Shown: positions 1-64,000 of the stretch, piece by piece | Numbering within the stretch: position 1 is the first letter of the stretch | Layout of the letters: the number at the start of each line of letters is the position of its first letter | Virus record (IMG/VR): IMGVR_UViG_3300042261_002390 | Coordinates: 1 to 64,000 of that record | Strand: one strand, 5' to 3' | Length of the DNA: 64,000 bases | Notes under the pieces: model-generated | The model's input: only the letters and a program-made list of their open reading frames with translations | Databases searched by the model: none | What the model was told of the DNA's origin: nothing | Program-made: the position numbers and the translations under genes

Positions 1-402
1 TTATATCCTAATTTTATCATTGCATTTTTTACTAATGTCTGTGCTTGTGAGATACTTATTGGTTTTTTTTTGTGGATTAAAACCAGTGGTACTTAGCCAT
101 TCTTGAAATCCATCTTGGAACTCTTGTGGTGTATCGATACGAGATGCAGCATATTTGACTGATGCTGATTTATCTGTTGCTTTTTGTAAATATGCCACAT
201 CAGCAGGTACTTTGTATTGCGTCGTTGGTAATTGTTCGTCAATTGGTACGCAGTTAGGTACTTCTTTACCTTCCTTATCTTTCATACCATATTGTTTATA
301 GCCATCCCAACATGAATCTTCTTCATTTAACACCGTTTTATATCCGGGATTTATTTTTCCCATCATTTCAAATAGTTTCTGTTTATTTTGAACATTTTTC
401 AT
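1..402 (-). CDS. Putative head-associated/internal protein with shared N-terminal leader and CWxGY...VPNC motif
   Basis: Likely true start MKNVQNKQKLFEMM at 402 (GGTATTTATA motif on the minus strand at ~418-426); contains CWDGYKQYGMKDKEGKEVPNCVP, a motif type seen in T4-like phage late proteins; TAA stop at 1-3. Confidence 0.6.
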   Translation of the reverse strand: MKNVQNKQKLFEMMGKINPGYKTVLNEEDSCWDGYKQYGMKDKEGKEVPNCVPIDEQLPTTQYKVPADVAYLQKATDKSASVKYAASRIDTPQEFQDGFQEWLSTTGFNPQKKTNKYLTSTDISKKCNDKIRI

Positions 403-434
403 GTCACCGATTTTAATATAAATACCACAATAAC

Positions 435-466
435 AAAAAAATGCACCAAGAAATATGGTGCATTTT
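435..466 (-). terminator. Intrinsic terminator-like hairpin
   Basis: AAAATGCACCA (438-448) / TGGTGCATTTT (456-466) 11-bp stem with T-run on the minus strand. Confidence 0.6.
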
Positions 467-641
467 AATCTCATCAGTCAGTCTCAAATTTTACGTAACC
501 ACTGTCTGGCAATAAAATTTTGAAAAATCATTCCTGATTTTCTCTCAGACATAACTTAATTCATTCATACATTAAGCAATGATTTTCATTTAATAAATAC
601 TGTATTTCATGAAATTTATTATGGATTAATATAAAACATTT

Positions 642-650
642 AGTATTTAT
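642..650 (+). promoter_or_regulatory. Putative late promoter motif AGTATTTAT (first of ~25 copies)
   Basis: Same GTATTTAT core recurs ~15-70 nt upstream of starts at 402(-), 667, 3909(-), 3986, 5177, 7760, 10254, 10863, 13002, 15110, 21296(-), 22811, 30013, 32212, 35920, 38615(-), 40772(-), 41076, 43980, 44419, 48997(-), 53850, 54986, 57942; CTATTTATA variant before 21398 and 22025. Confidence 0.75.
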
Positions 651-666
651 TATAAATTTTAAATCG

Positions 667-1266
667 ATGAGCACAAAAAATTTAATAAAAATCATTAATG
701 AAACTATTGAAGAATTTGATTTTCTCAATAACGAATCTTCGCTTATGGAACAGGAAACCATTGAATTGCTGAAAAATGAAGATTTACAGAAACGATTTAT
801 TTGTGATTCATTATTGGAGAGAAATGATAAAATAAAAATCCTTAATAATGAAACAGCTAGTTTAGACGGTAATTGGGAAGATGACCCTGAAAACGCAAAC
901 ATGCTTTCAATTCAATATGACCTAAAGTTACAATACACATATGATTCGAGTAAAGAACCTTTAGTATTTAATTTATTTTTTTATGGTGATAATGTTAGTA
1001 TTTCTACAGCAGATAGATTTGAAAAGGGCGATTATTACTCACCATCAGAAGGAGAATCTTGGTTTAGAAATATTGAATGGGATGATATTAATGTTGAATT
1101 GGCAACCGAAGAAGGTGATGAAATTAGATTTATAGCATTTGAAAAAGCACCGTATAATATTAAAAGAATATTCATACGTGAATTTGTCGAAAATTTTATT
1201 AGTTCATATACGAATATGGATGTTCGTGATAATATTGATAAATCACAAGTAACACAATTCTGCTGA
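667..1266 (+). CDS. Hypothetical late protein (acidic)
   Basis: 199-aa ORF behind late motif; N-terminal LIKIINE; no recognisable catalytic motif. Confidence 0.6.
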   Translation: MSTKNLIKIINETIEEFDFLNNESSLMEQETIELLKNEDLQKRFICDSLLERNDKIKILNNETASLDGNWEDDPENANMLSIQYDLKLQYTYDSSKEPLVFNLFFYGDNVSISTADRFEKGDYYSPSEGESWFRNIEWDDINVELATEEGDEIRFIAFEKAPYNIKRIFIREFVENFISSYTNMDVRDNIDKSQVTQFC

Positions 1267-1267
1267 G

Positions 1268-1681
1268 ATGAACGAAGAAAAAAAGAAAATACTCGATAAG
1301 ATTAATTTGCTCATCGATAAAAGAAAGGATGAGTTACTTCAAAGATTTCCACATATACATGAAATCGAAGATGGTATCATTATTCGATTTTTTACTAATT
1401 GGAATAATTGCAGTAATAATGAAGAAGTTAGATATAAAAGGTTTGTTAATGAAAGTGATGATGACGATATTACTGTTTTACATTTTATTCCAAAAGGAAC
1501 AAAACTTGAGTTAATGAAGCACGAGTATATCAACTCAATAATATGTATCAACGGTAGAATAAAAATTAAAATAGATAGTGAAGCATTTATACTTGAATCC
1601 AATAAAAAACTATATCTACCTAACAATGAGTTTGAAGCATACGCTTTTGAAGATACTTATGTAATTACACAAAATAAGTAA
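1268..1681 (+). CDS. Cupin-like beta-barrel protein
   Basis: Pattern HFIPKGTKLELMKHEYINSIICINGRIKIKID...ILESNKKLYLP resembles the cupin double-stranded beta-helix. Confidence 0.4.
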   Translation: MNEEKKKILDKINLLIDKRKDELLQRFPHIHEIEDGIIIRFFTNWNNCSNNEEVRYKRFVNESDDDDITVLHFIPKGTKLELMKHEYINSIICINGRIKIKIDSEAFILESNKKLYLPNNEFEAYAFEDTYVITQNK

Positions 1682-1894
1682 TTACCATTTCTTTTTAGGT
1701 GCTGCACAAGATGAATACCTGCTTCTTACTTTAGCTGGCATATAGCATCCACATAAATTACATGTTTTATTTGATTTTTTAAAGTCATCACATTCAACAC
1801 AAATCTCTATTCTTTTTTTTGCCAATTCTTCAGCTTCAGGATTTTCAAAAATTAAATTTTTCCAGCCATCATAAATTTCCAATAAAATGCTCAT
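1682..1894 (-). CDS. Small Cys-rich putative metal-binding protein
   Basis: CVEC...CNLCGC..K......C....W pattern in 70 aa. Confidence 0.55.
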   Translation of the reverse strand: MSILLEIYDGWKNLIFENPEAEELAKKRIEICVECDDFKKSNKTCNLCGCYMPAKVRSRYSSCAAPKKKW

Positions 1895-1896
1895 AA

Positions 1897-3909
1897 TTAT
1901 CGATAAATAATTCTACCACCTTTACTCACTAAAATATTTTCATTTACTTTTGATTCCCAAATAGCATTATGTAATACTTCAGGAGATGTTAATGCATTGT
2001 CATATATTCTTAACTTCTGAATACCACCAATAAATGATGTGTTAAAGTTTTGTTCAATAGTTAAATCATTTTTTCTCAAGTCTTGTACTAAAATATCAGA
2101 TGCGGTATATCTAAAGTTCTTAATAAATAAAGGTTTATCAATGTTAAAAGTATTTGATGTTTGAATCAATAAACCAACATTAATGAAATTTTGTCCACTA
2201 TTATCTGATGTTTTAATTACAGATTTTAAGTTATTCCATGTATTTTGACCAGTAATCAAGCTATTTTGAACAGTTCCACCAGTTAGTACACTATTTGCAT
2301 ACCAACCATAGTTGCTTAAATTTCCAAACATATCAATAACTGGTTCACCTGTTTCGCCATAATACATAATACCGTTAGTATATATGTATTCAAATTCATC
2401 CGGGAATGGATGTAACCCAAGTCTTTCTGCTGTTTGTATACTATTAACAGTAATTGGGAAAGAATATTCAATAGCATTATACACATTAACATCAGTAGTA
2501 TCACTGTATGCTAATATTGATAATAAGTTTGTTACAGAATTACCACTACTATCAACATTTCTAAAGAAACCATCATCAAATATTGATACATCGAAAGTAT
2601 AATCTCTATTAGACAACACTGATATTGGGTTATTAAATTTGATGAAATATGTATTTCCAGTACCACCGGTATAATCAACACGGAAAACAGTATAATCAAA
2701 CTTTTGTGTATCTGCACTTAATACTAGTCCTGATAATGGATTATCACCAATAAGCGGGTTTTCTTGAACCGAAAAATTGGTGTTTATATATGTAGTATCT
2801 TCGCCACTATATAATCCATACGTTTGATAGTCATAATGCCACGAATGTTCTAATCCAAATGAACCGCCACCCCAACTAATTGAATAAGGGACTCCGATTT
2901 GTTTTTCTCTTTGGTTAACAAATCCATGAAAATAAAACTCAGGAAAATTATATATAATCCAATTTGCTCGACCATTTACATAAAATATTAATTTACCTGT
3001 TCTTTGTTTACCACACTCTAGCGATATTGGAGAATTGAATACATAATCGGGAGTAAATACAACATCAATCATAGTAAATCCAGTTACTGTTATTGGTGTT
3101 GGAGATGTATTTGTAATAGTAAATCCAGATAAATCAATATATTTATATGCTAATCGTTTGTCATTTGTTAATTCAAATGCAATCATGTTATTCTTTATAT
3201 TATTGACTTGTGGGTGTTCACTATATTTAATCTCAGTGCTATCTTCGGGATAAATAAAACCTTTTTTAGTTATAGTTTCGCCAACAAATGCATTTAAATA
3301 ATCCCCGGCACTTGTAGTTACACCACTAGTTATTGTTATACCAGTAATTGTCTCACCGCTAAAATATGGATTATATTTATCTTCGGCACGAGCACCCATC
3401 ATAAAGAAAATCCCATGTGATTCGGGTAGAATATTTAAAACAGTTTCAATTGTAATACCATTATTATATCTTGCCGGGAATATAGTATAATTATAATCTT
3501 CTAATTTAAAAAATCCATGTAAATATCCACCGTTCAAATTAAAATAATTTCCACTTGTTGCAGTAATTCCGGTAATTGGTAGATATTCAGTATTAATTGT
3601 CGCACCACTCGTTTGACCAGTAGTTGGATTTAATATGTCATAAAATCCAATTTTATTCATTTTTAGGTACGTGTCATTAGGTGTAAGTGTTTCACCTTCC
3701 CACATTAGTCCATTAGCAACGTCAAATGATGTTAATCCAAAATCATATAAATTAATATTATCAGAAACAGCATTAGTCCACTTATTTAAACTAATTGTAG
3801 TTAGTCCAGTATTGAAGTCAATCCACGATTTAACGTTTGTTAAATCAATATGTATTGCTAAATTATTCGTAATTATACCATTTAAACATTCTAAATTCAT
3901 TTTGCACAA
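1897..3909 (-). CDS. Virion structural protein with LamG/concanavalin-A-like C-terminal motif
   Basis: 670 aa, Thr/Gly/Asn-rich beta-type composition; C-terminal FIGGIQKLRIYDNALTSPEVLHN is LamG-like; late motif upstream; start may be 3900. Confidence 0.5.
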   Translation of the reverse strand: MCKMNLECLNGIITNNLAIHIDLTNVKSWIDFNTGLTTISLNKWTNAVSDNINLYDFGLTSFDVANGLMWEGETLTPNDTYLKMNKIGFYDILNPTTGQTSGATINTEYLPITGITATSGNYFNLNGGYLHGFFKLEDYNYTIFPARYNNGITIETVLNILPESHGIFFMMGARAEDKYNPYFSGETITGITITSGVTTSAGDYLNAFVGETITKKGFIYPEDSTEIKYSEHPQVNNIKNNMIAFELTNDKRLAYKYIDLSGFTITNTSPTPITVTGFTMIDVVFTPDYVFNSPISLECGKQRTGKLIFYVNGRANWIIYNFPEFYFHGFVNQREKQIGVPYSISWGGGSFGLEHSWHYDYQTYGLYSGEDTTYINTNFSVQENPLIGDNPLSGLVLSADTQKFDYTVFRVDYTGGTGNTYFIKFNNPISVLSNRDYTFDVSIFDDGFFRNVDSSGNSVTNLLSILAYSDTTDVNVYNAIEYSFPITVNSIQTAERLGLHPFPDEFEYIYTNGIMYYGETGEPVIDMFGNLSNYGWYANSVLTGGTVQNSLITGQNTWNNLKSVIKTSDNSGQNFINVGLLIQTSNTFNIDKPLFIKNFRYTASDILVQDLRKNDLTIEQNFNTSFIGGIQKLRIYDNALTSPEVLHNAIWESKVNENILVSKGGRIIYR

Positions 3910-3985
3910 GAATTTATAATAAATACTATTGGACTTTAATTAATATTATCGTATTTATAGAAAATAATAAATTCTAAAGAATCTC

Positions 3986-5149
3986 ATGAATAAAAACATT
4001 AAACTAAGATTATTCGAAATGATGAATAGAGTTGGTGGAATGCCAATTGTTAATGAAGCTGATTCATTACCACCCGGAATTACTAATAATGACATCATTT
4101 CATTGGATGATTTTGTTGATTCAGGCAATATTCAAGAAGATACGACTGGTGTTCAAATGCAACCAGCAGATATAAAAAAAATTGTCGATAAAAGGAAATC
4201 TGATGCTCCACGTGATAGAGAAGACCCATATATTCATTCTAAGACAATTGAAATTATTGATAAAAATGGTAATGAAATCGACCAAGAACAGCTAAAAAAA
4301 ATAATAACGCAAAGACCACCAACACTTTTAAGTAGTAATGAAAAAGTGGGTAAAACAGGTATCTTAAAGATATCATTGCCTGCATATAAAGGATTATATT
4401 ACGATGAAAAAGATGGACAATTTAAAGTAGTTAATACGTGTCCAAACGCTGGTGAATGTAAACTATATTGCTATCAACAAAAGGGTAGGTCTGTTATGTA
4501 TGATAATGCTGCAATTAGTAAAACCAGAATATTAAACTTTTTACTAAACCATTGGGATGCATTTAAATATAAAATGGTTGATGAAATTGAAACAGCCAAA
4601 ATGAGCAATGATAAAAAGGGATTAAAAACTATCGTAAGATGGCATGATTCCGGGGATTTTATTTCTGATAAGTATCTTGATTTAGCTATGGATATTGCAA
4701 GGGAAACACCAGATGTTTTACATTATGCATATACTAAAATGGTTTCATCAGCAAAACGAGCAAACGTACCTAGTAATTTTGTGTTTAGATATTCATTAGA
4801 TACTGGTTCACCCGAAACCGGATTAGTTAACAAATATGAGGATAAACATACTGAAGTAGTGCCTAAGCAATTATTTAAAGACTTAATGTATGCTAAAAAA
4901 GAACCGATTAAAGGTGGAAAAGAATTTAAAAATATTTGGCATTATAATTCAAAACACGATTTAATCGAATTTAAAAACAGATTATCAAAACAATATGGAA
5001 TCGATGTAAATACAATTATAACATTTGATGAAATGCAAAAAATTCCTGAGCAAGGTGATAATAAGTGGAACGTAATTGTTACACCATCAGACCCGGACAC
5101 TGCAGCACATAGAAAAGATGTATTAGGTGTTTATTTATTGATTCATTAA
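3986..5149 (+). CDS. GP88-like phage protein (Cys cluster, radical-SAM-like)
   Basis: NTCPNAGECKLYCY Cys triad, IVRWHDSGDF and HYAYTK motifs characteristic of the Gp88-like family; N-terminal leader KLRLFEMM...IVNE. Confidence 0.65.
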   Translation: MNKNIKLRLFEMMNRVGGMPIVNEADSLPPGITNNDIISLDDFVDSGNIQEDTTGVQMQPADIKKIVDKRKSDAPRDREDPYIHSKTIEIIDKNGNEIDQEQLKKIITQRPPTLLSSNEKVGKTGILKISLPAYKGLYYDEKDGQFKVVNTCPNAGECKLYCYQQKGRSVMYDNAAISKTRILNFLLNHWDAFKYKMVDEIETAKMSNDKKGLKTIVRWHDSGDFISDKYLDLAMDIARETPDVLHYAYTKMVSSAKRANVPSNFVFRYSLDTGSPETGLVNKYEDKHTEVVPKQLFKDLMYAKKEPIKGGKEFKNIWHYNSKHDLIEFKNRLSKQYGIDVNTIITFDEMQKIPEQGDNKWNVIVTPSDPDTAAHRKDVLGVYLLIH

Positions 5150-5176
5150 TAAGTATTTATATAAAATTTAGTAATT

Positions 5177-5632
5177 ATGAAAAAGAACGACAAACAAAGA
5201 CTTTTCGAAGTCATGGGTAGGTTAGATAAAACATTTAAGCCAAAACTCAATGAAGACATAATGAACGCCGAACCAGAAGAACACCAAAACGAAGGCGCAA
5301 CCAATAAAGCTAAGTTAGAAGAATTGGTTAAAATGGCAAAGAAAGCATATAAACATTTGCCAGATGGTGAATTACCTTCATGGGTTCAAGATAATATTAC
5401 AATTGCAAAAGAACGCTTAGGTAGTGTTTGCGGTTGGTTGCATAGCGAAGAAGAAGCCGAAGAAACTGACATGGAAGGTGAACATCGTGATATGGATGAC
5501 GAAGAAGAACACGATGAAGAAGCCGAAGAAACTGAAACTGATGAAGAAGAATCTGACGATGAAGAATCAGAAGAAGAGTCTGAAGAACCAGAAAAAGAAT
5601 CAAAACCAAAAATTCCAGTAAAGAACTGGTAA
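5177..5632 (+). CDS. Putative head internal protein, acidic C-terminus
   Basis: Leader KQRLFEVMGRLDKTFKPKLNE; ELPSWVQDNITIAKERL motif; poly-Glu/Asp tail; late motif at 5152-5160. Confidence 0.6.
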   Translation: MKKNDKQRLFEVMGRLDKTFKPKLNEDIMNAEPEEHQNEGATNKAKLEELVKMAKKAYKHLPDGELPSWVQDNITIAKERLGSVCGWLHSEEEAEETDMEGEHRDMDDEEEHDEEAEETETDEEESDDEESEEESEEPEKESKPKIPVKNW

Positions 5633-5645
5633 TACGTTATCGATT

Positions 5646-6422
5646 ATGTACAACGAAGCTGATGATAAAAAAACACATAAATCTGGCATATACGTAATTA
5701 AAAATATAATTAACAATAAAATATATGTTGGTCAAACTATTAATATTATTGAAAATAGAATAAAAAGGCATCAATACGAATTGAAAAATAATAAACATGC
5801 TAATATTTATCTACAAAGAGAATTTAATAAGTTTGGTATACATTGTTTTGAATTTAATATATTATATTTCGGCATAATAACTATTGATGAATTAAATGAA
5901 ATTGAAATTAATCTAATTCAAAAATATAAATCGAATGATGAGAATTTTGGTTATAACATCTTACTTGGCGGTAAAAATCAAAAATTACCAGAAACTGTAA
6001 AAAATAAAATAAGCAAATCGTTGTTAAATAATAAATTTACATCAAAAAAAATTGTTCAATATGATATACAAACCGGAAATATTCTTAAAACATGGGATTC
6101 GTTTAATGAAATTAAACGTCAGCTTGGGTTCAATATAGGAAATATTGCCCAATGTTGTAAATTAAATCCGCAATATCCACATTCAAATAAATTTGGTTGG
6201 AGATATTTAGATGATTACGAAAAATCAAATAAAAATGATTTAATGTATGATTTAAATTCAAAAAAACATAAAAAAATTATTGCAATAAACTGTGATGAAA
6301 TAATAGAATTTAAATCAATAAAAGAGGCTGAAGTTTATTTTAATGTTCACAGAAAATTCATACATAGAGTATTATCAGGAAAAAGAAAAAAATATCATAA
6401 TTATGAATTTAAATATGTATAA
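5646..6422 (+). CDS. Free-standing GIY-YIG homing endonuclease
   Basis: SGIYVIKNIINNKIYVGQT (GIY-YIG), HANIYLQREFNKFG, GYNILLGG, NUMOD-like ETVKNKISKS and C-terminal HTH (FKSIKEAEVYFNV). Confidence 0.9.
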   Translation: MYNEADDKKTHKSGIYVIKNIINNKIYVGQTINIIENRIKRHQYELKNNKHANIYLQREFNKFGIHCFEFNILYFGIITIDELNEIEINLIQKYKSNDENFGYNILLGGKNQKLPETVKNKISKSLLNNKFTSKKIVQYDIQTGNILKTWDSFNEIKRQLGFNIGNIAQCCKLNPQYPHSNKFGWRYLDDYEKSNKNDLMYDLNSKKHKKIIAINCDEIIEFKSIKEAEVYFNVHRKFIHRVLSGKRKKYHNYEFKYV

Positions 6423-6427
6423 TTTAA

Positions 6428-7438
6428 ATGAAAGAAAATGAAACAATATTAAATAAACCTAGACGAAGCCCAGAAGGACCTAAAAAATATACTGTTTCGG
6501 TAAAAGACCCGAGTACTGGTAATGTTAAAAAGGTTAATTTTGGCGACCCTAACATGGAAATTAAACGTGATAATCCTGAAAGACGTAAGAATTTTCGTGC
6601 TCGTCATAATTGTGATACTGCCACAGATAAAACAACGCCAAGATACTGGTCATGTAAATTTTGGTCAAAAAGAAACGTATCTGACTTGTTGAAAGAAGTA
6701 ATTGAACCAGATAGTGTTGATGTATCATCAATTCAAATGAATGATACATTAAATCCATTAATTTGGGATGAAAATGAAAAGCTTAAAACCGATGTTAGAA
6801 AAGTATTATTATTGAATGCCAAACGATTCATTGAGTTTTCTGATGTTGAAAATCTTAAATTCAACGACATAATTCTAACTGGAAGCATGGCTAATTATAA
6901 CTACAATGACGAATCTGATTTAGATGTACATATCATTATGGATTTCACACAAATATCAGAAAATATTGATTTTGTAGGTGATTTTTTAAAACTAAAAAAA
7001 CAATTATGGAGTGAATTAATACCGATTCAAGTAAAAGGTCATGATGTTGAGATGTATTTTCAAGACATTAATGAACCTCATCATTCATCTGGAACATATT
7101 CACTTATGAAAAACGATTGGGTTCGTAAACCAACGAAAAAAATTGTAAATATCGATGTGGCTAATGTTCAATTAAAATCAGCAGACTTGATGAACGCCAT
7201 TGATGATTTGGAGTCCAATAGAAGTGAAAAGAATTTTTTAAAAAAACACGAACAATTAAAAGATAAAATCAAAAAATACAGACAATCTGGCTTAGACAGC
7301 AATGGTGAATATTCCACCGAAAATCTAGTATTTAAGATACTTAGAAATTCTGGATATTTAAAAAAATTGGTTGACATTAAAAACGATTATCTGACAAACG
7401 AATTAAGTTTAGATGAATTTTTAAATCCAGATTTATGA
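6428..7438 (+). CDS. Pol-beta-superfamily nucleotidyltransferase fused to an N-terminal basic RRKNFRARHNC domain
   Basis: IILTGSMANYNYNDESDLDVHI matches hG[GS]x9-13Dh[DE]h, with a third acidic residue in DVEMY; N-terminal VKKVNFGDPNM...RRKNFRARHNCD...RYWSC. Confidence 0.75.
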   Translation: MKENETILNKPRRSPEGPKKYTVSVKDPSTGNVKKVNFGDPNMEIKRDNPERRKNFRARHNCDTATDKTTPRYWSCKFWSKRNVSDLLKEVIEPDSVDVSSIQMNDTLNPLIWDENEKLKTDVRKVLLLNAKRFIEFSDVENLKFNDIILTGSMANYNYNDESDLDVHIIMDFTQISENIDFVGDFLKLKKQLWSELIPIQVKGHDVEMYFQDINEPHHSSGTYSLMKNDWVRKPTKKIVNIDVANVQLKSADLMNAIDDLESNRSEKNFLKKHEQLKDKIKKYRQSGLDSNGEYSTENLVFKILRNSGYLKKLVDIKNDYLTNELSLDEFLNPDL

Positions 7439-7683
7439 AAAAATTTATTGTAAAAAAAGAGCAATTAGTTGAATATGTTGAAAAGAAAAAAGCCGAAAAA
7501 ACCTTTTATGACATATTAGAGCAATTACACTTAAGTACCAAAATGTTAAATGAAAACGTATCACATTTAAAGGTAAACCAGTCGATAATTGACAATTACA
7601 GAAGAAAAGATTTAATTACGCCTATGGTGTATGAAATGCTTGTTACATATAAAGTAATTAATGAAAATTATGAAATATTATAA
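7435..7683 (+). CDS. Small hypothetical protein
   Basis: 82-aa ORF overlapping upstream stop (ATGA). Confidence 0.5.
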   Translation: MKKFIVKKEQLVEYVEKKKAEKTFYDILEQLHLSTKMLNENVSHLKVNQSIIDNYRRKDLITPMVYEMLVTYKVINENYEIL

Positions 7684-7759
7684 CAAAATATCTTTTTTAC
7701 ACTAAAATAAGTATTTATGAGAAATGTAAATAATAATAGCTATTAATAAAACATAAAAA

Positions 7760-10171
7760 ATGAAAAGTCATACATCAAAAGAGGCATTATTCGAAAGAAT
7801 GAGAACGTTAGCCGAAGTAAACAAAACATCGCTTAAAGAATCGCTAAATCGTACATTAGGTACGTTGATTGATTATAAAAGAGCAGCAGATGGTGTTGTT
7901 TATGGTATTGTTAAAGAAAATCACCTATATTACATAAAGAAAGGTGGTATTAAATCAGACCCAGACGTAACTGATTTTGCATATATTGGTGGTTTAGCAA
8001 ACATCACTAATTTCCAATATAAATCATTATCTGAAGCAGATAAAAATCGTAATATGCTTTTACATACAATCAATGAAGCATATTCATTGAATATGGGTAA
8101 GAAAAAAATTAATGAAGATGCTGCTGAAGACGAAATCGACAACGCTGAAGCAAGATTAGGTGATTTAGATGCTGCAACTGCTGCAGAAACTGAACCTGAT
8201 GATGTTCAGATGGCTGCTGGATTAGAAGCAGAACCAATGGGTGATGAACCTGCACCAGAAGGCGGTGAAGAAGAATTGCCAGCACCAGAAGGTGAACCTG
8301 CACCAGAAGGCGGTGAAGAATTGCCTACTGACGGCGGTGAAGAAGAATTGCCAGTTGATGGTGAACCTGCACCAGATGGTGAAGAAGAATTACCTACTGA
8401 TGGTGAAGAAGAATTACCTGTTGATGGTGAACCATCACCCGAAGGAGGCGAAGATGAAAATATTCGTGAATTAGAAAAATCTATTGGTAAATTAACCAAT
8501 GTTATTAGAAAAACGGATTTAGAACCAACACAATCAAAATCCTATCTTAAGTCATTGATTCAGTCGTTTAAAGATAAATTACCTGAACTTGAAATTGAAG
8601 ATAGAAAGGAAATTGCAAACATGATTACTAAAGTAGTACCACCTGAAGATGTTGAGGATTTGAGTAGTGTCGTTCCTCAAGACGATGAAGCAGGTATGGA
8701 AGAAGCAGCATGTAATGAATGTGGTAGTTTTGCAAAATATGCAGAATCAAGAGGATATGGTAGCGCAGATGCATTAATGGAATGTGGTGAAGAAGAAGTT
8801 GGTAATCTTGTAAGCGGATATGCTAATGCAAACGCTGAAGGTATGAACGACGGTGACCATGAAAATGTTGCACTTGTAATCAAATTAGTCAATCCTGAAA
8901 TTTTAAATAGTTTAAAGGGTGATTATGGACACGAAGAATATGCAAATAAACTCACACCATATGTTGATTCAATGAACGAAGAAACCGAAGAAGAAGGTTA
9001 CACAAAACTCAACGAATTGTTCGGTAGTTTAGGACGTGGTTTAAAGGGTGCTTTTGGTAAAGTAGGTGGTGATGTTGCAAAAGGTGTTAGCGACAAATAT
9101 ACAGCAGCAAAAGAAAAAGTTCAGCAATATGGTACTGGTGTAAAACAAGCTTACCATCAAGCTAACGTTGGTGCTGAAATCGATAAGCTTGAAACGCAAG
9201 CAAACGAATTAAGACAGCAAGTACTCGCATTAGCAGATAGAGCAAAAAAAGCAGGTCAAACTGACGTTAACGTCAATAGTTTACTTAGAAGTATTGGAAA
9301 TCAAATAGTTACTGGTAACATAAATATTGGTGGTACTAAGGCAGGTTCAACAATTCAAAGAGAAAATATTGACCCGGCAAATATTGAAACGCAATCACTT
9401 TATGAAGAAGATGAAGAAATTGACAATGTTGAAGTTGACGATACCGAAGCTACTGAAGAAAAACCAGAAATTAGTTTTGCACCTGCAGCACAAACATTAG
9501 GTGCTGGTGTAAATAAGCCCGATGGTGCTCCAACAACAATTAGTGTAACTTCAAAAGAAGGTGCTAAAGTTGATGTTAGTTTGAGTGAAGTTGTTAAAAA
9601 GTTAAGAGAAATTGTTGCTGAAGGTAAAGTTAAAGAAGGTAATGCGTTTACTGCTAAATTAGCTAATACTCCAAAAGGTAAGGATTTTAAACTTGGTGAC
9701 AAGAAAATGAAAGATACTTCGGATTACGATAAAGAAAACGTTGAAGAAGCAGCAAAACCATCTGCCGGATTATCGAAAGAAAAGAAATCAGCTATTGTAA
9801 AAAAAGCTAAAGCTGGTGAAGATATTGGTAAGAAGGGAAAGGGTTTTAAAGAAGTCGAAAAAGCAGCAAAAAAAGGTGGTGCTGAAGACCCTAAAGCAGT
9901 AGCTGCAGCAGCTATGTGGAAAAATGTAAAGCGTGAAGGTGTTGAGGCAAAACCAATGAAGAAGAAAATGGAAGAATCTTTCGTAGCAAACAATGGTTTC
10001 ACTGTTGAAAATATCCGAGAATATACTAGACATAGATTAGGTATTTTAAGCGGTAAGGAAAAAGAATCTTTAACAGAAGCATCAACAAATCAAAAATTCG
10101 AAAAAGCATTGAGTATGTTAAACGAAGCAATTGAAAAACAATTCAACGTAGCTAAATCGAAATTTAAATAA
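7760..10171 (+). CDS. Large acidic low-complexity head-associated protein (core/internal protein candidate)
   Basis: 803 aa; leader KEALFERMRTLAE..LKE; Glu/Pro/Gly repeats; late motif at 7710; terminator downstream. Confidence 0.55.
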   Translation: MKSHTSKEALFERMRTLAEVNKTSLKESLNRTLGTLIDYKRAADGVVYGIVKENHLYYIKKGGIKSDPDVTDFAYIGGLANITNFQYKSLSEADKNRNMLLHTINEAYSLNMGKKKINEDAAEDEIDNAEARLGDLDAATAAETEPDDVQMAAGLEAEPMGDEPAPEGGEEELPAPEGEPAPEGGEELPTDGGEEELPVDGEPAPDGEEELPTDGEEELPVDGEPSPEGGEDENIRELEKSIGKLTNVIRKTDLEPTQSKSYLKSLIQSFKDKLPELEIEDRKEIANMITKVVPPEDVEDLSSVVPQDDEAGMEEAACNECGSFAKYAESRGYGSADALMECGEEEVGNLVSGYANANAEGMNDGDHENVALVIKLVNPEILNSLKGDYGHEEYANKLTPYVDSMNEETEEEGYTKLNELFGSLGRGLKGAFGKVGGDVAKGVSDKYTAAKEKVQQYGTGVKQAYHQANVGAEIDKLETQANELRQQVLALADRAKKAGQTDVNVNSLLRSIGNQIVTGNINIGGTKAGSTIQRENIDPANIETQSLYEEDEEIDNVEVDDTEATEEKPEISFAPAAQTLGAGVNKPDGAPTTISVTSKEGAKVDVSLSEVVKKLREIVAEGKVKEGNAFTAKLANTPKGKDFKLGDKKMKDTSDYDKENVEEAAKPSAGLSKEKKSAIVKKAKAGEDIGKKGKGFKEVEKAAKKGGAEDPKAVAAAAMWKNVKREGVEAKPMKKKMEESFVANNGFTVENIREYTRHRLGILSGKEKESLTEASTNQKFEKALSMLNEAIEKQFNVAKSKFK
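8243..8452 (+). repeat. Degenerate coding tandem repeat EPAP(E/D)G(G)EEELP
   Basis: GAACCTGCACCAGAAGGCGGTGAAGAA at ~8246 and ~8294, with variants at ~8365 and ~8429. Confidence 0.85.
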
Positions 10172-10197
10172 TGATTAATTAAATTCAATTCGATAAT

Positions 10198-10223
10198 AAA
10201 AGCCACAGCAATGTGGCTTTTTT
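10198..10223 (+). terminator. Intrinsic terminator
   Basis: AAAAGCCACA-GCAA-TGTGGCTTTTTT. Confidence 0.85.
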
Positions 10224-10253
10224 CGTTTCGAGTATTTATAAAAAAAATTTAAT

Positions 10254-10742
10254 ATGATTTACGATGATGAAAAATTGAAACTAATTTATGTTTTGAAAAT
10301 TGGTTATAATTCAAAAGAAGAAGGGTTGTATGAATTTATATTTTCAACAGACGAAGCCAATATCGATATGGAAGGATGGTGTTGGGATATATCCCCTGCA
10401 TGTGATAATGCAACGCCACCAACTGAAGAATTTTATGATGCAGTTTTTAATTTAAAAACTAAATCATTTGATTTATTCTGCTTACATGAAGCAGTTGATA
10501 GAGAATATATGCATGGGTATTATACTATACACGCATTAGCATATGAAATACCGCCACAAAAAGATGATGAAAACGGTGGATTCAGTGATTATGAAAAAAT
10601 GTTCGAAAACGATAATGACGATTTACCATTATTAGTTTTCCACTATGGCATGTCGTTGAAAAAAATCAAAGATATGCTTGAGCCAAGAAAGATTATTTTA
10701 AAGAACAATGAATTTATTGAGATATCTTCCATGAAATTTTAG
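10254..10742 (+). CDS. Hypothetical protein upstream of terL (terminase small subunit candidate by position only)
   Basis: 162-aa ORF, late motif at 10231, immediately 5' of terminase large subunit; no diagnostic motif. Confidence 0.4.
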   Translation: MIYDDEKLKLIYVLKIGYNSKEEGLYEFIFSTDEANIDMEGWCWDISPACDNATPPTEEFYDAVFNLKTKSFDLFCLHEAVDREYMHGYYTIHALAYEIPPQKDDENGGFSDYEKMFENDNDDLPLLVFHYGMSLKKIKDMLEPRKIILKNNEFIEISSMKF

Positions 10743-10784
10743 TATTTATATATTGAGTTCATCTACCATTCGGAAGAAAGAAAT

Positions 10785-10822
10785 CGAGGCTCGACACGTC
10801 ATCAGAAATGTGTCGAGCCTTG
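10785..10822. other. GC-rich inverted repeat upstream of terL
   Basis: AGGCTCGACAC (10787-10797) / GTGTCGAGCCT (10810-10820), 11-bp perfect stem without a clear U-tract. Confidence 0.8.
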
Positions 10823-10862
10823 CTATTTTATAATTAATAGTATTTATTATAAAAAATTATAA

Positions 10863-12923
10863 ATGACGACTGAACGTAATAACAATACACACGAAAAAGA
10901 AGATATATTTCCTGAACATATTCCAATAATACCATTGGATATTGAGAGAGAAAAAGCCAAAGAACAAGCTAGAAAACTGGCTGATGACTTAAGAAAAAAA
11001 ACAGGAAAAATTGAGCCAATTATAATCACTAAGGCTGGTAAGGCAAAAAAAGCATCGGATTTAATATACTTCGAACAAGAAGACGAAATTATTAGATGCA
11101 TTTCAGACCCGGTGTATTTTATTGAAACCTATCTAACGGTTTTCGACCAAACACAAGGTACTGCTGGTATGATTGTCCCGTTTAAATTATTTGATTTTCA
11201 AAAAGAATTAATACAAACATATCGAGAAAACCGATTTATTGTTGCCAATAAATATCGACAAGCAGGTATTTCAACAACTACATGTGCATATATTGCATGG
11301 TACATAATGTTTAACAATAATAGACAGGTTGCTATTATTGCAAATAAACTAGAAACAGCACGTGATGAAATCATGAGTGATGTTGTATTATTTATTGAAG
11401 GATGTCCGGATTGGTTAAGACCTAAAACAGGTAAAGAAACTAAAGGCAAGTATAAAGACACACAAAAATTAAAAATATACGATAATGACTCAAAGTTGGG
11501 GGCGTTTTCAGCTAAGGGTGGTCTTCGTGGTATGACACCTACACTAATTTTTTGGGATGAAACAGCGTGGACTGAAAAGGGCGATACTTTTTGGACTGCA
11601 GCAAAGCCAACTCTTGGTACTGGTGGTGGTGCAATCATGGTTAGTACTCCGTCCGGGTTAGATGCTGTATTTTATAAACACTTTAATGAAGCACGTAAAG
11701 GTAAAAATAGTTTTAAAGCAGTTGAATTATGGTGGTTTAATGACCCACGCTATAATAAAGGTTTGGAGTGGGTAAAAAACAAAAATAAAGAAAACGAAAT
11801 TAGAATTCAAGATGAAAATTGGGATAAAATCAGAAGAATCCAAATGATGGATGATGGCTGGGAAGCTACATCACCTTGGTTCGAAGAACAAGTAAGGGAT
11901 GCTAACGGTGATATGCGTAAAATTGCACAAGAGTTACTTTGTTCATTCTTAGGTTCTGGTGATAATTTTATTGCTGAAGAGTATTTAAAAAGAATTCAAG
12001 AAAATGAAATAAGAACACCAATCAGACAAGAATATCTTGATTTAAATATGTGGATATTTGAAGACCCACAACCATTAGAAACATATATAATGGCACTAGA
12101 TGCATCTCCGGGTCATGGTGAAGATAATTCAACACTAAATATGTTAAAAACAGTTGAGATTATTGAAGAAAAAATAATCACAAAAAACGGTAAGCCAAAA
12201 AGAGTTAAAATAAAAAGGCATAAAGTAGAACAAGTGGCAGAATACTATGGAAAAGTTTCTCCCCAAATGCTTTCAGAAATTGCTTACCAATATGGCAGAC
12301 GATATAATAATGCATACTGTGTCGTTGATATAACTGGTGGTTACGGTGTTCAAACTGTTGAGAAATTACTTGAAATTGGCTATGAGAACGTTCATTATGC
12401 TGAAGTTACACATAAACCGTCTCGTGATAGATTACAAGGTTATATTAAAAAAGGTCAAAAAGTAATGCCAGATGGTGCAGTAATGAATGTTGACCTAATA
12501 CCGGGTTTCTTTATTGGCAATAACCGTCCATCAGTATTGCTTGAAATGCAAAGAGCTATTCATCTTGAAGATGTTATAATCAGGTCAATTCGATTGTTAG
12601 ATGAATTAAAAACATTTGTTACTGTTCCGGGGAATCGTGTTGCTGACCATAAACGTTCATTCCATGATGATTCAGTGATGGGACTTGCAATCGGATTATT
12701 TGTATTAAATTTTGATATGGCAAGATTTAAGCAAAGTAAAGGTGTGACAGAAAAAATGTTAAATGCAATAATAACTAATAATGAAATAGGGGAGATTGGG
12801 AAAAGAATAGCTGATGATATGGTAAAAAACAACAAACCAATTGTTTCACCAACAAGTGTTTCACCTAACAATCCATATTTAGCACATAATTGGCTATTTA
12901 ACGGATTAAATAGAAGAAACTAA
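10863..12923 (+). CDS. terL: Terminase large subunit (T4 gp17-like)
   Basis: PFKLFDFQ adenine-binding motif, NKYRQAGIST Walker A, LIFWDE Walker B, VSTPSG motif III, ALDASPGHGED and HDDSVM RNase-H-type nuclease motifs. Confidence 0.95.
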   Translation: MTTERNNNTHEKEDIFPEHIPIIPLDIEREKAKEQARKLADDLRKKTGKIEPIIITKAGKAKKASDLIYFEQEDEIIRCISDPVYFIETYLTVFDQTQGTAGMIVPFKLFDFQKELIQTYRENRFIVANKYRQAGISTTTCAYIAWYIMFNNNRQVAIIANKLETARDEIMSDVVLFIEGCPDWLRPKTGKETKGKYKDTQKLKIYDNDSKLGAFSAKGGLRGMTPTLIFWDETAWTEKGDTFWTAAKPTLGTGGGAIMVSTPSGLDAVFYKHFNEARKGKNSFKAVELWWFNDPRYNKGLEWVKNKNKENEIRIQDENWDKIRRIQMMDDGWEATSPWFEEQVRDANGDMRKIAQELLCSFLGSGDNFIAEEYLKRIQENEIRTPIRQEYLDLNMWIFEDPQPLETYIMALDASPGHGEDNSTLNMLKTVEIIEEKIITKNGKPKRVKIKRHKVEQVAEYYGKVSPQMLSEIAYQYGRRYNNAYCVVDITGGYGVQTVEKLLEIGYENVHYAEVTHKPSRDRLQGYIKKGQKVMPDGAVMNVDLIPGFFIGNNRPSVLLEMQRAIHLEDVIIRSIRLLDELKTFVTVPGNRVADHKRSFHDDSVMGLAIGLFVLNFDMARFKQSKGVTEKMLNAIITNNEIGEIGKRIADDMVKNNKPIVSPTSVSPNNPYLAHNWLFNGLNRRN

Positions 12924-13001
12924 ATATTAATTGTATTTATAATATAAACATACTTTTCGAAAATTATTAAGTATTTATAAAAAAATATAATATTTTATAA
13001 A

Positions 13002-15029
13002 ATGGCAGAACAAGAAAAAAAGGGTACAATATATCAACAACTCAATAAACTATTGAATTTAGATGGATTTGGCTTTCAAGATGCACAACCTTCGGTGTCA
13101 CAATCAACGCCTGCGAAAGAAACTAAGGTTATTATCAAAGGTAATAGTCCTGAAGAAATAATGAAAAAAGGTTTGGAGCTTGAGCAAAAACGTGAACTCC
13201 AAAATAAATTTTTTAGGACAACTGATAGAGGATTTCAAAAAGCACTTCAATATGAAGCAGCTAGGCTTCCTGCATATCTCGACTATGAAGGTATGGAATA
13301 TTACCCAATCATCTCATCAGCATTGGATTTATTCATGGAAGAAGCAACTACTATCGGTGTTAATGGTAAAATGTTGAATATCTATTCCAATAAAGAGCGT
13401 ATTAAAACCTTATTGGAGGAATTTTTCTACGATATTGTTGACGTTAATGTAAATTTACCTTTTTGGACTAGAAATATGGTAAAATATGGTGATAATTTTA
13501 TTCTTTTATATGGTGAGAGAAAAAAAGGTATCACACATGTTAAACAATTAGTTAATTACGAAATTGAAAGATTTGAGAGAATTCAAAATGGCGTACCAAT
13601 TGTTAAATTTAAAGAACGTATGACTGGTGATGAATTTAATCTGTTTGAAATAGCACATTTTAGATTACTTGGGGACGATAAATACATTCCTTATGGTTCA
13701 TCAGTTTTAAATAAAATTCGTCGTGTATTTAGACAATTAGTTATGGCTGAAGATGCTATGTTAACTTATCGAATAATACGTGCTGGTGAAAAAAAGGTAT
13801 TTAAAATTGACGTGGGAAATATTGATGAAGACGATATTGAAGATTACATCTATAAAGTAGCCACCAAGTTTAAAAAAATTGCACAAGTAGCACCAAACGA
13901 TGGTCAAATCGACTATAGATTTAATATTCTAGGAAACGATGAAGATTATTTTTTACCTGTAAGAAATGCAAACACTCAAACTGGTATTGATACCCTTCCC
14001 GGGGCATCTAATTTGGATGCTATTCAGGATATAGAATATCTCCGTGATAATTTATTTGTTGGACTTGGTATACCTAAACCATTTTTAAGCTTTCAAGATG
14101 CTGCTGGTGCTGGAAAAAACATGGCACAATACGATATTCGTTTTGCAAAAAAAATCAATCGTATTCAGCAAGCATTGATTCAAGAGTTGAATAAAATGGC
14201 AATGATTCATTTACTTTTATTGGGATATAGTAATGAAGATTTAACCGATTTTCAATTAACATTAACCAATCCATCAGTACAACAAGAATTGATGAAGTCT
14301 GAATTAATGCGAGATAAAGCTCAAACATATACTGAATTAACTCGTGGTGAAAACGGTATTGCTGCAATGTCACATACGAACGCTAAGAGAATGATTTTCA
14401 ACATGAGCGATAAAGAAATCGTTGAAGACTTGAAGCAGCAGAAAATGGAAAAAGTTGTCATGCAAGAACTTGCAGATGCACCAGTTTCAATTAAGAAGAG
14501 TGGTTTATTTACCGACATCGATAAAAGATTTGCAGAACCTGAAGGAGCATTAGGAATGTCACCGTCAGGTGGTACTGAAGCAGGTGGTATGCCACCTGTT
14601 GGTGGCGAATTGGGTGGAGCACCCGGAGCACCAGCATTAGGTGGTGAAATGGGTGGAGCACCAGCATTAGGTACACCTGCCCCAACACCCGGAGCACCTA
14701 TGGGTGGTGGTGAAATCGGAGGCGGTGGTGAAATCCCACCATTAGCTGAATCACAAGGAAAATTATCTTCAGAAGAATTTGCCAAACATGTTGAAAATCT
14801 AGTTTTTGGAAGTAGCTTGAAGATAAACCCAGCTAAAACTAAAAGAACAAGAAAAATAATCAATGAAAATACTGAAACAAACGAAAAGTTAAATAAAAAA
14901 GCACTTAACATGATTAGTGAAATCGATGATATACTAAAAAATTCAGAATCAATCAATAAAAAAAGAGTAACAAAAAATACTGAAAATGTGGATTTGGATG
15001 ACTTAAATGATATTGATATACCTGAATAG
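13002..15029 (+). CDS. Portal protein (T4 gp20-like)
   Basis: EDAMLTYRIIRAGEKKVFKIDVGN, EDYFLPVR, TGIDTLPGASNL, DIEYLRDNLFVGLGIP, DIRFAKKINRIQ match gp20 conserved blocks; follows terL. Confidence 0.95.
   Translation: MAEQEKKGTIYQQLNKLLNLDGFGFQDAQPSVSQSTPAKETKVIIKGNSPEEIMKKGLELEQKRELQNKFFRTTDRGFQKALQYEAARLPAYLDYEGMEYYPIISSALDLFMEEATTIGVNGKMLNIYSNKERIKTLLEEFFYDIVDVNVNLPFWTRNMVKYGDNFILLYGERKKGITHVKQLVNYEIERFERIQNGVPIVKFKERMTGDEFNLFEIAHFRLLGDDKYIPYGSSVLNKIRRVFRQLVMAEDAMLTYRIIRAGEKKVFKIDVGNIDEDDIEDYIYKVATKFKKIAQVAPNDGQIDYRFNILGNDEDYFLPVRNANTQTGIDTLPGASNLDAIQDIEYLRDNLFVGLGIPKPFLSFQDAAGAGKNMAQYDIRFAKKINRIQQALIQELNKMAMIHLLLLGYSNEDLTDFQLTLTNPSVQQELMKSELMRDKAQTYTELTRGENGIAAMSHTNAKRMIFNMSDKEIVEDLKQQKMEKVVMQELADAPVSIKKSGLFTDIDKRFAEPEGALGMSPSGGTEAGGMPPVGGELGGAPGAPALGGEMGGAPALGTPAPTPGAPMGGGEIGGGGEIPPLAESQGKLSSEEFAKHVENLVFGSSLKINPAKTKRTRKIINENTETNEKLNKKALNMISEIDDILKNSESINKKRVTKNTENVDLDDLNDIDIPE
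14575..14745 (+). repeat. Gly/Pro/Ala low-complexity repeat in portal C-terminal tail
   Basis: GGELGGAPGAPALGGEMGGAPALG; GCACCAGCATTAGGT occurs twice. Confidence 0.75.
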
Positions 15030-15109
15030 TACTATCTCATTTATTTTTAGTTAAAAATGTCAACATTTACAGTTAAAATTAGTATTTATTATTAAATCAA
15101 TCTAACAAT

Positions 15110-15889
15110 ATGAAAAACGTCAACATAGGAATTGTTAATTATATAATTTCTAATAAATTAAAGGAATCTTATTTTAGTAATACTTTAATCAATGAATCAA
15201 AGGAAATGACTTTTAATTTTTTAGAGGTTGTGAAAAATTCACCAATTCTACAGCTTGAATTTAAGGTATTTAATAATCTTGAAAATATTCACATTGAAAA
15301 TGATGTTATTGCAGCACGTTATATTGATAACAACATCAAATTATTTGAAGTTTACACTCTTCAAGAAATAAAAGAAGAACATAATAAACTCAAATCATTT
15401 ATTACTGAAAATGTGACATCAATAGATACACATAAATTGCAACTATACAGTTCAATAAATAGATTAATTAAAGAATCACTTAAATTAAGTGATGAAGTTG
15501 ATGTTGATAAAATACATGAATCATTTACATTTGTGTTAAATCATATTAAACAACCAAAAAAATCAAACATCAGCGATATTGATAATACAGTTATCAATGA
15601 AGAGGTTATTGAGATTGCCGTTAATAAATTTAATGAAAAATACGAATCATTAAATGAAGAAGATTTAAATCTCGTACATAACTTAATCAAGCTTAATGAT
15701 GATGATAAGAAAAATTTACTTGAGTCATATAAAGCAGAAACAATATCCTTACTTGAAGGAATTAATAGTGAAGCAGTTAGAGAAAACAAATTGAAATCAA
15801 TTCAAAAGATTACTTCAATGAGTTTTAATCAGTTCAGTGTAGACGATGACATTATCAGTCTACACGAACTTAAGAAAAACTTACTATAA
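15110..15889 (+). CDS. Hypothetical late protein downstream of portal
   Basis: 259-aa helical ORF, late motif at 15081. Confidence 0.6.
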   Translation: MKNVNIGIVNYIISNKLKESYFSNTLINESKEMTFNFLEVVKNSPILQLEFKVFNNLENIHIENDVIAARYIDNNIKLFEVYTLQEIKEEHNKLKSFITENVTSIDTHKLQLYSSINRLIKESLKLSDEVDVDKIHESFTFVLNHIKQPKKSNISDIDNTVINEEVIEIAVNKFNEKYESLNEEDLNLVHNLIKLNDDDKKNLLESYKAETISLLEGINSEAVRENKLKSIQKITSMSFNQFSVDDDIISLHELKKNLL

Positions 15890-16768
15890 TTAACTATATT
15901 TATTACTACTTGCAACATCAGCATTGAATGCGTTAAATTCTGATGTAGGTGCTGACATGTTTAAATGTGTATAATTGAATTTACCATCCAATAGCTTAAA
16001 AATTTTATATACATAGTCAACGCCTTCATTTTCATAACCTATTTTTTTTGACCTTGCAGCAGCAATAGAATCACTATAATTTTGTCTAATATAACCCGGT
16101 CCTCTGTTGTAACCAAATAATACATTACTTGCCAATGAACCATATTTATTGGCAAGATATTTCATATATCTATATTGTGCTTTAATCATTATTTCCGGAT
16201 TATCGATTACGTTTTGATGTAAAATTGGTCTATTCTGTCTACCTAATGCAGTTTTAACTCTTAAATTATCAATATCGTTGTAATTACCGATAAGATTTTT
16301 GGTGATTGCAGCTATTTCATTATCACTCATTTTTATTGAAACATAGCCATCAATATAGCTAGAAGTTTTGATAATAATATCATATATTGCATCTACCAAA
16401 AATTGACTAATACCTGATGCTGTACTAGTTAATGCATAATTCCAAACTTTATATCCAGATTCTTGATATGATTGAGCTGCAATAAAATTAGCATCCATTT
16501 GAAACTCTTTTCCATATTTGTCAAACCAATCTATTAATGCTTCACCCAACTCTTGATTAGTTGTGATTAGCTTACCATTATGTTTGGCATGTGATGTCCA
16601 AATAATAACAGCACCTGCTTCAGGTGTTGGGTAAAATAACGGTAATACGCCGTTTGGATTCTCTTTAGTTTTACTCGTATTTCTACCGGATAGCAATGAA
16701 TTACTACCGCCTGAACAAACTTTCCTAATAAATGATTTGCCGTCTTCTGTTAATTTTACATATGCCAT
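15890..16768 (-). CDS. Lytic transglycosylase (SLT/lysozyme-like), probably virion-associated
   Basis: AAQSYQESG catalytic Glu, ASGISQF, and GYNRGPG motifs of the SLT fold. Confidence 0.85.
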   Translation of the reverse strand: MAYVKLTEDGKSFIRKVCSGGSNSLLSGRNTSKTKENPNGVLPLFYPTPEAGAVIIWTSHAKHNGKLITTNQELGEALIDWFDKYGKEFQMDANFIAAQSYQESGYKVWNYALTSTASGISQFLVDAIYDIIIKTSSYIDGYVSIKMSDNEIAAITKNLIGNYNDIDNLRVKTALGRQNRPILHQNVIDNPEIMIKAQYRYMKYLANKYGSLASNVLFGYNRGPGYIRQNYSDSIAAARSKKIGYENEGVDYVYKIFKLLDGKFNYTHLNMSAPTSEFNAFNADVASSNKYS

Positions 16769-16769
16769 G

Positions 16770-19700
16770 TTATTGAATATTAATAGTATACATTGAATTA
16801 TATTTTGCTTTATCTGGATTTAATTCACTTGATGCACCTTGAACAATTTCCCCAATACTTTGAGATGAAAGCGGTGTATTATAATTAGTTTCATCCGAAC
16901 TACCACCCTGAAATCCCATACCAGCAGCAGGATTTAATACTCTAGGCATTGGGTATCTTAATATTTTTGTGCCAGAAAAACTAGTTTTCATACTATTCGC
17001 ATTAATTTCATGCTCGACTGAAACAATTAAATATGCTCCATTATATAGTGGTACATTATCTAATTGAAAGTATTGTGTTGGTTGAATCATTGCATTCCCA
17101 AGTCCACTAATAGTTGCTTTATATGCACGATTTTCATATAAATTATATAGATTTTGTCCTTTTGGAATTGGTGCATTTTTACCCTCATCCCCAGCCAACC
17201 TAGCTAATATTTGTATTGATTCGTTGGTTTCCGGGTATTCTTTGCTGTCAATTTTAATGCTACTAAACATCGACTGATTTTGTTGCCCAAATTTGACGTT
17301 AAATGCACGTACTTGTCTCCAAGGAAAATTACTACTATTTCGTTGGTATTGACTATCATATTCAGGATTTGGTACACTGTTTGAGCTAAATTCTTTAGCA
17401 TCAGTAGTCCCAATATTAAGAATTCCATCATTTTTAAATCCGTTATTAATATTGGTTGGGTAACTTGATGAACCACCAATGTACATGCACACAAATGCCG
17501 ATGTTTGCTCAACTTCACCAACAGGGTCTATTTTAAACGTGTCTGTCCAACTATTATCACTATATGTCATGAAATTTTGTAATGGAAAAAATTCAAACCC
17601 ATTCATTGATAATATTTGAGCTAAAACACTATAAACCGAAACATTTGTATCATTAAATAAATCAAGTAATATTTCCGGGTTAATAACAGTATCGCCAATA
17701 GGATTCATCGCTCTATCGACAAAAGCAAAAGAGTCAATTAATTCTTTATTTGGTTTATTGAATGGATATCCGTCGTTTGCACCTAATTTTCTTTCAGGCG
17801 AACACAGCCATTTATCATTAATATTTTTAAACGAATAATATGTTTGTGTTAATATATCCTCATCACCACTTAATTTTTTCGTTTCTTCATCTTCCTTAAT
17901 TTTTTTATTCTCTTTAGCAACCAATTCACTACCAATTCTCTCCATCAGACCTTTAAAATATCTATCATTAACGGCTTTTTTATTTGCATTCAAATTTACG
18001 TTAATTAATGAATCGTATTTTTCTTTTTTCGGCACATTTTTAAAAGTATTTTGACTAAAGATAACTATATTTGTTTTTGTCAATAATTGTCCTAAGATTG
18101 GTTTGAAAAAACTACCATGATTTTCAGGATTTTCTGTTTTAGGATTTAAATATGACTCATATGCAGTATATTTATTCATTTTTTTACTATTCACTAACGA
18201 TTTAACTTCATTATACATCAGTTTTAATTGTGCTCTCATCGTTAGGTAATAACTAGTTCTAAAAACCTCATATTTAGCAGCAAATGTTTCTTTATCTTTT
18301 TCAGACAATATTTTATCAATATCTTCGATATCAGCAAACATATATAAATTAACCAATCCATTGAATTTAGAGCCACCACCAGTACTATAAAATGCTTTTA
18401 ATTCATCAAGTAAGCCGTTATTTTTTGCATTAACCAATCCACCAATATAATATTGAAGATAGTTAGGTACTTCAACAACCGCAGGTGTTTGAAAAATTAC
18501 ATGATTTAAATTTTTTGGGTAAATATTAAAACAACTTAAAGTGTATCCAAAATTTGATAGTAAGATTATCGCACTTAAATCAGATTCAGTATTAATAACA
18601 TCATCAAATAAATCATCATCATATGCAGATAAAGTTTTTATCCACCTATCTACAACATTTGAAAACGATTTTAACCCATAATTTTCAGAAGGTGGATTTA
18701 AACCCAATTCAGCAAATCCAGCATTACCCTTATCCAATAACACCTCAATCGCAGCGTTTGCTGTTTTTTCATTATTGAATGATGCGACACTTGTTAAATA
18801 TCTAGTCTGCAATGAAATGCCTTCAAAATCGTCAATTTCTTCGTCATTAACAGCATTATTTTTAACGAAAGCATCTTTGATAAAAATAAGATTTTGCGTA
18901 GTGAATAAATATGATTCTTCCGGTAATCTGCCATTAAATAATTTTTTAAAAAAGCCTCGTTCTACAGTACTAACAAAAATATCAAGTGGTTTACTACCAT
19001 CAGCAGTTGGCTGTTGTAAATCTATTGCCTCATCAACAATATTTAACCCAACATAATTTGGGTTTGTCTTATCAACATATGCACCATTAATATTGTCGAT
19101 GCTTTCTACTCCAAACTCCGGAAATGCATAAACATCAGTTAAATTATTACTCAAATATTTATAAAAATTATCCGGATTTTTATTATTATTTGCAAATGTT
19201 TTTAAATTACTAGATAATCCAGTATTATTAATCGATAATATTAAATTCAATGCTTCTGATTTTGAATATAAATCAACATATGCGCCATTTGCTTCAGTTA
19301 CGTTATTATAGAAACCATCAGGCAATGAACTTTGAGTTAGCACGTAAAATCTGTCTAGCAATATTTTTAATATTTGGTTTATCCTACTATCTGCACTAAG
19401 ATTAACCGACCCGGTAGTTGAATCAATATTAGAATATGGCGATGCTGGATTATTTGTAGATAATGATGAATCAAATGGGGATATTGGTATCCACACATTA
19501 TTACCTTCAGCATCAGTTTCTTCTTTCATCATCGCATCTGCAGCTTTTTGTCTTTGCAAAGTAAACGTATCTATGAACTTAGTAACTAACTGCATTTCAG
19601 GGAATGGGTCTGAAGCAGGTAAACTTTTATTAATTAATATTGGTGATATTCTAACTTCTTGGTCATTATTCTGTTTGCTGATAATTAGTGGAAATGCATA

Positions 19701-21296
19701 TATGTTATCATTGAGATTATCATTACCACTATCTCTCATACCATAATTAGCAATAATTCTTTTAAAATCAGGCTTATTATGGTGGTCTTGTGCAGATATT
19801 GATGTTGCCCTTAAAATATTGAAGAATTTATCAACATCATTCAATATTATTTTAAAGATGTTATATATGGTGGGTCTCATACCCAAAGTTTGCTCAATTG
19901 AATTATTAATTTTCTCATTAATTGATTTAGCTACATCTTTTTTGCTTTTTTCAATATCAATTTTCGATTTATATAATTTAACATAAAAATCAGTAACATC
20001 AAGAACAGCATATTTTAGTTCAAGATTTGAGTTGTTTGAATTGGTAGATAAATCAAAATTATTGTAAATCACCGTTAATGAAATATCGCTATTAACAATA
20101 CTTCCCTTAGTACCGCTCATAGCACCACTTGTTAATAATTGTGTACGATATATATCCAATCTATTGTTAAGAATAGCTATATTGCTTGGGTTTGAAATAT
20201 ATCCAACATATAATCTTTTAGATGTAGTACTTGGAGTATCTGTAGCATTAAAATTCTTAATAACATCATCATATTCGTAAATTGTTTTTAGTGGGGTGAT
20301 AACATTATCACCAACTTTACTTGTTGCAGGAGGATTTGCAATAGAATAAGATAGCGATGCATCAATATATTGACCTACAACACCTGATATTAAATTTTCA
20401 TAACCAATAGGTTGTGATGAGGCACTTGTATCACTAATAAACACATATGGAATTGCATTTCCATCACTTTTTAATGCATCATAAAAATTAGCTAACGCTT
20501 CTGTTGCTGTTTTATTTGCTTGTAGCTCGTTATTTAATGCATCATATTTATCACTATCACTATTTGTTTTAAGCTGCTTATCGACAACGCTATATAAATT
20601 TCTCAATTTTAAAATCAAATCATTTGTATTTGCAGGAGGCTGCGAAGTGTCTGAATTTATAGATTGGGCATTATTATCCATTAATGGAAAATTAACGATA
20701 TATCTAAACAATACATCACTCAACGGTGCAAACGTAATCGCAACAAATTCACCATTAATAATAAAATTACCACTTTCTGAACTAAATTCAGTGGTATATT
20801 TTACCAAATGTAGTTTATAGCTTAATGTTCTACCATAATAACCCTTAATTTTTAATTCAAAAGTTGGTGGTGGAAAATCAAACAATATTCTATATGGTGA
20901 ATTTTCTTGGTTAAAGAATGATAAACCTCTCAAGTCAACAAATTGTATTGATACTTGAGGAATAAATGATGAATTAATAACTACTTTAATATTAGTAATA
21001 CCAAATGATTCAAATTGTGTTTCATTATTCATTGTACTACCATCATAATAATTTGTGGTAAAATTAAGATAATTTGGATTGTCAGGATTTTGATTGTTTC
21101 CTAAAAAATTTACAATTACATCAACATCAGTTTTTAAACCTTCACCAACCACGATAACACTTCTTCCTTTCCTAGAAGCAGTTAATTCAGCAAATATGTG
21201 CATATCCTGATATTGTGGAATTGCATTAGGTATTGCAGTATTAATGTTAACACTGTTTGGGTCATCTAAATATTTGATATTGTTTTGACTTGGCAT
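16770..21296 (-). CDS. Very large baseplate hub-like protein (gp27/GPD-type C-terminus)
   Basis: ~1508 aa; N-terminal FGITNIKV...SIQFVDLRG; C-terminal ATISGLGNAMIQPTQYFQL...GAYLIVSVEHEI...TSFSG typical of hub proteins; start MPSQ at 21296 follows the late motif (21313-21321, minus strand). Confidence 0.6.
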   Translation of the reverse strand: MPSQNNIKYLDDPNSVNINTAIPNAIPQYQDMHIFAELTASRKGRSVIVVGEGLKTDVDVIVNFLGNNQNPDNPNYLNFTTNYYDGSTMNNETQFESFGITNIKVVINSSFIPQVSIQFVDLRGLSFFNQENSPYRILFDFPPPTFELKIKGYYGRTLSYKLHLVKYTTEFSSESGNFIINGEFVAITFAPLSDVLFRYIVNFPLMDNNAQSINSDTSQPPANTNDLILKLRNLYSVVDKQLKTNSDSDKYDALNNELQANKTATEALANFYDALKSDGNAIPYVFISDTSASSQPIGYENLISGVVGQYIDASLSYSIANPPATSKVGDNVITPLKTIYEYDDVIKNFNATDTPSTTSKRLYVGYISNPSNIAILNNRLDIYRTQLLTSGAMSGTKGSIVNSDISLTVIYNNFDLSTNSNNSNLELKYAVLDVTDFYVKLYKSKIDIEKSKKDVAKSINEKINNSIEQTLGMRPTIYNIFKIILNDVDKFFNILRATSISAQDHHNKPDFKRIIANYGMRDSGNDNLNDNIYAFPLIISKQNNDQEVRISPILINKSLPASDPFPEMQLVTKFIDTFTLQRQKAADAMMKEETDAEGNNVWIPISPFDSSLSTNNPASPYSNIDSTTGSVNLSADSRINQILKILLDRFYVLTQSSLPDGFYNNVTEANGAYVDLYSKSEALNLILSINNTGLSSNLKTFANNNKNPDNFYKYLSNNLTDVYAFPEFGVESIDNINGAYVDKTNPNYVGLNIVDEAIDLQQPTADGSKPLDIFVSTVERGFFKKLFNGRLPEESYLFTTQNLIFIKDAFVKNNAVNDEEIDDFEGISLQTRYLTSVASFNNEKTANAAIEVLLDKGNAGFAELGLNPPSENYGLKSFSNVVDRWIKTLSAYDDDLFDDVINTESDLSAIILLSNFGYTLSCFNIYPKNLNHVIFQTPAVVEVPNYLQYYIGGLVNAKNNGLLDELKAFYSTGGGSKFNGLVNLYMFADIEDIDKILSEKDKETFAAKYEVFRTSYYLTMRAQLKLMYNEVKSLVNSKKMNKYTAYESYLNPKTENPENHGSFFKPILGQLLTKTNIVIFSQNTFKNVPKKEKYDSLINVNLNANKKAVNDRYFKGLMERIGSELVAKENKKIKEDEETKKLSGDEDILTQTYYSFKNINDKWLCSPERKLGANDGYPFNKPNKELIDSFAFVDRAMNPIGDTVINPEILLDLFNDTNVSVYSVLAQILSMNGFEFFPLQNFMTYSDNSWTDTFKIDPVGEVEQTSAFVCMYIGGSSSYPTNINNGFKNDGILNIGTTDAKEFSSNSVPNPEYDSQYQRNSSNFPWRQVRAFNVKFGQQNQSMFSSIKIDSKEYPETNESIQILARLAGDEGKNAPIPKGQNLYNLYENRAYKATISGLGNAMIQPTQYFQLDNVPLYNGAYLIVSVEHEINANSMKTSFSGTKILRYPMPRVLNPAAGMGFQGGSSDETNYNTPLSSQSIGEIVQGASSELNPDKAKYNSMYTINIQ

Positions 21297-21397
21297 ATTA
21301 TTGGATTTTTTATATAAATACGAACCCACAAAAATTACAAAATTATAATAATTATTGAAACTATTTAACTATTTATATCCATAATATATTAACATAA

Positions 21398-21838
21398 ATG
21401 ATTTCATATATAATCAACATATTTTTATCTTCCACAGTAGGCGTACCGATTTGGTATTATAATGCATTTTTTTACCTATTCGTTGTTCTCATGATAGTAT
21501 CTGGAATACTTGTTTATTTTTTAGCAAAAAAAATAACAATTAAAACTGCAGAAATGAAATTAGTACAACAGCAATACGCAGCTAAAATTGATGTTATTAG
21601 AAAAGAACATGCTGAAACATTAGAAAAAATTAGGGTCGATATGTTAAATCGTGAACAGGAAAGAACACGTCAATGGATTGAATCTGAAAAAGAAACATTG
21701 CATGTATTAAATGGTGTATCAAATTTGCTCGATTTAAATGAGAAAATAAACAAGTTTGAATCAGATAAAATTTTAGAAAAACTTAATGAAATACAAATTA
21801 AAGTCGAAAAATTAACGGACAATAACAATAATAAATAA
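21398..21838 (+). CDS. Membrane protein with N-terminal TM segment(s) and coiled coil (holin/spanin-like candidate)
   Basis: Hydrophobic AFFYLFVVLMIVSGILVYFLA followed by long heptad region. Confidence 0.4.
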   Translation: MISYIINIFLSSTVGVPIWYYNAFFYLFVVLMIVSGILVYFLAKKITIKTAEMKLVQQQYAAKIDVIRKEHAETLEKIRVDMLNREQERTRQWIESEKETLHVLNGVSNLLDLNEKINKFESDKILEKLNEIQIKVEKLTDNNNNK

Positions 21839-21841
21839 CCT

Positions 21842-21994
21842 ATGTCAAATAAGCTAGATAAGTTGAGAGAGATTAACTCATTGCTTCATAAAAAAATACG
21901 TAATATTGAAATAGCAATGTTTATTGAGGATTATGACATGTTTGATAAGGAATCAAAACAATCACATAAAAAAACGAAACAAACTCAAAAATAA
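21842..21994 (+). CDS. Small ORF not in track (MSNKLDKLREINSLLHKKIRNIEIAMF..., 50 aa)
   Basis: ATG 21842, TAA 21992-21994; fills the gap exactly. Confidence 0.5.
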   Translation: MSNKLDKLREINSLLHKKIRNIEIAMFIEDYDMFDKESKQSHKKTKQTQK

Positions 21995-22024
21995 GACTAT
22001 TTATATAAAATTTAGTAAATTATT

Positions 22025-22726
22025 ATGAGTAGAATATTGCAAGCAGGTGAAAAAGGATTTGGAATTTTAATTGAAAGTGATGCTGGTTATATCAGTACTG
22101 ATTTAAATCCTGCGTTTATAAATGAAGGTTTTGAATTAAAGCCAAATGAACCTGTTCTAATTAATTGTATTTTACAGAAATGGGGTGTTAAAAATAAAAA
22201 TGGTCGAATATATCCAAAATCAGTATTAGTTCCCCAAGTTGAATCATATCAACAATTAGTATCTAATAATAGTGCTGTTTCTGAAGCAGACCATCCAGAT
22301 TCATCAATAATTTCATTACAAAATATCTCACACATGATTACTAAAATGTGGTGGGGTAAAGGCGACCATGAAAATGTATTATATGGTCAATTGAAAATCA
22401 TTGTTAGCCCGGGTTATATTAAATATGGAGTTGTTTCGGTTGTAGGTGATAAAATAATATTATACATACAAAATAAAATAAGATTAGGCATCTCATCACG
22501 TGGGGTTGGTAGTCTTAAAGAAATAAACGGCGAAAATTTAGTACAGTCAGATTTTGAGTTAATTGGTTTTGACTTAGTTGCAACTCCAAGTACTCCGGGT
22601 GCATATTTATTTCCTGAACAATCAAATTCAGTAACATTCGGTGAAAATTATGTACAAAAGAATGGAATTTATTTGAAGGAAGATGATGAGAAAATCATAA
22701 ATACACTCAATAAATTCTTATTATGA
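22025..22726 (+). CDS. Prohead protease (T4 gp21-like)
   Basis: KNKNGRIYP, SEADHP (catalytic His), GISSRGVGS (catalytic Ser), FDLVATPSTPGA. Confidence 0.95.
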   Translation: MSRILQAGEKGFGILIESDAGYISTDLNPAFINEGFELKPNEPVLINCILQKWGVKNKNGRIYPKSVLVPQVESYQQLVSNNSAVSEADHPDSSIISLQNISHMITKMWWGKGDHENVLYGQLKIIVSPGYIKYGVVSVVGDKIILYIQNKIRLGISSRGVGSLKEINGENLVQSDFELIGFDLVATPSTPGAYLFPEQSNSVTFGENYVQKNGIYLKEDDEKIINTLNKFLL

Positions 22727-22810
22727 TAGATTTTAAGTAGATTTTTATTAAAAAATATACTTTTTTAGAATGATTATGTATTTATATAAAAATTAACAAC
22801 ATTTCGAAAT

Positions 22811-24433
22811 ATGGCAGACGAAGAAAAAACATCAATTATTAAAGAAGCATTAGCTGATTTAAATGCTATTAGAGAAGCTGCGGAACTTAATGCCATGAAA
22901 AGATTGGCTCAAAGCAATCCGAATAACTTCGATAAATTGTTAAAAGAAGAATTAAATAAAAATAAAAAAGCAAAAGAATCTTATAAAAAAATAGATGATG
23001 CTGAAGAGTCTGAGCAATCAGATAAAACAAAATTAAAAAACGAATCTGATATGAAGAATCAAGCAAATGAGACCGTAAAGGTTGTTGACACAGTTGGAAA
23101 AGGCGAACCTTTTGAAAAAAAGGTTAAAGGTGGTAAACCTGTAGAAGAAGATGTACACATTAAAAAAGGTGGTGGTGTAACCATTACTGACACTATCGGA
23201 AAAAGCGACCCATTTTCTGAAAAGAAAAAAGGTCAAAAAATCGAAGAAGAACGTGAAAAAGATTTTATGGGCGATGTTGAAAGCGATACTCCAAACCAAG
23301 CTAAAGGCGAAACAGGTAAAGGTGTTGCATTTAAGGAAAAAATTAAACCACCTACTGTAGGTAAACCTATTTCAAATTTGAAAGAAGAATTCAACATTTC
23401 AGAACTTGACATGAGTACTGTAGGTACTGCATTGGATAATGCCGACGAAGAAGATGAAATCATCACTATTGATGAAATCGAAGAAGAAATTCAAGGCATG
23501 AGTGGATTACCCCGTCCTGAATTACAGAAACGTGGCGAACCACTTGGACAAACAGGTGATGCTTATCAACAATTAGTTAGTATGAGAAATCAAATTGACG
23601 AAATGTTAAAAGGTATGAATCCTGAAGAAGAAAGTGCTGGCATGGAAGAAGAAGGTATGGAAGAAGGCGATGATATTACTACTGCTGATATTGAATCAGT
23701 ATTAGGTTCAGCACCGGAAGAAGAAGAAGAGGAAGAAGAATCTTACGCTCCTGAAGAAGAAGAGGAAGAAGAATCTTATTTACCTGAACAGGAAGAAGAA
23801 GAAACTTATAAACCTGAAATCGAAGAAGCTTTAGGCGTTTCACATGCAACAAATAAAATTACAACAGCTCATAATCCACGTCCTGCGTATGCTAGTAGTC
23901 CAGCAGCAGTTGAAAGAAGAAGACCATCGACACAAGGCATGTATGAAAGCAAGAAATTTAATAGTTTAATTGAAGAAAACAAAAAGTTAACTAAAAAATT
24001 GAACGAAACAAAAAAATTGAAAGATTCTGCTACGTCATTGGTTGAAAGCTACAAAACAGCACTCGAAAAATATCGCAATCAATTGAAAGAAATGGCAGTT
24101 TTCAACACCAATTTAGCACACGTTAATAATTTATTGGTAAATGAAAGCTTGGCATTAACTCAAGATGATAAAATTAAAATTATCAACGGATTTAAAAAAG
24201 TTGATAGTATTACTGAATCACAGAATGTTTATAAAACTTTCTTAACAGAAATGAATGAAAGTGGTAAAAAAACAATTTCTGAAGGTATTAAAGGTAAAGT
24301 ATCAGCCTCGATACAGCCATCTTCAAAACAAAAACTTGATGAAGTAGTCGAAAAAACAGCATATTCAAATAATGAGCATGTTTCACGCATGAAAAATCTT
24401 ATTGAATATGTAGAAAAAAGAGGTAAAAAATAA
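22811..24433 (+). CDS. Prohead core/scaffold protein
   Basis: Acidic, coiled-coil protein between protease and MCP; C-terminal RMKNL motif. Confidence 0.75.
   Translation: MADEEKTSIIKEALADLNAIREAAELNAMKRLAQSNPNNFDKLLKEELNKNKKAKESYKKIDDAEESEQSDKTKLKNESDMKNQANETVKVVDTVGKGEPFEKKVKGGKPVEEDVHIKKGGGVTITDTIGKSDPFSEKKKGQKIEEEREKDFMGDVESDTPNQAKGETGKGVAFKEKIKPPTVGKPISNLKEEFNISELDMSTVGTALDNADEEDEIITIDEIEEEIQGMSGLPRPELQKRGEPLGQTGDAYQQLVSMRNQIDEMLKGMNPEEESAGMEEEGMEEGDDITTADIESVLGSAPEEEEEEEESYAPEEEEEEESYLPEQEEEETYKPEIEEALGVSHATNKITTAHNPRPAYASSPAAVERRRPSTQGMYESKKFNSLIEENKKLTKKLNETKKLKDSATSLVESYKTALEKYRNQLKEMAVFNTNLAHVNNLLVNESLALTQDDKIKIINGFKKVDSITESQNVYKTFLTEMNESGKKTISEGIKGKVSASIQPSSKQKLDEVVEKTAYSNNEHVSRMKNLIEYVEKRGKK
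23714..23818 (+). repeat. Three coding repeats PE(E/Q)EEEE(S/T)Y
   Basis: GAAGAAGAGGAAGAAGAATCTTA repeated twice plus a variant. Confidence 0.85.
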
Positions 24434-24461
24434 TAACTTAAAATAAAAAAAATTTAATAAC

Positions 24462-26144
24462 ATGGGATTTTTAACAGAAAGTGCTGAAGTTGGTAATATC
24501 GGATTAAAACAACTTCGTGAGCAAAGAGAAATTACAACTAACCGTTGGGAAAAAATCGGTTTATTGGAAGGTTTGGAAGGTAATGTAAAAGAAAATTGTG
24601 CTCAATTATTTGAAAATCAATTGTCTTATATGATTAACGAATCTTCAGATTCGACCAATTCAGGTCAATTTGAAACCGTAGCGTTCCCGGTTATCCGAAG
24701 AGTATTTGCAAAATTACTTGCTAACGACATCGTGTCGGTTCAAGCATTGAATTTACCTATTGGTAAATTGTATTACATTAACCCAAAAGCTAGTGTTCGT
24801 GTACAAGATGGTACTCATACAAACGTAGCTGGTCTTGAGCATACTTCACCTGATGGTGCTTATGGTAATGCTGCAACAAAACCATCAACTTCAAGAACAC
24901 AGTTCGAAACTCGTTCATTATACGATGCATTCTATGCAAGTGAATATAATGAAGAAGGTACTTCATTGTTCGACCGTTCAAAAGGTGACATGACTGTTCA
25001 CACTGGTGCAACTTCTGCATCTACTTTCGTTATCGGTACTGATAAATTTATCACTGTACAAATTGGTGGTTTCTTGGTAGCAGATTCAGGTAAATTAGTA
25101 GGTCCTGCTGGTGTTCAGATGGATACTGAATCATTCCTTGCTTCTTTGAAAATTACTGCTGATGCTGACTTAGTAGCTCCTGCTGGATTTACTGACCAAA
25201 ACATTCCTGCTGGTTCTTCAATTCCTTTCAACGTAAAGGTACAGAAATACGGTCAGGCAATCGTTGACAAAGCTGGTATTATTACTTTAGTTGTTGACGT
25301 TCAGTATGCCGGAACTAATGGATATCAACCATTGAGTGCTACAACTACTCCTACATTCAACTACGAATATAGAAGTTATTCAGACCTTGAAGAAGATTCA
25401 AGAATGGCTGAAGTTACTTTCCAACTTGACCAAGTTACTGTTTCCGTAGAAACTCGTAAAATGCGTGCTATGTGGACACCTGAATTAGCTCAGGACGTTA
25501 GTGCATTCCATAACATTGATGCTGAAGCTGAATTAACTGCTTTATTGTCAGAACAAATGGCTGCTGAAATCGACCGTGAAATTCTTCGTGACCTTCGTAG
25601 AGGTGCTGCTTGGACTGCTCGTTGGGACTACAACGGATTGCGTCGTCAATCAAATACTTACTATGGAACACAAAAAGACTGGAATCAGACATTAATCACT
25701 AAGATTAACCAGATTTCTGCTCAAATCCATAAAGCTACTCTTCGTGGTGGTGCATCTTGGGTTGTTGTTTCTCCTGAAGTAAGTGCTGTATTCGATGACC
25801 TTGAATACTTCCACGTATCAAACGCTGCTCCTGAACAGGACAAATATAACATGGGTATCGAAAAAATCGGTACATTGAGTGGACGTTACATCGTTTACCG
25901 TGACCCATATTCACCTGCTAATACTATCCTTATTGGACACAAAGGTAATAGCATCTTAGAGACCGGTTACATATACGCTCCATACGTACCAATGCAGTTA
26001 ACTCCTGTAATGTACAACCCATTCGATTTCACTCCTATTCGTGGTATCATGACTCGTTATGCTAAGAAAATGGTATTGAACCGTTACTACGGACGTATCT
26101 ATTGCGATGGTCTTCAAACTTTTGGTATTGGTGATTTGCAATAA
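24462..26144 (+). CDS. Major capsid protein (T4 gp23-like)
   Basis: VRRVF-like PVIRRVF, DIVSVQAL, TRKMRAMWTPELAQDVSAFHNIDAEAELTALLSEQMAAEIDREI, GYIYAPYVP, RGIMTRYA. Confidence 0.97.
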   Translation: MGFLTESAEVGNIGLKQLREQREITTNRWEKIGLLEGLEGNVKENCAQLFENQLSYMINESSDSTNSGQFETVAFPVIRRVFAKLLANDIVSVQALNLPIGKLYYINPKASVRVQDGTHTNVAGLEHTSPDGAYGNAATKPSTSRTQFETRSLYDAFYASEYNEEGTSLFDRSKGDMTVHTGATSASTFVIGTDKFITVQIGGFLVADSGKLVGPAGVQMDTESFLASLKITADADLVAPAGFTDQNIPAGSSIPFNVKVQKYGQAIVDKAGIITLVVDVQYAGTNGYQPLSATTTPTFNYEYRSYSDLEEDSRMAEVTFQLDQVTVSVETRKMRAMWTPELAQDVSAFHNIDAEAELTALLSEQMAAEIDREILRDLRRGAAWTARWDYNGLRRQSNTYYGTQKDWNQTLITKINQISAQIHKATLRGGASWVVVSPEVSAVFDDLEYFHVSNAAPEQDKYNMGIEKIGTLSGRYIVYRDPYSPANTILIGHKGNSILETGYIYAPYVPMQLTPVMYNPFDFTPIRGIMTRYAKKMVLNRYYGRIYCDGLQTFGIGDLQ

Positions 26145-26163
26145 TAATTTCTAATATATTCTT

Positions 26164-26194
26164 AAAAAGGTTGCATATTATGCAACCTTTTTTT
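26164..26194 (+). terminator. Intrinsic terminator after the MCP gene
   Basis: AAAAAGGTTGCAT-AT-TATGCAACCTTTTTTT palindrome. Confidence 0.85.
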
Positions 26195-26201
26195 ATCTTT
26201 G
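26171..26201 (+). promoter_or_regulatory. Bacteroidota-type sigma promoter (TTG-N20-TATCTTTG)
   Basis: TTG 26171-73 and TAnnTTTG 26194-26201; matches the known Bacteroides -33/-7 consensus; overlaps the terminator. Confidence 0.6.
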
Positions 26202-26230
26202 TACGTGTTTATGCATAAACACATAGTTTT

Positions 26231-27688
26231 ATGGTTTCATATCAATATAAAATTAGAAAAGAAAAAGAATTGTCTGAAGTGCTTGATTTTGATATTAATC
26301 ATGTAAATCTACATAATACGACAATAAGAGAAATTAATAAAAAAACAGCAACAAAAATAATATTAGAGTATGAATATTTACATTCAATGCCTTTTGCTTG
26401 TAAATATTTTTTTGGGATATATTTTAATATTAATAATTGTGAATATTTGGGAGGTGTTTTAGTTTTTGGCAATGAATATTCTGAAAATACTGGTGCTTGG
26501 CAAAAATATGGATACGAAGATAAGATTCTGCTATTAAGTCGTGGGGTTTGTTTATGGTGGACACCAAAAAATACAGCATCATATTTTATTAGCAGGGTTT
26601 GTGATATACTAAAAAAAACCACCAACTATAAAATAATTACAGCTACTGTAGACCCTGCTGCTGGTGAGATTGGGACAATTTATCAATCATTAAATTGGTA
26701 TTATGTTGGCTTAATGAGTGGCAATTATCATGGTAATAAAATGGCAACTCGATTCGGAGTTATAATCAATGGTAAATTACGATTGTCACGGTGGATACGT
26801 AATAAAATAGGTAGTATGCGCCGTGAAGAAATTTTAAAGCATTATCCGGATGCTATATTTGTACCACAATACAGAAAACAAAGATATTTTTATTTCATCG
26901 GTAATAAAACAGAAAATAGAAAACTTATTAATAGTATTAAGCATCTATTATTACCATATCCCAAAAGAAATAATCAGATTTCAGGAATAATTTATTTAAT
27001 AAAAAATGAAATTAACAATAAAATATATGTAGGGCAAACAATTCGTTCATTACGTGATAGAATTCGTGAATATGAAAAAGGATTTGGCAATGTATATTTA
27101 AACAATGCATTTAAAAAATATGGTTGGAGTAATTTTAAATTTGAAGTAATTGATACTGCAGAGAATTTGGAAGAATTAAATGAAAAGGAAATCTCTTACA
27201 TTAAAAAATATAATTCAAACAATAAAGAATTTGGGTATAATATTGAATCCGGTGGAAAAAATGCAATTCCTGATACTGAGACGTTAGAGAAAATGTCTAA
27301 ATCACATTTAGGCATTGTTCAATCTGAAGAATGGATTAACAGAAGAATAGCTAAAGCAGGTACTGATGAAGCAAAAAAATACGGTAAAACAAAAACAGAG
27401 GATGAAAAAACACAATTAAGTATTAATTCTCCAAAATATTGGAAAGGTAAATCTCGTGATACTAAGACTAAAGAAAAAATCAGTAAAACAAAACTTGAGA
27501 ATGGATTGTCTGAAAAACAAAAAGAAGTATTATTAAAAAAAGTATATAAAGTAGATATTATCAACAATACTACAATAGAATATGAGTCAACATTATCTGC
27601 ATCAATAGCAGAAAACGTAAATCAATCTACAATATCAAGACGATGTTCGAAAAATAAAATAATAAAAAACATATTGTGGAAATATTAA
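26231..27688 (+). CDS. Mom-family DNA-modification (GNAT-like) domain fused to a GIY-YIG homing endonuclease
   Basis: N-half: EYLH...GVLVFG...LSR...KNTASYFI...VDPAAGEIGTIYQSLNWYYVG...KQRY...YPK (Mom pattern); C-half: GIIYLIKNEINNKIYVGQT, GYNIESGG, NUMOD3-like repeats, C-terminal HTH. Confidence 0.75.
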   Translation: MVSYQYKIRKEKELSEVLDFDINHVNLHNTTIREINKKTATKIILEYEYLHSMPFACKYFFGIYFNINNCEYLGGVLVFGNEYSENTGAWQKYGYEDKILLLSRGVCLWWTPKNTASYFISRVCDILKKTTNYKIITATVDPAAGEIGTIYQSLNWYYVGLMSGNYHGNKMATRFGVIINGKLRLSRWIRNKIGSMRREEILKHYPDAIFVPQYRKQRYFYFIGNKTENRKLINSIKHLLLPYPKRNNQISGIIYLIKNEINNKIYVGQTIRSLRDRIREYEKGFGNVYLNNAFKKYGWSNFKFEVIDTAENLEELNEKEISYIKKYNSNNKEFGYNIESGGKNAIPDTETLEKMSKSHLGIVQSEEWINRRIAKAGTDEAKKYGKTKTEDEKTQLSINSPKYWKGKSRDTKTKEKISKTKLENGLSEKQKEVLLKKVYKVDIINNTTIEYESTLSASIAENVNQSTISRRCSKNKIIKNILWKY

Positions 27689-27714
27689 AGGGTCGGTAAT
27701 TCCGACCCTTTTTT
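27687..27714. terminator. Bidirectional intrinsic terminator
   Basis: AAAGGGTCGG-TAATT-CCGACCCTTTTTT between convergent genes. Confidence 0.85.
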
Positions 27715-27997
27715 ATTCTTCTAATTCAACCTTCTGAATATAATTAAAACCTTCAGATAAATTATCATACACTTCTCGCCTGATTTTTAATTTATCGTGT
27801 ATCGTAGATATTGTCGTTCTTATTACATTTAAATCAATGTCAGATGTAGTAACACTAATCTCTTCAGTAGAAAAATCAATCCAGCCATGTGATTTAGTTC
27901 TATATTTACCAGTAAACACCAAACTATCTTTCAATGGATGATACACAACTTCAATTTTTTCACGCTCATTTTTTTCAACAACAATTGTCCATTTCAT
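27713..27997 (-). CDS. Hypothetical protein
   Basis: 94-aa ORF with AGGAGA upstream on the minus strand. Confidence 0.55.
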   Translation of the reverse strand: MKWTIVVEKNEREKIEVVYHPLKDSLVFTGKYRTKSHGWIDFSTEEISVTTSDIDLNVIRTTISTIHDKLKIRREVYDNLSEGFNYIQKVELEE

Positions 27998-28020
27998 ATT
28001 AATTTTCTCCTATTTTTAAT

Positions 28021-29496
28021 TTATTCATCCTTCCAATTATTATCGTAAATTAATTCTAAACGTGCTCTTGTGATAGCTACATATTCGAGATTTTTTTCTT
28101 GAATATACTGCCAACTTCTTGTATTTGGCAATGGCAATAAATCCGGTCTAACAATAAAGACACGATTAGCTTCCAATCCCTTAACCTTATGAACAGTTGC
28201 TAAACAAATGCCCTCAATTTTATCACTAAAAATCGCTTTAATTTTAATTTTTAGGTCTTCAACACTAGTAGCAAATTGTGCTAAAAACAACAAAGTAGTT
28301 ACCTTATCTTCCAATGCGGAATATCCACTATGTTCCACCGGGTTTAAGATACCTGTTGATTTTAAATCTTTCTTAAACCTAGATAATTCATCTTCCCAAA
28401 ATGTTTTTAATTTTTCAAGACTATTGATTTTACCAATCAATTCAATTAAATGTATACCTATATCGCTACCTTTAATAATTGCCTTTTTGTGTTGTGTTAA
28501 AAACTCAAAAAATAATTTAACTAAAGGCATTGTTGTTCTACAAAGTACAAAATCACCACCCTGTGCTTCGGTCAAGACGTTTCCTTCACGAACTATGCCA
28601 TCAGGAGCGTCATCAAGTGCCTTAATATCGGGAACAATTTCTTGTGCCTTTTTTATTACGTTTTTTGAACACCTAAATGAGGTTGATAATGGTAATATTT
28701 TAGTATTTGGGAATTTCTCAAACCATTCAAAAGATTTTTCATCAGCAGCATTAAAACCATAAATTCCTTGAAATGAATCTCCAACTGCAATTAACCTACC
28801 AATAGTTTTACCACTTGTTTTATCTTTTTTCAACAATTTTTCAATAATCTTAATTTGACAACGATTTAAGTCCTGAACTTCATCAACAAAAACATAATCT
28901 TGTGGAAACATCCAAATACTGTTATCGACTGCAGGTAAAAAAATCATATCAGTGAAATCATACAAATTTCTATCATTTGTTGCTTCATCTAATACTTTAA
29001 GTACTCGCTTAAAATCGTTTGGTTTTCTTAAGTTTACTTCATAGCGGTCAGCAATATATGGAACATATTCAGGCTTTAATGTTAATGTTAAACGGCATAA
29101 ATTAACTACTTTCTTTATTGAATTTAAGTAAATTGATATTTCTTCATCACTATCAAATTCCTCGTCTAATTTCCAAGATTTTGCCTTCTTTTGAATGATT
29201 TTATCAATTTTAAACTCATCAAAAACTATCTTATCACCATATTTACGTTTAATTGCTGAATTGCCTAACCCATATGTCGTATAACACCTAACGTGTTCCG
29301 GGAGTTTTGTTGATAATTCTTCTTGAATATGCTTGTTGAAAGCTAAAAACATTATTGATTTGTCTTTAGGTAATAATTTTACTGCTTCAACAATAGTAAA
29401 TGTCTTTCCACAACCCGCAAAAGCCTTAATTAATATGTTCTCGGGTCTTTTTTTCGTGAATAATAGTATTCTTTCTTGTTCTGATGTTAGTTTCAT
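28021..29496 (-). CDS. UvrD/Rep-family SF1 helicase
   Basis: AFAGCGKT, FVDEVQD, AVGDSFQGIYGF, SFRCS, TVHKVKGLE, YVAITRAR; start MKLT overlaps the upstream TGA (ATGA). Confidence 0.92.
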   Translation of the reverse strand: MKLTSEQERILLFTKKRPENILIKAFAGCGKTFTIVEAVKLLPKDKSIMFLAFNKHIQEELSTKLPEHVRCYTTYGLGNSAIKRKYGDKIVFDEFKIDKIIQKKAKSWKLDEEFDSDEEISIYLNSIKKVVNLCRLTLTLKPEYVPYIADRYEVNLRKPNDFKRVLKVLDEATNDRNLYDFTDMIFLPAVDNSIWMFPQDYVFVDEVQDLNRCQIKIIEKLLKKDKTSGKTIGRLIAVGDSFQGIYGFNAADEKSFEWFEKFPNTKILPLSTSFRCSKNVIKKAQEIVPDIKALDDAPDGIVREGNVLTEAQGGDFVLCRTTMPLVKLFFEFLTQHKKAIIKGSDIGIHLIELIGKINSLEKLKTFWEDELSRFKKDLKSTGILNPVEHSGYSALEDKVTTLLFLAQFATSVEDLKIKIKAIFSDKIEGICLATVHKVKGLEANRVFIVRPDLLPLPNTRSWQYIQEKNLEYVAITRARLELIYDNNWKDE

Positions 29497-29963
29497 TTCA
29501 CAATAGTCCAATTATCATTAGTAATTCCGTCTTTTAACTCAAACAACTGTAATCCAGTTAATTCAGATAATACAAATACTTTTAGACCTTCTTGTCTTTG
29601 ATAAATTTTATCACCATAAACGATAAATTCGGGTAACGCATCTCGTTCTTCAATAGTATCAACACATATATGGTATCGTTTATCCATCATCATATCCATA
29701 TCACCAGCAGCTTTCATATTATTAAATAAAATTTCAGCCATTTCATCGCTCACCTGTCCTAATAATGATACTGAATTTTCAATAATTTCTGCAGCATTTG
29801 AGTCTAGTTGAGCTTTTCTTCGAAAATAAGTGCCTTCCAATAAATATCTAGCAAGTTCAAACACAAAGAATTTATCCTCCGGTTTATTGTCATAATCATC
29901 AGATAATGAGACGTATGGTCTACCTGATTCATTTAATTTTATTTCATATTCAATTTTATGCAT
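29493..29963 (-). CDS. Hypothetical protein
   Basis: 156-aa ORF, first gene of the helicase operon. Confidence 0.6.
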   Translation of the reverse strand: MHKIEYEIKLNESGRPYVSLSDDYDNKPEDKFFVFELARYLLEGTYFRRKAQLDSNAAEIIENSVSLLGQVSDEMAEILFNNMKAAGDMDMMMDKRYHICVDTIEERDALPEFIVYGDKIYQRQEGLKVFVLSELTGLQLFELKDGITNDNWTIVK

Positions 29964-29997
29964 AATAGTACGATTATAAAGTATTTATACTAAAATG

Positions 29998-30028
29998 CAA
30001 ATATAGTATATTATGGGATTAATTACAA
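29998..30028 (-). promoter_or_regulatory. Bacteroidota-type promoter (TTG-N20-TATATTTG)
   Basis: Plus-strand CAAATATA 29998-30005 and CAA 30026-28. Confidence 0.6.
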
Positions 30029-31131
30029 CGGTTGATAAAAATAAATTATACCTACATGTTAAACACGAACTTGGTTTTCCTCTCAGACCATTTGAAATTA
30101 AAGATGAGATGATGGATTCATATCTCGAAATGGTTGTTGAAGATTATTCATCAATTGTAAATAATTGGTTGATTGAACAGCAATGGATTAGTTTAGAAGG
30201 TATGAGTAAAGAAAATGGCGATTTTCTTTCAGCATTTTCGAATAAATCGAATCACTATATGGAATCATTTACCTACGCATATTCAAAACAAGTAGGTTTA
30301 GGTACTAATGCACCAGCAGCACCGGGATGGGAATTAAAACGTGATTTCATTGTTACTGAAGCTAATACACAACATTATATGATACCTGCAGGTAGGGAAG
30401 TTAATGAAGTATTATGGGAAACTCCACCTGAAATAGACCAAGGTTTGGTTGACCCATTTGCATTAAATGCTTGGTCGCCGGGTATGGTTGGATGGTCATA
30501 TCTTGGTCGTCCTGCGATGTATGTGCAACCAACATTTTCAACACTTTTAGCTGCACAAGATAGAAGGATGAAACAAAGAGTTTTACAATCAACATTAACT
30601 TATCGCATCACAGGTTTGGCAAATGGAGAAAAAATATTACATTTGTACCCGATTCCCGGAGACCGACATGAAATTTCAGGTGCTTGGGGTAAACATTATG
30701 CCGGAAGAAAGGTATGGTATTGGTATTATGAAACCAATCCACAAACAAGGGATAAGTGTTTAGAGGAAAATGATGATACTGTAAAATTACCATCAGACCC
30801 TCCAACCAAAGTGCTGCAATGGGGTAATTTAAATGATGTTGCTCATCAACAAATTCGTAATTTACTTATTGCTAAAGTAAAAATGGTTATCGGTGGAATT
30901 CGTGGCTTTTATAGCGGTGAATTAGGTGTTGCCGAAAAGCAATTGACAATGGATTATCGTCATTTGCTTGATGAAGGAACTAAATTGAAAGATGATACAG
31001 AAAAGTTAATTCTTGAGCAATTAGGTAGAATTAGTCAAGCAACCTTAACCGAAACACGTGCTAAAATAGCTGAAAATGTTAACAAGGAACGTGGCTATCA
31101 ACCGCCAATGTTTCCTATTATCGCTATTTAA
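30013..31131 (+). CDS. Neck/head-completion protein (T4 gp13-like)
   Basis: KHELGFP...EIKDEMMD N-terminus, LHLYPIP, AKVKMVIGGIRG...GEL; late motif; precedes gp14-like gene. Confidence 0.7.
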   Translation: MGLITTVDKNKLYLHVKHELGFPLRPFEIKDEMMDSYLEMVVEDYSSIVNNWLIEQQWISLEGMSKENGDFLSAFSNKSNHYMESFTYAYSKQVGLGTNAPAAPGWELKRDFIVTEANTQHYMIPAGREVNEVLWETPPEIDQGLVDPFALNAWSPGMVGWSYLGRPAMYVQPTFSTLLAAQDRRMKQRVLQSTLTYRITGLANGEKILHLYPIPGDRHEISGAWGKHYAGRKVWYWYYETNPQTRDKCLEENDDTVKLPSDPPTKVLQWGNLNDVAHQQIRNLLIAKVKMVIGGIRGFYSGELGVAEKQLTMDYRHLLDEGTKLKDDTEKLILEQLGRISQATLTETRAKIAENVNKERGYQPPMFPIIAI

Positions 31132-31132
31132 A

Positions 31133-31636
31133 ATGGAAAATTTGTTGAAATTAATGTCAAAAAAACCAAAACTAATATTATTAGTTGGTATTTCAGGAAG
31201 TGGTAAATCTACTTGGGTTAGATTACATGCCGACCCAAACGCTATTGTAGTATCCTACGATATGCTTAGATTTGAAATTAATGGTAATGTTGATGACCAT
31301 CCTAATTCATCTAAGATTCACTTAATTGCATTAAGCAGAATTGTTAAAGGATTATGCGATGGTAAGGACGTTATACTTGATGCAACTAACGTATATTCTA
31401 AAGGACGTAGAGAACTATTAGCTGAAATCCGTGAAATGGCTGATGTTGATTTCGTAGCATGTGCAAAAATTTTTCCAGCTAACCCTGAGTTAAGTAAATT
31501 AAGAATCGAAAACGACATTAAAGCAGGATTAAACCGTTCTAATGTTCCTGTTGAAGCAATTAACAGGCAATATCAAATGTTTTGTGAAAACACACATAAA
31601 TTAGAGCGTGACGGATATAAAATTATTGTAGTATGA
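31133..31636 (+). CDS. P-loop kinase (AAA_33 / polynucleotide-kinase-like)
   Basis: LVGISGSGKSTW Walker A, VILDATN, R-lid motif RIENDIK; likely start MENLL at 31133. Confidence 0.8.
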   Translation: MENLLKLMSKKPKLILLVGISGSGKSTWVRLHADPNAIVVSYDMLRFEINGNVDDHPNSSKIHLIALSRIVKGLCDGKDVILDATNVYSKGRRELLAEIREMADVDFVACAKIFPANPELSKLRIENDIKAGLNRSNVPVEAINRQYQMFCENTHKLERDGYKIIVV

Positions 31637-32184
31637 AAAAGAAAAAACAAATAATTGACTTAGAACAAGATAGATATGGATTATTTATGTCAGACAATTC
31701 GTTTGATTTAGATGTGATGTATGGTAGAAACTTCCTGCAAACGGATAATGCGCAGGAAGTTATTATACATAAAATTAATGTGATTGAGACTAAAACCCAT
31801 GCATTATATGGTCAAGCAAAAACTAAGGATAAAAAATTTATGCCACCTGTGCGTATAAATGTGATGGTAGGTGTTACCGAAGCCAAACAAAACTATTATG
31901 GTGATAATCCGGGGGGAATTACTCGTGATGATACAGGTACAATTACATTTGGTGTTTATTTAAAAGAACTTGAAGAAAAGCAATTGGAAATTGACCGTGG
32001 TGATATTGTCGAATATAATATGAGTGGTGAGAAAAGTAGATTCTATGAAGTAGAAAATGCTAACAACGTAACTGACGAAACACTTAAAACTATTGGTGGA
32101 TTTAAACCATACTGGAAAAAAATTACTGGTACTCCTGTGAAAGAAGACGTTGTGCCATTTTTGCATGAAACAAAAGGAAACTAA
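31633..32184 (+). CDS. Neck/head-closure protein (T4 gp14-like)
   Basis: ALYGQ...KFMPPVRI, ITFGVYLKELEE, IDRGDIV, FYEVEN pattern; position after gp13-like gene. Confidence 0.65.
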   Translation: MKKKKQIIDLEQDRYGLFMSDNSFDLDVMYGRNFLQTDNAQEVIIHKINVIETKTHALYGQAKTKDKKFMPPVRINVMVGVTEAKQNYYGDNPGGITRDDTGTITFGVYLKELEEKQLEIDRGDIVEYNMSGEKSRFYEVENANNVTDETLKTIGGFKPYWKKITGTPVKEDVVPFLHETKGN

Positions 32185-32211
32185 TTAGTATTTATATTAA
32201 AACTTTATAAA

Positions 32212-32625
32212 ATGGCAAATAATAATAAAAAACAACGATTGTTTGAGGTAATGGGTAAAGTAGATAGCTCATTTAAACCAAAATTAAATGAAGAAATGAC
32301 ACAGCCTGTTGATGAAATGTCTAAATGGGGTGTAACCCGTGCGAATCCAAAATATTCTCACTTTGCAGTTTTAAAAGGCGTTGACCCAGCAGTTGATGGT
32401 AAAATTGTTAATGGTTGGGAATATGGTGGTTATGACCCGGCAGAATTACGTCAATTTAAGAAAGATTATTTCTTCCAAGATATAAAAGATAATCAAATCA
32501 ATCCAAAATTAGTAAATATTGTAACCGCAAAACATTTACAAAAACAAGGAATTGACCCTTACGATTTTAAAAATTGGTATAAAAATGATAGGGACGGCTT
32601 TGTAGACCAAATATTCACAATGTAA
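32212..32625 (+). CDS. Putative head internal protein with shared leader
   Basis: KQRLFEVMGKVDSSFKPKLNEE nearly identical to the leader of the 5177 ORF; own late motif and terminator. Confidence 0.65.
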   Translation: MANNNKKQRLFEVMGKVDSSFKPKLNEEMTQPVDEMSKWGVTRANPKYSHFAVLKGVDPAVDGKIVNGWEYGGYDPAELRQFKKDYFFQDIKDNQINPKLVNIVTAKHLQKQGIDPYDFKNWYKNDRDGFVDQIFTM

Positions 32626-32660
32626 AAAAAAAAAGGAGTAGCTTAACTACTCCTTTTTTT
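32626..32660. terminator. Bidirectional intrinsic terminator
   Basis: A-run GGAGTAG-CTTAA-CTACTCC T-run. Confidence 0.85.
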
Positions 32661-32970
32661 ATTCAGTTTCAGATGTAACATCATCAACAGGTTCTGCATT
32701 ATCATCAAATAATGCATCGTCTACCCATATAGGTGTTTTTTCACCCACATATGCGCCAGCAACATTAAAATCGAAATATTCAATAGCTTCCTCATATGTC
32801 ATACCATCTCTTTCCATGAGAATTTTTAAACACTTGCTTATAGAATATACAATAACATATACCCCACTCGGCTTAAGTTCACTAACACCAATAATAGCAT
32901 CATCAAATCCATCAGCAGAAATAAATTCCTCATCGATAAATATATCGGTCAATAATTCAAGTTTATTCAT
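32659..32970 (-). CDS. Conserved-type phage hypothetical protein
   Basis: ADGFDDAIIG...YEEAIEYFDFNVAGAYVGEKTP pattern. Confidence 0.6.
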   Translation of the reverse strand: MNKLELLTDIFIDEEFISADGFDDAIIGVSELKPSGVYVIVYSISKCLKILMERDGMTYEEAIEYFDFNVAGAYVGEKTPIWVDDALFDDNAEPVDDVTSETE

Positions 32971-33200
32971 TTTATCTTTTTTTTAATTTTTTCAAGTTCA
33001 TCAACTAATTTTTTATGTTGTTCTTTTGATTGAATACCTAAATCATCGCCATATTGTTCAAATATATCAATAACGAAATAAACATATTCCTTTTCCTTAT
33101 CTGACAAGTATATGGTTTTTTTTAATAAAGCATATATTGATGCAGCTAAGAATAATATGACAATTGTTAATAATCCAATAGAAACATATAAAAATGGCAT
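32967..33200 (-). CDS. Small membrane-anchored protein
   Basis: N-terminal hydrophobic helix LYVSIGLLTIVILFLAASIYALL. Confidence 0.55.
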   Translation of the reverse strand: MPFLYVSIGLLTIVILFLAASIYALLKKTIYLSDKEKEYVYFVIDIFEQYGDDLGIQSKEQHKKLVDELEKIKKKIK

Positions 33201-33475
33201 TAATGTGATAATTTTTTCTCTCTAACTAAAGCAATATGTGCTTCGCCAATTATTTTTATCCAAGGAACGGGCTTATTATTTTCACGATAATCTTTTAAAT
33301 ATTCGTTCATTTTATCAAAAAAACGTTCTTCTTGTGATTTACCGTTATAATGTAAACCTCTTTCTTTCCATGTATCACCATAACGTTTTTCGTCTTCTAT
33401 TAACTGTTTTTCAACATCAATAAATGTGAAATCAAGTTCATTGATAAGGCTAACGTCTTTTAATCTATCATTCAT
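33200..33475 (-). CDS. Hypothetical protein
   Basis: 91-aa ORF coupled to thyA. Confidence 0.55.
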   Translation of the reverse strand: MNDRLKDVSLINELDFTFIDVEKQLIEDEKRYGDTWKERGLHYNGKSQEERFFDKMNEYLKDYRENNKPVPWIKIIGEAHIALVREKKLSH

Positions 33476-33477
33476 AA

Positions 33478-34596
33478 TTAGGTTAATAAAGGTGCTTTAA
33501 TATATGACTGAGGATAGTAATTAATCAATTCAATATCATTAGCATTAACATCATCAATTGAAGTTAATTTACGTTTGATATTTAATTTGGCTTTACAAAA
33601 AGTTATATCATTTTCATTCAATAAATTTACATTTTTTCCAATATAATTATCTTCGAGAAGTTTATAATATCTTCTAAGATATTCCTGAGCAGCCTCAAAA
33701 TGTACGTCATATAAATGACAATCAATTGCAGTACACACAACTTCTTTAGGAATCATGTTAACAATATTAGCAATAATATGCACTAATAAAGCATATGATG
33801 CCATATTATATGGCTGACCCAAGAAGAAATCATTCGAGCGAATATTAAACCATAAGTTCAAATAAAATTTAGGTATGCCGTATCTATCCAATTTTTCTTC
33901 AGTATCGAGTTCTTGAGTATCAATCGGAAATCTTTCTTTTTTAATTGCTAATCTTTCTTCAAAACTTAACGGCACGGTATGAAATTGAAACATATTATGG
34001 CAACTCGGTAAGCCAACGATACCATTTTCAATATCAGTAGGGTTATGTGCCACAACAATCATTCTCCGGTCATCAGGGTTTTTTAACAAGGTATTGATAC
34101 AATTTTGTAATTGGTCTGTTTGACCATTAAATTCACGCCATTGCTTACCATATACTCGACCTAATTCTCCCCAACGATTCTTTTCTTTTTTAGCTAATTC
34201 AATAAACGTTTCCTTATCAAGAGGTTTAAATTTATCGTTGGGTTTTTTTCCATCAACATCAGCACCATCACCATAGATTTTAATATATTCTGCCTTCATG
34301 CTTTCTTGCTTTTCTTTATAATAGCGATAAGCATCGTCAGTCCAAATATTACAACCGTTCTCAATGAGGTATTTAATGTGAGTATCGCCAGCAATAAACC
34401 ACAATAATTCATGCATAATATTGCTGAATTGAATTTTCTTAATATCCATTAAAGGAAATTCTTCCTGTAAATCAACACGCATTATTTCAACAAAACGACC
34501 ATGTATATCACCGATGCGTGACGGTCTTTTTTTCAATGGATTCTCAATTAATTCATTAAGAATCCTAGCATACTGAGATTGATACGATACTGCCAT
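33478..34596 (-). CDS. thyA: Thymidylate synthase
   Basis: ELLWF, LGRVYGKQWR, RRMIV, LPSCH (catalytic Cys), RSNDFFLGQPYN (dUMP-specifying Asn), DCHLY. Confidence 0.95.
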   Translation of the reverse strand: MAVSYQSQYARILNELIENPLKKRPSRIGDIHGRFVEIMRVDLQEEFPLMDIKKIQFSNIMHELLWFIAGDTHIKYLIENGCNIWTDDAYRYYKEKQESMKAEYIKIYGDGADVDGKKPNDKFKPLDKETFIELAKKEKNRWGELGRVYGKQWREFNGQTDQLQNCINTLLKNPDDRRMIVVAHNPTDIENGIVGLPSCHNMFQFHTVPLSFEERLAIKKERFPIDTQELDTEEKLDRYGIPKFYLNLWFNIRSNDFFLGQPYNMASYALLVHIIANIVNMIPKEVVCTAIDCHLYDVHFEAAQEYLRRYYKLLEDNYIGKNVNLLNENDITFCKAKLNIKRKLTSIDDVNANDIELINYYPQSYIKAPLLT

Positions 34597-34796
34597 TATA
34601 CTGCAATTCTATTTAATCGGTTATTTAATGTTTCAATTTCCCGGTTTATTCGAGAAATATCAGTAGTGGTTAACGGTATTTGTGTTACCGTTGTTTTACC
34701 ATTAACCTTTTCAGGCTTAGTGCCTTTTTTCAACTGTGCTTCTAATAATTTCTTAGCACTTTCTCTTCTCATCTTGATTCCAGTTCTACCCTTCAT
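34596..34796 (-). CDS. Small basic hypothetical protein
   Basis: 66-aa ORF, translationally coupled. Confidence 0.5.
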   Translation of the reverse strand: MKGRTGIKMRRESAKKLLEAQLKKGTKPEKVNGKTTVTQIPLTTTDISRINREIETLNNRLNRIAV

Positions 34797-34822
34797 AATC
34801 TTGATATATTTATATGTTATAA

Positions 34823-35260
34823 TTATTTTCCAGAATGTCCAAAACCGCCAGCACCTCTAAGTGTTTCCGATAGTTCGTCAACTTCAATCATCTCTGCCGA
34901 TGGTAAATATAAAAATACCATTTGACCAATCCTATCGCCCACACTAAAGATTTCTTTTTTCTGAGTTACAGAATATTCTTTAGTGTCATTAAAGATAAAC
35001 ATAACCTCGCCACGATATGTAGCGTCAATTACACCTACACCATTTTTCAGCATTAAATCCTTGTTCACAACAGAACTTCTAGGAAATGCTAAACCCACCA
35101 TACCTGTAGGTATTTCAACAGCAATTCCTGTGTGGTAAATTATTTTTCCCGGCAATCTTTCAATTGACGTACAATAGAAATCAAACCCAGCATCTTCATT
35201 ATATTTTCGAAAAGGCGTTTGTGCTTCGGGTATTAACTTTTTAAATTTGATTGTTTCCAT
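34823..35260 (-). CDS. dut: Trimeric dUTPase
   Basis: DAGFDF, PRSS, GVIDATYRGEV, GDRIGQM, RGAGGFGHSG (five dUTPase motifs). Confidence 0.97.
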   Translation of the reverse strand: METIKFKKLIPEAQTPFRKYNEDAGFDFYCTSIERLPGKIIYHTGIAVEIPTGMVGLAFPRSSVVNKDLMLKNGVGVIDATYRGEVMFIFNDTKEYSVTQKKEIFSVGDRIGQMVFLYLPSAEMIEVDELSETLRGAGGFGHSGK

Positions 35261-35544
35261 ATCTTTTTTAGGTTTTCTAATTCGTTCTCTAATTTATTTA
35301 ACATTGCATCTTCATCATCAATCATCAAAGAATCATCATATTCTTTTTTCATTTTTTCATATTGTGCATTAACTTCATCTATTTTTGATAAGGCAAATCT
35401 AGCTTGAAATCCACCATCGATAGTCATTTCTTCAACACTTGCTTTAGCATAAAAATTTAATGCAGATTTAAGTACTTCAACAAGGTTCTGATAATCTTCG
35501 ATATTATTCATCGTCATCAATGTCCTTCTTATTTTCTTCAACAA
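35233..35544 (-). CDS. Hypothetical protein
   Basis: ORF between KTSC gene and dut; true start probably MNNIED. Confidence 0.5.
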   Translation of the reverse strand: MLKKIRRTLMTMNNIEDYQNLVEVLKSALNFYAKASVEEMTIDGGFQARFALSKIDEVNAQYEKMKKEYDDSLMIDDEDAMLNKLENELENLKKIWKQSNLKS

Positions 35545-35851
35545 TTTGTTTCAATTCCTGTACTTCGTTAGGATATAGAGTAAATTCCTTTCGAGGTGGA
35601 TATGATTTATTGTTGTTTATTTTTTTGTGGAAAAATACGCCTTGTGAATCAGAATTCTCAAATTCATCATACAATTCTTGAGATACATTTCCATAAGAAT
35701 ATGTATGCCCTCTGCTAAAAGCAATGTACAATCTTTGAATAGCCGGAAAATATGTTGTTTTTAATACATTACCTGATTCGAAAACAGATTCAATATATCC
35801 AATATTACCGTCATCTTCAATATGTTCTTTACGTTCTACTAACATTATCAA
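35504..35851 (-). CDS. KTSC-domain protein
   Basis: SGNVLKTTY...LYIAF..G..Y.Y.NV...LYDEF..SDSQGVFF. Confidence 0.8.
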   Translation of the reverse strand: MIMLVERKEHIEDDGNIGYIESVFESGNVLKTTYFPAIQRLYIAFSRGHTYSYGNVSQELYDEFENSDSQGVFFHKKINNNKSYPPRKEFTLYPNEVQELKQIVEENKKDIDDDE

Positions 35852-35863
35852 TAATTTTCATCG

Positions 35864-35894
35864 CAAATATAATCGATTAATAATTAAAATCAAA
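35864..35894 (-). promoter_or_regulatory. Bacteroidota-type promoter (TTTG-N19-TATATTTG)
   Basis: Plus-strand CAAATATA 35864-71 and CAAA 35891-94; full consensus match upstream of the KTSC-dut-thyA operon. Confidence 0.7.
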
Positions 35895-35919
35895 GAGTAT
35901 TTATATAAAAAATTAAAAT

Positions 35920-36684
35920 ATGTCATTACCAAAAAAAGTTAAATATACATTAGACACAAATCCACCTGCAGTAGGTACTGAATATCTTCACTATGGCATT
36001 GAAAGAATTGAAGAATTAATGCGTCAAACTGATGTAAAAACAAAATACTTGCCAAGAACAATCTTACTTGAGGATTTAGACCAAGGCGTGTTTGACTATG
36101 TAAATCAAGACGGTATGAAAGCGGTTCTCGATGGAAGAAACGTGCCTACTTTTTATCTTGATAATGACCGTTGGGGTGAATTTTCTAAGACATGGAAGTT
36201 TATGGATAATGATAAAAACGTTCCAACACCATATATAACAGTAAGACGTATTGACAAACAACCCGGGACTAGATTAGGAACTAAATTCCGTATTCCACAA
36301 CCACGAAAATTCAGATATTTAAATGTTCCAATACTTGATAATAGTGAGATTATTTATTTGCAATTTAGAATGCCAGAACCAACAAATGTCGATTTAACTT
36401 TTGAAGTGGCGTTGTTTACAAAATACAGGGTTGACGTAAACCAATACGACGAACAAGTATTAAAAAACTTTGCATCTCGTCAAGAATATGTATTTATTGA
36501 TGGTAACCCAATGCCACTACTTTTTGAAGGATTTGCTGAATCAAACCCAATCGAAAACATTGATGGTGATAGATTTTTCGTATCTAAGTATGCATTAAAA
36601 ATACTTGGATTTATTCAGGATGAAAAAGAATTTGAAATAGTTAAAACAACACGCAAACCTAAAATTGGTTATACTATAGTGTAA
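35920..36684 (+). CDS. Tail terminator/sheath stabiliser (T4 gp15-like)
   Basis: VPTPYITVRR, PEPTNVDLTFEVALFT...VNQYDEQV; late motif upstream. Confidence 0.6.
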   Translation: MSLPKKVKYTLDTNPPAVGTEYLHYGIERIEELMRQTDVKTKYLPRTILLEDLDQGVFDYVNQDGMKAVLDGRNVPTFYLDNDRWGEFSKTWKFMDNDKNVPTPYITVRRIDKQPGTRLGTKFRIPQPRKFRYLNVPILDNSEIIYLQFRMPEPTNVDLTFEVALFTKYRVDVNQYDEQVLKNFASRQEYVFIDGNPMPLLFEGFAESNPIENIDGDRFFVSKYALKILGFIQDEKEFEIVKTTRKPKIGYTIV

Positions 36685-36687
36685 TAT

Positions 36688-37467
36688 TTATTTTTGTGTA
36701 CTATAGGTATTAGTTTTATAATTATAACTATTACCTGATGGATATACTTGCGTAGTGCTATCAAATTTAGAGAAAGTATTATCAATTCTTTCTGAATATT
36801 TTGATGTTGTTGAGATATCAATGCCTTCAGCGAAGAAATCAATAAGATTTAATATCTTCCATGTTTTATTTTTGTGATTTAATTCAGATTTAAAATACAT
36901 TTTTTCAGGTGTACTTAATTCTGCATTATTTTTATTATAAAACAATGTTATTTTACCTGTTTTAGCATTATAAAAGCTAAATTTTACATATCCAATACTA
37001 GTTTCACCAGTTTGAGTACTAATATAAGATTCAGGAACATACCAATAAAATATTTGACTTGTATTTGATGAAACTGGATAGTAAGGTATGTTGGTTAATT
37101 TTGTAATATACGTCGTAAATATTTTAGTTTGAGTATATGGATTATAATCATTGTAATAATCTAATATAAAAAAACTATTTGCAAATGATTTAGAATTTCC
37201 CAATATTTCATCTAAAGTAAATCCTGCCTGAGTGAAAAATGCCTGACCATTAAAACTAAACTTAAATATTACAATTTCAGCAGATATGTCAAATTTATAT
37301 TTTCGTTTTTCAACATCAACAACAGGATTAATTAGTTCATTACCTGTTAACTCAGTAAGATTGTCTATTTCCTGCTGATAACCAATAAAATCATCATTAT
37401 TGCCGATTGTAAATTTAACCGACATATTACTACCGATATATTTTATTTTTTCACGTATTATTGACAT
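36688..37467 (-). CDS. Hypothetical virion (baseplate/fibre-associated) protein
   Basis: 259 aa, aromatic-rich; in a late minus-strand operon. Confidence 0.45.
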   Translation of the reverse strand: MSIIREKIKYIGSNMSVKFTIGNNDDFIGYQQEIDNLTELTGNELINPVVDVEKRKYKFDISAEIVIFKFSFNGQAFFTQAGFTLDEILGNSKSFANSFFILDYYNDYNPYTQTKIFTTYITKLTNIPYYPVSSNTSQIFYWYVPESYISTQTGETSIGYVKFSFYNAKTGKITLFYNKNNAELSTPEKMYFKSELNHKNKTWKILNLIDFFAEGIDISTTSKYSERIDNTFSKFDSTTQVYPSGNSYNYKTNTYSTQK

Positions 37468-38615
37468 GGTTTTCCTATGTTATTGATATTAGTAATTGGT
37501 TTAAAATATTGAGAGTCTGTATTATTTTCAAACCAAACCTCACTAAATGCATTTTTGGTTATCAAATCATCCAAATCAGGACTTATATCAAATATCATTG
37601 CTGAAAATGCATATCTCTTTTTGTTTACAAATGGATTGTTAGTTCCAATTCCGGTTAATGGGTCGGTATAGCCTTCTGGCATAATATTTCTCCAAATAAA
37701 ATTACCTGTATTGACCGGATATTCTGTTGCATATGGTGGTATAGATTGTACTAAATCATAAGATGTACTACCAGTATTTGCTTTATATAAGTCACTTGTT
37801 AAATATCTTAATCTTATTGGCATAAATGGATTATATTTCCAAACTAATCTTGTTGAGCTATATGGCGTATAAATGTAAAAATATTGTGAATATTTTTGTG
37901 TTTGAGTAAATCCAGATTTATTATATGTAATAACATCACAAATTTTCTCATCATTTAATGTTTTTACAATATCATCGACATTCATTGTTTTTGTTAATAT
38001 CTCAGATTTTGTTGATGCCCCACCATTTGACCAAAACATACCAAATAATGATTCTTCCGGGGACAATACTTTCTTATATTGAGCATATAAATATAATTCA
38101 GTTACCGGAAATTTAAATTCATCATAATAATTCGATACATCTATATCTACATTGAAATTAAATGAATATATTTGTTCTCCAAATAAATTATTTGAAAACC
38201 CAACTGGAAATAATTCAAAATCATTTGGTGTTGCAATTACTTTAAAACATCTGCTATAACTATTTCCGCTAATATTAGTATAGCCTGTTGATGGTCTAAC
38301 TAAATAAAAATCAAATGAATTCAATAAGTTTTTACTATTTCCGCTATATTGAGGTGAAAAGAAATCTTCAAAATCATAATAGTCATTTTTTAGACCATTA
38401 AGTAATGACATATATTCAATTCTGCCATAAATTCGATATATTTGATTTTCGGCTCTTTCAGCATAAAAAACTTCAGTAGCACTAAGAAAATTATTAATAT
38501 CGTATTCGATAATTTCCTTAGTTTTATTCATTAGTTCAACCTTACCTGACATGTCAGTATTAATTGACACTATATTTTGTTTACTACCTAATAATATTTC
38601 AAATTTATTATCCAT
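37458..38615 (-). CDS. Hypothetical virion protein
   Basis: 385 aa; late motif at ~38619-38627 on the minus strand. Confidence 0.45.
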   Translation of the reverse strand: MDNKFEILLGSKQNIVSINTDMSGKVELMNKTKEIIEYDINNFLSATEVFYAERAENQIYRIYGRIEYMSLLNGLKNDYYDFEDFFSPQYSGNSKNLLNSFDFYLVRPSTGYTNISGNSYSRCFKVIATPNDFELFPVGFSNNLFGEQIYSFNFNVDIDVSNYYDEFKFPVTELYLYAQYKKVLSPEESLFGMFWSNGGASTKSEILTKTMNVDDIVKTLNDEKICDVITYNKSGFTQTQKYSQYFYIYTPYSSTRLVWKYNPFMPIRLRYLTSDLYKANTGSTSYDLVQSIPPYATEYPVNTGNFIWRNIMPEGYTDPLTGIGTNNPFVNKKRYAFSAMIFDISPDLDDLITKNAFSEVWFENNTDSQYFKPITNINNIGKPCQ

Positions 38616-38639
38616 ATCTTATAAATACCAATAATTTTA

Positions 38640-40772
38640 TTAGTTAATTAATCCCAATTCATATAAATATTCAATGCAGTCAATACTACCTAAACCCTTA
38701 TAAAAATATGTGTTTGTGTCTGGTATGTTTGAAGTAGGTATGCCATATAATTTACCGCCATTAAAAGGACATGGAGCACTCCATTTTGTTGGGTCTGGAT
38801 TATATACACCATTGCGATAGTTACCAGTTAAACCTCCACTCGATATAAAACCTTTATCTGGTATGGTTTTCATATATTTAATGTCAGGTAACGGTACTTC
38901 TATAATATCAGTCCAATGTAAATCTGAACGAGCAAACCATTTAGTATTATAATCCCCACCAGCAATTATCTGTGTATTATCCTCAAGGAAAAAATCATTA
39001 TAATATGCACCACTAGCATAAACTTGATATGTGAAATTATCAGCAATTCTAATGTCTTTAACAAATCCGAACCCACTCTTCAAATAACCAGATTGTGGTA
39101 GATATATACTTAAGTTCATCCAATTTGCTCCAAAAGAATTAATGTTGGTGTCATTAACACCATTTGATGGATATTTATAGATTGAATTTTGAATAACGAT
39201 GTCACCACCATCATAAATGTCGCCAGTGACAATAATTCCAACATTTCTATGGGGACTATAAGTAACATTGTTTAATTTGCTATTACCCAAAAACGTATCA
39301 GATTTATTATTCTGAGAATTATCACCAATCATACTATTATATGTTAAACCGTGAAATTTTGATAAACTATAAAATTTATTAAATTCAAACTTATATGATT
39401 GAGTTCTCCAAGCATTGGTGTTTGCCGAATCGTCTTCAACATCAAAACTTTTAGTCTCATCAGCGTGTTGTGGAAATTTAAATTTATATCTCATTGGTAC
39501 AACAACTGTATCAGCACCGATAGCACTGGTTATTGTAATGGGTGCATCATTGGTTGTTATTTCAAGTGTAATAAAGCCTCTAAATTCAGTAAATACACCT
39601 TCCGTTGAATTATACGATATTTCGACTGGTTGACCGTATTCATTAGTGACAATTCTTTTTCTATTGCATGAAATAACATATACAAAATTACCGTCTTTTT
39701 GATATATTGAATAATAAGACGGGTCTAATAAAATCATATCACTACCGTCAGGTTCAACATTTCCATTATCAATATCACCATCACTAATATTCGGTGGATA
39801 ATAATATATTTTTTCTGAAACTTTTCCTGTTCTTTTTGATGTAATACCTACATTAGTATTTCTTTCAGTAACATTATTTCCTACGACTAGAAAAAGTTCG
39901 GATATTTGTCTTGAGCTATTTGCATCATCACCCCATAATGTTTGACTACTATCTGTAAAAATGTTTCCGAATATTACAAATGTGTTGTTTAATACCGACC
40001 TAATTCTAAAATCTTGTCGAGTAATACCAATTTCAAAATTTTCAGTATCTCCCCAGAATGGAATAATATCTACACTAATTTCCTGAGTTTCAATATTTGG
40101 TAAGTCAGTTAAATCGCTACTTGGCTTAATTCTACTATTATTATTGGTAAATAAATTAGGTGAATAACCGAGATTACTTACCATTGATGCTGGATTCATA
40201 CTATATTTTCCTATATCTGTAATGTCAACACTCATATGTACTGTTTGAGTTCCGGTAGGAACACCAAATATCATATAATCGCCAGCTTCATTCGTTAATG
40301 CGGTATATTTATAATATTTTTTATATACATTTAAAATATTAGTGTTTGTAACAATTTCTTCTTTTATTGGAAATGAACCAAATGGCTGTTTAGGCATCCA
40401 TTGACCGACTTCTTGATTATATGTTGAAACACGTGGTAATAGATTATATCTTTTACCTTCATTATTTTTATCTCTAGGTGTAGTATACGGATAAATGCTT
40501 ACAATTTCACTATCTACCGAATCTTCATCGGTAAGAGGAATAAATATACTAATTTTCGCATTAGGCACACCAACACCATCATTAGCGATTATTCTCCCAA
40601 CTAAAACACCATAATCAGAATTGAAGTTTTGATAAACGTCTTCAGCATCGATACTCATACTTAAAAATTCAATAGTATTAATATTTTGTTCGAGTTTTAC
40701 TTTAATGTGAGCATCGTTTCCGACATTGCTAGTATTTCCACTACCAAGATAAATGCGTTGCGATAAATTCAT
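38640..40772 (-). CDS. Hypothetical virion protein with carboxypeptidase-regulatory-like (Ig-type) N-domain
   Basis: GVLVGRII...GVPNAKISI...TNEAGDYMIFGVPTGTQTV pattern; late motif upstream. Confidence 0.5.
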   Translation of the reverse strand: MNLSQRIYLGSGNTSNVGNDAHIKVKLEQNINTIEFLSMSIDAEDVYQNFNSDYGVLVGRIIANDGVGVPNAKISIFIPLTDEDSVDSEIVSIYPYTTPRDKNNEGKRYNLLPRVSTYNQEVGQWMPKQPFGSFPIKEEIVTNTNILNVYKKYYKYTALTNEAGDYMIFGVPTGTQTVHMSVDITDIGKYSMNPASMVSNLGYSPNLFTNNNSRIKPSSDLTDLPNIETQEISVDIIPFWGDTENFEIGITRQDFRIRSVLNNTFVIFGNIFTDSSQTLWGDDANSSRQISELFLVVGNNVTERNTNVGITSKRTGKVSEKIYYYPPNISDGDIDNGNVEPDGSDMILLDPSYYSIYQKDGNFVYVISCNRKRIVTNEYGQPVEISYNSTEGVFTEFRGFITLEITTNDAPITITSAIGADTVVVPMRYKFKFPQHADETKSFDVEDDSANTNAWRTQSYKFEFNKFYSLSKFHGLTYNSMIGDNSQNNKSDTFLGNSKLNNVTYSPHRNVGIIVTGDIYDGGDIVIQNSIYKYPSNGVNDTNINSFGANWMNLSIYLPQSGYLKSGFGFVKDIRIADNFTYQVYASGAYYNDFFLEDNTQIIAGGDYNTKWFARSDLHWTDIIEVPLPDIKYMKTIPDKGFISSGGLTGNYRNGVYNPDPTKWSAPCPFNGGKLYGIPTSNIPDTNTYFYKGLGSIDCIEYLYELGLIN

Positions 40773-41075
40773 ATAGAAAATATTTTTCTATAAATACTAA
40801 ATTCATAAAAACCATATTAATATGAAAAAAAATAAAAATTTTGCAAATATTTTTTTTGAGAAATTTAACATGATTTTCAACAAAAAAATTAAAAAATCGA
40901 AAAATATGACTTCGAAAAACAAAAAAAGTGAAAAATTATGATTTTATGGTATATATGAGGCAATTACAATATTATTATGAAAGCTCCTTTTGCATTATTT
41001 TTTAGTATTTATTGATAACAGCAAAATATTGCTTAGAGATTTAAAATAACAAGAAAATTTAAATAATTAATAAAC

Positions 41076-43886
41076 ATGGCAGAATTTGTATTTACCTCAC
41101 CGGGGTTAAAATTTAAAGAACGTGATTTAACATTCGTTACACGTAATGTCGGTATTACTACATTAGGTCTTGTTGGTGAAACGTTAAAAGGACCTGCCTT
41201 TGAACCAGTTTTCATTCAAGACAAAACACAGTTTGCTGATAGATTTGGTGGTCAGAGTGCTAACAGATTTCCAGAAGGAAATCTTCAATATCAATTACCA
41301 TATGTAGCTAATACATATTTAGAAGAATCTAATCAGCTTTGGGTTACTAGAGTATTAGGTTTAAGTGGATATAATGCAGGTAAGGCATGGGCAGTTACCT
41401 TAAACGCAGGTGTTGACCCATCAACAATTGCAATTGATACTGTATTAGCACCATACAGTGCATCATTTACTGAAAATGCATATTTGGGTGTAACATTAAA
41501 TGCATCAGGCGATACTGGTGTAAGCTTTTCAGGCTTTGAAAAAATTAATGATACTGATTTTACTGGTACTTCATATTCATTTATTGTAACATCATATACT
41601 GCTAGTACTGGAAGTGGTGTTGTATCGGTAACAGCTACAACGTTTACTGGTACTGAATATACTGATTACAAAAATATGGTACTTGCAGTTATTAGAAGTA
41701 GAGGCATTGTAATTGATAATGTTAACCTACCTGCTACAACTACATGGCAAACAAGTACATTAGGATTAAGTGCAAACACAACCAATTTAGGTACTGGCGA
41801 TTTATTTGGTACATTTAAATTGACAGCAACCAGTGGTACTAGTGAAACATATGTAGTTTCATTAAATCCTGATGCAAGTAGCTTTATACCAAACGTAATT
41901 GGTTTTGAGCCAAAAGATAAAAACACTAAAATTTGGGTTGAAGCAGTATATCCAGATTTAATTAAAAAGATTGATAGTTTTGGTGATAGTATTTTATCAT
42001 ATCCAGCAACATCAGGATTTACATCGTACGGTATTCCAACAACACTACCATATGCGTATGGAATAAATGACAATTTACTTGTTTGTGGTACTACTTCAGG
42101 CAGTGATAATTTCAGCAATTATAAGACTCAATATAAAACTCCTGAAACTCCTTGGGTTGTTTCACAAGTTAAAGGTAATGCTGTTAGTAGATTGTTTAAA
42201 TTCATCAGTATTTCAGATGGTGATGCAGCAAATGAAGAAATTAAGATTAGTATTGCAAATATTAATCCGGCAACGCTTGAATTTGATATTCAGATTCGTA
42301 GTTTTTATGATACTGATGATAATATTAATTTATTAGAATCATTTACCAAGTGTACTTTAATTAAAGGTCAAAATAGTTTCATCGGTCAGCGTATCGGTAC
42401 ATCGGATGGTGAATATGACCTTTTAAGTAAATATGTAATGGTTGAATTAGCTTCTGATTTGACCGTTGGCGATTTTCCTGCAGGTTTCGAAGGATTCTTG
42501 TTTACAAATTTTGCACAATCAGCAACAACTGGTTCATATGAAGCAATTGCACCTAAAATTTTCTACAAAACATATTATGACTATAATGCTGGTGATAAAG
42601 TTAAGAAAGTATATTTAGGTGTTTCTGAAAACGCATATGATACTGATAATGTTGTTGGTACTGGTATTAACCAAAATTTCTTTAATTTTAATGGTCTAGA
42701 CGGTACTCATGTAAACTCTGAAGGTTTCCATATGGATAAATATGCATCTGGTGTTACATCAAATGGATTTAGTTTTCAATGTGGTATTGATAAATTCCAG
42801 ACATACGCTGATGTAAGCAGTCCGACTTCTGAATATTATTTATTAGCATCAAGAAAATTCACATTAGTACCTTTTGGTGGTTTTGATGGATGGAATGTAA
42901 ATAGAAATAATCGTTCATATGACGACGGATTCCAGCAAAACGGAATCTTTGATGGCGTTGCAATTAATGTAATACCTAATAATGATTTCCAAGCATGGCA
43001 AACAGCCATTAATACATTTGCAAATCCAGAAAAAGTAACAATCAATTTATTTGCAACTCCGGGTATTGATTGGAGTTCTCAAAATATTTTAGTTCAAGAT
43101 ACTATTGAGATGATTGAAACACAAAGAGCAGATACATTATATGTTATTGATTCACCCGATGTTAACATTCCAGTAACTGTTGGTGAAAATAAAGCAGACG
43201 TAGTTGCATCTGAAGATATTGTAGATTTGCTCGATACTGCAGACATTGATTCTAGTTATTCATGTACTTATTTTCCTTGGATTCAAGTGAGAGATACTCA
43301 GAATAATATCAATGTATATATTCCACCAACAGGTGAAGTTGTGAGAGCAATGGCATTTACTGATAATACAGCATTTCCTTGGTTTGCTCCTGCAGGTTTG
43401 AATCGTGGTGTAACTAATGCAAGAAAGTCAAAATATAAAATATCTCAAGAAGCATCTGATATTTTATATGCAGGCAGAATTAATCCAATTAAAGATTTCG
43501 CTGAAACTGGAACTGCTATTTTTGGTCAAAAGACACTTCAAGTTAAAGACAGTGCACTTAACAGAATCAATGTTCGTAGATTATTGCTTCAAATTAAAGT
43601 CCTTATTTCAAATATTGCAATCAGACTTGTATTTGAACAGAACGACCAAACAACAATTGACCAGTTCTTAGCTAAAGCAACACCTGTGCTTGACACAATT
43701 AAACGTGAAAGAGGTTTGTACGACTTCAGAATTAAAATGGATGACAGTAACAATACTCCTGAAACACGTGATAGAAATGAATTATATGGTGAAATATTCT
43801 TAAAACCAACACGTGCTGTTGAATTTATTGGAATTACATTCACAATTACACCATCAGGTGCATCATTTGCTGATGTTGGTGCATAA
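41076..43886 (+). CDS. Tail sheath protein (T4 gp18-like)
   Basis: FTSPGLKFKERDL N-terminus, GETLKGPAFEP, PWFAPAGLNRG, GQKTL...LNRINVRRL, IKPT-like LKPTRAVEFIGITF. Confidence 0.95.
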   Translation: MAEFVFTSPGLKFKERDLTFVTRNVGITTLGLVGETLKGPAFEPVFIQDKTQFADRFGGQSANRFPEGNLQYQLPYVANTYLEESNQLWVTRVLGLSGYNAGKAWAVTLNAGVDPSTIAIDTVLAPYSASFTENAYLGVTLNASGDTGVSFSGFEKINDTDFTGTSYSFIVTSYTASTGSGVVSVTATTFTGTEYTDYKNMVLAVIRSRGIVIDNVNLPATTTWQTSTLGLSANTTNLGTGDLFGTFKLTATSGTSETYVVSLNPDASSFIPNVIGFEPKDKNTKIWVEAVYPDLIKKIDSFGDSILSYPATSGFTSYGIPTTLPYAYGINDNLLVCGTTSGSDNFSNYKTQYKTPETPWVVSQVKGNAVSRLFKFISISDGDAANEEIKISIANINPATLEFDIQIRSFYDTDDNINLLESFTKCTLIKGQNSFIGQRIGTSDGEYDLLSKYVMVELASDLTVGDFPAGFEGFLFTNFAQSATTGSYEAIAPKIFYKTYYDYNAGDKVKKVYLGVSENAYDTDNVVGTGINQNFFNFNGLDGTHVNSEGFHMDKYASGVTSNGFSFQCGIDKFQTYADVSSPTSEYYLLASRKFTLVPFGGFDGWNVNRNNRSYDDGFQQNGIFDGVAINVIPNNDFQAWQTAINTFANPEKVTINLFATPGIDWSSQNILVQDTIEMIETQRADTLYVIDSPDVNIPVTVGENKADVVASEDIVDLLDTADIDSSYSCTYFPWIQVRDTQNNINVYIPPTGEVVRAMAFTDNTAFPWFAPAGLNRGVTNARKSKYKISQEASDILYAGRINPIKDFAETGTAIFGQKTLQVKDSALNRINVRRLLLQIKVLISNIAIRLVFEQNDQTTIDQFLAKATPVLDTIKRERGLYDFRIKMDDSNNTPETRDRNELYGEIFLKPTRAVEFIGITFTITPSGASFADVGA

Positions 43887-43902
43887 TACACAAAATAATT
43901 AT

Positions 43903-43932
43903 GAAAACCCACATTATTGTGGGTTTTCTTTT
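43903..43932 (+). terminator. Intrinsic terminator
   Basis: GAAAACCCACA-TTAT-TGTGGGTTTTC-TTTT. Confidence 0.85.
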
Positions 43933-43979
43933 ATTACGTATTTATATAAAAAATTACAACAATTAAAAATAATTTTAAA

Positions 43980-44354
43980 ATGGTAAAGAAAAAAAATGAA
44001 AATATCGTTGTAGACGAAAATTTGGTTAATACAACCCCTATTTTAGACGATGAAGTGGTTTTAAATGAAGCTCAAGCAATAGATAAATTAAGCTCAAATA
44101 TCGAAGAAAATGAGCCAAAAACGGAAGATATTGAGTCAAATATTGATGAACAGACTGAAAAAGTTGTTGACGAGCAACCAGAATTGATTGAGCCTGCTAT
44201 TATTGAGGAAGAACAAGCTGAATTAGTAGTAGATGAAATTGTAGAACCTGTGGTGGAAGTATTAAAATCGGAAGTTAAACAACTTAACAATGTTAACGAA
44301 TTAAACTATTCACAACATAGACATTATTTAAGAACTGGTCGAATTCCGAAGTAA
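43980..44354 (+). CDS. Acidic hypothetical late protein
   Basis: 124 aa, Glu-rich, basic C-terminal tip; late motif upstream. Confidence 0.55.
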   Translation: MVKKKNENIVVDENLVNTTPILDDEVVLNEAQAIDKLSSNIEENEPKTEDIESNIDEQTEKVVDEQPELIEPAIIEEEQAELVVDEIVEPVVEVLKSEVKQLNNVNELNYSQHRHYLRTGRIPK

Positions 44355-44418
44355 TATTTTTAATACGACAGTATTTATTAAAAAAACATAAATAGTATAA
44401 ATTAAATAGTTAAATATT

Positions 44419-44910
44419 ATGGCAGGAGAAATGATTAGGGGTATCCCTTTTGAATATGAACCAAAAAGAGTAAATAGATTTTTTGCAGAATTTCCGGATG
44501 AATTAGGCATTGAGGTGTGGAAAGTGCAAAAATTCAAAAGACCTTCAATGAAAATTAATAAAGTCGAAATAGATTTTATGAATGAAAAAAATTATGTTGC
44601 TGGACGTTATACTTGGGATGAAATGACTATCGACTTTTTAGACCCGATAGGTCCTTCTTCATCACAGCAATTAATGGAATGGGTTCGTTTGCACGCAGAA
44701 TCGCTTACTGGTCGTATGGGTTATGCTGCCGGATATAAGAAAAATATCTTATTGAAGGAATTAGACCCAACAGGTGTTGAAGTATCAAAATTTTTCTTGG
44801 AGCAATGTCAGATTGTTTCAATTGATTTTGGAGACAACGATTATTCATCAGATGACTTATCAAAAATAACTTTAACAATACAACCTTGGCGTTGTATCTT
44901 AAACTTATAA
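44419..44910 (+). CDS. Tail tube protein (T4 gp19-like)
   Basis: EPKRVNRF, RPS...AGRYTWDEMTIDFLD, MGYAAGYKKNI, ITLTI; follows the sheath gene. Confidence 0.9.
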   Translation: MAGEMIRGIPFEYEPKRVNRFFAEFPDELGIEVWKVQKFKRPSMKINKVEIDFMNEKNYVAGRYTWDEMTIDFLDPIGPSSSQQLMEWVRLHAESLTGRMGYAAGYKKNILLKELDPTGVEVSKFFLEQCQIVSIDFGDNDYSSDDLSKITLTIQPWRCILNL

Positions 44911-44938
44911 AAAAAGCCACAGCGATGTGGCTTTTTTT
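44909..44938. terminator. Bidirectional intrinsic terminator
   Basis: AAAAAGCCACA-GCGA-TGTGGCTTTTTTT; one mismatch from the terminator at 10198. Confidence 0.85.
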
Positions 44939-45728
44939 ATGCAACTAAATCAAACTTTCGATTTTCAATAATTTTATTTACAAAATAACTCCGGTCTTTA
45001 GCCTCAATAATCTTATAATTATCATTATTGTGTGAAAACCATACTAAATATGATTTACCTAATTTTATTGGGATGTACTTTTCAATAATGTATTTATAAA
45101 TTCCTAATTGCAATGAGTATATTTCTAAATCGCAATCTTCTAAAACAAACAAATCATTCAATAAATGATTTTTCTTATTTTCAAAGCTAAATTCTTTATT
45201 TGTTTTCCAATCCCATATTTGAAATTCTTTCATTTTCACATTATAAAACAGAATATCTAGCATTCCACCAATAAGAGTTTCGGCATCATGCATGACCAAT
45301 TCAGTTCTAATTGGTATTAACTTTCCAAACGTATCATGATAAAAGTTATCGACATGTTTTTTAGTTATTTCATATTCCTTTAGAATGGGGTCAAATCCAA
45401 ACTCTTTATAAATTAATTCTTTTGGGTATTTAAAAATCTTATTTAAAAACAAATTTTCAGCATAATCATGAATAATTGACCCTTTTGTAGTACCCTTTAA
45501 ATTAATAAAATTCCATGCTCTAATGATTTCATATTGCTTCAATCCTAATTGATTGCTTTTATACTGAGACCAGTATTCTTCATCAAAATTTTCTTGATAT
45601 TTATGGATTAAAGTTGTAACTGAAATCAATTCCTTATTATCCACATAATATTTATGTGGTTCATCGAAATATACTATTTTATTAAAAACAGTAAATAATT
45701 CTGGTGGTATTTGTATTTCAATATTCAT
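44937..45728 (-). CDS. PD-(D/E)XK exonuclease
   Basis: SVTTLI, GSIIH, TE, GGMLD, DWKT, YSLQLGIY. Confidence 0.85.
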   Translation of the reverse strand: MNIEIQIPPELFTVFNKIVYFDEPHKYYVDNKELISVTTLIHKYQENFDEEYWSQYKSNQLGLKQYEIIRAWNFINLKGTTKGSIIHDYAENLFLNKIFKYPKELIYKEFGFDPILKEYEITKKHVDNFYHDTFGKLIPIRTELVMHDAETLIGGMLDILFYNVKMKEFQIWDWKTNKEFSFENKKNHLLNDLFVLEDCDLEIYSLQLGIYKYIIEKYIPIKLGKSYLVWFSHNNDNYKIIEAKDRSYFVNKIIENRKFDLVA

Positions 45729-45750
45729 TGCGACAAATATAGTAATAATT

Positions 45751-46641
45751 TTAGTTTATTACTATATTTTCATTAATTATCGCATTAAGGTCTATTTTTT
45801 CCAAATCATTAATAATTGCAGTTTTGTCTGCAGGCAGTCCGGAATATCCGTGTATGTGATTAATTAATGCTCTTCTAAATATCTCAAGCACTTCCATGAT
45901 AATATCACCCCTTCCAATAGGGTGACCTTCTTTAAAAATTTTTTCTCTATCTTTATTTTCAACACGAGCTGCTTTAAATTGTGGATTACCTGAATGTGAA
46001 ATTAAAGCAATTTTATCACTTGTAATGATACTACTGCTTCTATATTTAGAAGTACCAGATATTGGCTCATAAACTAAACTAATTTCTGCCGGATTTACTG
46101 TATTAAGTTTTAATATATTATCATTTTCATGTTTTCCAGCACGAATATGAACCTCATTTATACGCAATATCACATCTGTATTTATTCTTCCTACAATTGC
46201 AATATCGGTTTTTAGTGGGAAAACACCATCAGCATCGGGATATTTTGATGGAGCAGGCTCTGGTACAGTTAAACCATAATTTGTTGTTGAAAGAGCAGTA
46301 TATATTGAATCATAGCCAATTTTTTGTGGCTGTGATATAATACTTCCCTGCCAAAATCTACTTCTTTCAGGATATTTAATATTTTCAATAAAAATTCTAA
46401 CCACTTCACCAATACGTGGATATGCATGAAAAAATTTTGGCATCATTGGGTAACACCAAGGCAATTCGTCATTAGAGGTTTTATTATCAAAACCCTGAAT
46501 TCTTACCTTAATTCTTCCACCATCAGTGGGGTCATCAATCGAAATAACTTCACCGTAGTATATTGTTCTAGTAATTTCAAATGTACTAGCTTCCTTTTTA
46601 AAAGGATTTGATGTTTGTATTACTGGTTTATCGTATCCCAT
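45751..46641 (-). CDS. Baseplate central spike, gp5/VgrG OB-fold protein
   Basis: GEVISIDDPTDGGRIKVRI...LPWCYP...PRIGEVVRIF...FWQGS. Confidence 0.8.
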   Translation of the reverse strand: MGYDKPVIQTSNPFKKEASTFEITRTIYYGEVISIDDPTDGGRIKVRIQGFDNKTSNDELPWCYPMMPKFFHAYPRIGEVVRIFIENIKYPERSRFWQGSIISQPQKIGYDSIYTALSTTNYGLTVPEPAPSKYPDADGVFPLKTDIAIVGRINTDVILRINEVHIRAGKHENDNILKLNTVNPAEISLVYEPISGTSKYRSSSIITSDKIALISHSGNPQFKAARVENKDREKIFKEGHPIGRGDIIMEVLEIFRRALINHIHGYSGLPADKTAIINDLEKIDLNAIINENIVIN

Positions 46642-46847
46642 TATCTTTTCATATATTCTCCAACAAAAATAACATAATTATTTTCAAGACCTTCCATTTC
46701 AATTATTTTTTCATTAATAATGTTTTGAAGTCTATCTATTTCAAAGCTTAAATCAATGATTTCATTTTTTATTTTATCATGACTAAGATTAATATCGTTA
46801 ATCGTCTTTTGTAATTCAATAGCACTATATTTACTTAAATCTTCCAT
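46641..46847 (-). CDS. Small coiled-coil protein
   Basis: 68 aa, heptad pattern, coupled to the gp5-like gene. Confidence 0.5.
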   Translation of the reverse strand: MEDLSKYSAIELQKTINDINLSHDKIKNEIIDLSFEIDRLQNIINEKIIEMEGLENNYVIFVGEYMKR

Positions 46848-46849
46848 AA

Positions 46850-47257
46850 TTATTGTATTACAGCATAACCTTTTGAATAAATAATTGTTGACCCAAAAAC
46901 AGAAACAGGTCCTGTAGGCGATATACCCGCAGCAGTTAATGATATTCCCGGAGGAATTGCTACAGTTATAATTGCTTCTTGTTGTAATGCATTAACAATT
47001 TCTTCAATTCTAATTCTCTCCATAATTTCATCAGGACTTGCACCACCTGATGGCAAAATACCCACTGGTAACCCTGCTTCACTTTTTCTTGATATAATTC
47101 GTGAAGCAATTTTTGTTGGGGATAACCCGGTACGTTGTGGTACTCCAACCAATATAAGTGGTACTGGTACTGGTGGTGGACTTCCAACTGAAGAAAGACT
47201 TAAAATTCTATCAAATCCCTCAATAATTGAGTCAATACTTGTAAAATCAATGCTCAT
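46850..47257 (-). CDS. Hypothetical virion protein (spike-associated candidate)
   Basis: 135 aa, Pro/Gly-rich beta C-terminus; two genes upstream of gp5-OB. Confidence 0.4.
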   Translation of the reverse strand: MSIDFTSIDSIIEGFDRILSLSSVGSPPPVPVPLILVGVPQRTGLSPTKIASRIISRKSEAGLPVGILPSGGASPDEIMERIRIEEIVNALQQEAIITVAIPPGISLTAAGISPTGPVSVFGSTIIYSKGYAVIQ

Positions 47258-47270
47258 TTTTCTATTTAAA

Positions 47271-48602
47271 TTACGTAGTATTAATTGTTTTAATAATTTT
47301 ACTTGAAGTAAGACTTCTAATTAATTTTATAAACTGATTTATCTTTTCTTCAGTAACTTTTTTTATTATGGGGGTTAATAATGATATTAAATAACCAATT
47401 GCTAAATTATAAATAAATTCACTAATGGTTGCAATAATTTTTTTTACTAAACACATGATAAAAATTTTAAATTTTTTCATATCTTGCAATGGTGTGCTAA
47501 TTTCATTATTACCACCCTGAATAAAACTAAAGATAGACAACAAAGCACGTATTTGTGGTGACTGCGTTGATATTTGTGATATTTGTGTTACAAATATGTT
47601 TATTATTTTTTGAAAAAATCCGTCTTTAATTGTTTCATTATTTTCTGCAGTAATGTTTTGGGATGCAGTACTACCACTAGTGCTTTCATTAATAGTATTT
47701 TCAATAGCATTACTAACCACAAAAGGGTCTGTTGAGCCAGATATTGTTGAAACTAAATTATTTAATGAATTAAATGATAATGAAACACCCATATATCCGC
47801 AACCCATATCATAATACCCAATACCCTCTGACATTAGTTTTGATTTTTCCTCCAAGTCATTCAAATCTTTAACTGGAATAATGAAAGAACTATTATCATT
47901 TGCTGCCTGCTCTAACAATTTTTGAACCTTTAAATCTTCAAGTATTTGTTGAGGTGTTCTATTGTTTTTATTTGAAAATGTGCCATATATGCCATCCATT
48001 ATATTTGTAACCAATTCATTCTTATTAATAATTTCGGCATTATCAATATAATCGGTAAAAAATTTACTAATCGATACGTCGCTATCAACTTTTAAATTAA
48101 ATGAATCACTATTATCATCATATTTAATTACCAAACCATTAAATGTTTTTGAGCTACCGGGATTGTTTATTGCACTATATGAAACACTATCAAAATTAGT
48201 TTTAGTTTCATTATAAATTAAACTACCACTATCCGAATTAGGGTCAATTTTAAGTTTTTGTTTTAAATCGATATTTTTTACTGGAATATCAATACCATCA
48301 TTTTTTATGGTGCTTGGAATATCGTCATCAGAATTATTTTGAGTAAATTGCTGTTTTAAAGTATTTTTCACTTGTGTTTCTGATATATCAACTAATTCAG
48401 TAACCATTCCACCCATCAATTGTTTTAAAGCTTCGCTTCCGGCAACAGTTTTTAACACATCTAATAAATAAGGTATTACATCTTTTTTATTATTTATTGA
48501 TGGAAACATTTTTCCCTTTCTCGCTAACTTACCTTGCTGTGCAAATGAAGTATACGAGCTAATTTTAGTGAAAACATCATTTTTTTTATCAGCTAAACTC
48601 AT
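47271..48602 (-). CDS. Hypothetical late protein
   Basis: 443-aa ORF in a late minus-strand operon. Confidence 0.55.
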   Translation of the reverse strand: MSLADKKNDVFTKISSYTSFAQQGKLARKGKMFPSINNKKDVIPYLLDVLKTVAGSEALKQLMGGMVTELVDISETQVKNTLKQQFTQNNSDDDIPSTIKNDGIDIPVKNIDLKQKLKIDPNSDSGSLIYNETKTNFDSVSYSAINNPGSSKTFNGLVIKYDDNSDSFNLKVDSDVSISKFFTDYIDNAEIINKNELVTNIMDGIYGTFSNKNNRTPQQILEDLKVQKLLEQAANDNSSFIIPVKDLNDLEEKSKLMSEGIGYYDMGCGYMGVSLSFNSLNNLVSTISGSTDPFVVSNAIENTINESTSGSTASQNITAENNETIKDGFFQKIINIFVTQISQISTQSPQIRALLSIFSFIQGGNNEISTPLQDMKKFKIFIMCLVKKIIATISEFIYNLAIGYLISLLTPIIKKVTEEKINQFIKLIRSLTSSKIIKTINTT

Positions 48603-48997
48603 TATTTACCCGTTTTTTGTTTATCTCTTTGTTCAATTGCATCATGAACCATATTTAGCAATTCATTTCTTCTGTCAGCAGAAACACTTCCACTACCTTG
48701 ACTTGAGCTTTCACCACCATCACCATCGTTATTTTGTTTATTTACAAAAACAACTTCTTTTAGATATCTTAAAAGCATTATTTTTTGGTCTTGGTTCTTT
48801 GCTTCTGCAGCAATAAGTTTTACAATTTGGTCACCAATCGCAGCAATTTCACCACCTTCTTTTACCTTAAGTTCCCATTTAGTAAATAATCTATTTATTT
48901 TTGCTTTAATATTATGACTTTCATCATATATTTCTTGAAGAAGTTTATTTACACTTTCTTCATTAAATTCTAATCGTTTTCTTTGAGGTCTCGGCAT
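48602..48997 (-). CDS. Hypothetical helical late protein
   Basis: 131 aa; late motif at ~49048-49057 on the minus strand. Confidence 0.55.
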   Translation of the reverse strand: MPRPQRKRLEFNEESVNKLLQEIYDESHNIKAKINRLFTKWELKVKEGGEIAAIGDQIVKLIAAEAKNQDQKIMLLRYLKEVVFVNKQNNDGDGGESSSQGSGSVSADRRNELLNMVHDAIEQRDKQKTGK

Positions 48998-49065
48998 ATT
49001 ATTAATATTTACATTGATTTTATTTTTTCTAAAATAGTTTTAGTACATATAAATACTAATTATTA

Positions 49066-49105
49066 AAAATTAATGGTGACCGATAATTCAATCACCATTA
49101 ATTTT
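49066..49105 (-). terminator. 14-bp hairpin at the end of the sigma-like gene
   Basis: AAAATTAATGGTGA / TCACCATTAATTTT. Confidence 0.6.
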
Positions 49106-49871
49106 AATCATCTAAATAATCATTTTTTTCAATAAAATAAATGTCTTTGAATGGTTTAATAGCTAATCTAATTTCTTTTGTAGTTAAATTAGTTTGTTCT
49201 TTCAAGTATAGTAAAATTTTATTTTTTGCAAATTTATTTGTAACTCTTTTATTGTATTTACCTGATGGACTGTCTTCCATAAACAATAAATGCCAATTTT
49301 TTAGAATATTAATAATTGCATCACCCACTATAATTTCATTCTTTTTCATTAACTTGTCACTATCAATTCTGATTTCAATTTTTTCAACAACTAAGTTAAT
49401 CAATTGCTCTAAATGATGTTGTGTTTCTAGCTCAATTTCATAGCTATAATCACTATTTTCATTTATCTCATCAACAAAATCATCGTAACATAAATTAATT
49501 TTTTTCTCTGAATAACTTTTTCTACTATGGTCACGATAATAATTTCTAATAATGGTCTGGCAATAGCTAAATGCTTTAGTTCTATTGCCAGACTTAGTTA
49601 TTTTATTAGGATTAAATTTAACCATGTGCTCAATCAAATGAGATAATGCATTTGATTCAACTTCATTCATATCGTAATTTCCAATATGAATTGGATATCT
49701 CCTTAATATTGATTGTATCATTTTGCGAAATGGCTCAATCAGAATTTCATTATATATCTGGTTCTTTTCTTCAATTGAATTTGAATTTATATAATCAATA
49801 ACTGCTTGTTCTTCTCTTTCTGCAAAATATGGTGCACCATTGTCACTATTTCTCATTTTACATAAATTCAA
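49104..49871 (-). CDS. Phage sigma-factor-like protein (sigma70 region 2; late-sigma candidate)
   Basis: PYF...YNEIL...MIQSILRRY...HLIEHMVKFNPNK...AFSYCQTIIRNYY resembles region 2.1-2.4 (F(N/D)P, AFSY). Confidence 0.65.
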   Translation of the reverse strand: MNLCKMRNSDNGAPYFAEREEQAVIDYINSNSIEEKNQIYNEILIEPFRKMIQSILRRYPIHIGNYDMNEVESNALSHLIEHMVKFNPNKITKSGNRTKAFSYCQTIIRNYYRDHSRKSYSEKKINLCYDDFVDEINENSDYSYEIELETQHHLEQLINLVVEKIEIRIDSDKLMKKNEIIVGDAIINILKNWHLLFMEDSPSGKYNKRVTNKFAKNKILLYLKEQTNLTTKEIRLAIKPFKDIYFIEKNDYLDD

Positions 49872-49887
49872 AACTAAATGTTATTTA

Positions 49888-50700
49888 TTATACAACTCTC
49901 AATTTAGATAATCGAGTCATATCAATTTGTCTGTCGGTAATAAAATTAGCTTCAGTAGTTGCAGTATCAAACCAAAATTTTCTTTCATTAACAGGCATCG
50001 TTTTCAAATAATTATCAAATAAACTATTCTCTCTTGTTGCCAAATGTTTATATCCAATTTTAGGTATTGTATAAACCTTACAGGCATTATTTAATGCTCT
50101 AAGTAAGAACTCATACATGAATGCTAATTTAATATTTACTTTATATCTACCAAGATTAATAAATTCCGATTTTTTAATAACAGCACCGGATAATTTAAAA
50201 TCTGTATATTGTTTTAATGCATTTGCATTCAAATAACCCATTTCACCATTTTCCCCAACAAATTGTTGTGCCCATACAGTTTCATTTGTTACTTTAATAC
50301 CTTCATTTTTTTCATTAACCTCAATTAACATACTTAAAAATACATCAATATCCGGATATGCATTAATATGTTTTATAACATTGTTGAAATAAGTCGTACT
50401 AAACTCATCATCAAATTCAAGAACAGTAAAATAATCGGTTTCAATGGATTCTACAGCGAGATTTACTTGTGCTTGGTATGAGGTATCACCATTATTTACA
50501 ATTACCGTAGCTCCCGGAACATCAACCAACAATAATTTAATATCATTTTCAATGTTTGGTGGACAAACTACAATAATTTTAGGAAGACTCGTAGTATTTT
50601 CTTGTTTAACTACTGATTCAATTGATTTTTCTAAATAACTTTTAATTAAGTCATTATATTCATGTACTGGAATTATTACTGAAATATTCATATTTATCAA
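49888..50700 (-). CDS. Glycosyltransferase family 2 (GT-A)
   Basis: ISVIIPVH, SYQAQVNLAV, FTVLEFDD (DxD-like). Confidence 0.85.
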   Translation of the reverse strand: MINMNISVIIPVHEYNDLIKSYLEKSIESVVKQENTTSLPKIIVVCPPNIENDIKLLLVDVPGATVIVNNGDTSYQAQVNLAVESIETDYFTVLEFDDEFSTTYFNNVIKHINAYPDIDVFLSMLIEVNEKNEGIKVTNETVWAQQFVGENGEMGYLNANALKQYTDFKLSGAVIKKSEFINLGRYKVNIKLAFMYEFLLRALNNACKVYTIPKIGYKHLATRENSLFDNYLKTMPVNERKFWFDTATTEANFITDRQIDMTRLSKLRVV

Positions 50701-50714
50701 CTATTAACTTTTAA

Positions 50715-51857
50715 TTATTTTTCGCTCTCAACAGGATTTAATACTGTTTCAAGTAATTGTTTTCTGTTGTTAATATATTCTTCATATATATTAATCAATT
50801 GTTTTTCAGACTGTTCTTGTGTATATTTAGCAACAATATTGTCCATAGATTTATATAAATCATCAGTAATGCTATCATCTAAATATTTGATGAGAACTTC
50901 ACCAATTAATACTGGCAAATCATAGTAATTTTCAGTCCAAACACCACCACCATCAACAATCTTAGCTGGAAGACCATTTTCATCACGTTCAACCATATAA
51001 TCTGGCATGATATCGGGTTTTAAACAAATTGGGATTACTCCTGATTTCATACATTCAAGTGGAAATGTACCAAATGATGAAATTCTATCAACCCAAACAG
51101 CAGCAAAATTACCATGTAACCTCTTTGCAAAATCTACACGGCGCATTGGCTGTGGTGGTTTACTTTTAGTAAGCATTGGGTCAAAAGTAACCCAACTATA
51201 TTGAGGATATTTTGCAAAAAATAGTTTAACTAATTTTGAAATTTCATTAGCATTTCTACCAATGACAGAAATAATTGGTTTTTGTGGATTTTTTGATTTT
51301 TCAAAATATTCCGGAATACCAATATTATATGTTTTGATATTGAACTTATTACCATAGATGTTTTCAACCCATTCTTTAAGTGTTGTTGACGTAGTAATAA
51401 CTTCATTAATTCCAAATGATGACCAATCAGTTCCCGGGATTAATGAATTAATCATATAATCGACAGATTGTAATAAACCAATTCGCACACATGGTAAATT
51501 TTTAGTTTGTTCCATTACGTTAGAATAAACTTCAGGAATAATCATAAAATCTTCAGGACCTACCATTAATTTAGGGTCAGACATTGACATATGCTTATGA
51601 TTAGTCAATTCTTTTTCAATCCATGTCGGGATAACATAATCACCCTTTTCAACTAAAATTGTTACATCATATCCCATGTTTTTAACTACTGTAGCATGAA
51701 AATAAATTTCATATACACTAGCCACAGGACTTTGAGATTCAGGCACACAAAATAAAAATTTAGATTCTTTGTTAGAAATCTTATTTAATGAAACTTTTAT
51801 TTTTTCAATTTTTTCGTTTTCAGCTTGTTGAGCTGCTAAATTCATATCTTCGCTCAT
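50715..51857 (-). CDS. GT-B fold glycosyltransferase (GT4-like)
   Basis: IYFHATVVKNMGYDV, MIIPEV, SSFGTFPLECMKSGVIPI (E-G-F-G-x-P-x-E-A-M-like motif). Confidence 0.7.
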   Translation of the reverse strand: MSEDMNLAAQQAENEKIEKIKVSLNKISNKESKFLFCVPESQSPVASVYEIYFHATVVKNMGYDVTILVEKGDYVIPTWIEKELTNHKHMSMSDPKLMVGPEDFMIIPEVYSNVMEQTKNLPCVRIGLLQSVDYMINSLIPGTDWSSFGINEVITTSTTLKEWVENIYGNKFNIKTYNIGIPEYFEKSKNPQKPIISVIGRNANEISKLVKLFFAKYPQYSWVTFDPMLTKSKPPQPMRRVDFAKRLHGNFAAVWVDRISSFGTFPLECMKSGVIPICLKPDIMPDYMVERDENGLPAKIVDGGGVWTENYYDLPVLIGEVLIKYLDDSITDDLYKSMDNIVAKYTQEQSEKQLINIYEEYINNRKQLLETVLNPVESEK

Positions 51858-51862
51858 TTTTT

Positions 51863-52603
51863 TTATTGTTTTTTATATTTAATTATTTTTTCAAAATCCG
51901 GGTTATTGGTTAATTCAGCAATTTGTAATATTTCCAATACACCTTCTTTAATGTTTTCATTGTAAGGTCTTTTAACCTTAATTAATTTTTTACCCCAAGG
52001 AGTACCTAATTTTAGTATTTCAGGGTCGGTAGTAATTAGAATATCCGAATCGTTCCACATATCAATAGCATTATCAACAAAACGAATATTTTTAAATCTA
52101 CTAGTCATCTTACTTAAAAAGAACAACGTAGATGGAATGCTAAGAAAATTTTCAACAGAATAAAGTGTAAATTCCACATTATTACCATATTTTTCATAAA
52201 ATTCTTTTACGTGTAAATCCATACCACGATACATTATAGGTGCTGATGCATGTATTTCATACACATAGTCTTGATACATAAATCGATTATATACCTCTTT
52301 AGCCGTTAGTTTAATTTCTTTAGGTGCTTTAAATAAAAAAGCATCTGCTGGTGCTTCACCAAATCTTTCGTCAACCTGATATTCAAGAGGGTTTATGTTT
52401 TCAGGCATATCTTCAGGTTCTTTAAGTTCTTTTTCTGTTTCAACAGTATCTTTGAACTTATAGTGCTTGAATAAATCATAAACATATGGTTGTTCAGGTA
52501 TCCCTTCTTCACCAAATTCCTGAGCATAAAATCTATCAAATTGTAGCCATTTTGCCCTAAAAATTTCATTAATATCGATACCAACTTTAATTTTTTTACT
52601 CAT
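51863..52603 (-). CDS. HAD-family 5'(3')-deoxyribonucleotidase-like protein
   Basis: KVGIDINEIF (DxD variant), STLFFL, DILITTDP, RPYN. Confidence 0.55.
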   Translation of the reverse strand: MSKKIKVGIDINEIFRAKWLQFDRFYAQEFGEEGIPEQPYVYDLFKHYKFKDTVETEKELKEPEDMPENINPLEYQVDERFGEAPADAFLFKAPKEIKLTAKEVYNRFMYQDYVYEIHASAPIMYRGMDLHVKEFYEKYGNNVEFTLYSVENFLSIPSTLFFLSKMTSRFKNIRFVDNAIDMWNDSDILITTDPEILKLGTPWGKKLIKVKRPYNENIKEGVLEILQIAELTNNPDFEKIIKYKKQ

Positions 52604-52892
52604 TGTTTTTGTTTTTTAATAGCTCCGCTTGATATTGGAGTTCTTCGTTTAATTTTTTTATCAATTCTTCATGTTGTTCAATTAATTTTTCATTGGTAAT
52701 ATATATTGGGTTAATACACTCAATTCTGGTATCTTGTTTTTGTACTGGAATTACAATAATTTCAGCTTCAATAGATTTTGGAGATATCTTTTCAGTTATT
52801 CTCTTAACAAAAGCTGGAATATCTTCCGAACGAATCCCGGCAACGCCAACATATATTACTAATATTTGATTAATCTTTTTTTTCATTTTCAA
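52596..52892 (-). CDS. Hypothetical protein
   Basis: 98-aa ORF, coupled to neighbours. Confidence 0.55.
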   Translation of the reverse strand: MKMKKKINQILVIYVGVAGIRSEDIPAFVKRITEKISPKSIEAEIIVIPVQKQDTRIECINPIYITNEKLIEQHEELIKKLNEELQYQAELLKNKNNE

Positions 52893-53709
52893 CTAAGAGT
52901 TGTTTATTATCTTTATTTAACTTATTTGTTTTAGTTTCACCTGTTAATGCGATATATTCTTTATACTTTTCAATAATTATATTAATTATTGGGTTTCTAA
53001 CACTATCATCAGTATTATCCATTTCAATAACACCAATATCATCAACATTTTTATACATTTTAAGTAGTGGCTGTAATGAACTTTCCGATTTATTTCTTAA
53101 GTCAATTTGGTCTATATCACCAAGTAATATTAATTTACTATTACTACCAATACGAGTTAAAAGTGTGAGTGCATTATCTAACGATATATTTTGCATTTCG
53201 TCAGCGATAATAATACAATCATCTAAAGTAGTTCCTTTAATAAAAGCAAGTGGAAATGGTCTTAATATTTCTTTTTCAAGAAGTATTTCAATATTTGCTT
53301 CAGGAATTATTTTTTCCATATTAATATAGAAACTCCACATATATGGGTCAAATTTTTCCTTCACACCACCTTTTAAAAAACCAAGTTCTTCATCTTTTAA
53401 TGTTCTTACTGATTTAACTAAATATAATCTCTTATATCTATTAGTATTTTTTCGCAATAAACTAAGTGCATATGCTAAAGCAACAAAAGTTTTACCAGTA
53501 CCAGCACGACCAGAACAAATGGTAATTTCTTTATTTTTTATTGAATTAATTAATTTTTTCTGACTTTCATTTTTTGCTATAATTTTTAAGTCATTAGGAA
53601 CTAATTTTGCAATTTCGTATTTAATTAAATTAACCTGTTCAGTGCTATTAACCTTAACATTAGTTAATTCATTATAATCATTTTCTTCTTTAACTCTATC
53701 TCTAGGCAT
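52870..53709 (-). CDS. phoH: PhoH-family ATPase
   Basis: AKNESQ, SGRAGTGKT, GFLKG, IKGTTL, ADEMQN, LTRIG, GDIDQID, VRNPI. Confidence 0.95.
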   Translation of the reverse strand: MPRDRVKEENDYNELTNVKVNSTEQVNLIKYEIAKLVPNDLKIIAKNESQKKLINSIKNKEITICSGRAGTGKTFVALAYALSLLRKNTNRYKRLYLVKSVRTLKDEELGFLKGGVKEKFDPYMWSFYINMEKIIPEANIEILLEKEILRPFPLAFIKGTTLDDCIIIADEMQNISLDNALTLLTRIGSNSKLILLGDIDQIDLRNKSESSLQPLLKMYKNVDDIGVIEMDNTDDSVRNPIINIIIEKYKEYIALTGETKTNKLNKDNKQLLVENEKKD

Positions 53710-53849
53710 ATTTATAATTAAGTGTTTTTAATATAATTATTTGCTTATATATGCTATTACGTAATAAAAAAAATAATCTTGAATTATGATGAAAAAAAAA
53801 TATTCAGTATTTATCGATGAAATAATAATTAAATATAAAAAATTATAAA

Positions 53850-54755
53850 ATGAGCGATAATTTAACACCACAAAAAGAAAGTATCGGCGATGCATTAAAA
53901 AAATATAGTGAAAGTCGAGGTATTGTAAATGATGAACAAGTTGTAACTAATGTTAATATACCTAAAGCATCATATAATCAACAAGATTATGAACAATTAA
54001 TGTCTAAAGAAACTGACCCTGATTTAATTACTTCATATGAAATAGTTAAACTACCATCAAATGGTTTATTTTACTCTAACAGAATATCTGAAGTAAAAAT
54101 TGAATATATGACTTCTAAAGACGAAGATTTGTTAACAACACCTTCATTAATTGAAAATGGTACTGTATTGGATGTTTTATTAAAAAGAAAAATAAAGACC
54201 CCGGGAATTAATGTTGATACATTACTTGAAGGTGATAGAAATGCATTACTTTTATTCTTAAGAACTTCAAGTTATGGTTCAGATTATACAGTTCAAGTAA
54301 CTGACCCACGCTCTGGTATACCTTTTACAACAAAAGTAGATTTACTAAAATTGAAATATAAAACAATCAATGAATTGCCAGATGAAAATGGATACTTTAG
54401 TCTTGAGATTCCTATGAGAAAAAAGAATGTAAAAGTGAAATTATTATCATCCGGGGAAGATAGAAACATAAAAAAAAGAGCAGATGCAATTCAAGAAGCA
54501 TATAATGAAGAATTCAATCAATATAATACACTTAAATTAAAAGCAACTATAATATCAATTAATGGTAAAACAGATAGGTCATATATTGATAAATTTGTTG
54601 ATGCAATGCCAGCACTTGATGCATATGCTATTCGTAGAAAAATACTTGATGTGAGTCCGGACGTTGATATGTCATATGAATTTATGGCAAAAGACGGATA
54701 TACTTTTAATGCTAATCTAACAGTAGGAATTGATTTTTTTTTCCCCGGGATTTAG
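53850..54755 (+). CDS. Baseplate hub/tail assembly chaperone (T4 gp26-like)
   Basis: VKLPSNG..Y, YMTSKDEDLL, GDRNALL.FLR..SYG..Y, ends IDFFFP; upstream of the tape measure gene. Confidence 0.8.
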   Translation: MSDNLTPQKESIGDALKKYSESRGIVNDEQVVTNVNIPKASYNQQDYEQLMSKETDPDLITSYEIVKLPSNGLFYSNRISEVKIEYMTSKDEDLLTTPSLIENGTVLDVLLKRKIKTPGINVDTLLEGDRNALLLFLRTSSYGSDYTVQVTDPRSGIPFTTKVDLLKLKYKTINELPDENGYFSLEIPMRKKNVKVKLLSSGEDRNIKKRADAIQEAYNEEFNQYNTLKLKATIISINGKTDRSYIDKFVDAMPALDAYAIRRKILDVSPDVDMSYEFMAKDGYTFNANLTVGIDFFFPGI

Positions 54756-54943
54756 CAGGTGAGTATAAAAAAATGGTTAATGAAGAAATATATATTTTAA
54801 CAAAACATGCTAAATTCCAAGCAGATTATATAGAAAATCTTCCAATTTATCGTAGAAGACATTTTCTATATTTATTACAGAAGGAAAATGAGGAAATTGA
54901 AAAAGCTCAAGAAGCTGCAAAATCAAAAAGACCGAGAAAATAA
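54734..54943 (+). CDS. gp51-like chaperone in the -1 frame (not in track); probable programmed frameshift product
   Basis: -1 frame open from the T9 run (54734) to TAA 54941-43: ...EEIYILTKHAKFQADYIENLPIYRRRHFLYLLQKENEEIEK; internal ATG at 54773. Confidence 0.7.
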   Translation, partial: FFFPRDLAGEYKKMVNEEIYILTKHAKFQADYIENLPIYRRRHFLYLLQKENEEIEKAQEAAKSKRPRK

Positions 54944-54985
54944 AAATCCCGGTCTTTTGTATTTATAATAAACAAATTTTAATAC

Positions 54986-57523
54986 ATGGCAACTAACGAC
55001 TTAAATACACTAAAAGCACTGATTGCTGAACAAGAAGCACTAAATCAATTATATCTTAATGCAACGGATATACAACAAAAAAAAGATGCAATTGAAAAGC
55101 AAATTTTAAACGATAAAATGCTTCAACGTGAGCAAGAAAGGCTTATCGGTGAAATGTTGGCTGGTAATCTTAATCTAAGTAAAGAAGACCTTAAAACGCT
55201 TAATGGACAGGTAGATAGACATCGTAAGATAAATGAATACTTGAAGGATGAAAATAAAAATCGTAAAACTGGTGTTGATTTAGTTAAAAAGTTAAATACT
55301 GGTTTATCTAAGACTTGGGAGTATTTGATGCAATCTGATAAAGTAATCAGAGAAACAATCCGTAATTTAGGCATGTCAGGTGCTAAAGCCGATGCAATGA
55401 GAAAATCATTTGAATTATCGGCAATGAATGTTGCTCGTATGGGTGGTAGTTTAGCAACAATTCAATCAGTTATGGAAGGTTATGCTGAAGAAACTGGTAG
55501 AGCACGTGCATTAACTGCTTCAATGGTTGAAGACATTACATCCATTGGACTTGGAACTGGATTAGGAATTGAGCAAGCAACCAAATTAGGCGCACAGTTT
55601 GAATTAATGGGTTTTGACGCTAGAAAAACAGCACAATATGTTCAAGGTATTGTTGATACTTCTGAAAGAATGGGTGTTAATACGACCAAAGTATTAAAAA
55701 ACTTAAACGATAACTTTAAAAAAGTCAATACATATAGCTTTAAATCAGGAAGTAAAGGAATTGCTGAAATGGCGATGAATGCTGAAAAATTTAGAGTTGA
55801 TATGAAAGATGCATTATCTGCTGCCGATGCTGCTAAAAGCCTTGAAAAAGCAATTGATTTGGCAGCAAATTTACAGGTAATGGGTGGTGAATTTGCAAAA
55901 ACAGACCCGTTAGAATGGATGTATCTTGCACGTAATGAACCAGATAAACTAACAAAAAAATTATCTGAAATGACTAGGGGTTTAGTCACGTTTAAAAAAA
56001 ATAGTGAAGGTACATTTGAAAAATTTATTAGTCCTGCTGATAGACAAAGGCTAGAAAGTGTTGCACAATCATTAGGTATTACTGCCGAACAAATGACAGA
56101 AATAACAGAAAGACGTGCAGAACTAGACTTAATGGCTAGACAATTAGCTGGAACTGGATTAACTGACAGAGAAAAAGAATTAGTTGAAGGTGCTGCAATA
56201 TTTAATGCTAAATCAGGTAAATTTGAAGTCCAATTAGCAGGTAGAATGCAAGATATATCGACATTAACAGCAAATCAAGCAAAATCATTTGTTAAAGAAC
56301 AAGCATCGTTAAAAGAAAGAGCAATGGCTGCTCAAACATTTGATGAAGCACTTAAAGCCACAATCGAGGAATTTAAAACAGTATTGCTTCCAATGCTCAA
56401 AGGTATTAATGATATGCTTAAGTGGGTTAGACCTATTGCGGTGAGTTTCAACAACTTCATTAATAGCATTACTAAAACAGATTTAGGTGGAACATTATTA
56501 AAAGCTGCTGGTTGGATGATGGCTGCAGGTTTTTTGATTAATAAAGCAGTAATAGCTTTTAGTTTAAGCGGTAAAGGACTTGGCGAAAGGTTGATTGATA
56601 AAATATCAGGTAATGGTACAAAAACTACAGGATTAGGTGGGTATATAAACCAAAGAAGTGCAGCTAGAAAAGCTAGATTAGCTACTGGTGGTGGAATTAG
56701 TAATCCAAATGCGGGAAAAGGATTAATGCGTGGTGGTACTGGTATAGGTGCTGCTGCACTTGGTATAGGTGCTGGTATAGGTGCTGCTGCTGCAGGTATT
56801 AGTTTATTAGCAGATTCTATGTCAAAATTAACACCACAACAAGCAGAAACATTAAAAAGTATTGTAAGTTCTATTGGGTGGTTTGTAGTTGGTGGCATAG
56901 CTGCTGCAGTTGGAATTAGTTTAATTGGTAAAAGTGCTGAATTATCTGCTGCTGGTTTAGGTATGTTATCATTAACTGCAATAAGTATTGGTGCTGCAAT
57001 GGTTGGCGTTGGGTTTGGTATTAAATTAGCTGCTGATGGTTTAGCTAATTTAGTCATTTCAAGCAAAGGTGCTGGCACAGATATGTTAAAAGTTGCCGGA
57101 GGTATTGCAGCAATTGGGGCATCTTTAGCTATGTTTAGTTTCGGTGGTATTGGTTTAGGAGTTTTTGCTGCAACAATGGCAACTATTGCATTAACAACAC
57201 CAGCCTTAGTTAAAGCAGGAACAGCATTTGAGCAAATGGGTAATGCAGTACTAAATTTAAAAGGTACAAAAGAAGACTTTGTTGCAATTCAAAATGCAGT
57301 TGAATCAATATCTAAAGCGAATAATAAAGGTGGAGGTATGTTAGCTGAATTAGCAACATTATTAAAATCTCCATTAAAGGTAGAATTTGTTGACAAAAAT
57401 GTTGCAGTTGTAAGTGATATAACATTAAACATTGATGGTCAGAAGTTTATGCAAAAAGTTTATAAAGCACCTGCTGCTGTTCAAAAAAATGTTGAGGCAA
57501 AAACACAAGGTTTACCGGGCTAA
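54986..57523 (+). CDS. Tape measure protein
   Basis: 845 aa, Ala/Gly-rich helical protein with hydrophobic stretches; follows the chaperone pair; precedes baseplate genes. Confidence 0.85.
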   Translation: MATNDLNTLKALIAEQEALNQLYLNATDIQQKKDAIEKQILNDKMLQREQERLIGEMLAGNLNLSKEDLKTLNGQVDRHRKINEYLKDENKNRKTGVDLVKKLNTGLSKTWEYLMQSDKVIRETIRNLGMSGAKADAMRKSFELSAMNVARMGGSLATIQSVMEGYAEETGRARALTASMVEDITSIGLGTGLGIEQATKLGAQFELMGFDARKTAQYVQGIVDTSERMGVNTTKVLKNLNDNFKKVNTYSFKSGSKGIAEMAMNAEKFRVDMKDALSAADAAKSLEKAIDLAANLQVMGGEFAKTDPLEWMYLARNEPDKLTKKLSEMTRGLVTFKKNSEGTFEKFISPADRQRLESVAQSLGITAEQMTEITERRAELDLMARQLAGTGLTDREKELVEGAAIFNAKSGKFEVQLAGRMQDISTLTANQAKSFVKEQASLKERAMAAQTFDEALKATIEEFKTVLLPMLKGINDMLKWVRPIAVSFNNFINSITKTDLGGTLLKAAGWMMAAGFLINKAVIAFSLSGKGLGERLIDKISGNGTKTTGLGGYINQRSAARKARLATGGGISNPNAGKGLMRGGTGIGAAALGIGAGIGAAAAGISLLADSMSKLTPQQAETLKSIVSSIGWFVVGGIAAAVGISLIGKSAELSAAGLGMLSLTAISIGAAMVGVGFGIKLAADGLANLVISSKGAGTDMLKVAGGIAAIGASLAMFSFGGIGLGVFAATMATIALTTPALVKAGTAFEQMGNAVLNLKGTKEDFVAIQNAVESISKANNKGGGMLAELATLLKSPLKVEFVDKNVAVVSDITLNIDGQKFMQKVYKAPAAVQKNVEAKTQGLPG

Positions 57524-57941
57524 AAGTGTTAAAAAATGTTAAAAAATGGCATATTTGAGAAAATCACTAGAATATGTCATTTTTTTCTTGTAACTTTGAC
57601 GCAGTTTTGCTTCGCTCACGCAAGCTTCCGCTACACAACACAGCTTTTCTCGCTTCTTCGAAACCAGAAACAAACTTACAATGTTTGTGATTTGATTTAA
57701 AAATCGAACCAAAACTTGAAATAAAAGGATAGCTATGCTCATATTGTAACCAATATTCAAAAATAAAATCAAAAGTAATAAATTTATTTGAAAAATTGAA
57801 TAATTATAATTAAATCCCAATTATTGTTTTAGTATATATTGTTGATATCACTAGCTCCGGGTTTGGAGTAGACTCCGGCAATGTAAAATTAGATATTATA
57901 AATTTAATATGCAAGTATTTATTTTAAAATATCACATTTTA

Positions 57942-60900
57942 ATGGCACTTCAAGATAATAGAACAAATTCAAGATTATTAACAAGCACTAGCGTTTTAAG
58001 GGAAAAGCTAAATTCTCGTAATTTATATACACCAAATGTTGAATATCCTCTTAGTAATGATAATAATGTTAATAAAACGGTTAGTGCAATAAATACCATT
58101 ATTGCTGGATTAACACCGTTCAAGTCGTATAATCTTGAAAACACTGTTTATGGTAGAATAATAAATAATGAAACTCCATTGGCAACAATTGGTTTGGCTA
58201 TGTTGGGTAAACAAATGGCATTAAATTCAATGTCAAGTATTGCTCAAGAGAATTTTCCAAAAATAAATGTGGCAAATCTTTTTGATAAAGATAGTTCAAC
58301 TAAATTATTCACCAAACAGATTGATTATAGTGTAACCATTAAAACTGGTACTACTGCATTTAGTAGATTTTTAAGTTCTGCTGTATATTGGTATCCTCAG
58401 AAAAATAATCCATTTAAGCCAACATCAATTAACTCTGATTATATTCAACAGACAGGTATTGGACAATTAAAAAGTTTATATTCTTTAGTTAATAAAAATA
58501 TATATAAACCTGACGACACGGATGAGATTAATAGTACTTTTTATTCATATGCCGATGTTGCTGGTGTTACTATTTTGCCTAGAATAAGTATTGTGGCTAA
58601 TAGAAAATATTATGATGCCATAAAATATGCCCCATACAGTCCATTTTATAGTATCTCTGTTTCAGCTATTGTTATTGCTGATAGTAATATGATTAATTCT
58701 GTTAGTACTGAATATAATACAGAATATGCACCAAATAATTCATATGTTGAATCGTATTTTGGAAAAACTAAATTAAATAATGACGCTAAATTAAATTCAA
58801 TTTCCAATACTTGGATTGATGACGAAACTCCATTTAAAAATGATGGTCTTACTAATAAAATTGTTTGGGGTAGAGATGGTATTATTGATGAAGTAAATAA
58901 AAGTTCATCTGATTTAAGAGGTTTAGATGAAGATACATATTCTAATTTTCAAATACAGGATTTAACTGAAAAATTCAATGTAAGAGGCGGGTTATTAGAA
59001 TATACCAGAAATTTAATAAATGCTACTGAAGGTAAAATTGGTGATTTAACTAGAAAAGCGTTTCTTAATAATAATAATGAACCAATCGGTTTTAATGGTT
59101 CTGCATTATGGAATGCATCAGCCAATTCATTACCTTCATTTGCTGGTAAAACAGGTGTACGTCAACATTCTGTATTAGACCCTTATAATCGATTTGCTAA
59201 AGCAATTAGATTTGATGGCAATAGTGTATATAATGGTAATCCGGATTCAGTTATTTATAATTCAGTAATGCCTAGAATTCACCCAACTATTAATGACAAT
59301 GGTAATGGTATAAATAACAAAAACCTAATGTTTAGTATTGAAAATCTAGCCATTAACGTAATTAGTAAAGAGGGATATGGTATTATTGACGATGAATATG
59401 GCTCACAAATTCCATTAGAAGAAGTAGGTCCTTTTAATGGTCGTATTATGTGGTTTCCACCATATGCTATTGACATTAATGAAACAGCAACAGCTAAATT
59501 TGAACCAACTGTAATGGTGGGTAGAAATGAACCGATGTATAATTACATGAATTCTGAAAGAAGTGCAACATTAAATTTTAGTTTGTTAATTGACTATCCA
59601 CCACAAGTAAAAAATTTAACATCGCAAAAGGAAATTGCAGAATTTTTTGCATATGGTACGATTTTTAATGATGAAAAAAAATATGCAAGTAATCTTGAGA
59701 GTAAAATGACTTCTCTTCAGAATCAAATTGATAATATTCTTAATAGAAGAGATATTAAGTTTAATGAAATTAAAATTCCAGATGCAATTTCAATATATTT
59801 TACAAATGATTCACCTAAAGTTGGTGAAGAAAGTACTATTATTGATAAGATGTATGGCAATTATGCGTATGAAATTACATCACAAGTATTATCAAAAGTT
59901 GATAATAATAGTTATGGATATAATAAACCTGTATATTTTATAAGCGGGTTAACTTCTTATGATTATAGTGGTAAAACTATGTATCAATTCACATCAACAC
60001 CTTCATTTTCACAATATACTATGAGTGGTTTAACAGACCAATTTGGCATTGTTGAATTAAATAAAATGTTAAAAGATACTTATGAAAACGAAGAAAATCG
60101 AAAATATTATGATATTGCAATACATGGTGGTGCAACTAAATTATATACTGAAGCTAATCCGAACGATATTCAGGCTGAAATTGATTATAATAAAAAATTA
60201 GGACAGCGTAGAGCAGATGCCGCTAAAATATTAATTACTAAAAGATTGGAAGCAATGTTTGGCAAACCAATTAATCAATTAGGAATTAATATTAGTAGTG
60301 TCTCAAGTGTTGGAAGTAGTCAAGCAAGTCCAAATAATGCAACAGCAGCAGCAATATCTACATCGGAAGCAAAACAAGAAAGATATGCAAGAATAAGAAT
60401 CGTTAGAAATTCAACACCATATCAGCCAAAGCTTGATAAATTGACATCTGATGAACAAGCAACTGTTGATAAATTAAAAAGTGAAATTGAGGCAATTAAA
60501 ACTCAGTTAAGTCTTCTTCAAAATAATTCATCAACAATGATGAAAGAAAGAAGAGAAGATAAAACTGCAATTTTAGATGGTTTTAAATCAATAAAAGATA
60601 ATTATTTATATCCAGCATTTCATTCACAAACCCCGGAAGATTTTCATAAGCGTTTAACCTTCTTGCAACAATGTACTAGACAGGGTTCGGCTAAAAGATA
60701 TGATGTAAAACCTGATGCAAATGGTATTTTAAGAGCTAGAAATTCAGTGTTTGGTCGTCAACCAATATGTATTTTAAGAATTGGTGATTTTTATTATACT
60801 AAAGTGATTATTGAAACTATTAATTTTGATTATAGTGATACTACTTGGGATATGAATCCCGAAGGCTTTGGTATGCAGCCAATGATGGCTAAAATTACTT

Positions 60901-61145
60901 TAACTATGAAAATATTGGGTGGTCAATCATTGAAAGGACCTGTCGATGCATTGCAAAATGCAGTTTCGTTTAATTATTATGCTAATTCAAGTTATACTGA
61001 TAAGGGCATGTATTTATTACCTTCAGCAATGGCTGCTTTAAATGATAGTTATCGTAACGGAATTGATACTGCTAATATGTCAAGTGTCGATAATATTAAT
61101 ATAACAGGTAAATTTATTACGAGAAATTTAAATAATACTGAATAA
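57942..61145 (+). CDS. Tail-tube initiator/baseplate protein (gp48/gp54-like) with inserted OmpA-like domain
   Basis: MWFPPY...GRNEPMYNYMNSERSATLNF and QPICILRIGD...VIIETINFDY...PMMAKITLTM tube-fold blocks flank IYFTND...YNKKLGQRRA...RYARIRI; start MALQD at 57942 follows the late motif (57914). Confidence 0.65.
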   Translation: MALQDNRTNSRLLTSTSVLREKLNSRNLYTPNVEYPLSNDNNVNKTVSAINTIIAGLTPFKSYNLENTVYGRIINNETPLATIGLAMLGKQMALNSMSSIAQENFPKINVANLFDKDSSTKLFTKQIDYSVTIKTGTTAFSRFLSSAVYWYPQKNNPFKPTSINSDYIQQTGIGQLKSLYSLVNKNIYKPDDTDEINSTFYSYADVAGVTILPRISIVANRKYYDAIKYAPYSPFYSISVSAIVIADSNMINSVSTEYNTEYAPNNSYVESYFGKTKLNNDAKLNSISNTWIDDETPFKNDGLTNKIVWGRDGIIDEVNKSSSDLRGLDEDTYSNFQIQDLTEKFNVRGGLLEYTRNLINATEGKIGDLTRKAFLNNNNEPIGFNGSALWNASANSLPSFAGKTGVRQHSVLDPYNRFAKAIRFDGNSVYNGNPDSVIYNSVMPRIHPTINDNGNGINNKNLMFSIENLAINVISKEGYGIIDDEYGSQIPLEEVGPFNGRIMWFPPYAIDINETATAKFEPTVMVGRNEPMYNYMNSERSATLNFSLLIDYPPQVKNLTSQKEIAEFFAYGTIFNDEKKYASNLESKMTSLQNQIDNILNRRDIKFNEIKIPDAISIYFTNDSPKVGEESTIIDKMYGNYAYEITSQVLSKVDNNSYGYNKPVYFISGLTSYDYSGKTMYQFTSTPSFSQYTMSGLTDQFGIVELNKMLKDTYENEENRKYYDIAIHGGATKLYTEANPNDIQAEIDYNKKLGQRRADAAKILITKRLEAMFGKPINQLGINISSVSSVGSSQASPNNATAAAISTSEAKQERYARIRIVRNSTPYQPKLDKLTSDEQATVDKLKSEIEAIKTQLSLLQNNSSTMMKERREDKTAILDGFKSIKDNYLYPAFHSQTPEDFHKRLTFLQQCTRQGSAKRYDVKPDANGILRARNSVFGRQPICILRIGDFYYTKVIIETINFDYSDTTWDMNPEGFGMQPMMAKITLTMKILGGQSLKGPVDALQNAVSFNYYANSSYTDKGMYLLPSAMAALNDSYRNGIDTANMSSVDNINITGKFITRNLNNTE

Positions 61146-61146
61146 A

Positions 61147-61461
61147 ATGCCATACATAGACTATAATAGATATGCAATACTCCAAAATACAAATGGTACT
61201 ACTGATGCAATGCCATTTGTAAATCTTCCTATAAATCAGAGTGATAAATATGAATATTGGAGTTCAGTAACGAGCAGAATGGATAAATTATCTCAAAAAT
61301 ATTATGGAAATCCATTTTACGATTTCTTGATATTATATGCTAATCCAGAATATGTTTCAGAATTTGATATTTCTGACGGTGCTCTTATTAGAATACCATT
61401 TCCTTTGGCTAAAGTAAAGGCTGATTATGAGGCAACATTAACACAATATAAAAAACAATAA
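61147..61461 (+). CDS. LysM-like baseplate wedge protein (gp53/P2 X-like)
   Basis: RMDKLSQKYYGNP...ILYANP...GALIRIP. Confidence 0.8.
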   Translation: MPYIDYNRYAILQNTNGTTDAMPFVNLPINQSDKYEYWSSVTSRMDKLSQKYYGNPFYDFLILYANPEYVSEFDISDGALIRIPFPLAKVKADYEATLTQYKKQ

Positions 61462-61464
61462 TTC

Positions 61465-61495
61465 TTGCATATTTCATTTTTAATTAATATGTTTG
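61465..61495 (+). promoter_or_regulatory. Bacteroidota-type promoter (TTG-N20-TATGTTTG)
   Basis: TTG 61465-67, TATGTTTG 61488-95, upstream of the glycosyltransferase cluster. Confidence 0.6.
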
Positions 61496-61526
61496 CAGTT
61501 GCAATATACTGCAAACATATTTTTTT
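61487..61526 (+). terminator. 13-bp hairpin (terminator or operator) overlapping the promoter
   Basis: ATATGTTTGCAGT-TGCAATAT-ACTGCAAACATAT-TTTTTT. Confidence 0.6.
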
Positions 61527-62213
61527 ATGAAAAAAACAAAAATTATTGTTATTTTTTCTTCACATTTAACTGAAGATGAGAATAATAAATTTATAAAGCA
61601 TGTTTCGGACACTATTGGTGTTAACCATATTGTAGTCTGTTATCCAAATTTTAATCAATTTAGCTTACCTCAGATTTACAATACTGCACATCGTGAACAT
61701 TATAGTGATGATTCAATAATGGTTTTTTGTCATAACGATATTACGTTTAAGACAAATAATTGGGGTAGATTATTGCTTACTAAATTTAATAGTACTGATT
61801 TTGATATTATAGGTGTTGCTGGAAGTACATATTTAGCTGAAAATGGGGTTTGGTGGGATGATAAAAGTAAGATGTTTGGTATTGTTGAACATACTGACAG
61901 TATTAATACTTGGACAAGTGAATACTCTAAACATATTCCCGGGTACATTAAACCTGTTGTTTTAGTTGATGGTTTGTTTATCGCAGTAAATTACGATAAC
62001 ATTACTAATGATTGGGATGAAGATTTTAAAGGATTTCACTATTACGATATTTCATTTGGATTTAATAATGTATTGAGTGGTAATAATATTGGTGTAACTA
62101 CTGATATTAGAATATTACATCAATCAATTGGTATGGTTAACGAGCAGTGGGAAGAAAATAGAAAATTATTTATTAAAAAATATAAAAATTATTTGCCATA
62201 TTCTATTAAATAA
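61527..62213 (+). CDS. Glycosyltransferase (GT2-like)
   Basis: SLPQIYN, VFCHNDI, IIGVAG, VVLVDGLFIA, GFHYYDISF. Confidence 0.85.
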   Translation: MKKTKIIVIFSSHLTEDENNKFIKHVSDTIGVNHIVVCYPNFNQFSLPQIYNTAHREHYSDDSIMVFCHNDITFKTNNWGRLLLTKFNSTDFDIIGVAGSTYLAENGVWWDDKSKMFGIVEHTDSINTWTSEYSKHIPGYIKPVVLVDGLFIAVNYDNITNDWDEDFKGFHYYDISFGFNNVLSGNNIGVTTDIRILHQSIGMVNEQWEENRKLFIKKYKNYLPYSIK

Positions 62214-62246
62214 ATATAAACATAAACTACTAATAACATATGAAGA

Positions 62247-62876
62247 ATGATACAAGTAGATAAAATTGAAGACGGATTGCCAGTTAGTGTAATTGTTCCA
62301 TTAAGTAAACAAAGAAAGGATTTTTTCGAGAATATGGTTCTACCATTGATTGAAGCAAATGGGGTTAATGAAATCATTATCAACGATGATGAGGGTTCAG
62401 CACCTAAAAAAAGAAATGATGGTTTTAAACGTTCTACTCAACCATATGTGTTTTTTTGTGATGATGATATTTTATTGCCAGCAGACTATATTGGAGCATT
62501 GTACGAAAAACTTGAAAATAATCCTGATGTTTCATTCGTATATACCGGATATCACGGAATAGTATTATACCCTGAAACACACCCAATGCGTGGAAATTTT
62601 CAGATTCCTAATATTGAATTTAATAAGTCTGCATTAATGCAGGGAAATTATATTTCGACCATGACATTAATGCGCCGGGAAGTATTTCCGATGTTTGATG
62701 AAAATTTAAAAAGATTACAGGATTGGGATGTCTTTTTAACTATTGTTAAAAATGGTGGCAAGGGAATGCTTGTGCCAAATCAGACATTTTATGCATATTA
62801 TTTAGATTCTGGTATTACTTCAAACAACAATAATGAAATTGATGCAGTCTTTGCTATAAGAAAAAAACATTTTTAA
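62247..62876 (+). CDS. Glycosyltransferase family 2
   Basis: VSVIVP, APKKRNDG, FFCDDDI, FDENLKRLQDWD. Confidence 0.92.
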   Translation: MIQVDKIEDGLPVSVIVPLSKQRKDFFENMVLPLIEANGVNEIIINDDEGSAPKKRNDGFKRSTQPYVFFCDDDILLPADYIGALYEKLENNPDVSFVYTGYHGIVLYPETHPMRGNFQIPNIEFNKSALMQGNYISTMTLMRREVFPMFDENLKRLQDWDVFLTIVKNGGKGMLVPNQTFYAYYLDSGITSNNNNEIDAVFAIRKKHF

Positions 62877-62879
62877 ATT

Positions 62880-63815
62880 GTGAAAAGGTCTAATATCAAT
62901 AAAAAAGAATTAATTGCTAGAAAAATTAAATACAGACATGAACAAAATTTGTTTCTGAATAATATGAATGATAGAGATTTAAGACGATTTAATAAAATTG
63001 AACCAAAACCTGATGTAACCGGATTAAGTCGTGGGGATAGACGAAGTGGAAACTATTTGGATTTAGTTGAAAATAATTATATTAAAAAAGAAAATGTCGA
63101 TGTTGATATTGTAATTTGTATTCCATCACACGATAGATATGAAAAATTAAAAAGAATTATTGAACAAATAAAAGATTCTAATTCAAAATATAGTTATTTA
63201 ATTGTTATATTAAATGATGGGTCATCTGATGAAAGATATAATACGTTAGTTAATGAATACCCAAATATTATTCAGATAGTAAATAGCGTTCCGAATGGTA
63301 AAGCATTACACTGGTTTTGTTATAATCAAATGTGGAATGTTTTAAAAGGTTGTATTTGTCATGCTGTTTTACAAATGGATGATGATTTTATATTGTGTGA
63401 CAATTTTCTTGATATAATTGTTGATTTATTTTTTGAAAAGAAAAATGTTAATAGTAGAATTATGGCAATTTCACCTCATCTATGGTCATTTAAAAAAGCT
63501 TGTAAATATGAGTCGTGGTGGAATAGAAATGATTTGATTGATGGTATTGCATTGATTGATTATGATGTTATAAAATATTTGAATTTTGAATTACAGCCAG
63601 TAAATGCTAAGGATGTAATTAAACCGGGTGTACAAGTGAGAGCATGGACACAAATTTCTATGGGAATTAAAATGTATAGAGGCATTATTTTTAGAACATC
63701 CGAATCGTTGGTTTTCCATGACGGTAATGAAGATTCTAAATTACATGGTGATTTTAGAAAAGTAAAAAAAATATATACACATAATTTTATTAATAAAAAT
63801 ATTGAATATGATTAG
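62880..63815 (+). CDS. Glycosyltransferase family 2-like
   Basis: IVICIPSHDRYEKL, ILNDGSSD, LQMDDDF. Confidence 0.85.
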   Translation: MKRSNINKKELIARKIKYRHEQNLFLNNMNDRDLRRFNKIEPKPDVTGLSRGDRRSGNYLDLVENNYIKKENVDVDIVICIPSHDRYEKLKRIIEQIKDSNSKYSYLIVILNDGSSDERYNTLVNEYPNIIQIVNSVPNGKALHWFCYNQMWNVLKGCICHAVLQMDDDFILCDNFLDIIVDLFFEKKNVNSRIMAISPHLWSFKKACKYESWWNRNDLIDGIALIDYDVIKYLNFELQPVNAKDVIKPGVQVRAWTQISMGIKMYRGIIFRTSESLVFHDGNEDSKLHGDFRKVKKIYTHNFINKNIEYD

Positions 63816-64000
63816 CATAATATTAAATGTTTATAAGAGACCATATATGTTGGAAAAACAGATTGAAGCAATAAAAAATCAATCAATATCCATTAAAAGT
63901 GAAAATATTCATGTTTGGTATAATAATGGCGATGTAGTTCAACATACTCCAAATGATAAAAATATAAAAACATATTTATGTAATTGGAATAGTAAGTTTT
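63808..64000 (+). CDS. Partial GT2-like protein (truncated by window end; not in track)
   Basis: MISIILNVYKRPYMLEKQIEAIKNQS...VWYNN, open to the window edge. Confidence 0.65.
   Translation, partial: MISIILNVYKRPYMLEKQIEAIKNQSISIKSENIHVWYNNGDVVQHTPNDKNIKTYLCNWNSKF

What the first reader, a model, noticed from the sequence alone, without database searches (positions are those of the whole stretch)
1..64000. GATC and CCWGG appear purged genome-wide, distorting codon choice
I found no GATC and no CCAGG/CCTGG by manual reading. A mononucleotide estimate predicts over 100 GATC, and NCAGG with N = A, G or T is abundant. Every Pro-Gly I checked uses CCG/CCC despite strong CCA/CCT preference elsewhere (~12108, 12501, 22409, 41100, 54744, 63624). 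Asp before a C-starting codon is GAC rather than the usual GAT (e.g. gac cca ~4224, gac ccg ~5089, gac ctt ~25384). This makes CCGG conspicuously common. Inference: long-term selection against host restriction or methylation at exactly the Dam (GATC) and Dcm (CCWGG) type sites. This also implies the DNA is not fully shielded by hypermodification.
Basis: partly seen in the sequence, partly recalled or inferred. Interest (0 to 1): 0.7.

Follow-up and report, generated by a model that had tools for sequence, protein, structure and literature searches.

The report
Phage genome stripped of restriction sites
This freshwater jumbo phage has removed every copy of GATC, CCWGG and at least a dozen other short restriction-enzyme target sequences from its 246 kb of DNA, bending codon choice and even protein sequence to do so; this is an unusually extreme case of a known way for phages to escape bacterial restriction enzymes.

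Summary
The window has 0 GATC and 0 CCWGG, and so does the whole 246,149-bp contig. A codon-preserving null expects 465±16 GATC and 76±6 CCWGG. These two are not special. At least 16 site classes are eliminated: GATC, GGNNCC, GGCC, CCWGG, CTGGAG, CMGCKG, CGCG, RCCGGY, GCSGC, ACTGGG, RGCGCY, GAGGAG, GRCGYC, GRGCYC, CCATGG and GGCGGA. CATG, GTAC, TCGA, ACGT, TGCA and CTAG are normal, and CCSGG is 4× enriched. The purge also reaches proteins: Trp-Pro, which forces GGCC, occurs 0 times against 28 expected.

The contig is about 75% of a T4-like jumbo phage from lake metagenomes, probably with a Bacteroidota host. Relatives with 76-91% identical capsids carry different purge sets (AGCT, CTAG, CCGG, or RGATCY but not other GATC). 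The relative with three C5-methyltransferases keeps GGCC and CCWGG. The 246 kb contains no DNA methyltransferase, DpdA, hydroxymethylase or PurZ.

Best reading: unmodified DNA shaped by many host Type II restriction enzymes. The link to Dam and Dcm is incidental. The kind is known, but this member is extreme.

The parts
1..64000 (.). Whole window (and the whole 246 kb contig) lacks GATC, CCWGG, GGCC, CGCG, GGNNCC, CMGCKG, CTGGAG, CCATGG and GRCGYC, among others. CCSGG and CCGG are enriched.
12108..12113 (+). Example of forced codon choice: Pro-Gly written CCG GGT inside the terminase gene. The same pattern occurs at 12501, 22409, 41100, 54744 and 63624.
   Evidence: Genome-wide, 63 of 63 Pro-Gly pairs use CCC/CCG.
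4223..4228 (+). Example of forced codon choice: Asp-Pro written GAC CCA. The same pattern occurs near 5089 (GAC CCG) and at 25383-25388 (GAC CTT).
   Evidence: Genome-wide, 275 of 275 Asp codons before a C-starting codon are GAC.
24462..26144 (+). Major capsid protein (T4 gp23 family). It identifies the phage and was used to collect 80 relatives and build the tree.
13002..15029 (+). T4-type portal protein (gp20 family).
10863..12923 (+). Large terminase subunit, T4 type.
33481..34596 (-). Thymidylate synthase homolog. It keeps the catalytic Cys and the dUMP-specifying Asn. With DHFR, dCMP deaminase and dUTPase elsewhere, this indicates canonical dTTP supply, not hydroxymethyl-C.
26231..27688 (+). 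Mom-family (PF25680) domain fused to a GIY-YIG endonuclease module. It is the only candidate DNA-modification domain found. Its presence in relatives does not track the purge state.

Best explanation
The contig is about three quarters of a T4-like jumbo phage of roughly 330 kb from lake water, most likely infecting Bacteroidota.

Its DNA enters cells essentially unmodified. It has survived long exposure to many different host Type II restriction endonucleases by losing every copy of their recognition sequences. Any single unmethylated site can be lethal, so selection drives each targeted word to zero.

Most removals are synonymous: GAC for GAT before C, CCS for CCW before GG, ATT or ATA for ATC after G. 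Where no synonymous escape exists, the peptide itself has been removed. Trp-Pro forces GGCC, and Met/Trp-[VADEG]-Pro forces GGNNCC.

The set of purged words is a negative image of the restriction specificities circulating in the host population. It differs between sister lineages because their hosts differ.

Shown here: the purge, its statistics, its codon and peptide mechanics, its mosaic distribution, and the absence of methyltransferase and modification genes in 246 kb.

Inferred: that host endonucleases are the selective agent, and which enzymes they are.
For: 1. Sixteen site classes with expectation of at least 15 under a codon-preserving null have O/E of 0.1 or less. These are GATC 0/465, GGNNCC 0/105, GGCC 0/77, CCWGG 0/76, CTGGAG 0/60, CMGCKG 0/57, CGCG 0/52, RCCGGY 2/51, GCSGC 4/42, ACTGGG 2/33, RGCGCY 2/29, GAGGAG 2/24.5, GRCGYC 0/20.5, GRGCYC 1/17, CCATGG 0/17 and GGCGGA 0/15. 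Other 4-mer palindromes are at 0.9-1.1.

2. An unbiased scan found 24 of 1,935 testable 6-mers depleted by at least 85%. Ten are palindromes, and most of the rest are arms of degenerate palindromes. That is the signature of Type II sites.

3. Codon context rules are absolute. Forced peptides are absent: WP 0 vs 28.6+-5.3 and [MW][VADEG]P 0 vs 25.3+-4.6, with controls normal.

4. Relatives have mosaic purge sets. G001 has AGCT 0/540, RGATCY 0/144 with 285 other GATC, WCCGGW 1/94 and CTTAAG 0/43. G003 has AGCT 0/697, CTAG 0/277 and CYCGRG 0/109. G014 has CCGG 1/78.

5. On the capsid tree the purge state changes at least 13 times for GATC, 11 for CTAG and 10 for CCWGG.

6. The methylase trade-off is seen. 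G003 has three C5-methyltransferases and keeps GGCC 321, CCWGG 193 and CCGG 1036. G010 has one and keeps CCWGG.

7. The 246 kb has no D12, N6/N4, C5, phage-Dam or gamma-N6 methyltransferase and no DpdA.

8. The pattern matches the published generalisation that phages eliminate orthodox Type II sites (PMC6286503).
Against: - The host is unknown, and no host restriction enzyme was identified. My attempt to find host-derived genes failed.
- About 25% of the genome is missing. This is the part collinear with G001 1-65 kb and 300-327 kb. In G001 that part holds two ORFs with half an N6_N4 methylase domain.
- A Mom-like domain is present and could modify some adenines.
- Four purged words are asymmetric IIS/IIG-type sites (CTGGAG, ACTGGG, GAGGAG, GGCGGA). 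PMC6286503 reports that this class is not generally avoided, so either these hosts differ or another cause acts there.
- Enzyme names attached to motifs come from my own knowledge of REBASE prototypes. They were not looked up.
Confidence: 0.85

Rival explanations
1. The purge is specifically about Dam (GATC) and Dcm (CCWGG) methylation. In this reading the phage avoids being methylated, or avoids methyl-directed processes such as MutH, SeqA or DpnI-type cleavage, at exactly those two sites.
For: GATC is the largest single deficit (0/465). PMC6286503 notes that GATC is also avoided where hosts encode methyl-dependent IIM enzymes. Losing the site protects against both DpnII-type and DpnI-type enzymes.
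Against: GATC and CCWGG are only 2 of at least 16 purged classes. Relatives purge RGATCY alone and keep hundreds of other GATC. Dam-class methyltransferases are absent in 14 of 14 complete relatives, whatever their GATC state. MutH and SeqA are gammaproteobacterial (own knowledge), while the signals here point to Bacteroidota.
Confidence: 0.05
2. The DNA is chemically modified, and only the sites the modification fails to protect have been purged. Candidates are 2-aminoadenine through the PurA-like gene, Mom-type adenine modification, a 7-deazaguanine, or a hydroxymethyl base plus sugar.
For: - A 383-aa adenylosuccinate-synthetase homolog.
- A Mom-family domain.
- A weak QueC-like protein.
- Glycosyltransferases and a sugar-nucleotide cluster.
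- A quarter of the genome is unseen.
Against: - The PurA-like protein keeps the catalytic Asp (GDEGKG). That Asp is Ser in 100% of 147 phage PurZ/PurZ0 sequences (PMC12884076).
- Six Pfam scans found no DatZ, MazZ, DUF550 or DUF5664.
- dZ-DNA already blocks BpmI (CTGGAG), NheI (GCTAGC), AatII (GACGTC) and AvaII (PMC12944874). The first three sites are nevertheless fully purged.
- There is no DpdA/TGT.
- The TS homolog is dUMP-type with Cys and Asn intact, and DHFR is present.
- Mom-like presence among relatives does not track the purge.
Confidence: 0.06
3. The phage encodes its own site-specific nucleases, used to degrade host or competitor DNA, and avoids their targets in its own genome.
For: The genome is rich in nucleases: many GIY-YIG, HNH and LAGLIDADG homing endonucleases and two TnpB-like genes.
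Against: - Those families recognise long targets, not 4-6-bp palindromes.
- No Type II restriction-endonuclease family appeared in any Pfam scan.
- Sixteen or more specificities would need as many enzymes.
- Each relative would need a different set.
Confidence: 0.03
4. Neutral mutational or compositional bias, for example deamination of methylated cytosines or CpG depletion, or an artefact of assembly or library construction.
For: CGCG and GCGC are CpG-rich, and CGCG is low in all five genomes examined.
Against: - Counts are exactly zero against expectations of 50-465 under Markov and codon-aware nulls.
- m6A at GATC is not mutagenic.
- TCGA and ACGT contain CpG and are normal.
- The set differs between close relatives.
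- Independent assemblies from two studies agree base for base.
Confidence: 0.01

Closest known systems
Restriction-site avoidance in phage genomes (Rusinov et al. 2018, PMC6286503; earlier Sharp 1986, Karlin, Rocha, from own knowledge)
   Same: Short, mostly palindromic Type II recognition words are eliminated from a lytic dsDNA phage. No Type I-like bipartite avoidance was seen.
   Different: - The scale: at least 16 specificities driven to about zero in 246 kb or more.
- It includes four asymmetric IIS/IIG-type words, a class reported as not avoided.
- Forced peptides have been lost from the proteome.
- The pattern is documented as a fast-changing mosaic across a whole uncultured jumbo-phage clade.
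Staphylococcus phage K / Twort-like phages lacking GATC, and Bacillus phages lacking GGCC (own knowledge, not checked here)
   Same: Complete absence of a host enzyme's 4-bp site in a large lytic myovirus.
   Different: In those cases the host enzyme is known (Sau3AI, BsuRI) and one or two sites are involved. Here the host is unknown and many sites are involved.
Palindrome avoidance in bacterial genomes rich in R-M systems (Gelfand & Koonin 1997; Microcystis, PMC2442094)
   Same: Rare words are mostly palindromes that match restriction sites.
   Different: There it reflects self-damage in the host chromosome and is partial. Here it is in a virus and is complete.
Phages that shield DNA chemically (T4 glucosyl-hmC, S-2L/PhiVC8 Z-DNA, Mu Mom, 7-deazaguanine phages)
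   Same: The same adversary, namely host restriction. This phage is T4-like in its structural genes.
   Different: The opposite strategy. No modification pathway was detected, and sites that Z-DNA would protect are purged anyway.

Membership tests
Passive anti-restriction by recognition-site avoidance | Site counts far below a composition- and codon-aware expectation | tested here: met
   16 classes with O/E of 0.1 or less and expectation of at least 15. GATC is 0 vs 465+-16.
Passive anti-restriction by recognition-site avoidance | Depleted words are predominantly Type II-like (short palindromes or degenerate palindromes) | tested here: met
   10 of the 24 depleted 6-mers are palindromes, and most of the others are arms of RCCGGY, GCSGC, RGCGCY, CMGCKG or GGWCC; no depletion of N5-8 bipartite motifs.
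Passive anti-restriction by recognition-site avoidance | Avoided sites correspond to restriction enzymes of the actual host | not testable with these tools
   The host is unknown and REBASE is not available. The host-gene scan was uninformative.
Passive anti-restriction by recognition-site avoidance | The avoided set varies with lineage or host, and is relaxed where the phage carries a matching methyltransferase | tested here: met
   mosaic purge sets; the two relatives with C5-methyltransferases keep CCWGG, and one of them also keeps GGCC and CCGG. Only two lineages carry such genes, so this is suggestive.
Z-genome (2-aminoadenine) phages | PurZ with Ser in place of the catalytic Asp13 of PurA | tested here: not met
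   The alignment shows GDEGKG, so the Asp is kept. The criterion comes from PMC12884076.
Z-genome (2-aminoadenine) phages | Companion enzymes DatZ and MazZ (or DUF550, DUF5664, DutZ, DmtZ) | tested here: not met
   None appeared in the Pfam scans of 233 ORFs of at least 90 aa. One scan showed only 25 of 27 families, and 25% of the genome is missing.
T4-type hydroxymethylcytosine DNA | dCMP hydroxymethylase (TS fold with Asp in place of the dUMP-specifying Asn) plus DNA glucosyltransferases | tested here: not met
   there is a single TS-family gene. It keeps the Asn ('PYNMASY') and the Cys, and its best solved matches are all thymidylate synthases. DHFR is present.
7-deazaguanine (Dpd/preQ0) DNA | DpdA (TGT-family) transglycosylase | tested here: not met
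   no TGT match. There is only an orphan QueC-like protein at 27 bits.
Self-methylating phages | Phage-encoded DNA methyltransferase | tested here: not met
   PF02086, PF01555, PF00145, PF05869 and PF02384 are all absent from the 246 kb. The missing part could hold one; G001 has two half-domain N6_N4 ORFs there.
Mu Mom-type adenine modification | Mom-family acyltransferase-fold protein | tested here: inconclusive
   PF25680 at E 1.7e-24, fused to GIY-YIG. It is about 30% identical to annotated 'Mom-like' phage proteins. Activity is unknown, and its presence does not track the purge.
T4-like (Straboviridae-like) myoviruses | gp23-type capsid, gp20 portal, T4-type terminase, gp25 baseplate wedge, sheath, prohead protease | tested here: met
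   It is only distantly related to cultured members (best MCP identity 33.6%, Flavobacterium phage).

The most novel reading that the evidence does not exclude
This uncultured clade of freshwater jumbo phages relies almost wholly on site avoidance. Each genome's list of missing words would then be a readable record of its host population's restriction repertoire.

That record would extend to IIS/IIG-type asymmetric sites, which phages are thought not to avoid. It would also be written into protein sequence. Trp-Pro depletion persists as a slowly decaying 'fossil' in lineages that tolerate GGCC again (G003 16 vs 52 expected, G014 9 vs 24).

If so, purge lists could be used to match uncultured phages to hosts through host R-M content, and to order past host shifts.
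Probability: 0.45. Interest if true: 0.6.

Novelty: new member of a known kind. Interest (0 to 1): 0.45.

Why it matters
Restriction-site avoidance is textbook, but it is usually shown for one or two sites in a cultured phage with a known host enzyme.

Here a genome of 246 kb or more has at least 16 specificities at or near zero, with an absolute grammar of codon context and measurable loss of peptides. Dozens of metagenomic relatives show the set turning over quickly and relaxing where methyltransferases were gained.

This gives three things:
1. A quantitative natural example of how strongly R-M systems shape large phage genomes.
2. A possible host-matching signal for uncultured jumbo phages.
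3. A caution for annotation and codon-usage studies. Context-dependent codon bias and dipeptide gaps in such genomes are defence footprints, not translational optimisation.

Tried and rejected
- **Nucleotide search against cultured phages:** no match.
- **Z-DNA:** rejected. The PurA-like protein keeps Asp13, has no partner enzymes, and sites that Z would protect are purged.
- **GmrSD-like Type IV nuclease as evidence for unmodified DNA:** dropped. Only the DUF262 N-domain is present, in a 263-aa protein with no nuclease domain.
- **QueC-like hit:** an orphan at 27 bits with no DpdA.
- **'Methylate instead of avoid' for GATC:** not supported. There is no Dam-class gene in any of 14 complete relatives.
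- **Host identification through a probably host-derived UDP-GlcNAc 2-epimerase:** one 50% hit on a 1.7-kb MAG contig, uninformative.
- **Site-by-site tracing against the closest relative:** limited by 71% nucleotide identity. GATC in L011 most often corresponds to GACC, AATC or GATT here.
- **Type I-like bipartite motifs:** no depletion found.
- **Supplementary table of the dZ restriction paper:** not held.
- **Microcystis as host:** considered because of its many R-M systems. The missing Shine-Dalgarno sites and the TAnnTTTG promoters favour Bacteroidota.
- **Known anti-restriction proteins (Ocr, ArdA and similar):** not searched for.


Full report
**1. The observation**

The window contains no GATC and no CCAGG or CCTGG. 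ACAGG, GCAGG and TCAGG occur 33, 32 and 53 times, and CCGG 94 times. Expected counts in the window are about 168-178 GATC and about 39 CCWGG.

The window is the first 64 kb of a single 246,149-bp contig. The whole contig likewise has zero GATC, CCWGG, GGCC and CGCG.

I called 297 ORFs (94% coding, table 11 adequate). That null expects 465±16 GATC, 76±6 CCWGG, 77±7 GGCC, 52±6.5 CGCG and 103±9 GGNNCC. All are observed at 0. The null is conservative, because the codon usage it preserves is itself distorted by the purge.

Contigs assembled independently from a second lake study match window 22811-27688 without a single difference.

**2. The codon claims**

All hold, and they are absolute.

| Context | In context | Elsewhere |
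|---|---|---|
| Asp before a C-starting codon | GAC 275, GAT 0 | 84% GAT |
| Pro before Gly | CCC or CCG 63, CCA/CCT 0 | 81% CCA/CCT |
| Ile after a G-ending codon | ATC 0 of 730 | ATC 779 of 5658 |
| Gly before a C-starting codon | GGC never used | GGC 577 |

The compensation is visible as CCSGG at 4.2×, CCGG at 1.64× and CCCGGG at 8× over the null.

**3. What is really there is much broader**

An enumeration of all degenerate words up to 6 nt, a panel of about 130 known-type specificities and an unbiased list of residual 6-mers agree. Observed/expected sites:

| Strength | Sites |
|---|---|
| Expectation ≥15, O/E ≤0.1 | GATC 0/465, GGNNCC 0/105 (all 16 words absent), GGCC 0/77, CCWGG 0/76, CTGGAG 0/60, CMGCKG 0/57, CGCG 0/52, RCCGGY 2/51, GCSGC 4/42, ACTGGG 2/33, RGCGCY 2/29, GAGGAG 2/24.5, GRCGYC 0/20.5, GRGCYC 1/17, CCATGG 0/17, GGCGGA 0/15 |
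| Weaker support | CCTNAGG 0/11, GCTNAGC 1/11, GTCGAC 0/9, GCTAGC 0/8, GACNNNGTC 0/8, CTCGAG 0/7 |
| At expectation | CATG, GTAC, TCGA, ACGT, TGCA, CTAG, GANTC, GTNAC, CTNAG, GCWGC and most IIS words |

Of 1,935 testable 6-mers, 24 are at least 85% depleted. Ten are palindromes, and most others are arms of degenerate palindromes. No bipartite Type I-like word is depleted.

**4. The purge reaches the proteins**

TGG CCN cannot avoid GGCC. ATG or TGG followed by GNN and then CCN cannot avoid GGNNCC.

Trp-Pro occurs 0 times against 28.6±5.3 expected from within-protein shuffles. [MW][VADEG]P occurs 0 times against 25.3±4.6. The controls PW, WS, [MW][VADEG]S and [MW][LIFKN]P are normal.

Across five genomes the peptide gap tracks the DNA state. 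WP is 0 in the three GGCC-free genomes. It is 16 (52 expected) and 9 (24 expected) in the two that tolerate GGCC. I read the remaining deficit as a residue of an older purge. That is an inference.

**5. Identity**

The structural genes are T4-like: gp23 capsid, gp20 portal, T4-type terminase, prohead protease, sheath and gp25. The nearest cultured capsids are only 33.6% identical (Flavobacterium phages).

The record is an IMG/VR virus, about 75% complete. It is collinear with 65-300 kb of the complete 327,676-bp relative G001. The unseen ~90 kb corresponds to G001's tRNA-array region.

The DNA occurs in freshwater and lake metagenomes.

Only 6 of 297 genes have GGAG upstream, and the leaders are A-rich. 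TTG-N17-21-TAnnTTTG occurs 18 times upstream of genes against 4.1 expected. It is not proof.

**6. Relatives**

Eighty IMG/VR loci have capsids 76-91% identical. Their purge sets are a mosaic. GATC is eliminated in 23 of 58 loci, CTAG in 19, AGCT in 4 and CCGG in 5-6. CCWGG and GGCC are eliminated in most.

On the capsid tree the states need at least 13 (GATC), 11 (CTAG), 10 (CCWGG), 8 (GGCC), 4 (AGCT) and 3 (CCGG) changes. Differences occur inside well-supported small clades.

Whole-genome lists for four complete relatives:

| Genome | Purged | Kept |
|---|---|---|
| G001 (closest) | AGCT 0/540, RGATCY 0/144, WCCGGW 1/94, CTTAAG 0/43, GGNNCC, GGCC, CGCG, CCWGG | 285 other GATC |
| G003 | AGCT 0/697, CTAG 0/277, CGCG 0/322, CYCGRG 0/109, RGATCY 1 | 1,232 GATC, 321 GGCC, 193 CCWGG |
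| G005 | GATC 0/540, CTAG 12/379, GAGGAG 1/35 | |
| G014 | mainly CCGG 1/78 | |

CGCG, RCCGGY, CCATGG and RGCGCY are low in all five genomes. Distinguishing RGATCY from GATC, and RCCGGY or WCCGGW from CCGG, is enzyme-level specificity.

**7. Methyltransferases and modification**

The 246 kb has no D12/Dam, N6/N4, C5, phage-Dam or gamma-N6 methyltransferase and no DpdA.

Among 14 complete relatives, none has a Dam-class gene. C5-methyltransferases occur only in G003 (three) and G010 (one). These are the lineages that keep CCWGG, and G003 also keeps GGCC and CCGG. This fits avoidance and self-methylation being alternative solutions, but it rests on two lineages.

The TS homolog keeps the catalytic Cys and the dUMP-specifying Asn, and matches true thymidylate synthases. 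DHFR, dCMP deaminase and dUTPase are present. This is ordinary dTTP supply.

A 383-aa PurA-like gene raised the possibility of Z-DNA. It keeps the catalytic Asp, which is Ser in all 147 phage PurZ/PurZ0 sequences (PMC12884076). It has no DatZ or MazZ partners. Its homologs sit in large myoviruses annotated PurA-like.

In addition, dZ-DNA blocks BpmI, NheI, AatII and AvaII (PMC12944874). CTGGAG, GCTAGC and GACGTC are nevertheless fully purged.

Two caveats remain. One is the Mom-like domain fused to a GIY-YIG module. The other is the unseen quarter of the genome, where G001 has two ORFs with half an N6_N4 domain.

**8. Mechanism and comparison**

The best-supported reading is passive anti-restriction by recognition-site avoidance. 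A survey of prokaryotic viruses found this to be common for orthodox Type II sites and not observed for Type I and IIG sites (PMC6286503).

This case fits that kind in palindrome bias, lytic-type phage and absence of Type I-like depletion. It stands out in four ways:
- the number of specificities;
- completeness in a very large genome;
- four asymmetric IIS/IIG-type words (CTGGAG, ACTGGG, GAGGAG, GGCGGA);
- the peptide-level footprint.

The enzyme names I attach to motifs are from my own knowledge of REBASE prototypes: MboI/DpnII, NlaIV, HaeIII, EcoRII/BstNI, BpmI/GsuI, MspA1I, FnuDII/BstUI, Cfr10I/BsrFI, TauI, BmrI, HaeII, BseRI, AcyI/BsaHI, BanII, NcoI and EciI. They were not looked up.

Site loss protects against both methyl-sensitive and methyl-dependent enzymes for the same word. 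That may be why it is favoured over carrying methyltransferases. This is an inference.

**9. Verdict**

The Dam/Dcm interpretation is too narrow. The 'host restriction' and 'not hypermodified' inferences are supported, with caveats.

This is a striking new member of a known kind, not a new kind of system.

Noticed in passing
window 26231-27688 (+): A Mom-family (PF25680) domain is fused in one ORF to a GIY-YIG endonuclease module, immediately downstream of the capsid gene. The Mom-like part is present at the same place in 17 of 80 relatives, usually contiguous with the GIY-YIG part. It looks like a mobile cassette carrying a possible DNA-modification domain.
   Followed up: partly
L001:18336-18408 (genome 82336-82408): A tRNA (Rfam 53.6 bits) whose anticodon loop reads CU-AUC-AA, i.e. 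tRNA-Asp(AUC) with A34. This is very unusual. GAT makes up 3703 of 4681 Asp codons. Relatives carry other A34 tRNAs: Cys-ACA and Leu-AAG in G001, Gly-ACC and His-AUG in G005. The syntenic tRNA in G001 is Asn-GUU.
   Followed up: partly
L001:18449-18534 (genome 82449-82534): A tRNA with a CAU anticodon and a 13-nt variable arm (84-86 nt long). That is odd for Met or Ile2.
   Followed up: no
G001 10-65 kb (L104-L107); G003 249-283 kb; G005 104-148 kb: Complete relatives carry arrays of 39-60 tRNAs, including CUA-anticodon (amber-suppressor-type) tRNAs and, in G003, a UCA one. Stop-codon reassignment in part of the clade is possible. Our contig lacks this block and reads well under table 11 (94% coding).
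   Followed up: no
L007:14564-15712 (genome 198564-199712): A 383-aa PurA-like adenylosuccinate synthetase that keeps the catalytic Asp, so it is not PurZ. The guanine-specifying TKLD motif appears to be missing. It is probably an adenylate-supply gene for a 69% A+T genome. Homologs occur in Rhizobium, Vibrio and Mycobacterium cluster C myoviruses.
   Followed up: yes
window ~47000-64000 continuing into L001-L002 (epimerase at genome 66434-67366): A sugar-nucleotide and glycosyltransferase cluster: UDP-GlcNAc 2-epimerase, NAD-dependent epimerase/dehydratases, a cytidylyltransferase and three GT2 enzymes. Its target (capsid, host surface or DNA) is unknown.
   Followed up: no
L003-L005 and L009-L010 regions: Two TnpB/Cas12f-like (OrfB_IS605 + TNB) genes and many homing endonucleases (GIY-YIG, HNH/NUMOD, LAGLIDADG). 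There is also a glycosyltransferase with a DXD sugar-binding region and weak similarity to the TcdA/TcdB catalytic GT domain (E 3e-7).
   Followed up: no
L007:3576-4364 (-) and L003:17021-17845 (+): A 263-aa protein with only the DUF262 (GmrSD N-terminal) domain. Separately, an orphan QueC-like PP-loop protein (27 bits) sits next to an SNF2 helicase. Neither has the partners of a known system.
   Followed up: partly
whole contig: IMG/VR labels the record 'provirus'. However, no stretch of the 246 kb contains any of the purged sites, and the contig is collinear with complete relatives, some of which have direct terminal repeats. No host flank is apparent, so the label looks wrong.
   Followed up: partly
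window 23280-23582: Contigs in both runs X1 and X3 include a form that skips 301 bases here, within the ORF at 22811-24433, next to short repeats at 22944-22980 and 23709-23745. This is either a length variant or a repeat-driven assembly collapse.
   Followed up: no
window ~23237 (loose ends): Both lake runs also hold a diverging contig whose sequence includes GATC. A related phage without the GATC purge therefore co-occurs in the same water.
   Followed up: no
genome-wide, GGWCC sites: All 17 remaining GGWCC sites are AGGWCC/GGWCCT, and YGGWCCR is absent (TGGNCCA 0 vs 9.4 expected). AGCCC (17/67) and CCCAG (31/99) are also strongly but incompletely depleted. These may be further specificities that I could not name.
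   Followed up: partly

Follow-up and report, generated by a model that had tools for sequence, protein, structure and literature searches.

Leader-bearing genes in the window

The 64 kb analysed here (the window) open an IMG/VR contig of 246 kb, which belongs to a large clade of uncultured jumbo phages, and carry on the plus strand head genes of T4 type and a putative scaffold gene. These encode the large terminase (10863..12923; Pfam Terminase_6N), the portal protein of gp20 type (13002..15029; Pfam Portal_T4 at 9.2e-60), a prohead maturation protease of gp21 type (22025..22726; peptidase S77), a putative scaffold or core protein (22811..24433; 540 aa, acidic), assigned by its position between the protease and capsid genes, and the major capsid protein of gp23 type (24462..26144; Pfam Gp23 at 3.7e-73, T4 gp23 in the PDB at 4e-23), the start of which (24462..24641) is a predicted propeptide, or delta region, ending in an invariant I-N-E at residues 58-60. 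A polynucleotide-kinase-like P-loop kinase without a leader is encoded at 31133..31636 on the same strand.

Five ORFs of the window open with K..LFE.M followed by [LV][NK]E. On the minus strand, ORF 1-402 (133 aa) has a leader of 27 aa (322..402) that ends in V-L-N-E (leader HMM i-E 7.5e-13), and its body begins with the Cys motif CW.GY...VPNCVP. The other four are on the plus strand, and three leader genes lie directly upstream of the large terminase. ORF 3986-5149 (387 aa) combines a 24-aa leader (3986..4057) ending in I-V-N-E with a GP88 (PF17338) domain protein; ORF 5177-5632 (151 aa) has a small, very acidic body behind a 26-aa leader (5177..5254) ending in K-L-N-E (i-E 2.6e-15); and ORF 7760-10171 (803 aa), the conserved 'core' member of the leader set with an acidic PEGGEE repeat region, carries a 27-aa leader (7760..7840) ending in S-L-K-E. 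The last, ORF 32212-32625 (137 aa, no recognised fold), occupies a hypervariable cargo slot and begins with a 27-aa leader (32212..32292) ending in K-L-N-E; in an alignment the leader block stops exactly at LNE and variable insertions follow. The sequence-only reading had described one leader shared by five unrelated ORFs, and this was confirmed: the N-termini are as quoted there, and the bodies, once stripped of the leader, form five separate BLAST families. Searches with these five bodies gave no functional assignment and no functional match for the cargo folds.

The leader in the window is real and occurs far above chance. Six-frame translation of the 64 kb contains six occurrences of the LFE.M core, as against a mean of 0.62 per window in dinucleotide shuffles; five of them are residues 9-14 of the leader ORFs and the sixth falls inside a 7-codon frame that is not an ORF. 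The longer pattern [KR]..[LIVM]FE.M.{6,20}[LIVM][NK]E was found five times in the window and in 0 of 200 dinucleotide shuffles. The HMM scan that had been proposed as a check picked out exactly these five ORFs in the window (i-E 1e-9 to 3e-15), and in relatives it gave 129 matches, all of them N-terminal. Because R-L-F-E-[VM]-M is encoded by 41 distinct 18-nt versions, which use five Arg codons, five Leu codons, both Phe and both Glu codons, selection on the leader acts on the peptide and not on the DNA.

The leader is 24-27 aa long and consists of a charged amphipathic helix and a linker; by alignment it has no hydrophobic run of the kind found in Sec or Tat signal peptides. Two unrelated cargo proteins were modelled with AF2, and in both the leader helix was modelled at low confidence. 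For the ORF 3986 protein the model places a helix at residues 5-13, stays below pLDDT 50 over residues 1-26 and reaches a confident domain at about residue 100; for the ORF 32212 protein it places a helix at residues 10-17 and a domain at 45-137, with disorder in between at 25-43. The models suggest a cargo layout of a short helix, a disordered linker that holds the cleavage site and a globular domain.

Four of the five leader genes have a sense-strand box, (G)TATTTATA, 13-26 nt before the ATG, at 417-424 (minus strand) for ORF 1-402, 3952-3959 for ORF 3986, 5154-5161 for ORF 5177 and 32189-32196 for ORF 32212. It also precedes the portal, protease, scaffold and putative tape-measure genes and others of the structural region. 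The earlier statement that each leader gene has this late motif holds strictly for four of the five, since the box of gene 7760 (7741-7748) is a variant, TATTAATA, with one mismatch. In relatives a late-type box precedes 48% of leader genes and 33% of other ORFs (p = 6e-5), a modest enrichment, and for many leader genes the spacing of the box is fixed at 13-15 nt.

Modularity of the leader in related phages

The local set of relatives was found by using the terminase as anchor and amounts to about 2.6 Mb (2.57 Mb). Within it the leader stands on at least 21 unrelated protein families, and an exhaustive profile search extended this to 577 protein clusters (50% identity), the best 150 of which fall into 54 BLAST components and have the leader at the N-terminus in 145 cases. 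Terminases of the relatives that keep the leader are just 65-82% identical, and the bodies behind it have diverged completely. The tagged genes seen are all within structural-gene regions. In 28 of 29 relatives a homologue of ORF 7760 precedes the terminase, its leader diverged and ending in S[LIV]KE. Conserved genes also flank two variable slots, the tagged genes of which differ from relative to relative. None of the deposited phages (50,697 records) carries the leader: a tblastn search of this collection, which includes hundreds of Escherichia phage records matching gp23, gave a single match at chance level (E = 10).

Tagged cargo includes Pnkp-like kinases, a nucleotidyltransferase and a Zeta-toxin-like kinase. 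The polynucleotide-kinase-like kinase occurs with the leader in five loci and without it in five; the leader HMM has no match in the kinase of the window, whose homologues in five relatives are tagged. In one relative (L082:17992-18462) the leader is joined to an ART-PolyVal domain (34.5 bits, cut-off 31.2) in a late structural-gene context, a fusion to ADP-ribosyltransferase that is absent from the window itself. Furthermore, 15 of the best 150 representatives consist of two leader-cargo units, the domains of which are without annotation. Of 18 internal leaders within continuous ORFs, 16 follow a hydrophobic-x-Glu motif; two cases were confirmed on the DNA, and the internal copies in these poly-cargo proteins have hydrophobic-x-Glu sites on both sides.

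The protease, its predicted substrates and the cleavage motif

The presence of a gp21-type protease at 22025, claimed from the sequence alone, is upheld by a match of 72.3 bits to Pfam Peptidase_S77 (cut-off 27) and by alignment with the structure of T4 gp21 (5JBL, E 3.5e-12). The aligned region includes the motifs ADHP and SSRG, the His and Ser of which we take to be the catalytic residues. Two sites of the protease itself, L-I-E (residues 15-17) and I-N-E (residues 32-34), are invariant across 64 orthologues; an L-I-E near the N-terminus has also been reported for T4 gp21 (LIE-9; PMC9026906). The I-N-E of the capsid protein is likewise invariant and stands where the propeptide should end, 12 residues short of the N-arm (capsid residue 72 aligns with residue 93 of T4 gp23, or residue 28 of the mature protein), and from this position we infer that the capsid propeptide is cut after I-N-E. 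The scaffold candidate, ORF 22811, for which family searches gave no match, contains 30 hydrophobic-x-Glu motifs, many of them conserved among 50 orthologues. The leader HMM found no related segment in the capsid, scaffold and protease proteins. We presume that ORF 22811 provides the docking platform for the leader and that the product of ORF 22025 is the enzyme that removes it.

The leaders end in a motif of the same type. Among the best 150 of the 577 clusters, the representatives have L-N-E at the leader end in 115 cases and [LIVM]-x-E in 137. At the 81 scored leader sites P3 is always L, I or V, with Leu in 66, and for 63 of them the distance to the LFE core is 15-18 residues. It is important to consider that in this AT-rich proteome 51% of ORFs have an [LIVM]-x-E at residues 17-42, so that the motif is common; the argument for cleavage therefore leans on the position of the site and the identity of its residues, not on its mere presence. 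The canonical [LIVM]-x-E is missing in 8 of the 21 local families and in 13 of the 150 global representatives, and the ART and kinase leaders have K-S-E, S-D-E or no Glu in its place. Such cargo may be packaged uncut, may be cut at relaxed sites or may fall outside the model.

A probable encapsidation propeptide and its relation to known systems

The existence of the tag, its position, conservation, modularity and site motifs, and its co-occurrence with head genes of T4 type, are established. On this sequence evidence the leader is probably an encapsidation propeptide, similar in role to the capsid-targeting sequence (CTS) of T4 and unrelated to it in sequence. The sequence-only reading had likewise proposed a modular packaging tag served by a gp21-type protease, and every prediction of that proposal that sequence can address was borne out, namely the strict N-terminal placement, the dozens of unrelated families, the hydrophobic-x-Glu end (mostly L-N-E) at a fixed distance from the helix core, the I-N-E of the capsid protein, the bracketed internal copies, the kinase with and without a tag, the variable slots and the ART cargo. 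We infer docking, cleavage, retention in the head and injection of the tagged proteins as follows. The tagged genes would be expressed late, and the N-terminal amphipathic helix, K-Q-R-L-F-E-V-M-x-[KR]-[LV], would dock each protein on the scaffold or core of the assembling prohead, so that the shell would close round a core with docked cargo. The S77 protease (ORF 22025) would then cut after the Glu of [LIV]-x-E, mostly L-N-E, in the disordered linker, in the same reaction as loss of the capsid propeptide after I-N-E and degradation of the scaffold. The leader peptide would exit and the mature cargo remain in the head, and at least the accessory cargo would pass into the host together with the DNA. 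A tag so short and self-contained could be gained, lost and duplicated, which would give rise to hypervariable cargo slots and poly-cargo proteins.

Of the other explanations, the one that survives best is that the leader is an assembly propeptide of head-core parts only, the tagged proteins serving to build or size the prohead and then being degraded or retained as structural filler without delivery. As an account of the whole set we consider this unlikely. The 800-aa, GP88-like and small acidic tagged proteins do adjoin the terminase, and the 800-aa protein is kept by 28 of 29 relatives; in their extreme acidity the small ones resemble the core-derived peptides of T4 (PMC9026906), and the five bodies of the window have no functional match in searches. 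However, hundreds of unrelated, hypervariable and mostly non-conserved bodies are unlike structural core parts, and tagged enzymes (ART, kinases, nucleotidyltransferase) suggest an activity in the host. For the conserved subset this explanation may well hold beside the encapsidation propeptide, and those conserved tagged proteins that neighbour the terminase may belong to the head core and not be injected effectors.

Less probable still, and in our view improbable, is that the leader inhibits or chaperones its protein as a removable prodomain, or addresses it to a destination other than the head (tail lumen, membrane or cell compartment), with the Glu site serving for activation. Potentially toxic enzymes (ART, Zeta-toxin-like kinase) are indeed tagged, and a cleavage-type motif with late timing would suit any precursor activated by a protease. 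Yet a 12-residue amphipathic helix with a disordered, often very long and variable linker is unlikely to inhibit dozens of unrelated folds, the leader lacks the hydrophobic core of a signal peptide, S77 proteases are known to work inside proheads (PMC5694885), and every tagged gene seen sits in a structural-gene region. Most improbable is that the shared 5' end serves as a cassette for recombination or expression, in which promoter, RBS and first codons are conserved for gene swapping and the peptide has no role: tagged genes do occupy hypervariable slots, many with a conserved upstream box at 13-15 nt, but the amino acids are conserved and synonymous codons vary freely (the core has 41 nucleotide versions), which contradicts the idea. 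Also against it are internal leader copies in long ORFs distant from any promoter, and retention of the leader where terminases are 65-82% identical and bodies have fully diverged.

A bolder form of the encapsidation propeptide, to which we give about an even chance, is that the leader serves a whole uncultured clade of 250-365-kb phages as a universal, portable module for encapsidation and release, distinct from the T4 CTS, such that any protein or polyprotein segment placed after it is packaged, freed and delivered. If this is true, the approximately 577 tagged clusters, nearly all without known domains, would be a catalogue of injected effectors of host takeover and anti-defence, and the poly-cargo ORFs would be virion-processed polyproteins of a kind undescribed for tailed phages. 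Since the tag most likely loads proteins into the head, it offers a sequence handle for listing the proteins that these phages bring into the cell.

Several known systems resemble this one in part. Encapsulin cargo-loading peptides are also short conserved peptides that dock diverse cargo inside a shell of HK97 fold; unlike the leader, they are usually C-terminal and uncleaved, bind the shell protein directly and belong to a non-viral compartment. Phages phiKZ, 201phi2-1 and SPN3US are likewise giant, and their prohead protease, which is related to that of T4, cleaves behind Glu and strips many internal head proteins of N-terminal propeptides; conserved N-termini have been noted on the paralogues gp53 and gp54 (PMC5694885). 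However, the propeptides of these phages are mostly longer than 100 aa and are not one common leader, and their P3 residue is A, S or G; leaders of 24-27 aa with P3 L, I or V at 81 of 81 scored sites rule out a long propeptide of phiKZ type. About 30 N-terminal residues of P1 DarB, an anti-restriction cargo, suffice to send a reporter into the capsid (PMC9024508), but DarB is a single protein in the stepwise Dar assembly pathway, with no common leader and no known removal by an S77 protease. The polyvalent proteins of phages and conjugative elements are predicted to be head-packaged, injected multi-effector polypeptides, maybe processed, and have the ART-PolyVal domain in common with the tagged cargo of the relative described above (PMC5512222); here, in contrast, effectors are mostly single-domain with a leader each, and fused ones are split by leader-plus-site units. 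T4 Alt is a head-packaged, gp21-processed and injected ART (PMC9026906, PMC5512222), to which the leader-ADP-ribosyltransferase fusion is comparable, although the latter is of ART-PolyVal/HYD type, not of the Alt/VIP2 R-S-E clade (PMC5512222), and its leader is without canonical [LIV]-x-E.

The closest likeness is to the CTS of T4 (IPI, IPII and IPIII and the IP loci of T-even phages), where it is established that diverse internal proteins may have only the CTS in common (PMC3012670, PMC9026906, PMC5694885). In both cases a short N-terminal tag stands on unrelated, fast-evolving late proteins and the determinants of targeting and processing are separable (PMC3012670, PMC9026906), the tag ends at a hydrophobic-x-Glu site for a gp21-type protease, and the portal, capsid protein, protease and terminase are of T4 type. 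Nevertheless, the leader has no detectable sequence relationship to the CTS, is longer (24-27 aa of helix and linker as against 10-19 aa), strongly prefers L-N-E and occurs as internal copies in poly-cargo ORFs. Each T-even phage has a handful of tagged proteins, whereas the tag described here is found on 577 clusters and appears to be used on a far larger scale.

A leader shared by otherwise unrelated proteins

The sequence-only reading had proposed that five ORFs of the window, at 402 (-), 3986 (+), 5177 (+), 7760 (+) and 32212 (+), share an N-terminal leader on unrelated bodies, and both parts of this claim were borne out: all five N-termini are as described, and once the leader is removed the bodies fall into five separate BLAST families. 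When the window was scanned with a leader HMM, as had been suggested there, exactly these five ORFs were matched. The motif L-F-E-x-M occurs six times in the six-frame translation of the window, against a mean of 0.62 in shuffles, with five of the six at residues 9–14 of the leader ORFs, and the full leader pattern was observed five times as compared with none in 200 shuffles. At the DNA level the aligned leaders show synonymous differences, and across relatives the R-L-F-E-[VM]-M core is encoded by 41 different 18-nt strings, which argues that the level at which selection acts on the leader is the peptide. A strict back-translated core had no further copies in the remaining 182 kb of the window's own contig; it was found in 79 stretches in IMG/VR, and all those matched to a contig name belong to contigs of the same clade.

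A six-frame translation of 2.57 Mb of DNA from relatives gave 129 significant HMM matches, every one of them N-terminal, corresponding to 103 unique proteins from at least 21 unrelated families; when more loci were included, the number of unique tagged ORFs was 187. When only the leader region was used as query in a word-indexed protein search, three proteins were returned, and the method was judged too insensitive; an exhaustive profile search run instead against 1.84 billion representative proteins gave 577 at E <= 0.001. Of these, the best 150 have bodies that form 54 BLAST components, and in 145 of them the leader begins no later than residue 12. The consensus, drawn from 126 of the 150 best-scoring representatives, is M-K-K-D-x-K-Q-R-L-F-E-V-M-x-R-L-D-x-T-F-K-P-K-L-N-E, with K6, R8, L9, F10, E11, M13, F20 and the final E at least 90 % conserved. 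AlphaFold models of two unrelated cargo proteins have a common layout, namely a short helix over the core (residues 10–17 and 5–13, respectively), a stretch of pLDDT <50 holding the L-N-E or V-N-E site, and then a confident globular domain. In one alignment (A5) the leader block stops exactly at L-N-E, and insertions ranging from 0 to ~300 residues separate it from the conserved body.

Further modules were observed behind the leader. Many tagged proteins have in common, just past it, the module A-F-N-D-A-G-E-P...Y-S-E-P-x-E-P-E-Y-D, and others share W-N-F-D-K-K-K repeats behind an L-L-T-E site; examples of proteins with one or other feature are the profile-search representatives P0018, P0030, P0059, P0071, P0100 and P0129 and an ORF of one relative (L095:17765-18718). 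In the window, ORF 1-402 (-) carries a Cys motif, C-W-x-G-Y...G-K-x-V-P-N-C-V-P, at residues 27–59, right behind the leader; seven PHROG families of unassigned role have internal pieces that match this motif, which is found again in tagged protein P0029 and looks like a small mobile mini-domain. The 803-aa tagged protein of ORF 7760-10171 contains long acidic Pro/Glu/Gly repeats (P-E-G-G-E-E-E-L-P units) encoded at 8190-8500, where local G+C reaches 37 %, the window as a whole being ~30 % G+C.

The candidate cleavage site and the prohead protease

Every internal head protein of T4 is brought into the scaffolding core by a 10–19-residue N-terminal capsid targeting sequence (CTS), which the protease gp21 removes after hydrophobic-x-Glu (PMC3012670, PMC9026906, PMC5694885, PMC5512222). 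The assignment of a gp21-type protease to position 22025 was upheld, as this S77-family protein aligns to T4 gp21 (5JBL) and the aligned region has His- and Ser-containing motifs. Behind the core, 115 of the 150 representatives have L-N-E at the end of the leader and 137 have [LIVM]-x-E there; among 81 cases in the local set, the hydrophobic residue (P3) is Leu in 66 and the distance between core and site is 15–18 residues in 63. Since an [LIVM]-x-E is found in the corresponding residue range of 51 % of ORFs, its presence by itself counts as weak evidence, and the argument for a cleavage site is carried by position and residue identity. The canonical site is absent in about one-third of the local families, the ADP-ribosyltransferase (ART) and kinases among them.

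The most telling result on the link to the protease is that 15 of the best 150 representatives contain a second leader, placed internally and lacking a start codon. A hydrophobic-x-Glu motif (M-Y-E, I-Y-E, F-R-E, M-N-E, L-N-E and others) lies within ~10 residues before the internal leader at 16 of the 18 junctions read, and L-N-E follows the internal leaders. Two such ORFs were checked on the DNA and are continuous in the standard code. A leader unit bracketed by putative cutting sites on both sides is how an excisable targeting peptide would be expected to look.

Similar motifs were found in the head proteins themselves. Residues 58–60 of the capsid protein are an invariant I-N-E, with a variable stretch behind it. 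The motif lies 12 residues ahead of the N-arm, whose aligned counterpart in mature T4 gp23 is residue 28, and a gp23-type propeptide cut would be expected at this position. The protease ORF has an invariant L-I-E at 15–17, T4 gp21 itself carrying LIE-9 (PMC9026906), and the putative scaffold contains 30 motifs of hydrophobic-x-Glu type. The idea that the leader mimics the capsid propeptide end (A-Q-L-F-E-N-Q...I-N-E) was rejected, the HMM score of -3.3 bits being below the shuffles' 95th percentile (0.6).

Genomic setting and putative cargo

The window, which is positions 1–64,000 of a contig of 246,149 bp (IMGVR_UViG_3300042261_002390), encodes a T4-type large terminase (10863), a gp20-type portal (13002), the protease, a gp23-type major capsid protein (24462) and a tail sheath (41076). 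Among 50,697 deposited phages there was no DNA-level match to the window, no close or cultured relative and no carrier of the leader, and the best match to the capsid protein was 34 % identical, in a Flavobacterium phage. IMG/VR holds a large clade of relatives (terminase 64–83 % and capsid protein 76–91 % identical) with contigs reaching 365 kb. In the relatives L055-L069 and L075-L080 the terminase match covers only residues 1–360, or only ~260/~360 to 686, within long contigs, which suggests that the gene is interrupted, for example by an intron, intein or inserted endonuclease.

The statement that each leader gene has a late motif held for four of the five, in which a sense-strand box, (G)TATTTATA, lies 13–26 nt upstream; gene 7760 has only a one-mismatch variant. 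Its sequence corresponds to the T4 late promoter, TATAAATA, in reverse complement. The box also precedes the portal, protease, scaffold, putative tape-measure and other structural-region genes (for example at 12972-12979, 21998-22005, 22779-22786 and 54960-54967 on the plus strand, and 21313-21320 and 40789-40796 on the minus strand), always sense-oriented and with its 3' end 4–50 nt, mostly 13–26 nt, upstream of the start codon. In relatives its enrichment is modest (48 % vs 33 %).

Two slots between conserved genes 3' of the capsid gene contain different tagged genes, or none, depending on the relative; the conserved flanking genes match no PHROGs. A Pnkp-like P-loop kinase of these variable slots has the leader in five loci (L082:17456-17989, L088:17927-18451 and L127:16176-17009 among them), two with an extra ~100-aa domain between leader and kinase, and lacks it in five, including the window copy (31133-31636, +). 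The N-terminus of the latter (M-E-N-L-L-K-L-M...) was considered as a decayed leader, but the HMM gave no signal, so that visual resemblance alone remains. One relative has an ART-PolyVal ADP-ribosyltransferase with a leader. Pfam domains were found in only a handful of the best-150 bodies (AAA_33/Zeta-toxin-like kinase, DUF4313, DUF6926, nucleotidyltransferase and rotamase), and for the window cargo bodies the only matches in Pfam, NCBIfam and PHROGs were GP88 (PF17338) for ORF 3986 and the short Cys motif of ORF 402 (-). Foldseek gave no significant match for the ORF 3986 model against the PDB (best E 0.07, TM <0.3) or the ORF 32212 model against AFDB clusters (best E 0.6, TM <0.3).

Further ORFs of the window were also noted. 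Between two leader genes is a GIY-YIG/NUMOD homing-endonuclease-like ORF (5646-6422, +), and an untagged ORF between tagged genes (6428-7438, +) has a weak N-terminal DUF5754 match, a nucleotidyltransferase-like match and a strong PHROG 36119 match. Directly 3' of the capsid gene, ORF 26231-27688 (+) combines a domain of the Mom family (87 bits), Mu Mom-type DNA modification enzymes, with a GIY-YIG nuclease domain, an unusual pairing. A 372-aa thymidylate-synthase homologue (33478-34596, -) matches the whole 266-position Pfam profile, so that ~100 of its residues are additional, and it may be a nucleotide-modifying variant.

Significance and comparison with T4

To learn which proteins a jumbo phage carries in its head and injects, one normally has to culture it and analyse its virions by proteomics. 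With a 26-residue label such as this one, the packaged proteome of a whole clade that has not been cultured would become readable from sequence alone. The tagged families number in the hundreds and nearly all lack an assigned function, the few recognizable ones including an ADP-ribosyltransferase and kinases; many of the genes occupy hypervariable slots, as would be expected of genes engaged in an arms race. Next to the terminase, the conserved tagged proteins may be core components and not effectors; the ~800-aa protein upstream of the terminase is kept in 28 of 29 relatives, with a diverged leader. Once the phage can be grown in a host or assembled in vitro, the leader could serve phage engineering as a second, independent protein-packaging tag.

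The T4 internal proteins are a diverse set with the CTS as sole common part, and T4 Alt is a packaged, processed and injected ADP-ribosyltransferase (PMC3012670, PMC9026906, PMC5694885, PMC5512222). The clade's leader, as read from sequence, reproduces every sequence-level feature of this scheme, and for this reason we consider that it is probably an encapsidation propeptide; we infer that the tagged proteins are docked, cleaved, retained and injected. The principle is known from T-even phages, so the system is not categorically new; what is new is that an uncultured jumbo-phage clade has an independent tag, that the tagged repertoire is so large and that leader-plus-site units occur within polyproteins. 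No paper in the library searched connects a capsid targeting sequence with metagenomic huge phages. The leader would carry the CTS principle to a distant lineage and add to it the polyprotein arrangement, with a tag that is unrelated to the T4 CTS, longer and deployed on a much larger scale.

What the first reader, a model, noticed from the sequence alone, without database searches (positions are those of the whole stretch)
642..57922. Late-promoter-like motif GTATTTAT is the reverse complement of the T4 late promoter
About 25 structural or late genes on both strands have GTATTTAT(A/T) ~15-70 nt upstream, oriented with the gene (e.g. 642, 3951, 5152, 7710, 10231, 10839, 12970, 15081, 22777, 29980, 32188, 35896, 41004, 44370, 53805, 54959, 57914; minus strand 418-426, 3919-3927, 21313-21321, 40789-40798, 49048-49057). 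It is not seen before the helicase, thyA/dut, phoH or GT operons. The T4 gp55 late promoter reads TATAAATA on the sense strand, whereas here the sense strand reads TATTTATA. Inference: a clade-specific late promoter read by the sigma-like protein at 49104-49871.
Basis: partly seen in the sequence, partly recalled or inferred. Interest (0 to 1): 0.65.

Follow-up and report, generated by a model that had tools for sequence, protein, structure and literature searches.

The report
Late promoter of a Flavobacterium-type jumbo phage
A 14-base signal, GTATTTATAnnAAA, sits just upstream of the head, tail, packaging and lysis genes of an uncultured giant phage and is very probably its late promoter, read by a phage protein distantly related to the late sigma factor gp55 of phage T4; no transcript data were available to confirm this.

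Summary
GTATTTAT occurs 34 times in the window against 10±3 expected. About 25 copies lie 5-63 nt upstream of a same-strand start codon; the other ~9 match the chance expectation. In the whole 246-kb record, 49 of 77 copies fall in the 5% of DNA that is intergenic. At 250 co-directional gene junctions the sense:antisense ratio is 34:1.

The full consensus is GTATTTAT-A-n-n-AAA, with no -35 box. It precedes terminase, portal, the capsid operon, sheath, tube, baseplate, tail spike, amidase and homing-endonuclease genes. It does not precede the helicase, thyA/dut or phoH/GT operons.

It is kept at orthologous sites in dozens of related 320-357 kb phages while the flanks drift. A (C/A)TATTTATAAnnAAA form precedes late genes in Flavobacterium phage immuto.

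ORF 49104-49856(-) is sigma-like:
- 44 of 78 homologues hit Sigma70_r2.
- The best structural match is T4 gp55 (Z 9.8).
- A predicted complex with Flavobacterium beta' clamp helices passes its controls.

"Reverse complement of T4" is formally true but not mechanistic. Read in the same direction, the motif matches TATAAATA at 6 of 8 positions, including both deep-pocket adenines.

Verdict: a new variant of the T4-type late system. No transcript data could be obtained.

The parts
412..425 (-). late promoter motif GTATTTATATTAAA, 15 nt before the ATG of ORF 1-402(-)
   Evidence: PWM 19.6 bits; hairpin plus T-run terminator 14 nt upstream
643..656 (+). late promoter motif, 16 nt before ORF 667-1266
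   Evidence: PWM 19.4
3913..3926 (-). late promoter motif, 18 nt before ORF 1897-3900(-); divergent partner of the 3951 site
   Evidence: PWM 18.8
3951..3964 (+). late promoter motif, 27 nt before ORF 3986-5149
   Evidence: PWM 18.7
5153..5166 (+). late promoter motif, 16 nt before ORF 5177-5632 (followed by homing endonuclease 5646-6422)
   Evidence: PWM 19.2; PHROG
7711..7724 (+). late promoter motif, 41 nt before ORF 7760-10171 (803 aa, unknown)
   Evidence: PWM 15.6
10232..10245 (+). late promoter motif, 14 nt before ORF 10254-10742; directly after a terminator hairpin
   Evidence: PWM 18.3; terminator
10840..10853 (+). late promoter motif, 15 nt before terminase large subunit 10863-12923
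   Evidence: PWM 20.9; PHROG terminase E 9e-35
12933..12946 (+). late promoter motif, distal copy of a tandem pair before the portal gene
   Evidence: PWM 17.2
12971..12984 (+). late promoter motif, 23 nt before portal gene 13002-15029
   Evidence: PWM 20.9; PHROG portal E 2e-53
15082..15095 (+). late promoter motif, 20 nt before ORF 15110-15889
   Evidence: PWM 17.7
21308..21321 (-). late promoter motif, 17 nt before the 1508-aa ORF 16770-21296(-)
   Evidence: PWM 20.3
22778..22791 (+). late promoter motif, 25 nt before ORF 22811-24433, which is followed by major head protein 24462-26144
   Evidence: PWM 18.9; PHROG major head protein E 1e-65
29981..29994 (+). late promoter motif, 24 nt before ORF 30013-31131
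   Evidence: PWM 17.5
32188..32201 (+). late promoter motif, 16 nt before ORF 32212-32625
   Evidence: PWM 20.0
35897..35910 (+). late promoter motif, 15 nt before ORF 35920-36684
   Evidence: PWM 19.2
38615..38628 (-). late promoter motif (weaker, GTATTTATAAGATA) only 5 nt before the called ATG of ORF 37458-38615(-); the start codon may be miscalled or the mRNA leaderless
   Evidence: PWM 13.6
40784..40797 (-). late promoter motif, 17 nt before ORF 38640-40772(-)
   Evidence: PWM 21.4
41005..41018 (+). late promoter motif, 63 nt before tail sheath gene 41076-43886
   Evidence: PWM 15.1; PHROG sheath E 6e-64; motif kept in 38 of 47 distinct relatives while the flanks vary
43938..43951 (+). late promoter motif, 34 nt before ORF 43980-44354, after a terminator hairpin
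   Evidence: PWM 19.2; terminator
44371..44384 (+). late promoter motif, 40 nt before tail tube gene 44419-44910
   Evidence: PWM 16.7; PHROG tail tube E 5e-26
49043..49056 (-). late promoter motif (GTATTTATATGTAC, lacks the AAA) 51 nt before ORF 48602-48997(-); heads the operon that runs to the baseplate-hub-like ORF 45751-46641
   Evidence: PWM 15.2; the same 14-mer, or a close variant of its last six bases, is kept at this site in 36 of 56 distinct relatives
53807..53820 (+). variant site (GTATTTATCGATGA, under 10 bits) 35 nt before the T4_baseplate-family gene 53850-54755
   Evidence: exact 8-mer; Pfam T4_baseplate E 1e-8
54959..54972 (+). late promoter motif, 19 nt before ORF 54986-57523
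   Evidence: PWM 21.0
57915..57928 (+). late promoter motif, 19 nt before the 1067-aa ORF 57942-61145
   Evidence: PWM 18.4
49104..49856 (-). gene for the gp55-like sigma protein (250 aa from the ATG; P0002): N-terminal sigma-region-2-like domain of ~140 aa plus a C-terminal helical domain of ~110 aa. Last gene of the phoH-GT operon, which has no late motif.

Best explanation
GTATTTATAnnAAA is the late-gene core promoter of this phage. The phage is an uncultured jumbo myovirus with T4-type head, tail and packaging genes. Its host is probably a flavobacterium or another member of Bacteroidota.

Proposed mechanism:
- The motif is a single -10-like element with no -35 box.
- The 250-aa product of ORF 49104-49856(-) is made from an early or middle operon that lacks the motif.
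- That protein binds the clamp helices of the host RNA polymerase beta' subunit through a sigma-region-2-like domain, as T4 gp55 does.
- It reads the non-template strand of TATTTATA.

In the gp55 register, G is -14, TATTTATA is -13 to -6 and AAA is -3 to -1. Transcription would then start at or just after the last A. That gives leaders of about 10 nt at the modal spacing, which is acceptable in a genome that uses no Shine-Dalgarno sequences.

Shown:
- The motif, its orientation, its gene class and its conservation.
- The sigma fold of the protein.

Inferred:
- That the motif is a promoter.
- That this protein, with host polymerase, reads it.
- The position of the transcription start.
For: 1. 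Enrichment and orientation.
- 34 copies against 10 expected.
- 49 of 77 copies lie in the 5.2% of DNA that is intergenic.
- 51 PWM hits reach >=14 bits, against 1-4 in controls.
- At co-directional junctions, 34 copies are sense and 1 is antisense.

2. Core-promoter position.
- The modal gap between the 8-mer and the ATG is 16 nt; most gaps are 13-41 nt and the extremes 5-128 nt.
- The short gaps leave no room for a separate -10 or -7 box downstream.
- The wide range argues against a translation signal.
- 10 of 55 sites follow a hairpin plus T-run within 60 nt, against 1.2% of random positions.

3. Regulon.
- With the motif: terminase, portal, sheath, tube, baseplate, the capsid operon, tail spike or virion protein, baseplate wedge, amidase and five homing endonucleases.
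- Without it: helicase, thyA, dUTPase, phoH, GT and the sigma gene.

4. Footprints.
- The 8-mer is invariant, and the downstream six bases nearly so, at the orthologous site after the sigma gene in 36 of 56 relatives.
- It is kept before the sheath gene in 38 of 47 relatives, with variable flanks.
- It is enriched in 5 related records.

5. Phage immuto.
- (C/A)TATTTATAAnnAAA occurs 12 times forward and once reverse in the structural region of Flavobacterium phage immuto.
- Immuto has a homologue of the sigma-like protein and no Sigma70_r2 hit anywhere in its genome.

6. The protein.
- 44 of 78 homologues hit Sigma70_r2.
- The six best hits of the profile search of the PDB are sigma factors, including gp55; all are weak, E 0.03-0.7.
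- The AF2 model has pLDDT 91.
- The best structural match is T4 gp55, chain 7d7d_F: Z 9.8, 118 residues aligned, rmsd 5.1. The next 30 rows are all sigma factors or sigma-like proteins (one a scaffold engineered on sigma domain 2).
- hhalign against gp55 is collinear from residue 6 (E 6e-4, probability 28%). gp55 Y97, which stacks on A-12, aligns with the near-invariant Y98.

7. Predicted complex of residues 1-140 with Flavobacterium beta' residues 1-450.
- ipSAE is 0.71 and the best control 0.00.
- That mark was reached by 51 of 78 solved complexes and 2 of 108 mismatched pairs.
- The runs agree in >=94% of contacts, and the partner pLDDT is >=77.
- The interface on beta' is residues 272-346, the region where sigma region 2 and gp55 bind the clamp helices in solved complexes.

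8. No phage RNA polymerase was detected in this record or in 5 relatives.

9. A separate bipartite GTAAC-N16-CGTA class accounts for the canonical ECF-type sigma.
Against: - There are no transcript 5' ends and no expression-timing data.
- The protein itself has no Pfam or PHROG hit.
- Sequence similarity to gp55 is weak: PDB profile E 0.73 and hhalign probability 28%.
- Z 9.8 for a helical domain is only moderately above background, and other sigma factors score within about 1 unit.
- The complex prediction may partly reflect memory of solved sigma-beta' complexes.
- Complete relatives carry 2-3 canonical sigma genes, any of which could in principle read the motif.
- No gp33, gp45 or gp44 homologue was found, so the T4 activation scheme cannot simply be transferred.
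- The C-terminal domain has no assigned fold.
- The record is only ~75% complete.
Confidence: 0.62

Rival explanations
1. The motif is the late promoter, but one of the phage's canonical ECF-type sigma factors reads it. One such gene lies at about 164.9 kb of this record, and complete relatives have 2-3. On this view the 49104-49856 protein has another role.
For: Canonical Sigma70_r2/r4 proteins are encoded here and in relatives. RpoE-like sigmas in the T4-superfamily phages PhiM9 and P10VF have been proposed as late sigmas that replace gp55/gp33 (PMC4621102).
Against: - ECF sigmas need a bipartite -35 'AAC' / -10 'CGT' promoter. Exactly such a class (GTAAC-N16-CGTA, about 27 sites) exists upstream of a different gene set.
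- The late motif has no -35 element.
- Phage immuto has the TATTTATA motif and the gp55-like homologue but no Sigma70_r2 hit.
Confidence: 0.1
2. The sigma-like protein is the promoter-specificity subunit of an unrecognised phage-encoded RNA polymerase, as gp226 is for the phage AR9 non-virion polymerase. That enzyme, not the host's, would transcribe the late genes.
For: AR9 gp226 (7s01_A) is among the top structural matches, at Z 8.6. The phage is a jumbo phage with many large ORFs of unknown function.
Against: - No RNA_pol_Rpb2_6, Rpb1_2 or T7-type polymerase domain was found in this record or in 5 relatives, 3 of them complete.
- The 160-kb phage immuto uses the same motif.
- The predicted complex with host-type beta' clamp helices passes its controls.
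- Caveat: very divergent polymerases could escape the Pfam models.
Confidence: 0.07
3. The motif is the binding site of a late activator or other DNA-binding protein that works with the host's own sigma-A, as with Mu C, P2 Ogr or RinA. On this view it is not a core promoter element.
For: Activator-dependent late promoters are common in phages. A conserved CCTTTTG element lies about 22-29 nt upstream of the sheath-gene motif in relatives.
Against: - At the modal spacing only 16 nt separate the motif from the ATG. There is no room for a Bacteroidetes -7 box (TAnnTTTG) plus a start site downstream, and none is seen.
- The motif resembles a -10 element and matches the T4 late promoter at 6 of 8 positions.
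Confidence: 0.05
4. The motif acts in RNA, as a processing site or a translation enhancer, and not as a transcription start signal.
For: The modal distance to the start codon is tight (16 nt), and the sequence downstream is A-rich.
Against: - Distances range from 5 to 128 nt. The sheath-gene site keeps a spacing of 48-70 nt in most relatives.
- Sites follow terminators and lie in divergent intergenic regions.
- The motif is absent before early genes, which need translation just as much.
Confidence: 0.03

Closest known systems
Phage T4 late promoters (TATAAATA), read by gp55 with gp33 and the gp45 sliding clamp
   Same: - A single 8-bp A/T-rich -10-like element with no -35 box.
- Placed directly before head, tail, packaging and lysis genes, and also before homing-endonuclease genes.
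- 6 of 8 positions are identical in the same orientation. These include the adenines at -12 and -8 that gp55 inserts into deep pockets (PMC7892883).
- The candidate reader has a sigma-R2-like domain plus a long helix pair, and its closest solved structure is gp55.
- The terminase, portal, capsid, sheath and baseplate genes are T4-type.
   Different: - Positions -10 and -9 are TT, not AA.
- There is an extra conserved G at -14 and an AAA at -3 to -1.
- The gp55 pocket residues for A-9 (N13, H95) are not kept in the weak alignment.
- The protein is 250 aa, against 185 aa, and has an extra C-terminal helical domain of about 110 aa.
- No gp33, gp45 or gp44 homologue was detected.
- The host is probably in Bacteroidota.
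Late promoters of T4-like cyanophages (NATAAATA) with gp55, gp33 and gp45 (from general knowledge)
   Same: A -10-only late promoter in distant members of the T4 superfamily. The terminase of this phage is about 28% identical to cyanophage gp17.
   Different: Cyanophages keep the T4 consensus core and the gp33/gp45 partners. This lineage has a changed core, and no such partners were detected.
ECF sigma-dependent promoters (-35 'AAC', -10 'CGT')
   Same: They are used by phage-encoded sigma-70-family factors. This same genome has such a class (GTAAC-N16-CGTA) and a canonical ECF-type sigma.
   Different: The late motif is not bipartite and has neither the AAC nor the CGT signature.
Bacteroidetes housekeeping promoters (-33 TTTG, -7 TAnnTTTG) (from general knowledge)
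   Same: Boxes matching TAnnTTTG precede the non-late operons of the window, which is consistent with the inferred host.
   Different: The late motif does not fit TAnnTTTG and has no -33 element.
Phage AR9 non-virion RNA polymerase promoter-specificity subunit gp226
   Same: A sigma-like fold that recognises a late promoter as single-stranded DNA; a structural match at Z 8.6.
   Different: AR9 encodes its own multisubunit polymerase, and its late promoter sequence is different. No phage polymerase was detected here.

Membership tests
T4-type (gp55-dependent) late promoter | A single -10-like octamer with no conserved -35 element | tested here: met
   The information profile of 51 aligned sites shows no signal upstream of -3 relative to the G, apart from a weak W at -14.
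T4-type (gp55-dependent) late promoter | Consensus TATAAATA on the non-template strand | tested here: not met
   The sense strand reads TATTTATA, a 6 of 8 match. At co-directional junctions, 34 copies are sense and 1 is antisense.
T4-type (gp55-dependent) late promoter | Precedes virion, packaging and lysis genes and not early or replication genes | tested here: met
T4-type (gp55-dependent) late promoter | Transcription starts about 6 nt downstream of the octamer, late in infection | not testable with these tools
T4-type (gp55-dependent) late promoter | Activation through gp33 and the gp45 sliding clamp | tested here: inconclusive
   No hit came from the Pfam gp45 models, the T4 gp45 sequence or the T4 gp44 sequence, in this record or in complete relatives. 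Divergent analogues are not excluded. gp33 was not searched for.
Sigma-70 family (region 2) | Match to the Sigma70_r2 profile | tested here: inconclusive
   The window protein has no hit at E<=0.01. However, 44 of 78 homologues do hit, with a best E of 5e-7, and the family profile's six best PDB hits are sigma factors, though all weak at E 0.03-0.7.
Sigma-70 family (region 2) | Sigma domain-2 fold | tested here: met
   The AF2 model has pLDDT 91. The top 31 VIA-align matches are all sigma factors or sigma-like proteins (one an engineered scaffold on sigma domain 2), with Z from 9.8 to 5.8.
Sigma-70 family (region 2) | Binds the beta' clamp helices of core RNA polymerase | tested here: inconclusive
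   This rests on a prediction only. ipSAE is 0.71 against a best control of 0.00, a mark reached by 51 of 78 solved complexes and 2 of 108 mismatches. The interface on beta' is residues 272-346. No experiment supports it.
T4 gp55 family | Sigma-R2 homology domain followed by a long helix-loop-helix | tested here: met
   Chain 7d7d_F residues 10-135 align to model residues 9-138, at Z 9.8 with 118 residues aligned. The model has helices at 95-120 and 124-133.
T4 gp55 family | Significant sequence similarity to gp55 | tested here: inconclusive
   hhalign gives probability 28% and E 6e-4 over 113 collinear columns. The PDB profile search gives E 0.73.
T4 gp55 family | About 185 aa, ending in a sliding-clamp-binding tail, with no sigma-4-like domain | tested here: not met
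   The protein is 250 aa and has a conserved C-terminal helical domain of ~110 aa. Its tails are variable, often acidic and hydrophobic, and no conserved clamp motif was shown.
ECF sigma-dependent promoter | Bipartite -35 AAC / -10 CGT with a spacer of about 16 nt | tested here: not met
   The late motif lacks both signatures. A separate class in the same genome has them.
Bacteroidetes sigma-A promoter | -7 box TAnnTTTG with a -33 TTTG | tested here: not met
   The motif does not fit this pattern. TAnnTTTG boxes are seen instead before non-late operons.

The most novel reading that the evidence does not exclude
The 250-aa protein is a single-chain late sigma that combines the gp55 function with the flap-binding function that T4 assigns to the separate gp33. 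The gp55 part is the sigma-2-like domain that reads TATTTATA. The second function would lie in its extra C-terminal domain, which is weakly sigma-4-like.

On this reading, late transcription in this large lineage of Bacteroidota phages would not need a sliding clamp. The protein would be an evolutionary intermediate between ordinary two-domain sigma factors and the split gp55/gp33/gp45 system of T4.

Together with host-type TAnnTTTG promoters and an ECF-type GTAAC-N16-CGTA class, it would form a three-tier sigma cascade in a 320-360 kb phage.
Probability: 0.3. Interest if true: 0.7.

Novelty: new variant of a known kind. Interest (0 to 1): 0.55.

Why it matters
**A usable annotation.** Transcription control in phages of Bacteroidota is almost unstudied, and most genes of jumbo phages have no assigned function. 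A sharply defined late promoter marks about 50 transcription units of this genome as late. It does the same for hundreds of related metagenomic genomes, which gives a functional hint (virion, assembly or lysis) for many large unknown ORFs.

**What it says about the T4 system.** The T4 late-promoter logic, a -10-only element read by a minimal sigma, reaches far outside the classical T4-like phages. Here the core sequence is changed and the sigma has a different domain make-up. No clamp or co-activator was detectable.

**A route to experiment.** Flavobacterium phage immuto is cultured and uses the same core motif together with a homologue of the protein. The proposal can therefore be tested directly. 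Specificity changes at -10 and -9 can be compared with the solved gp55 open complex.

Tried and rejected
- **RNA evidence.** No read-level test of start sites was possible, and I did not try another route.
- **Near-identical phage DNA in GenBank.** None was found.
- **Foldseek against the PDB with the full model.** Nothing reached E<=0.001, although several sigma factors were among the weak rows. The VIA-align wide search was needed.
- **C-terminal domain on its own (second AF2 model, pLDDT 90).**
  - The best Z was 6.5, to unrelated helical proteins.
  - Sigma-4 domains of sigma-28, sigma-H, sigma-L and a phage sigma scored only Z 4.6-5.4.
  - The profile had no PDB sequence hit.
  - The fold therefore remains unassigned.
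- **gp45 clamp and gp44 clamp loader.** There were no hits in this record, in 3 complete relatives or in immuto. This is not evidence of absence.
- **Phage-encoded RNA polymerase domains.** None were found.
- **A third lineage.** The uncultured 484-kb phage LR756508.1 has a homologue 24.5% identical. A 40-kb piece around that gene shows no enriched upstream word and no TATTTATA strand bias. This is uninformative.
- **The 'insertion' in the sigma-like gene of some relatives.** I suspected an intron or intein. It is a second, tandem paralogue about 32% identical.
- **Literature.** Full-text searches for GTATTTATA, for TATTTATA with phage and promoter, for gp55 or late promoter with Bacteroidetes, and for immuto found no description of this motif.
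- **G-to-C covariation at the first motif base.** I considered whether it covaries within the clade. C variants are sporadic and G stays dominant.

Full report
**What the window is**

The window is the first 64 kb of a 246,149-bp IMG/VR virus record with 31% G+C, estimated to be ~75% complete.
- The terminase is a T4 gp17-type enzyme. Its best named relatives are Flavobacterium phage vB_FspM_immuto (27% identity) and T4-like cyanophages.
- The portal, major head protein, prohead protease, sheath, tube and baseplate genes are also T4-type.
- Close relatives of its genes lie on metagenomic contigs of 320-357 kb, some with direct terminal repeats. This is therefore a fragment of a jumbo phage from a large uncultured clade.
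- Only 10 of 298 ORFs have a Shine-Dalgarno-like core, below the random rate, and leaders are 48% A.
- Several non-late operons are preceded by boxes that fit the Bacteroidetes -7 consensus TAnnTTTG.
- These features, and the fact that the only cultured relatives infect Flavobacterium, point to a host in Bacteroidota. This is an inference.

**The observation**

*Counts*
- GTATTTAT occurs 34 times in the window, against 9.99 ± 3.22 in dinucleotide shuffles (maximum 19).
- In the whole record, 49 of 77 copies lie in the 5.2% of DNA that is intergenic.

*Consensus*
- Aligning the 51 copies that have a same-strand gene start within 110 nt gives G-T-A-T-T-T-A-T-A-n-n-A-A-A.
- The A at position +13 is present in 50 of 51 sites.
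- There is no -35-like signal.

*Specificity and orientation*
- A position weight matrix finds 51 sites at ≥14 bits, against 1-4 in Markov-chain controls.
- 51 of 55 sites at ≥12 bits have an ATG opening a long same-strand ORF within 130 nt.
- The modal gap between the 8-mer and the ATG is 16 nt; most gaps are 13-41 nt and the extremes are 5 and 128 nt.
- The strand test is unambiguous. At 250 co-directional gene junctions the motif is present in sense 34 times and in antisense once.
- In the window, 24 sites pass 12 bits, and 53807 is a weaker variant. The remaining ~9 copies lie in or at the edge of genes, or far from a same-strand start, and their number equals the chance expectation.

**What lies behind the motif**

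In the window it precedes:
- terminase large subunit (10863);
- portal (13002, two tandem copies of the motif);
- the operon that ends in the major head protein (22811 to 24462);
- sheath (41076) and tube (44419);
- a T4_baseplate-family gene (53850, variant site);
- the operon containing a baseplate-hub-like gene (49056 down to 45751);
- many large ORFs with no family hit.

Outside the window it precedes a tail-spike or virion protein, a baseplate wedge subunit, an amidase and five GIY-YIG/HNH homing endonucleases.

It does not precede:
- the helicase operon (28021-29963, -);
- the thymidylate synthase/dUTPase operon (32659-35851, -);
- the phoH-glycosyltransferase operon (49104-53709, -), whose last gene is the sigma-like ORF.

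This is the composition of a T4-like late regulon. T4 homing-endonuclease genes being served by late promoters is from general knowledge.

**Why it is a core promoter**

- Ten of 55 sites follow a hairpin plus T-run within 60 nt, against 1.2% of random positions.
- Others lie back to back in divergent intergenic regions (for example 3913-3926 and 3951-3964).
- At the modal spacing only 16 nt separate the motif from the start codon. No further -10 or -7 element plus a start site can fit downstream, so the motif must itself be the -10-like element.
- The gap varies widely. Before the sheath gene it is 63 nt here and 48-70 nt in most relatives. That argues against a ribosome-level signal.

**Conservation**

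- GTATTTATA is enriched in five related records: 80 matches against 27 for the control pattern, 45/26, 46/8, 51/13 and 22/3.
- After the sigma-like gene, 36 of 56 distinct relatives keep the 8-mer, followed by ATGTAC or a close variant. The surrounding intergenic sequence and its length vary. Three relatives have C in place of G. Most of the rest have an extra gene inserted at that point.
- Before the sheath gene, 38 of 47 distinct relatives keep the motif. These relatives have sheath proteins 60-75% identical.
- The most distant relatives, with sheath proteins 39-41% identical, have ATATTTAT.
- In the cultured Flavobacterium phage immuto, (C/A)TATTTAT(A/T)nnnAA precedes the portal, sheath, tube, baseplate hub, a virion protein, a tail fibre and other genes. 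The spacing is the same.
- In immuto's structural 50 kb the motif occurs 12 times forward and once reverse.
- The core TATTTATA…AAA is therefore much older than this clade. Only the first base differs.

**The sigma-like protein**

ORF 49104-49856(-) encodes 250 aa from its ATG. It has no Pfam or PHROG hit of its own.

*How widespread it is*
- The word search found 821 relatives.
- The exhaustive search found 664 cluster representatives.

*Evidence that it is sigma-like*
- 44 of 78 diverse homologues match Sigma70_r2.
- The six best hits of the family profile in the PDB are sigma factors, including T4 gp55, although all are weak (E 0.03-0.7).
- An AlphaFold2 model built with that alignment has pLDDT 91.
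- Foldseek gave only weak rows.
- The exhaustive structural alignment ranks T4 gp55 first: chain 7d7d_F, Z 9.8, rmsd 5.1, 118 residues, model 9-138 on chain 10-135.
- It is followed by sigma-B, pro-sigma-K, AR9 gp226 and more than 25 other sigma factors.
- A profile-sequence comparison with gp55 is collinear from residue 6 of both proteins, with 113 columns, E 6e-4 and probability 28%.

*Residues against bases*
- The gp55 open complex shows the non-template adenines at -12, -9 and -8 flipped into pockets (PMC7892883).
- Placed in that register, TATTTATA keeps A-12 and A-8 and replaces A-10 and A-9 by T.
- In the weak alignment, gp55 Y97 (stacks on A-12) and F86 correspond to the near-invariant Y98 and to F81.
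- The A-9 pocket residues N13 and H95 correspond to E13 and F96.
- This pattern is suggestive only, because the alignment is of low confidence.

*Predicted complex*
- Residues 1-140 were folded with residues 1-450 of Flavobacterium johnsoniae beta'. The score was ipSAE 0.71 and the best control 0.00.
- That mark was reached by 51 of 78 solved complexes and 2 of 108 mismatched pairs.
- The runs agree in ≥94% of contacts, and the partner pLDDT is ≥77.
- The interface is beta' residues 272-346, the region where sigma region 2 and gp55 bind the clamp helices in solved complexes.
- Because sigma-beta' complexes are solved, this shows likeness and not binding.

**Which sigma reads which promoter**

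The record also encodes a canonical ECF-type sigma, with regions 2 and 4, at ~164.9 kb. Complete relatives carry two or three.

A second motif class, TTTGTAAC(C/A)TTTT-N-AACGTATAAG, precedes about 27 small genes. Nearly all lie at 188-246 kb. It reduces to GTAAC-N16-CGTA, which carries the hallmark 'AAC' and 'CGT' of ECF promoters.

The natural pairing is:
- the ECF-type sigma with that bipartite class;
- the gp55-like protein with the -10-only late motif.

Phage immuto supports this. It has the TATTTATA motif and the gp55-like homologue, but no Sigma70_r2 hit in its whole genome.

No multisubunit or T7-type RNA polymerase domain was found in this record or in five relatives. The host enzyme is therefore the likely catalytic partner.

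Only one member of the gp55-like family is present in this record. Some relatives carry a tandem paralogue.

**How this differs from T4**

- The protein has an additional C-terminal helical domain of ~110 aa, conserved across the family (consensus …NE.KVG.ALI.IL.NW…NK..IL…RE.T.L.TK.IR…K.FK..Y).
- Modelled on its own (pLDDT 90), this domain has no clear structural neighbour. Sigma-4 domains appear only at Z 4.6-5.4.
- No gp45, gp44 or gp45-like Pfam match was found here, in complete relatives or in immuto. The clade does, however, have a family-B DNA polymerase.
- Whether late transcription here is coupled to a sliding clamp is open. The extra domain might take over the flap-binding role that gp33 plays in T4, but that is speculation.

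- The identification of the motif, of its gene class and of a sigma-like reader stands.
- The emphasis on the reverse complement does not. TATAAATA and TATTTATA are near-palindromic relatives. The sense-strand reading is fixed by the 34:1 strand test, and in that reading the motif is a two-base variant of the T4 late promoter.
- The motif is not private to this clade.

**Limits**

- No transcript data could be obtained.
- Timing ('late') is inferred from gene content.
- The start site is inferred from the gp55 and sigma-70 registers, at positions +13 or +14 counting the G as 0.
- The sigma-promoter pairing is inferred by elimination, fold and co-occurrence.
- Full-text searches found no earlier description of this motif. 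That covers only the held library.

Noticed in passing
G000:C1:188000-246149 (outside the window), also 81309 and 84279; sigma gene at G000:C1:~164883-165518(+): A second promoter-like class, TTTGTAAC(C/A)TTTT-N-AACGTATAAG (GTAAC-N16-CGTA), has about 27 copies. Nearly all are on the + strand, 9-50 nt before small ORFs. It has the AAC/CGT signature of ECF sigma promoters. A canonical Sigma70_r2+r4 protein is encoded just after a primase-like ORF. It is probably an early or middle class with its own phage sigma.
   Followed up: partly
window 26194-26201(+), 29998-30005(-), 35864-35871(-), 45734-45741(-), 61488-61495(+): Boxes that fit the Bacteroidetes -7 consensus TAnnTTTG, often TATATTTG, lie 5-34 nt before the non-late operon heads. 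These are the Mom-like/endonuclease gene, the helicase operon, the thyA/dUTPase operon, the exonuclease gene and ORF 61527. Genome-wide enrichment is modest: 23 oriented intergenic copies against 8-15 for control patterns.
   Followed up: partly
whole record: There is essentially no Shine-Dalgarno usage. Only 10 of 298 ORFs have an AGGA/GGAG/GAGG core at -20 to -4, against 5.5% of random windows. Leaders are 48% A. This is consistent with a host in Bacteroidota.
   Followed up: yes
window 5646-6422(+), 26231-27688(+); G000:C1:81643-82314, 82581-83249, 117931-118773(-), 138423-139436(-), 197816-198556: There are many free-standing GIY-YIG/HNH homing-endonuclease genes. Five have their own late promoter. 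The one at 26231-27688 is fused to a Mom-like DNA-modification domain.
   Followed up: partly
L015:1386-2499, L036, L040, L055 (relatives): In some relatives the sigma-like gene is followed at once by a second, tandem paralogue whose sigma-2-like part is about 30-34% identical. At first this looked like a 360-nt insertion. This record has a single copy.
   Followed up: yes
window 40976-41004 and the orthologous sites in L113-L165: Before the sheath gene, the late motif is preceded by a conserved CCTTTTG(C/A)…TTTTTTA stretch at about -29 to -1. The stretch is kept across relatives. It is not seen at late promoters in general. It may be an upstream element or a regulator site for this highly expressed gene.
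   Followed up: no
window 10742-10839: A further exact GTATTTAT copy, without the AAA, overlaps the stop codon of ORF 10254-10742. About 50 nt later comes a strong hairpin (GGCTCGACAC…GTGTCGAGCC) with a T-rich tail, and then the terminase promoter at 10840. This could be a short transcript or an attenuator.
   Followed up: no
window 21398-21838 upstream (about 21365-21378): The ORF that heads the prohead-protease operon has only a C-variant, CTATTTATATCC, scoring under 10 bits. Occasional C variants also occur at orthologous sites in relatives. C or A is the rule in phage immuto.
   Followed up: partly
whole record: IMG/VR labels the record 'provirus'. However, close relatives are 320-357 kb with direct terminal repeats, and composition is uniform. 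The record looks like a ~75% fragment of a virulent jumbo phage.
   Followed up: no
G000:C1:~81570-81617 and ~82510-82556: The sequences just upstream of two late promoters end in tRNA-like T-arm and acceptor motifs (…GGTTCGATTCC…). tRNA genes probably lie next to the homing-endonuclease genes. This was not checked with the tRNA tool.
   Followed up: no
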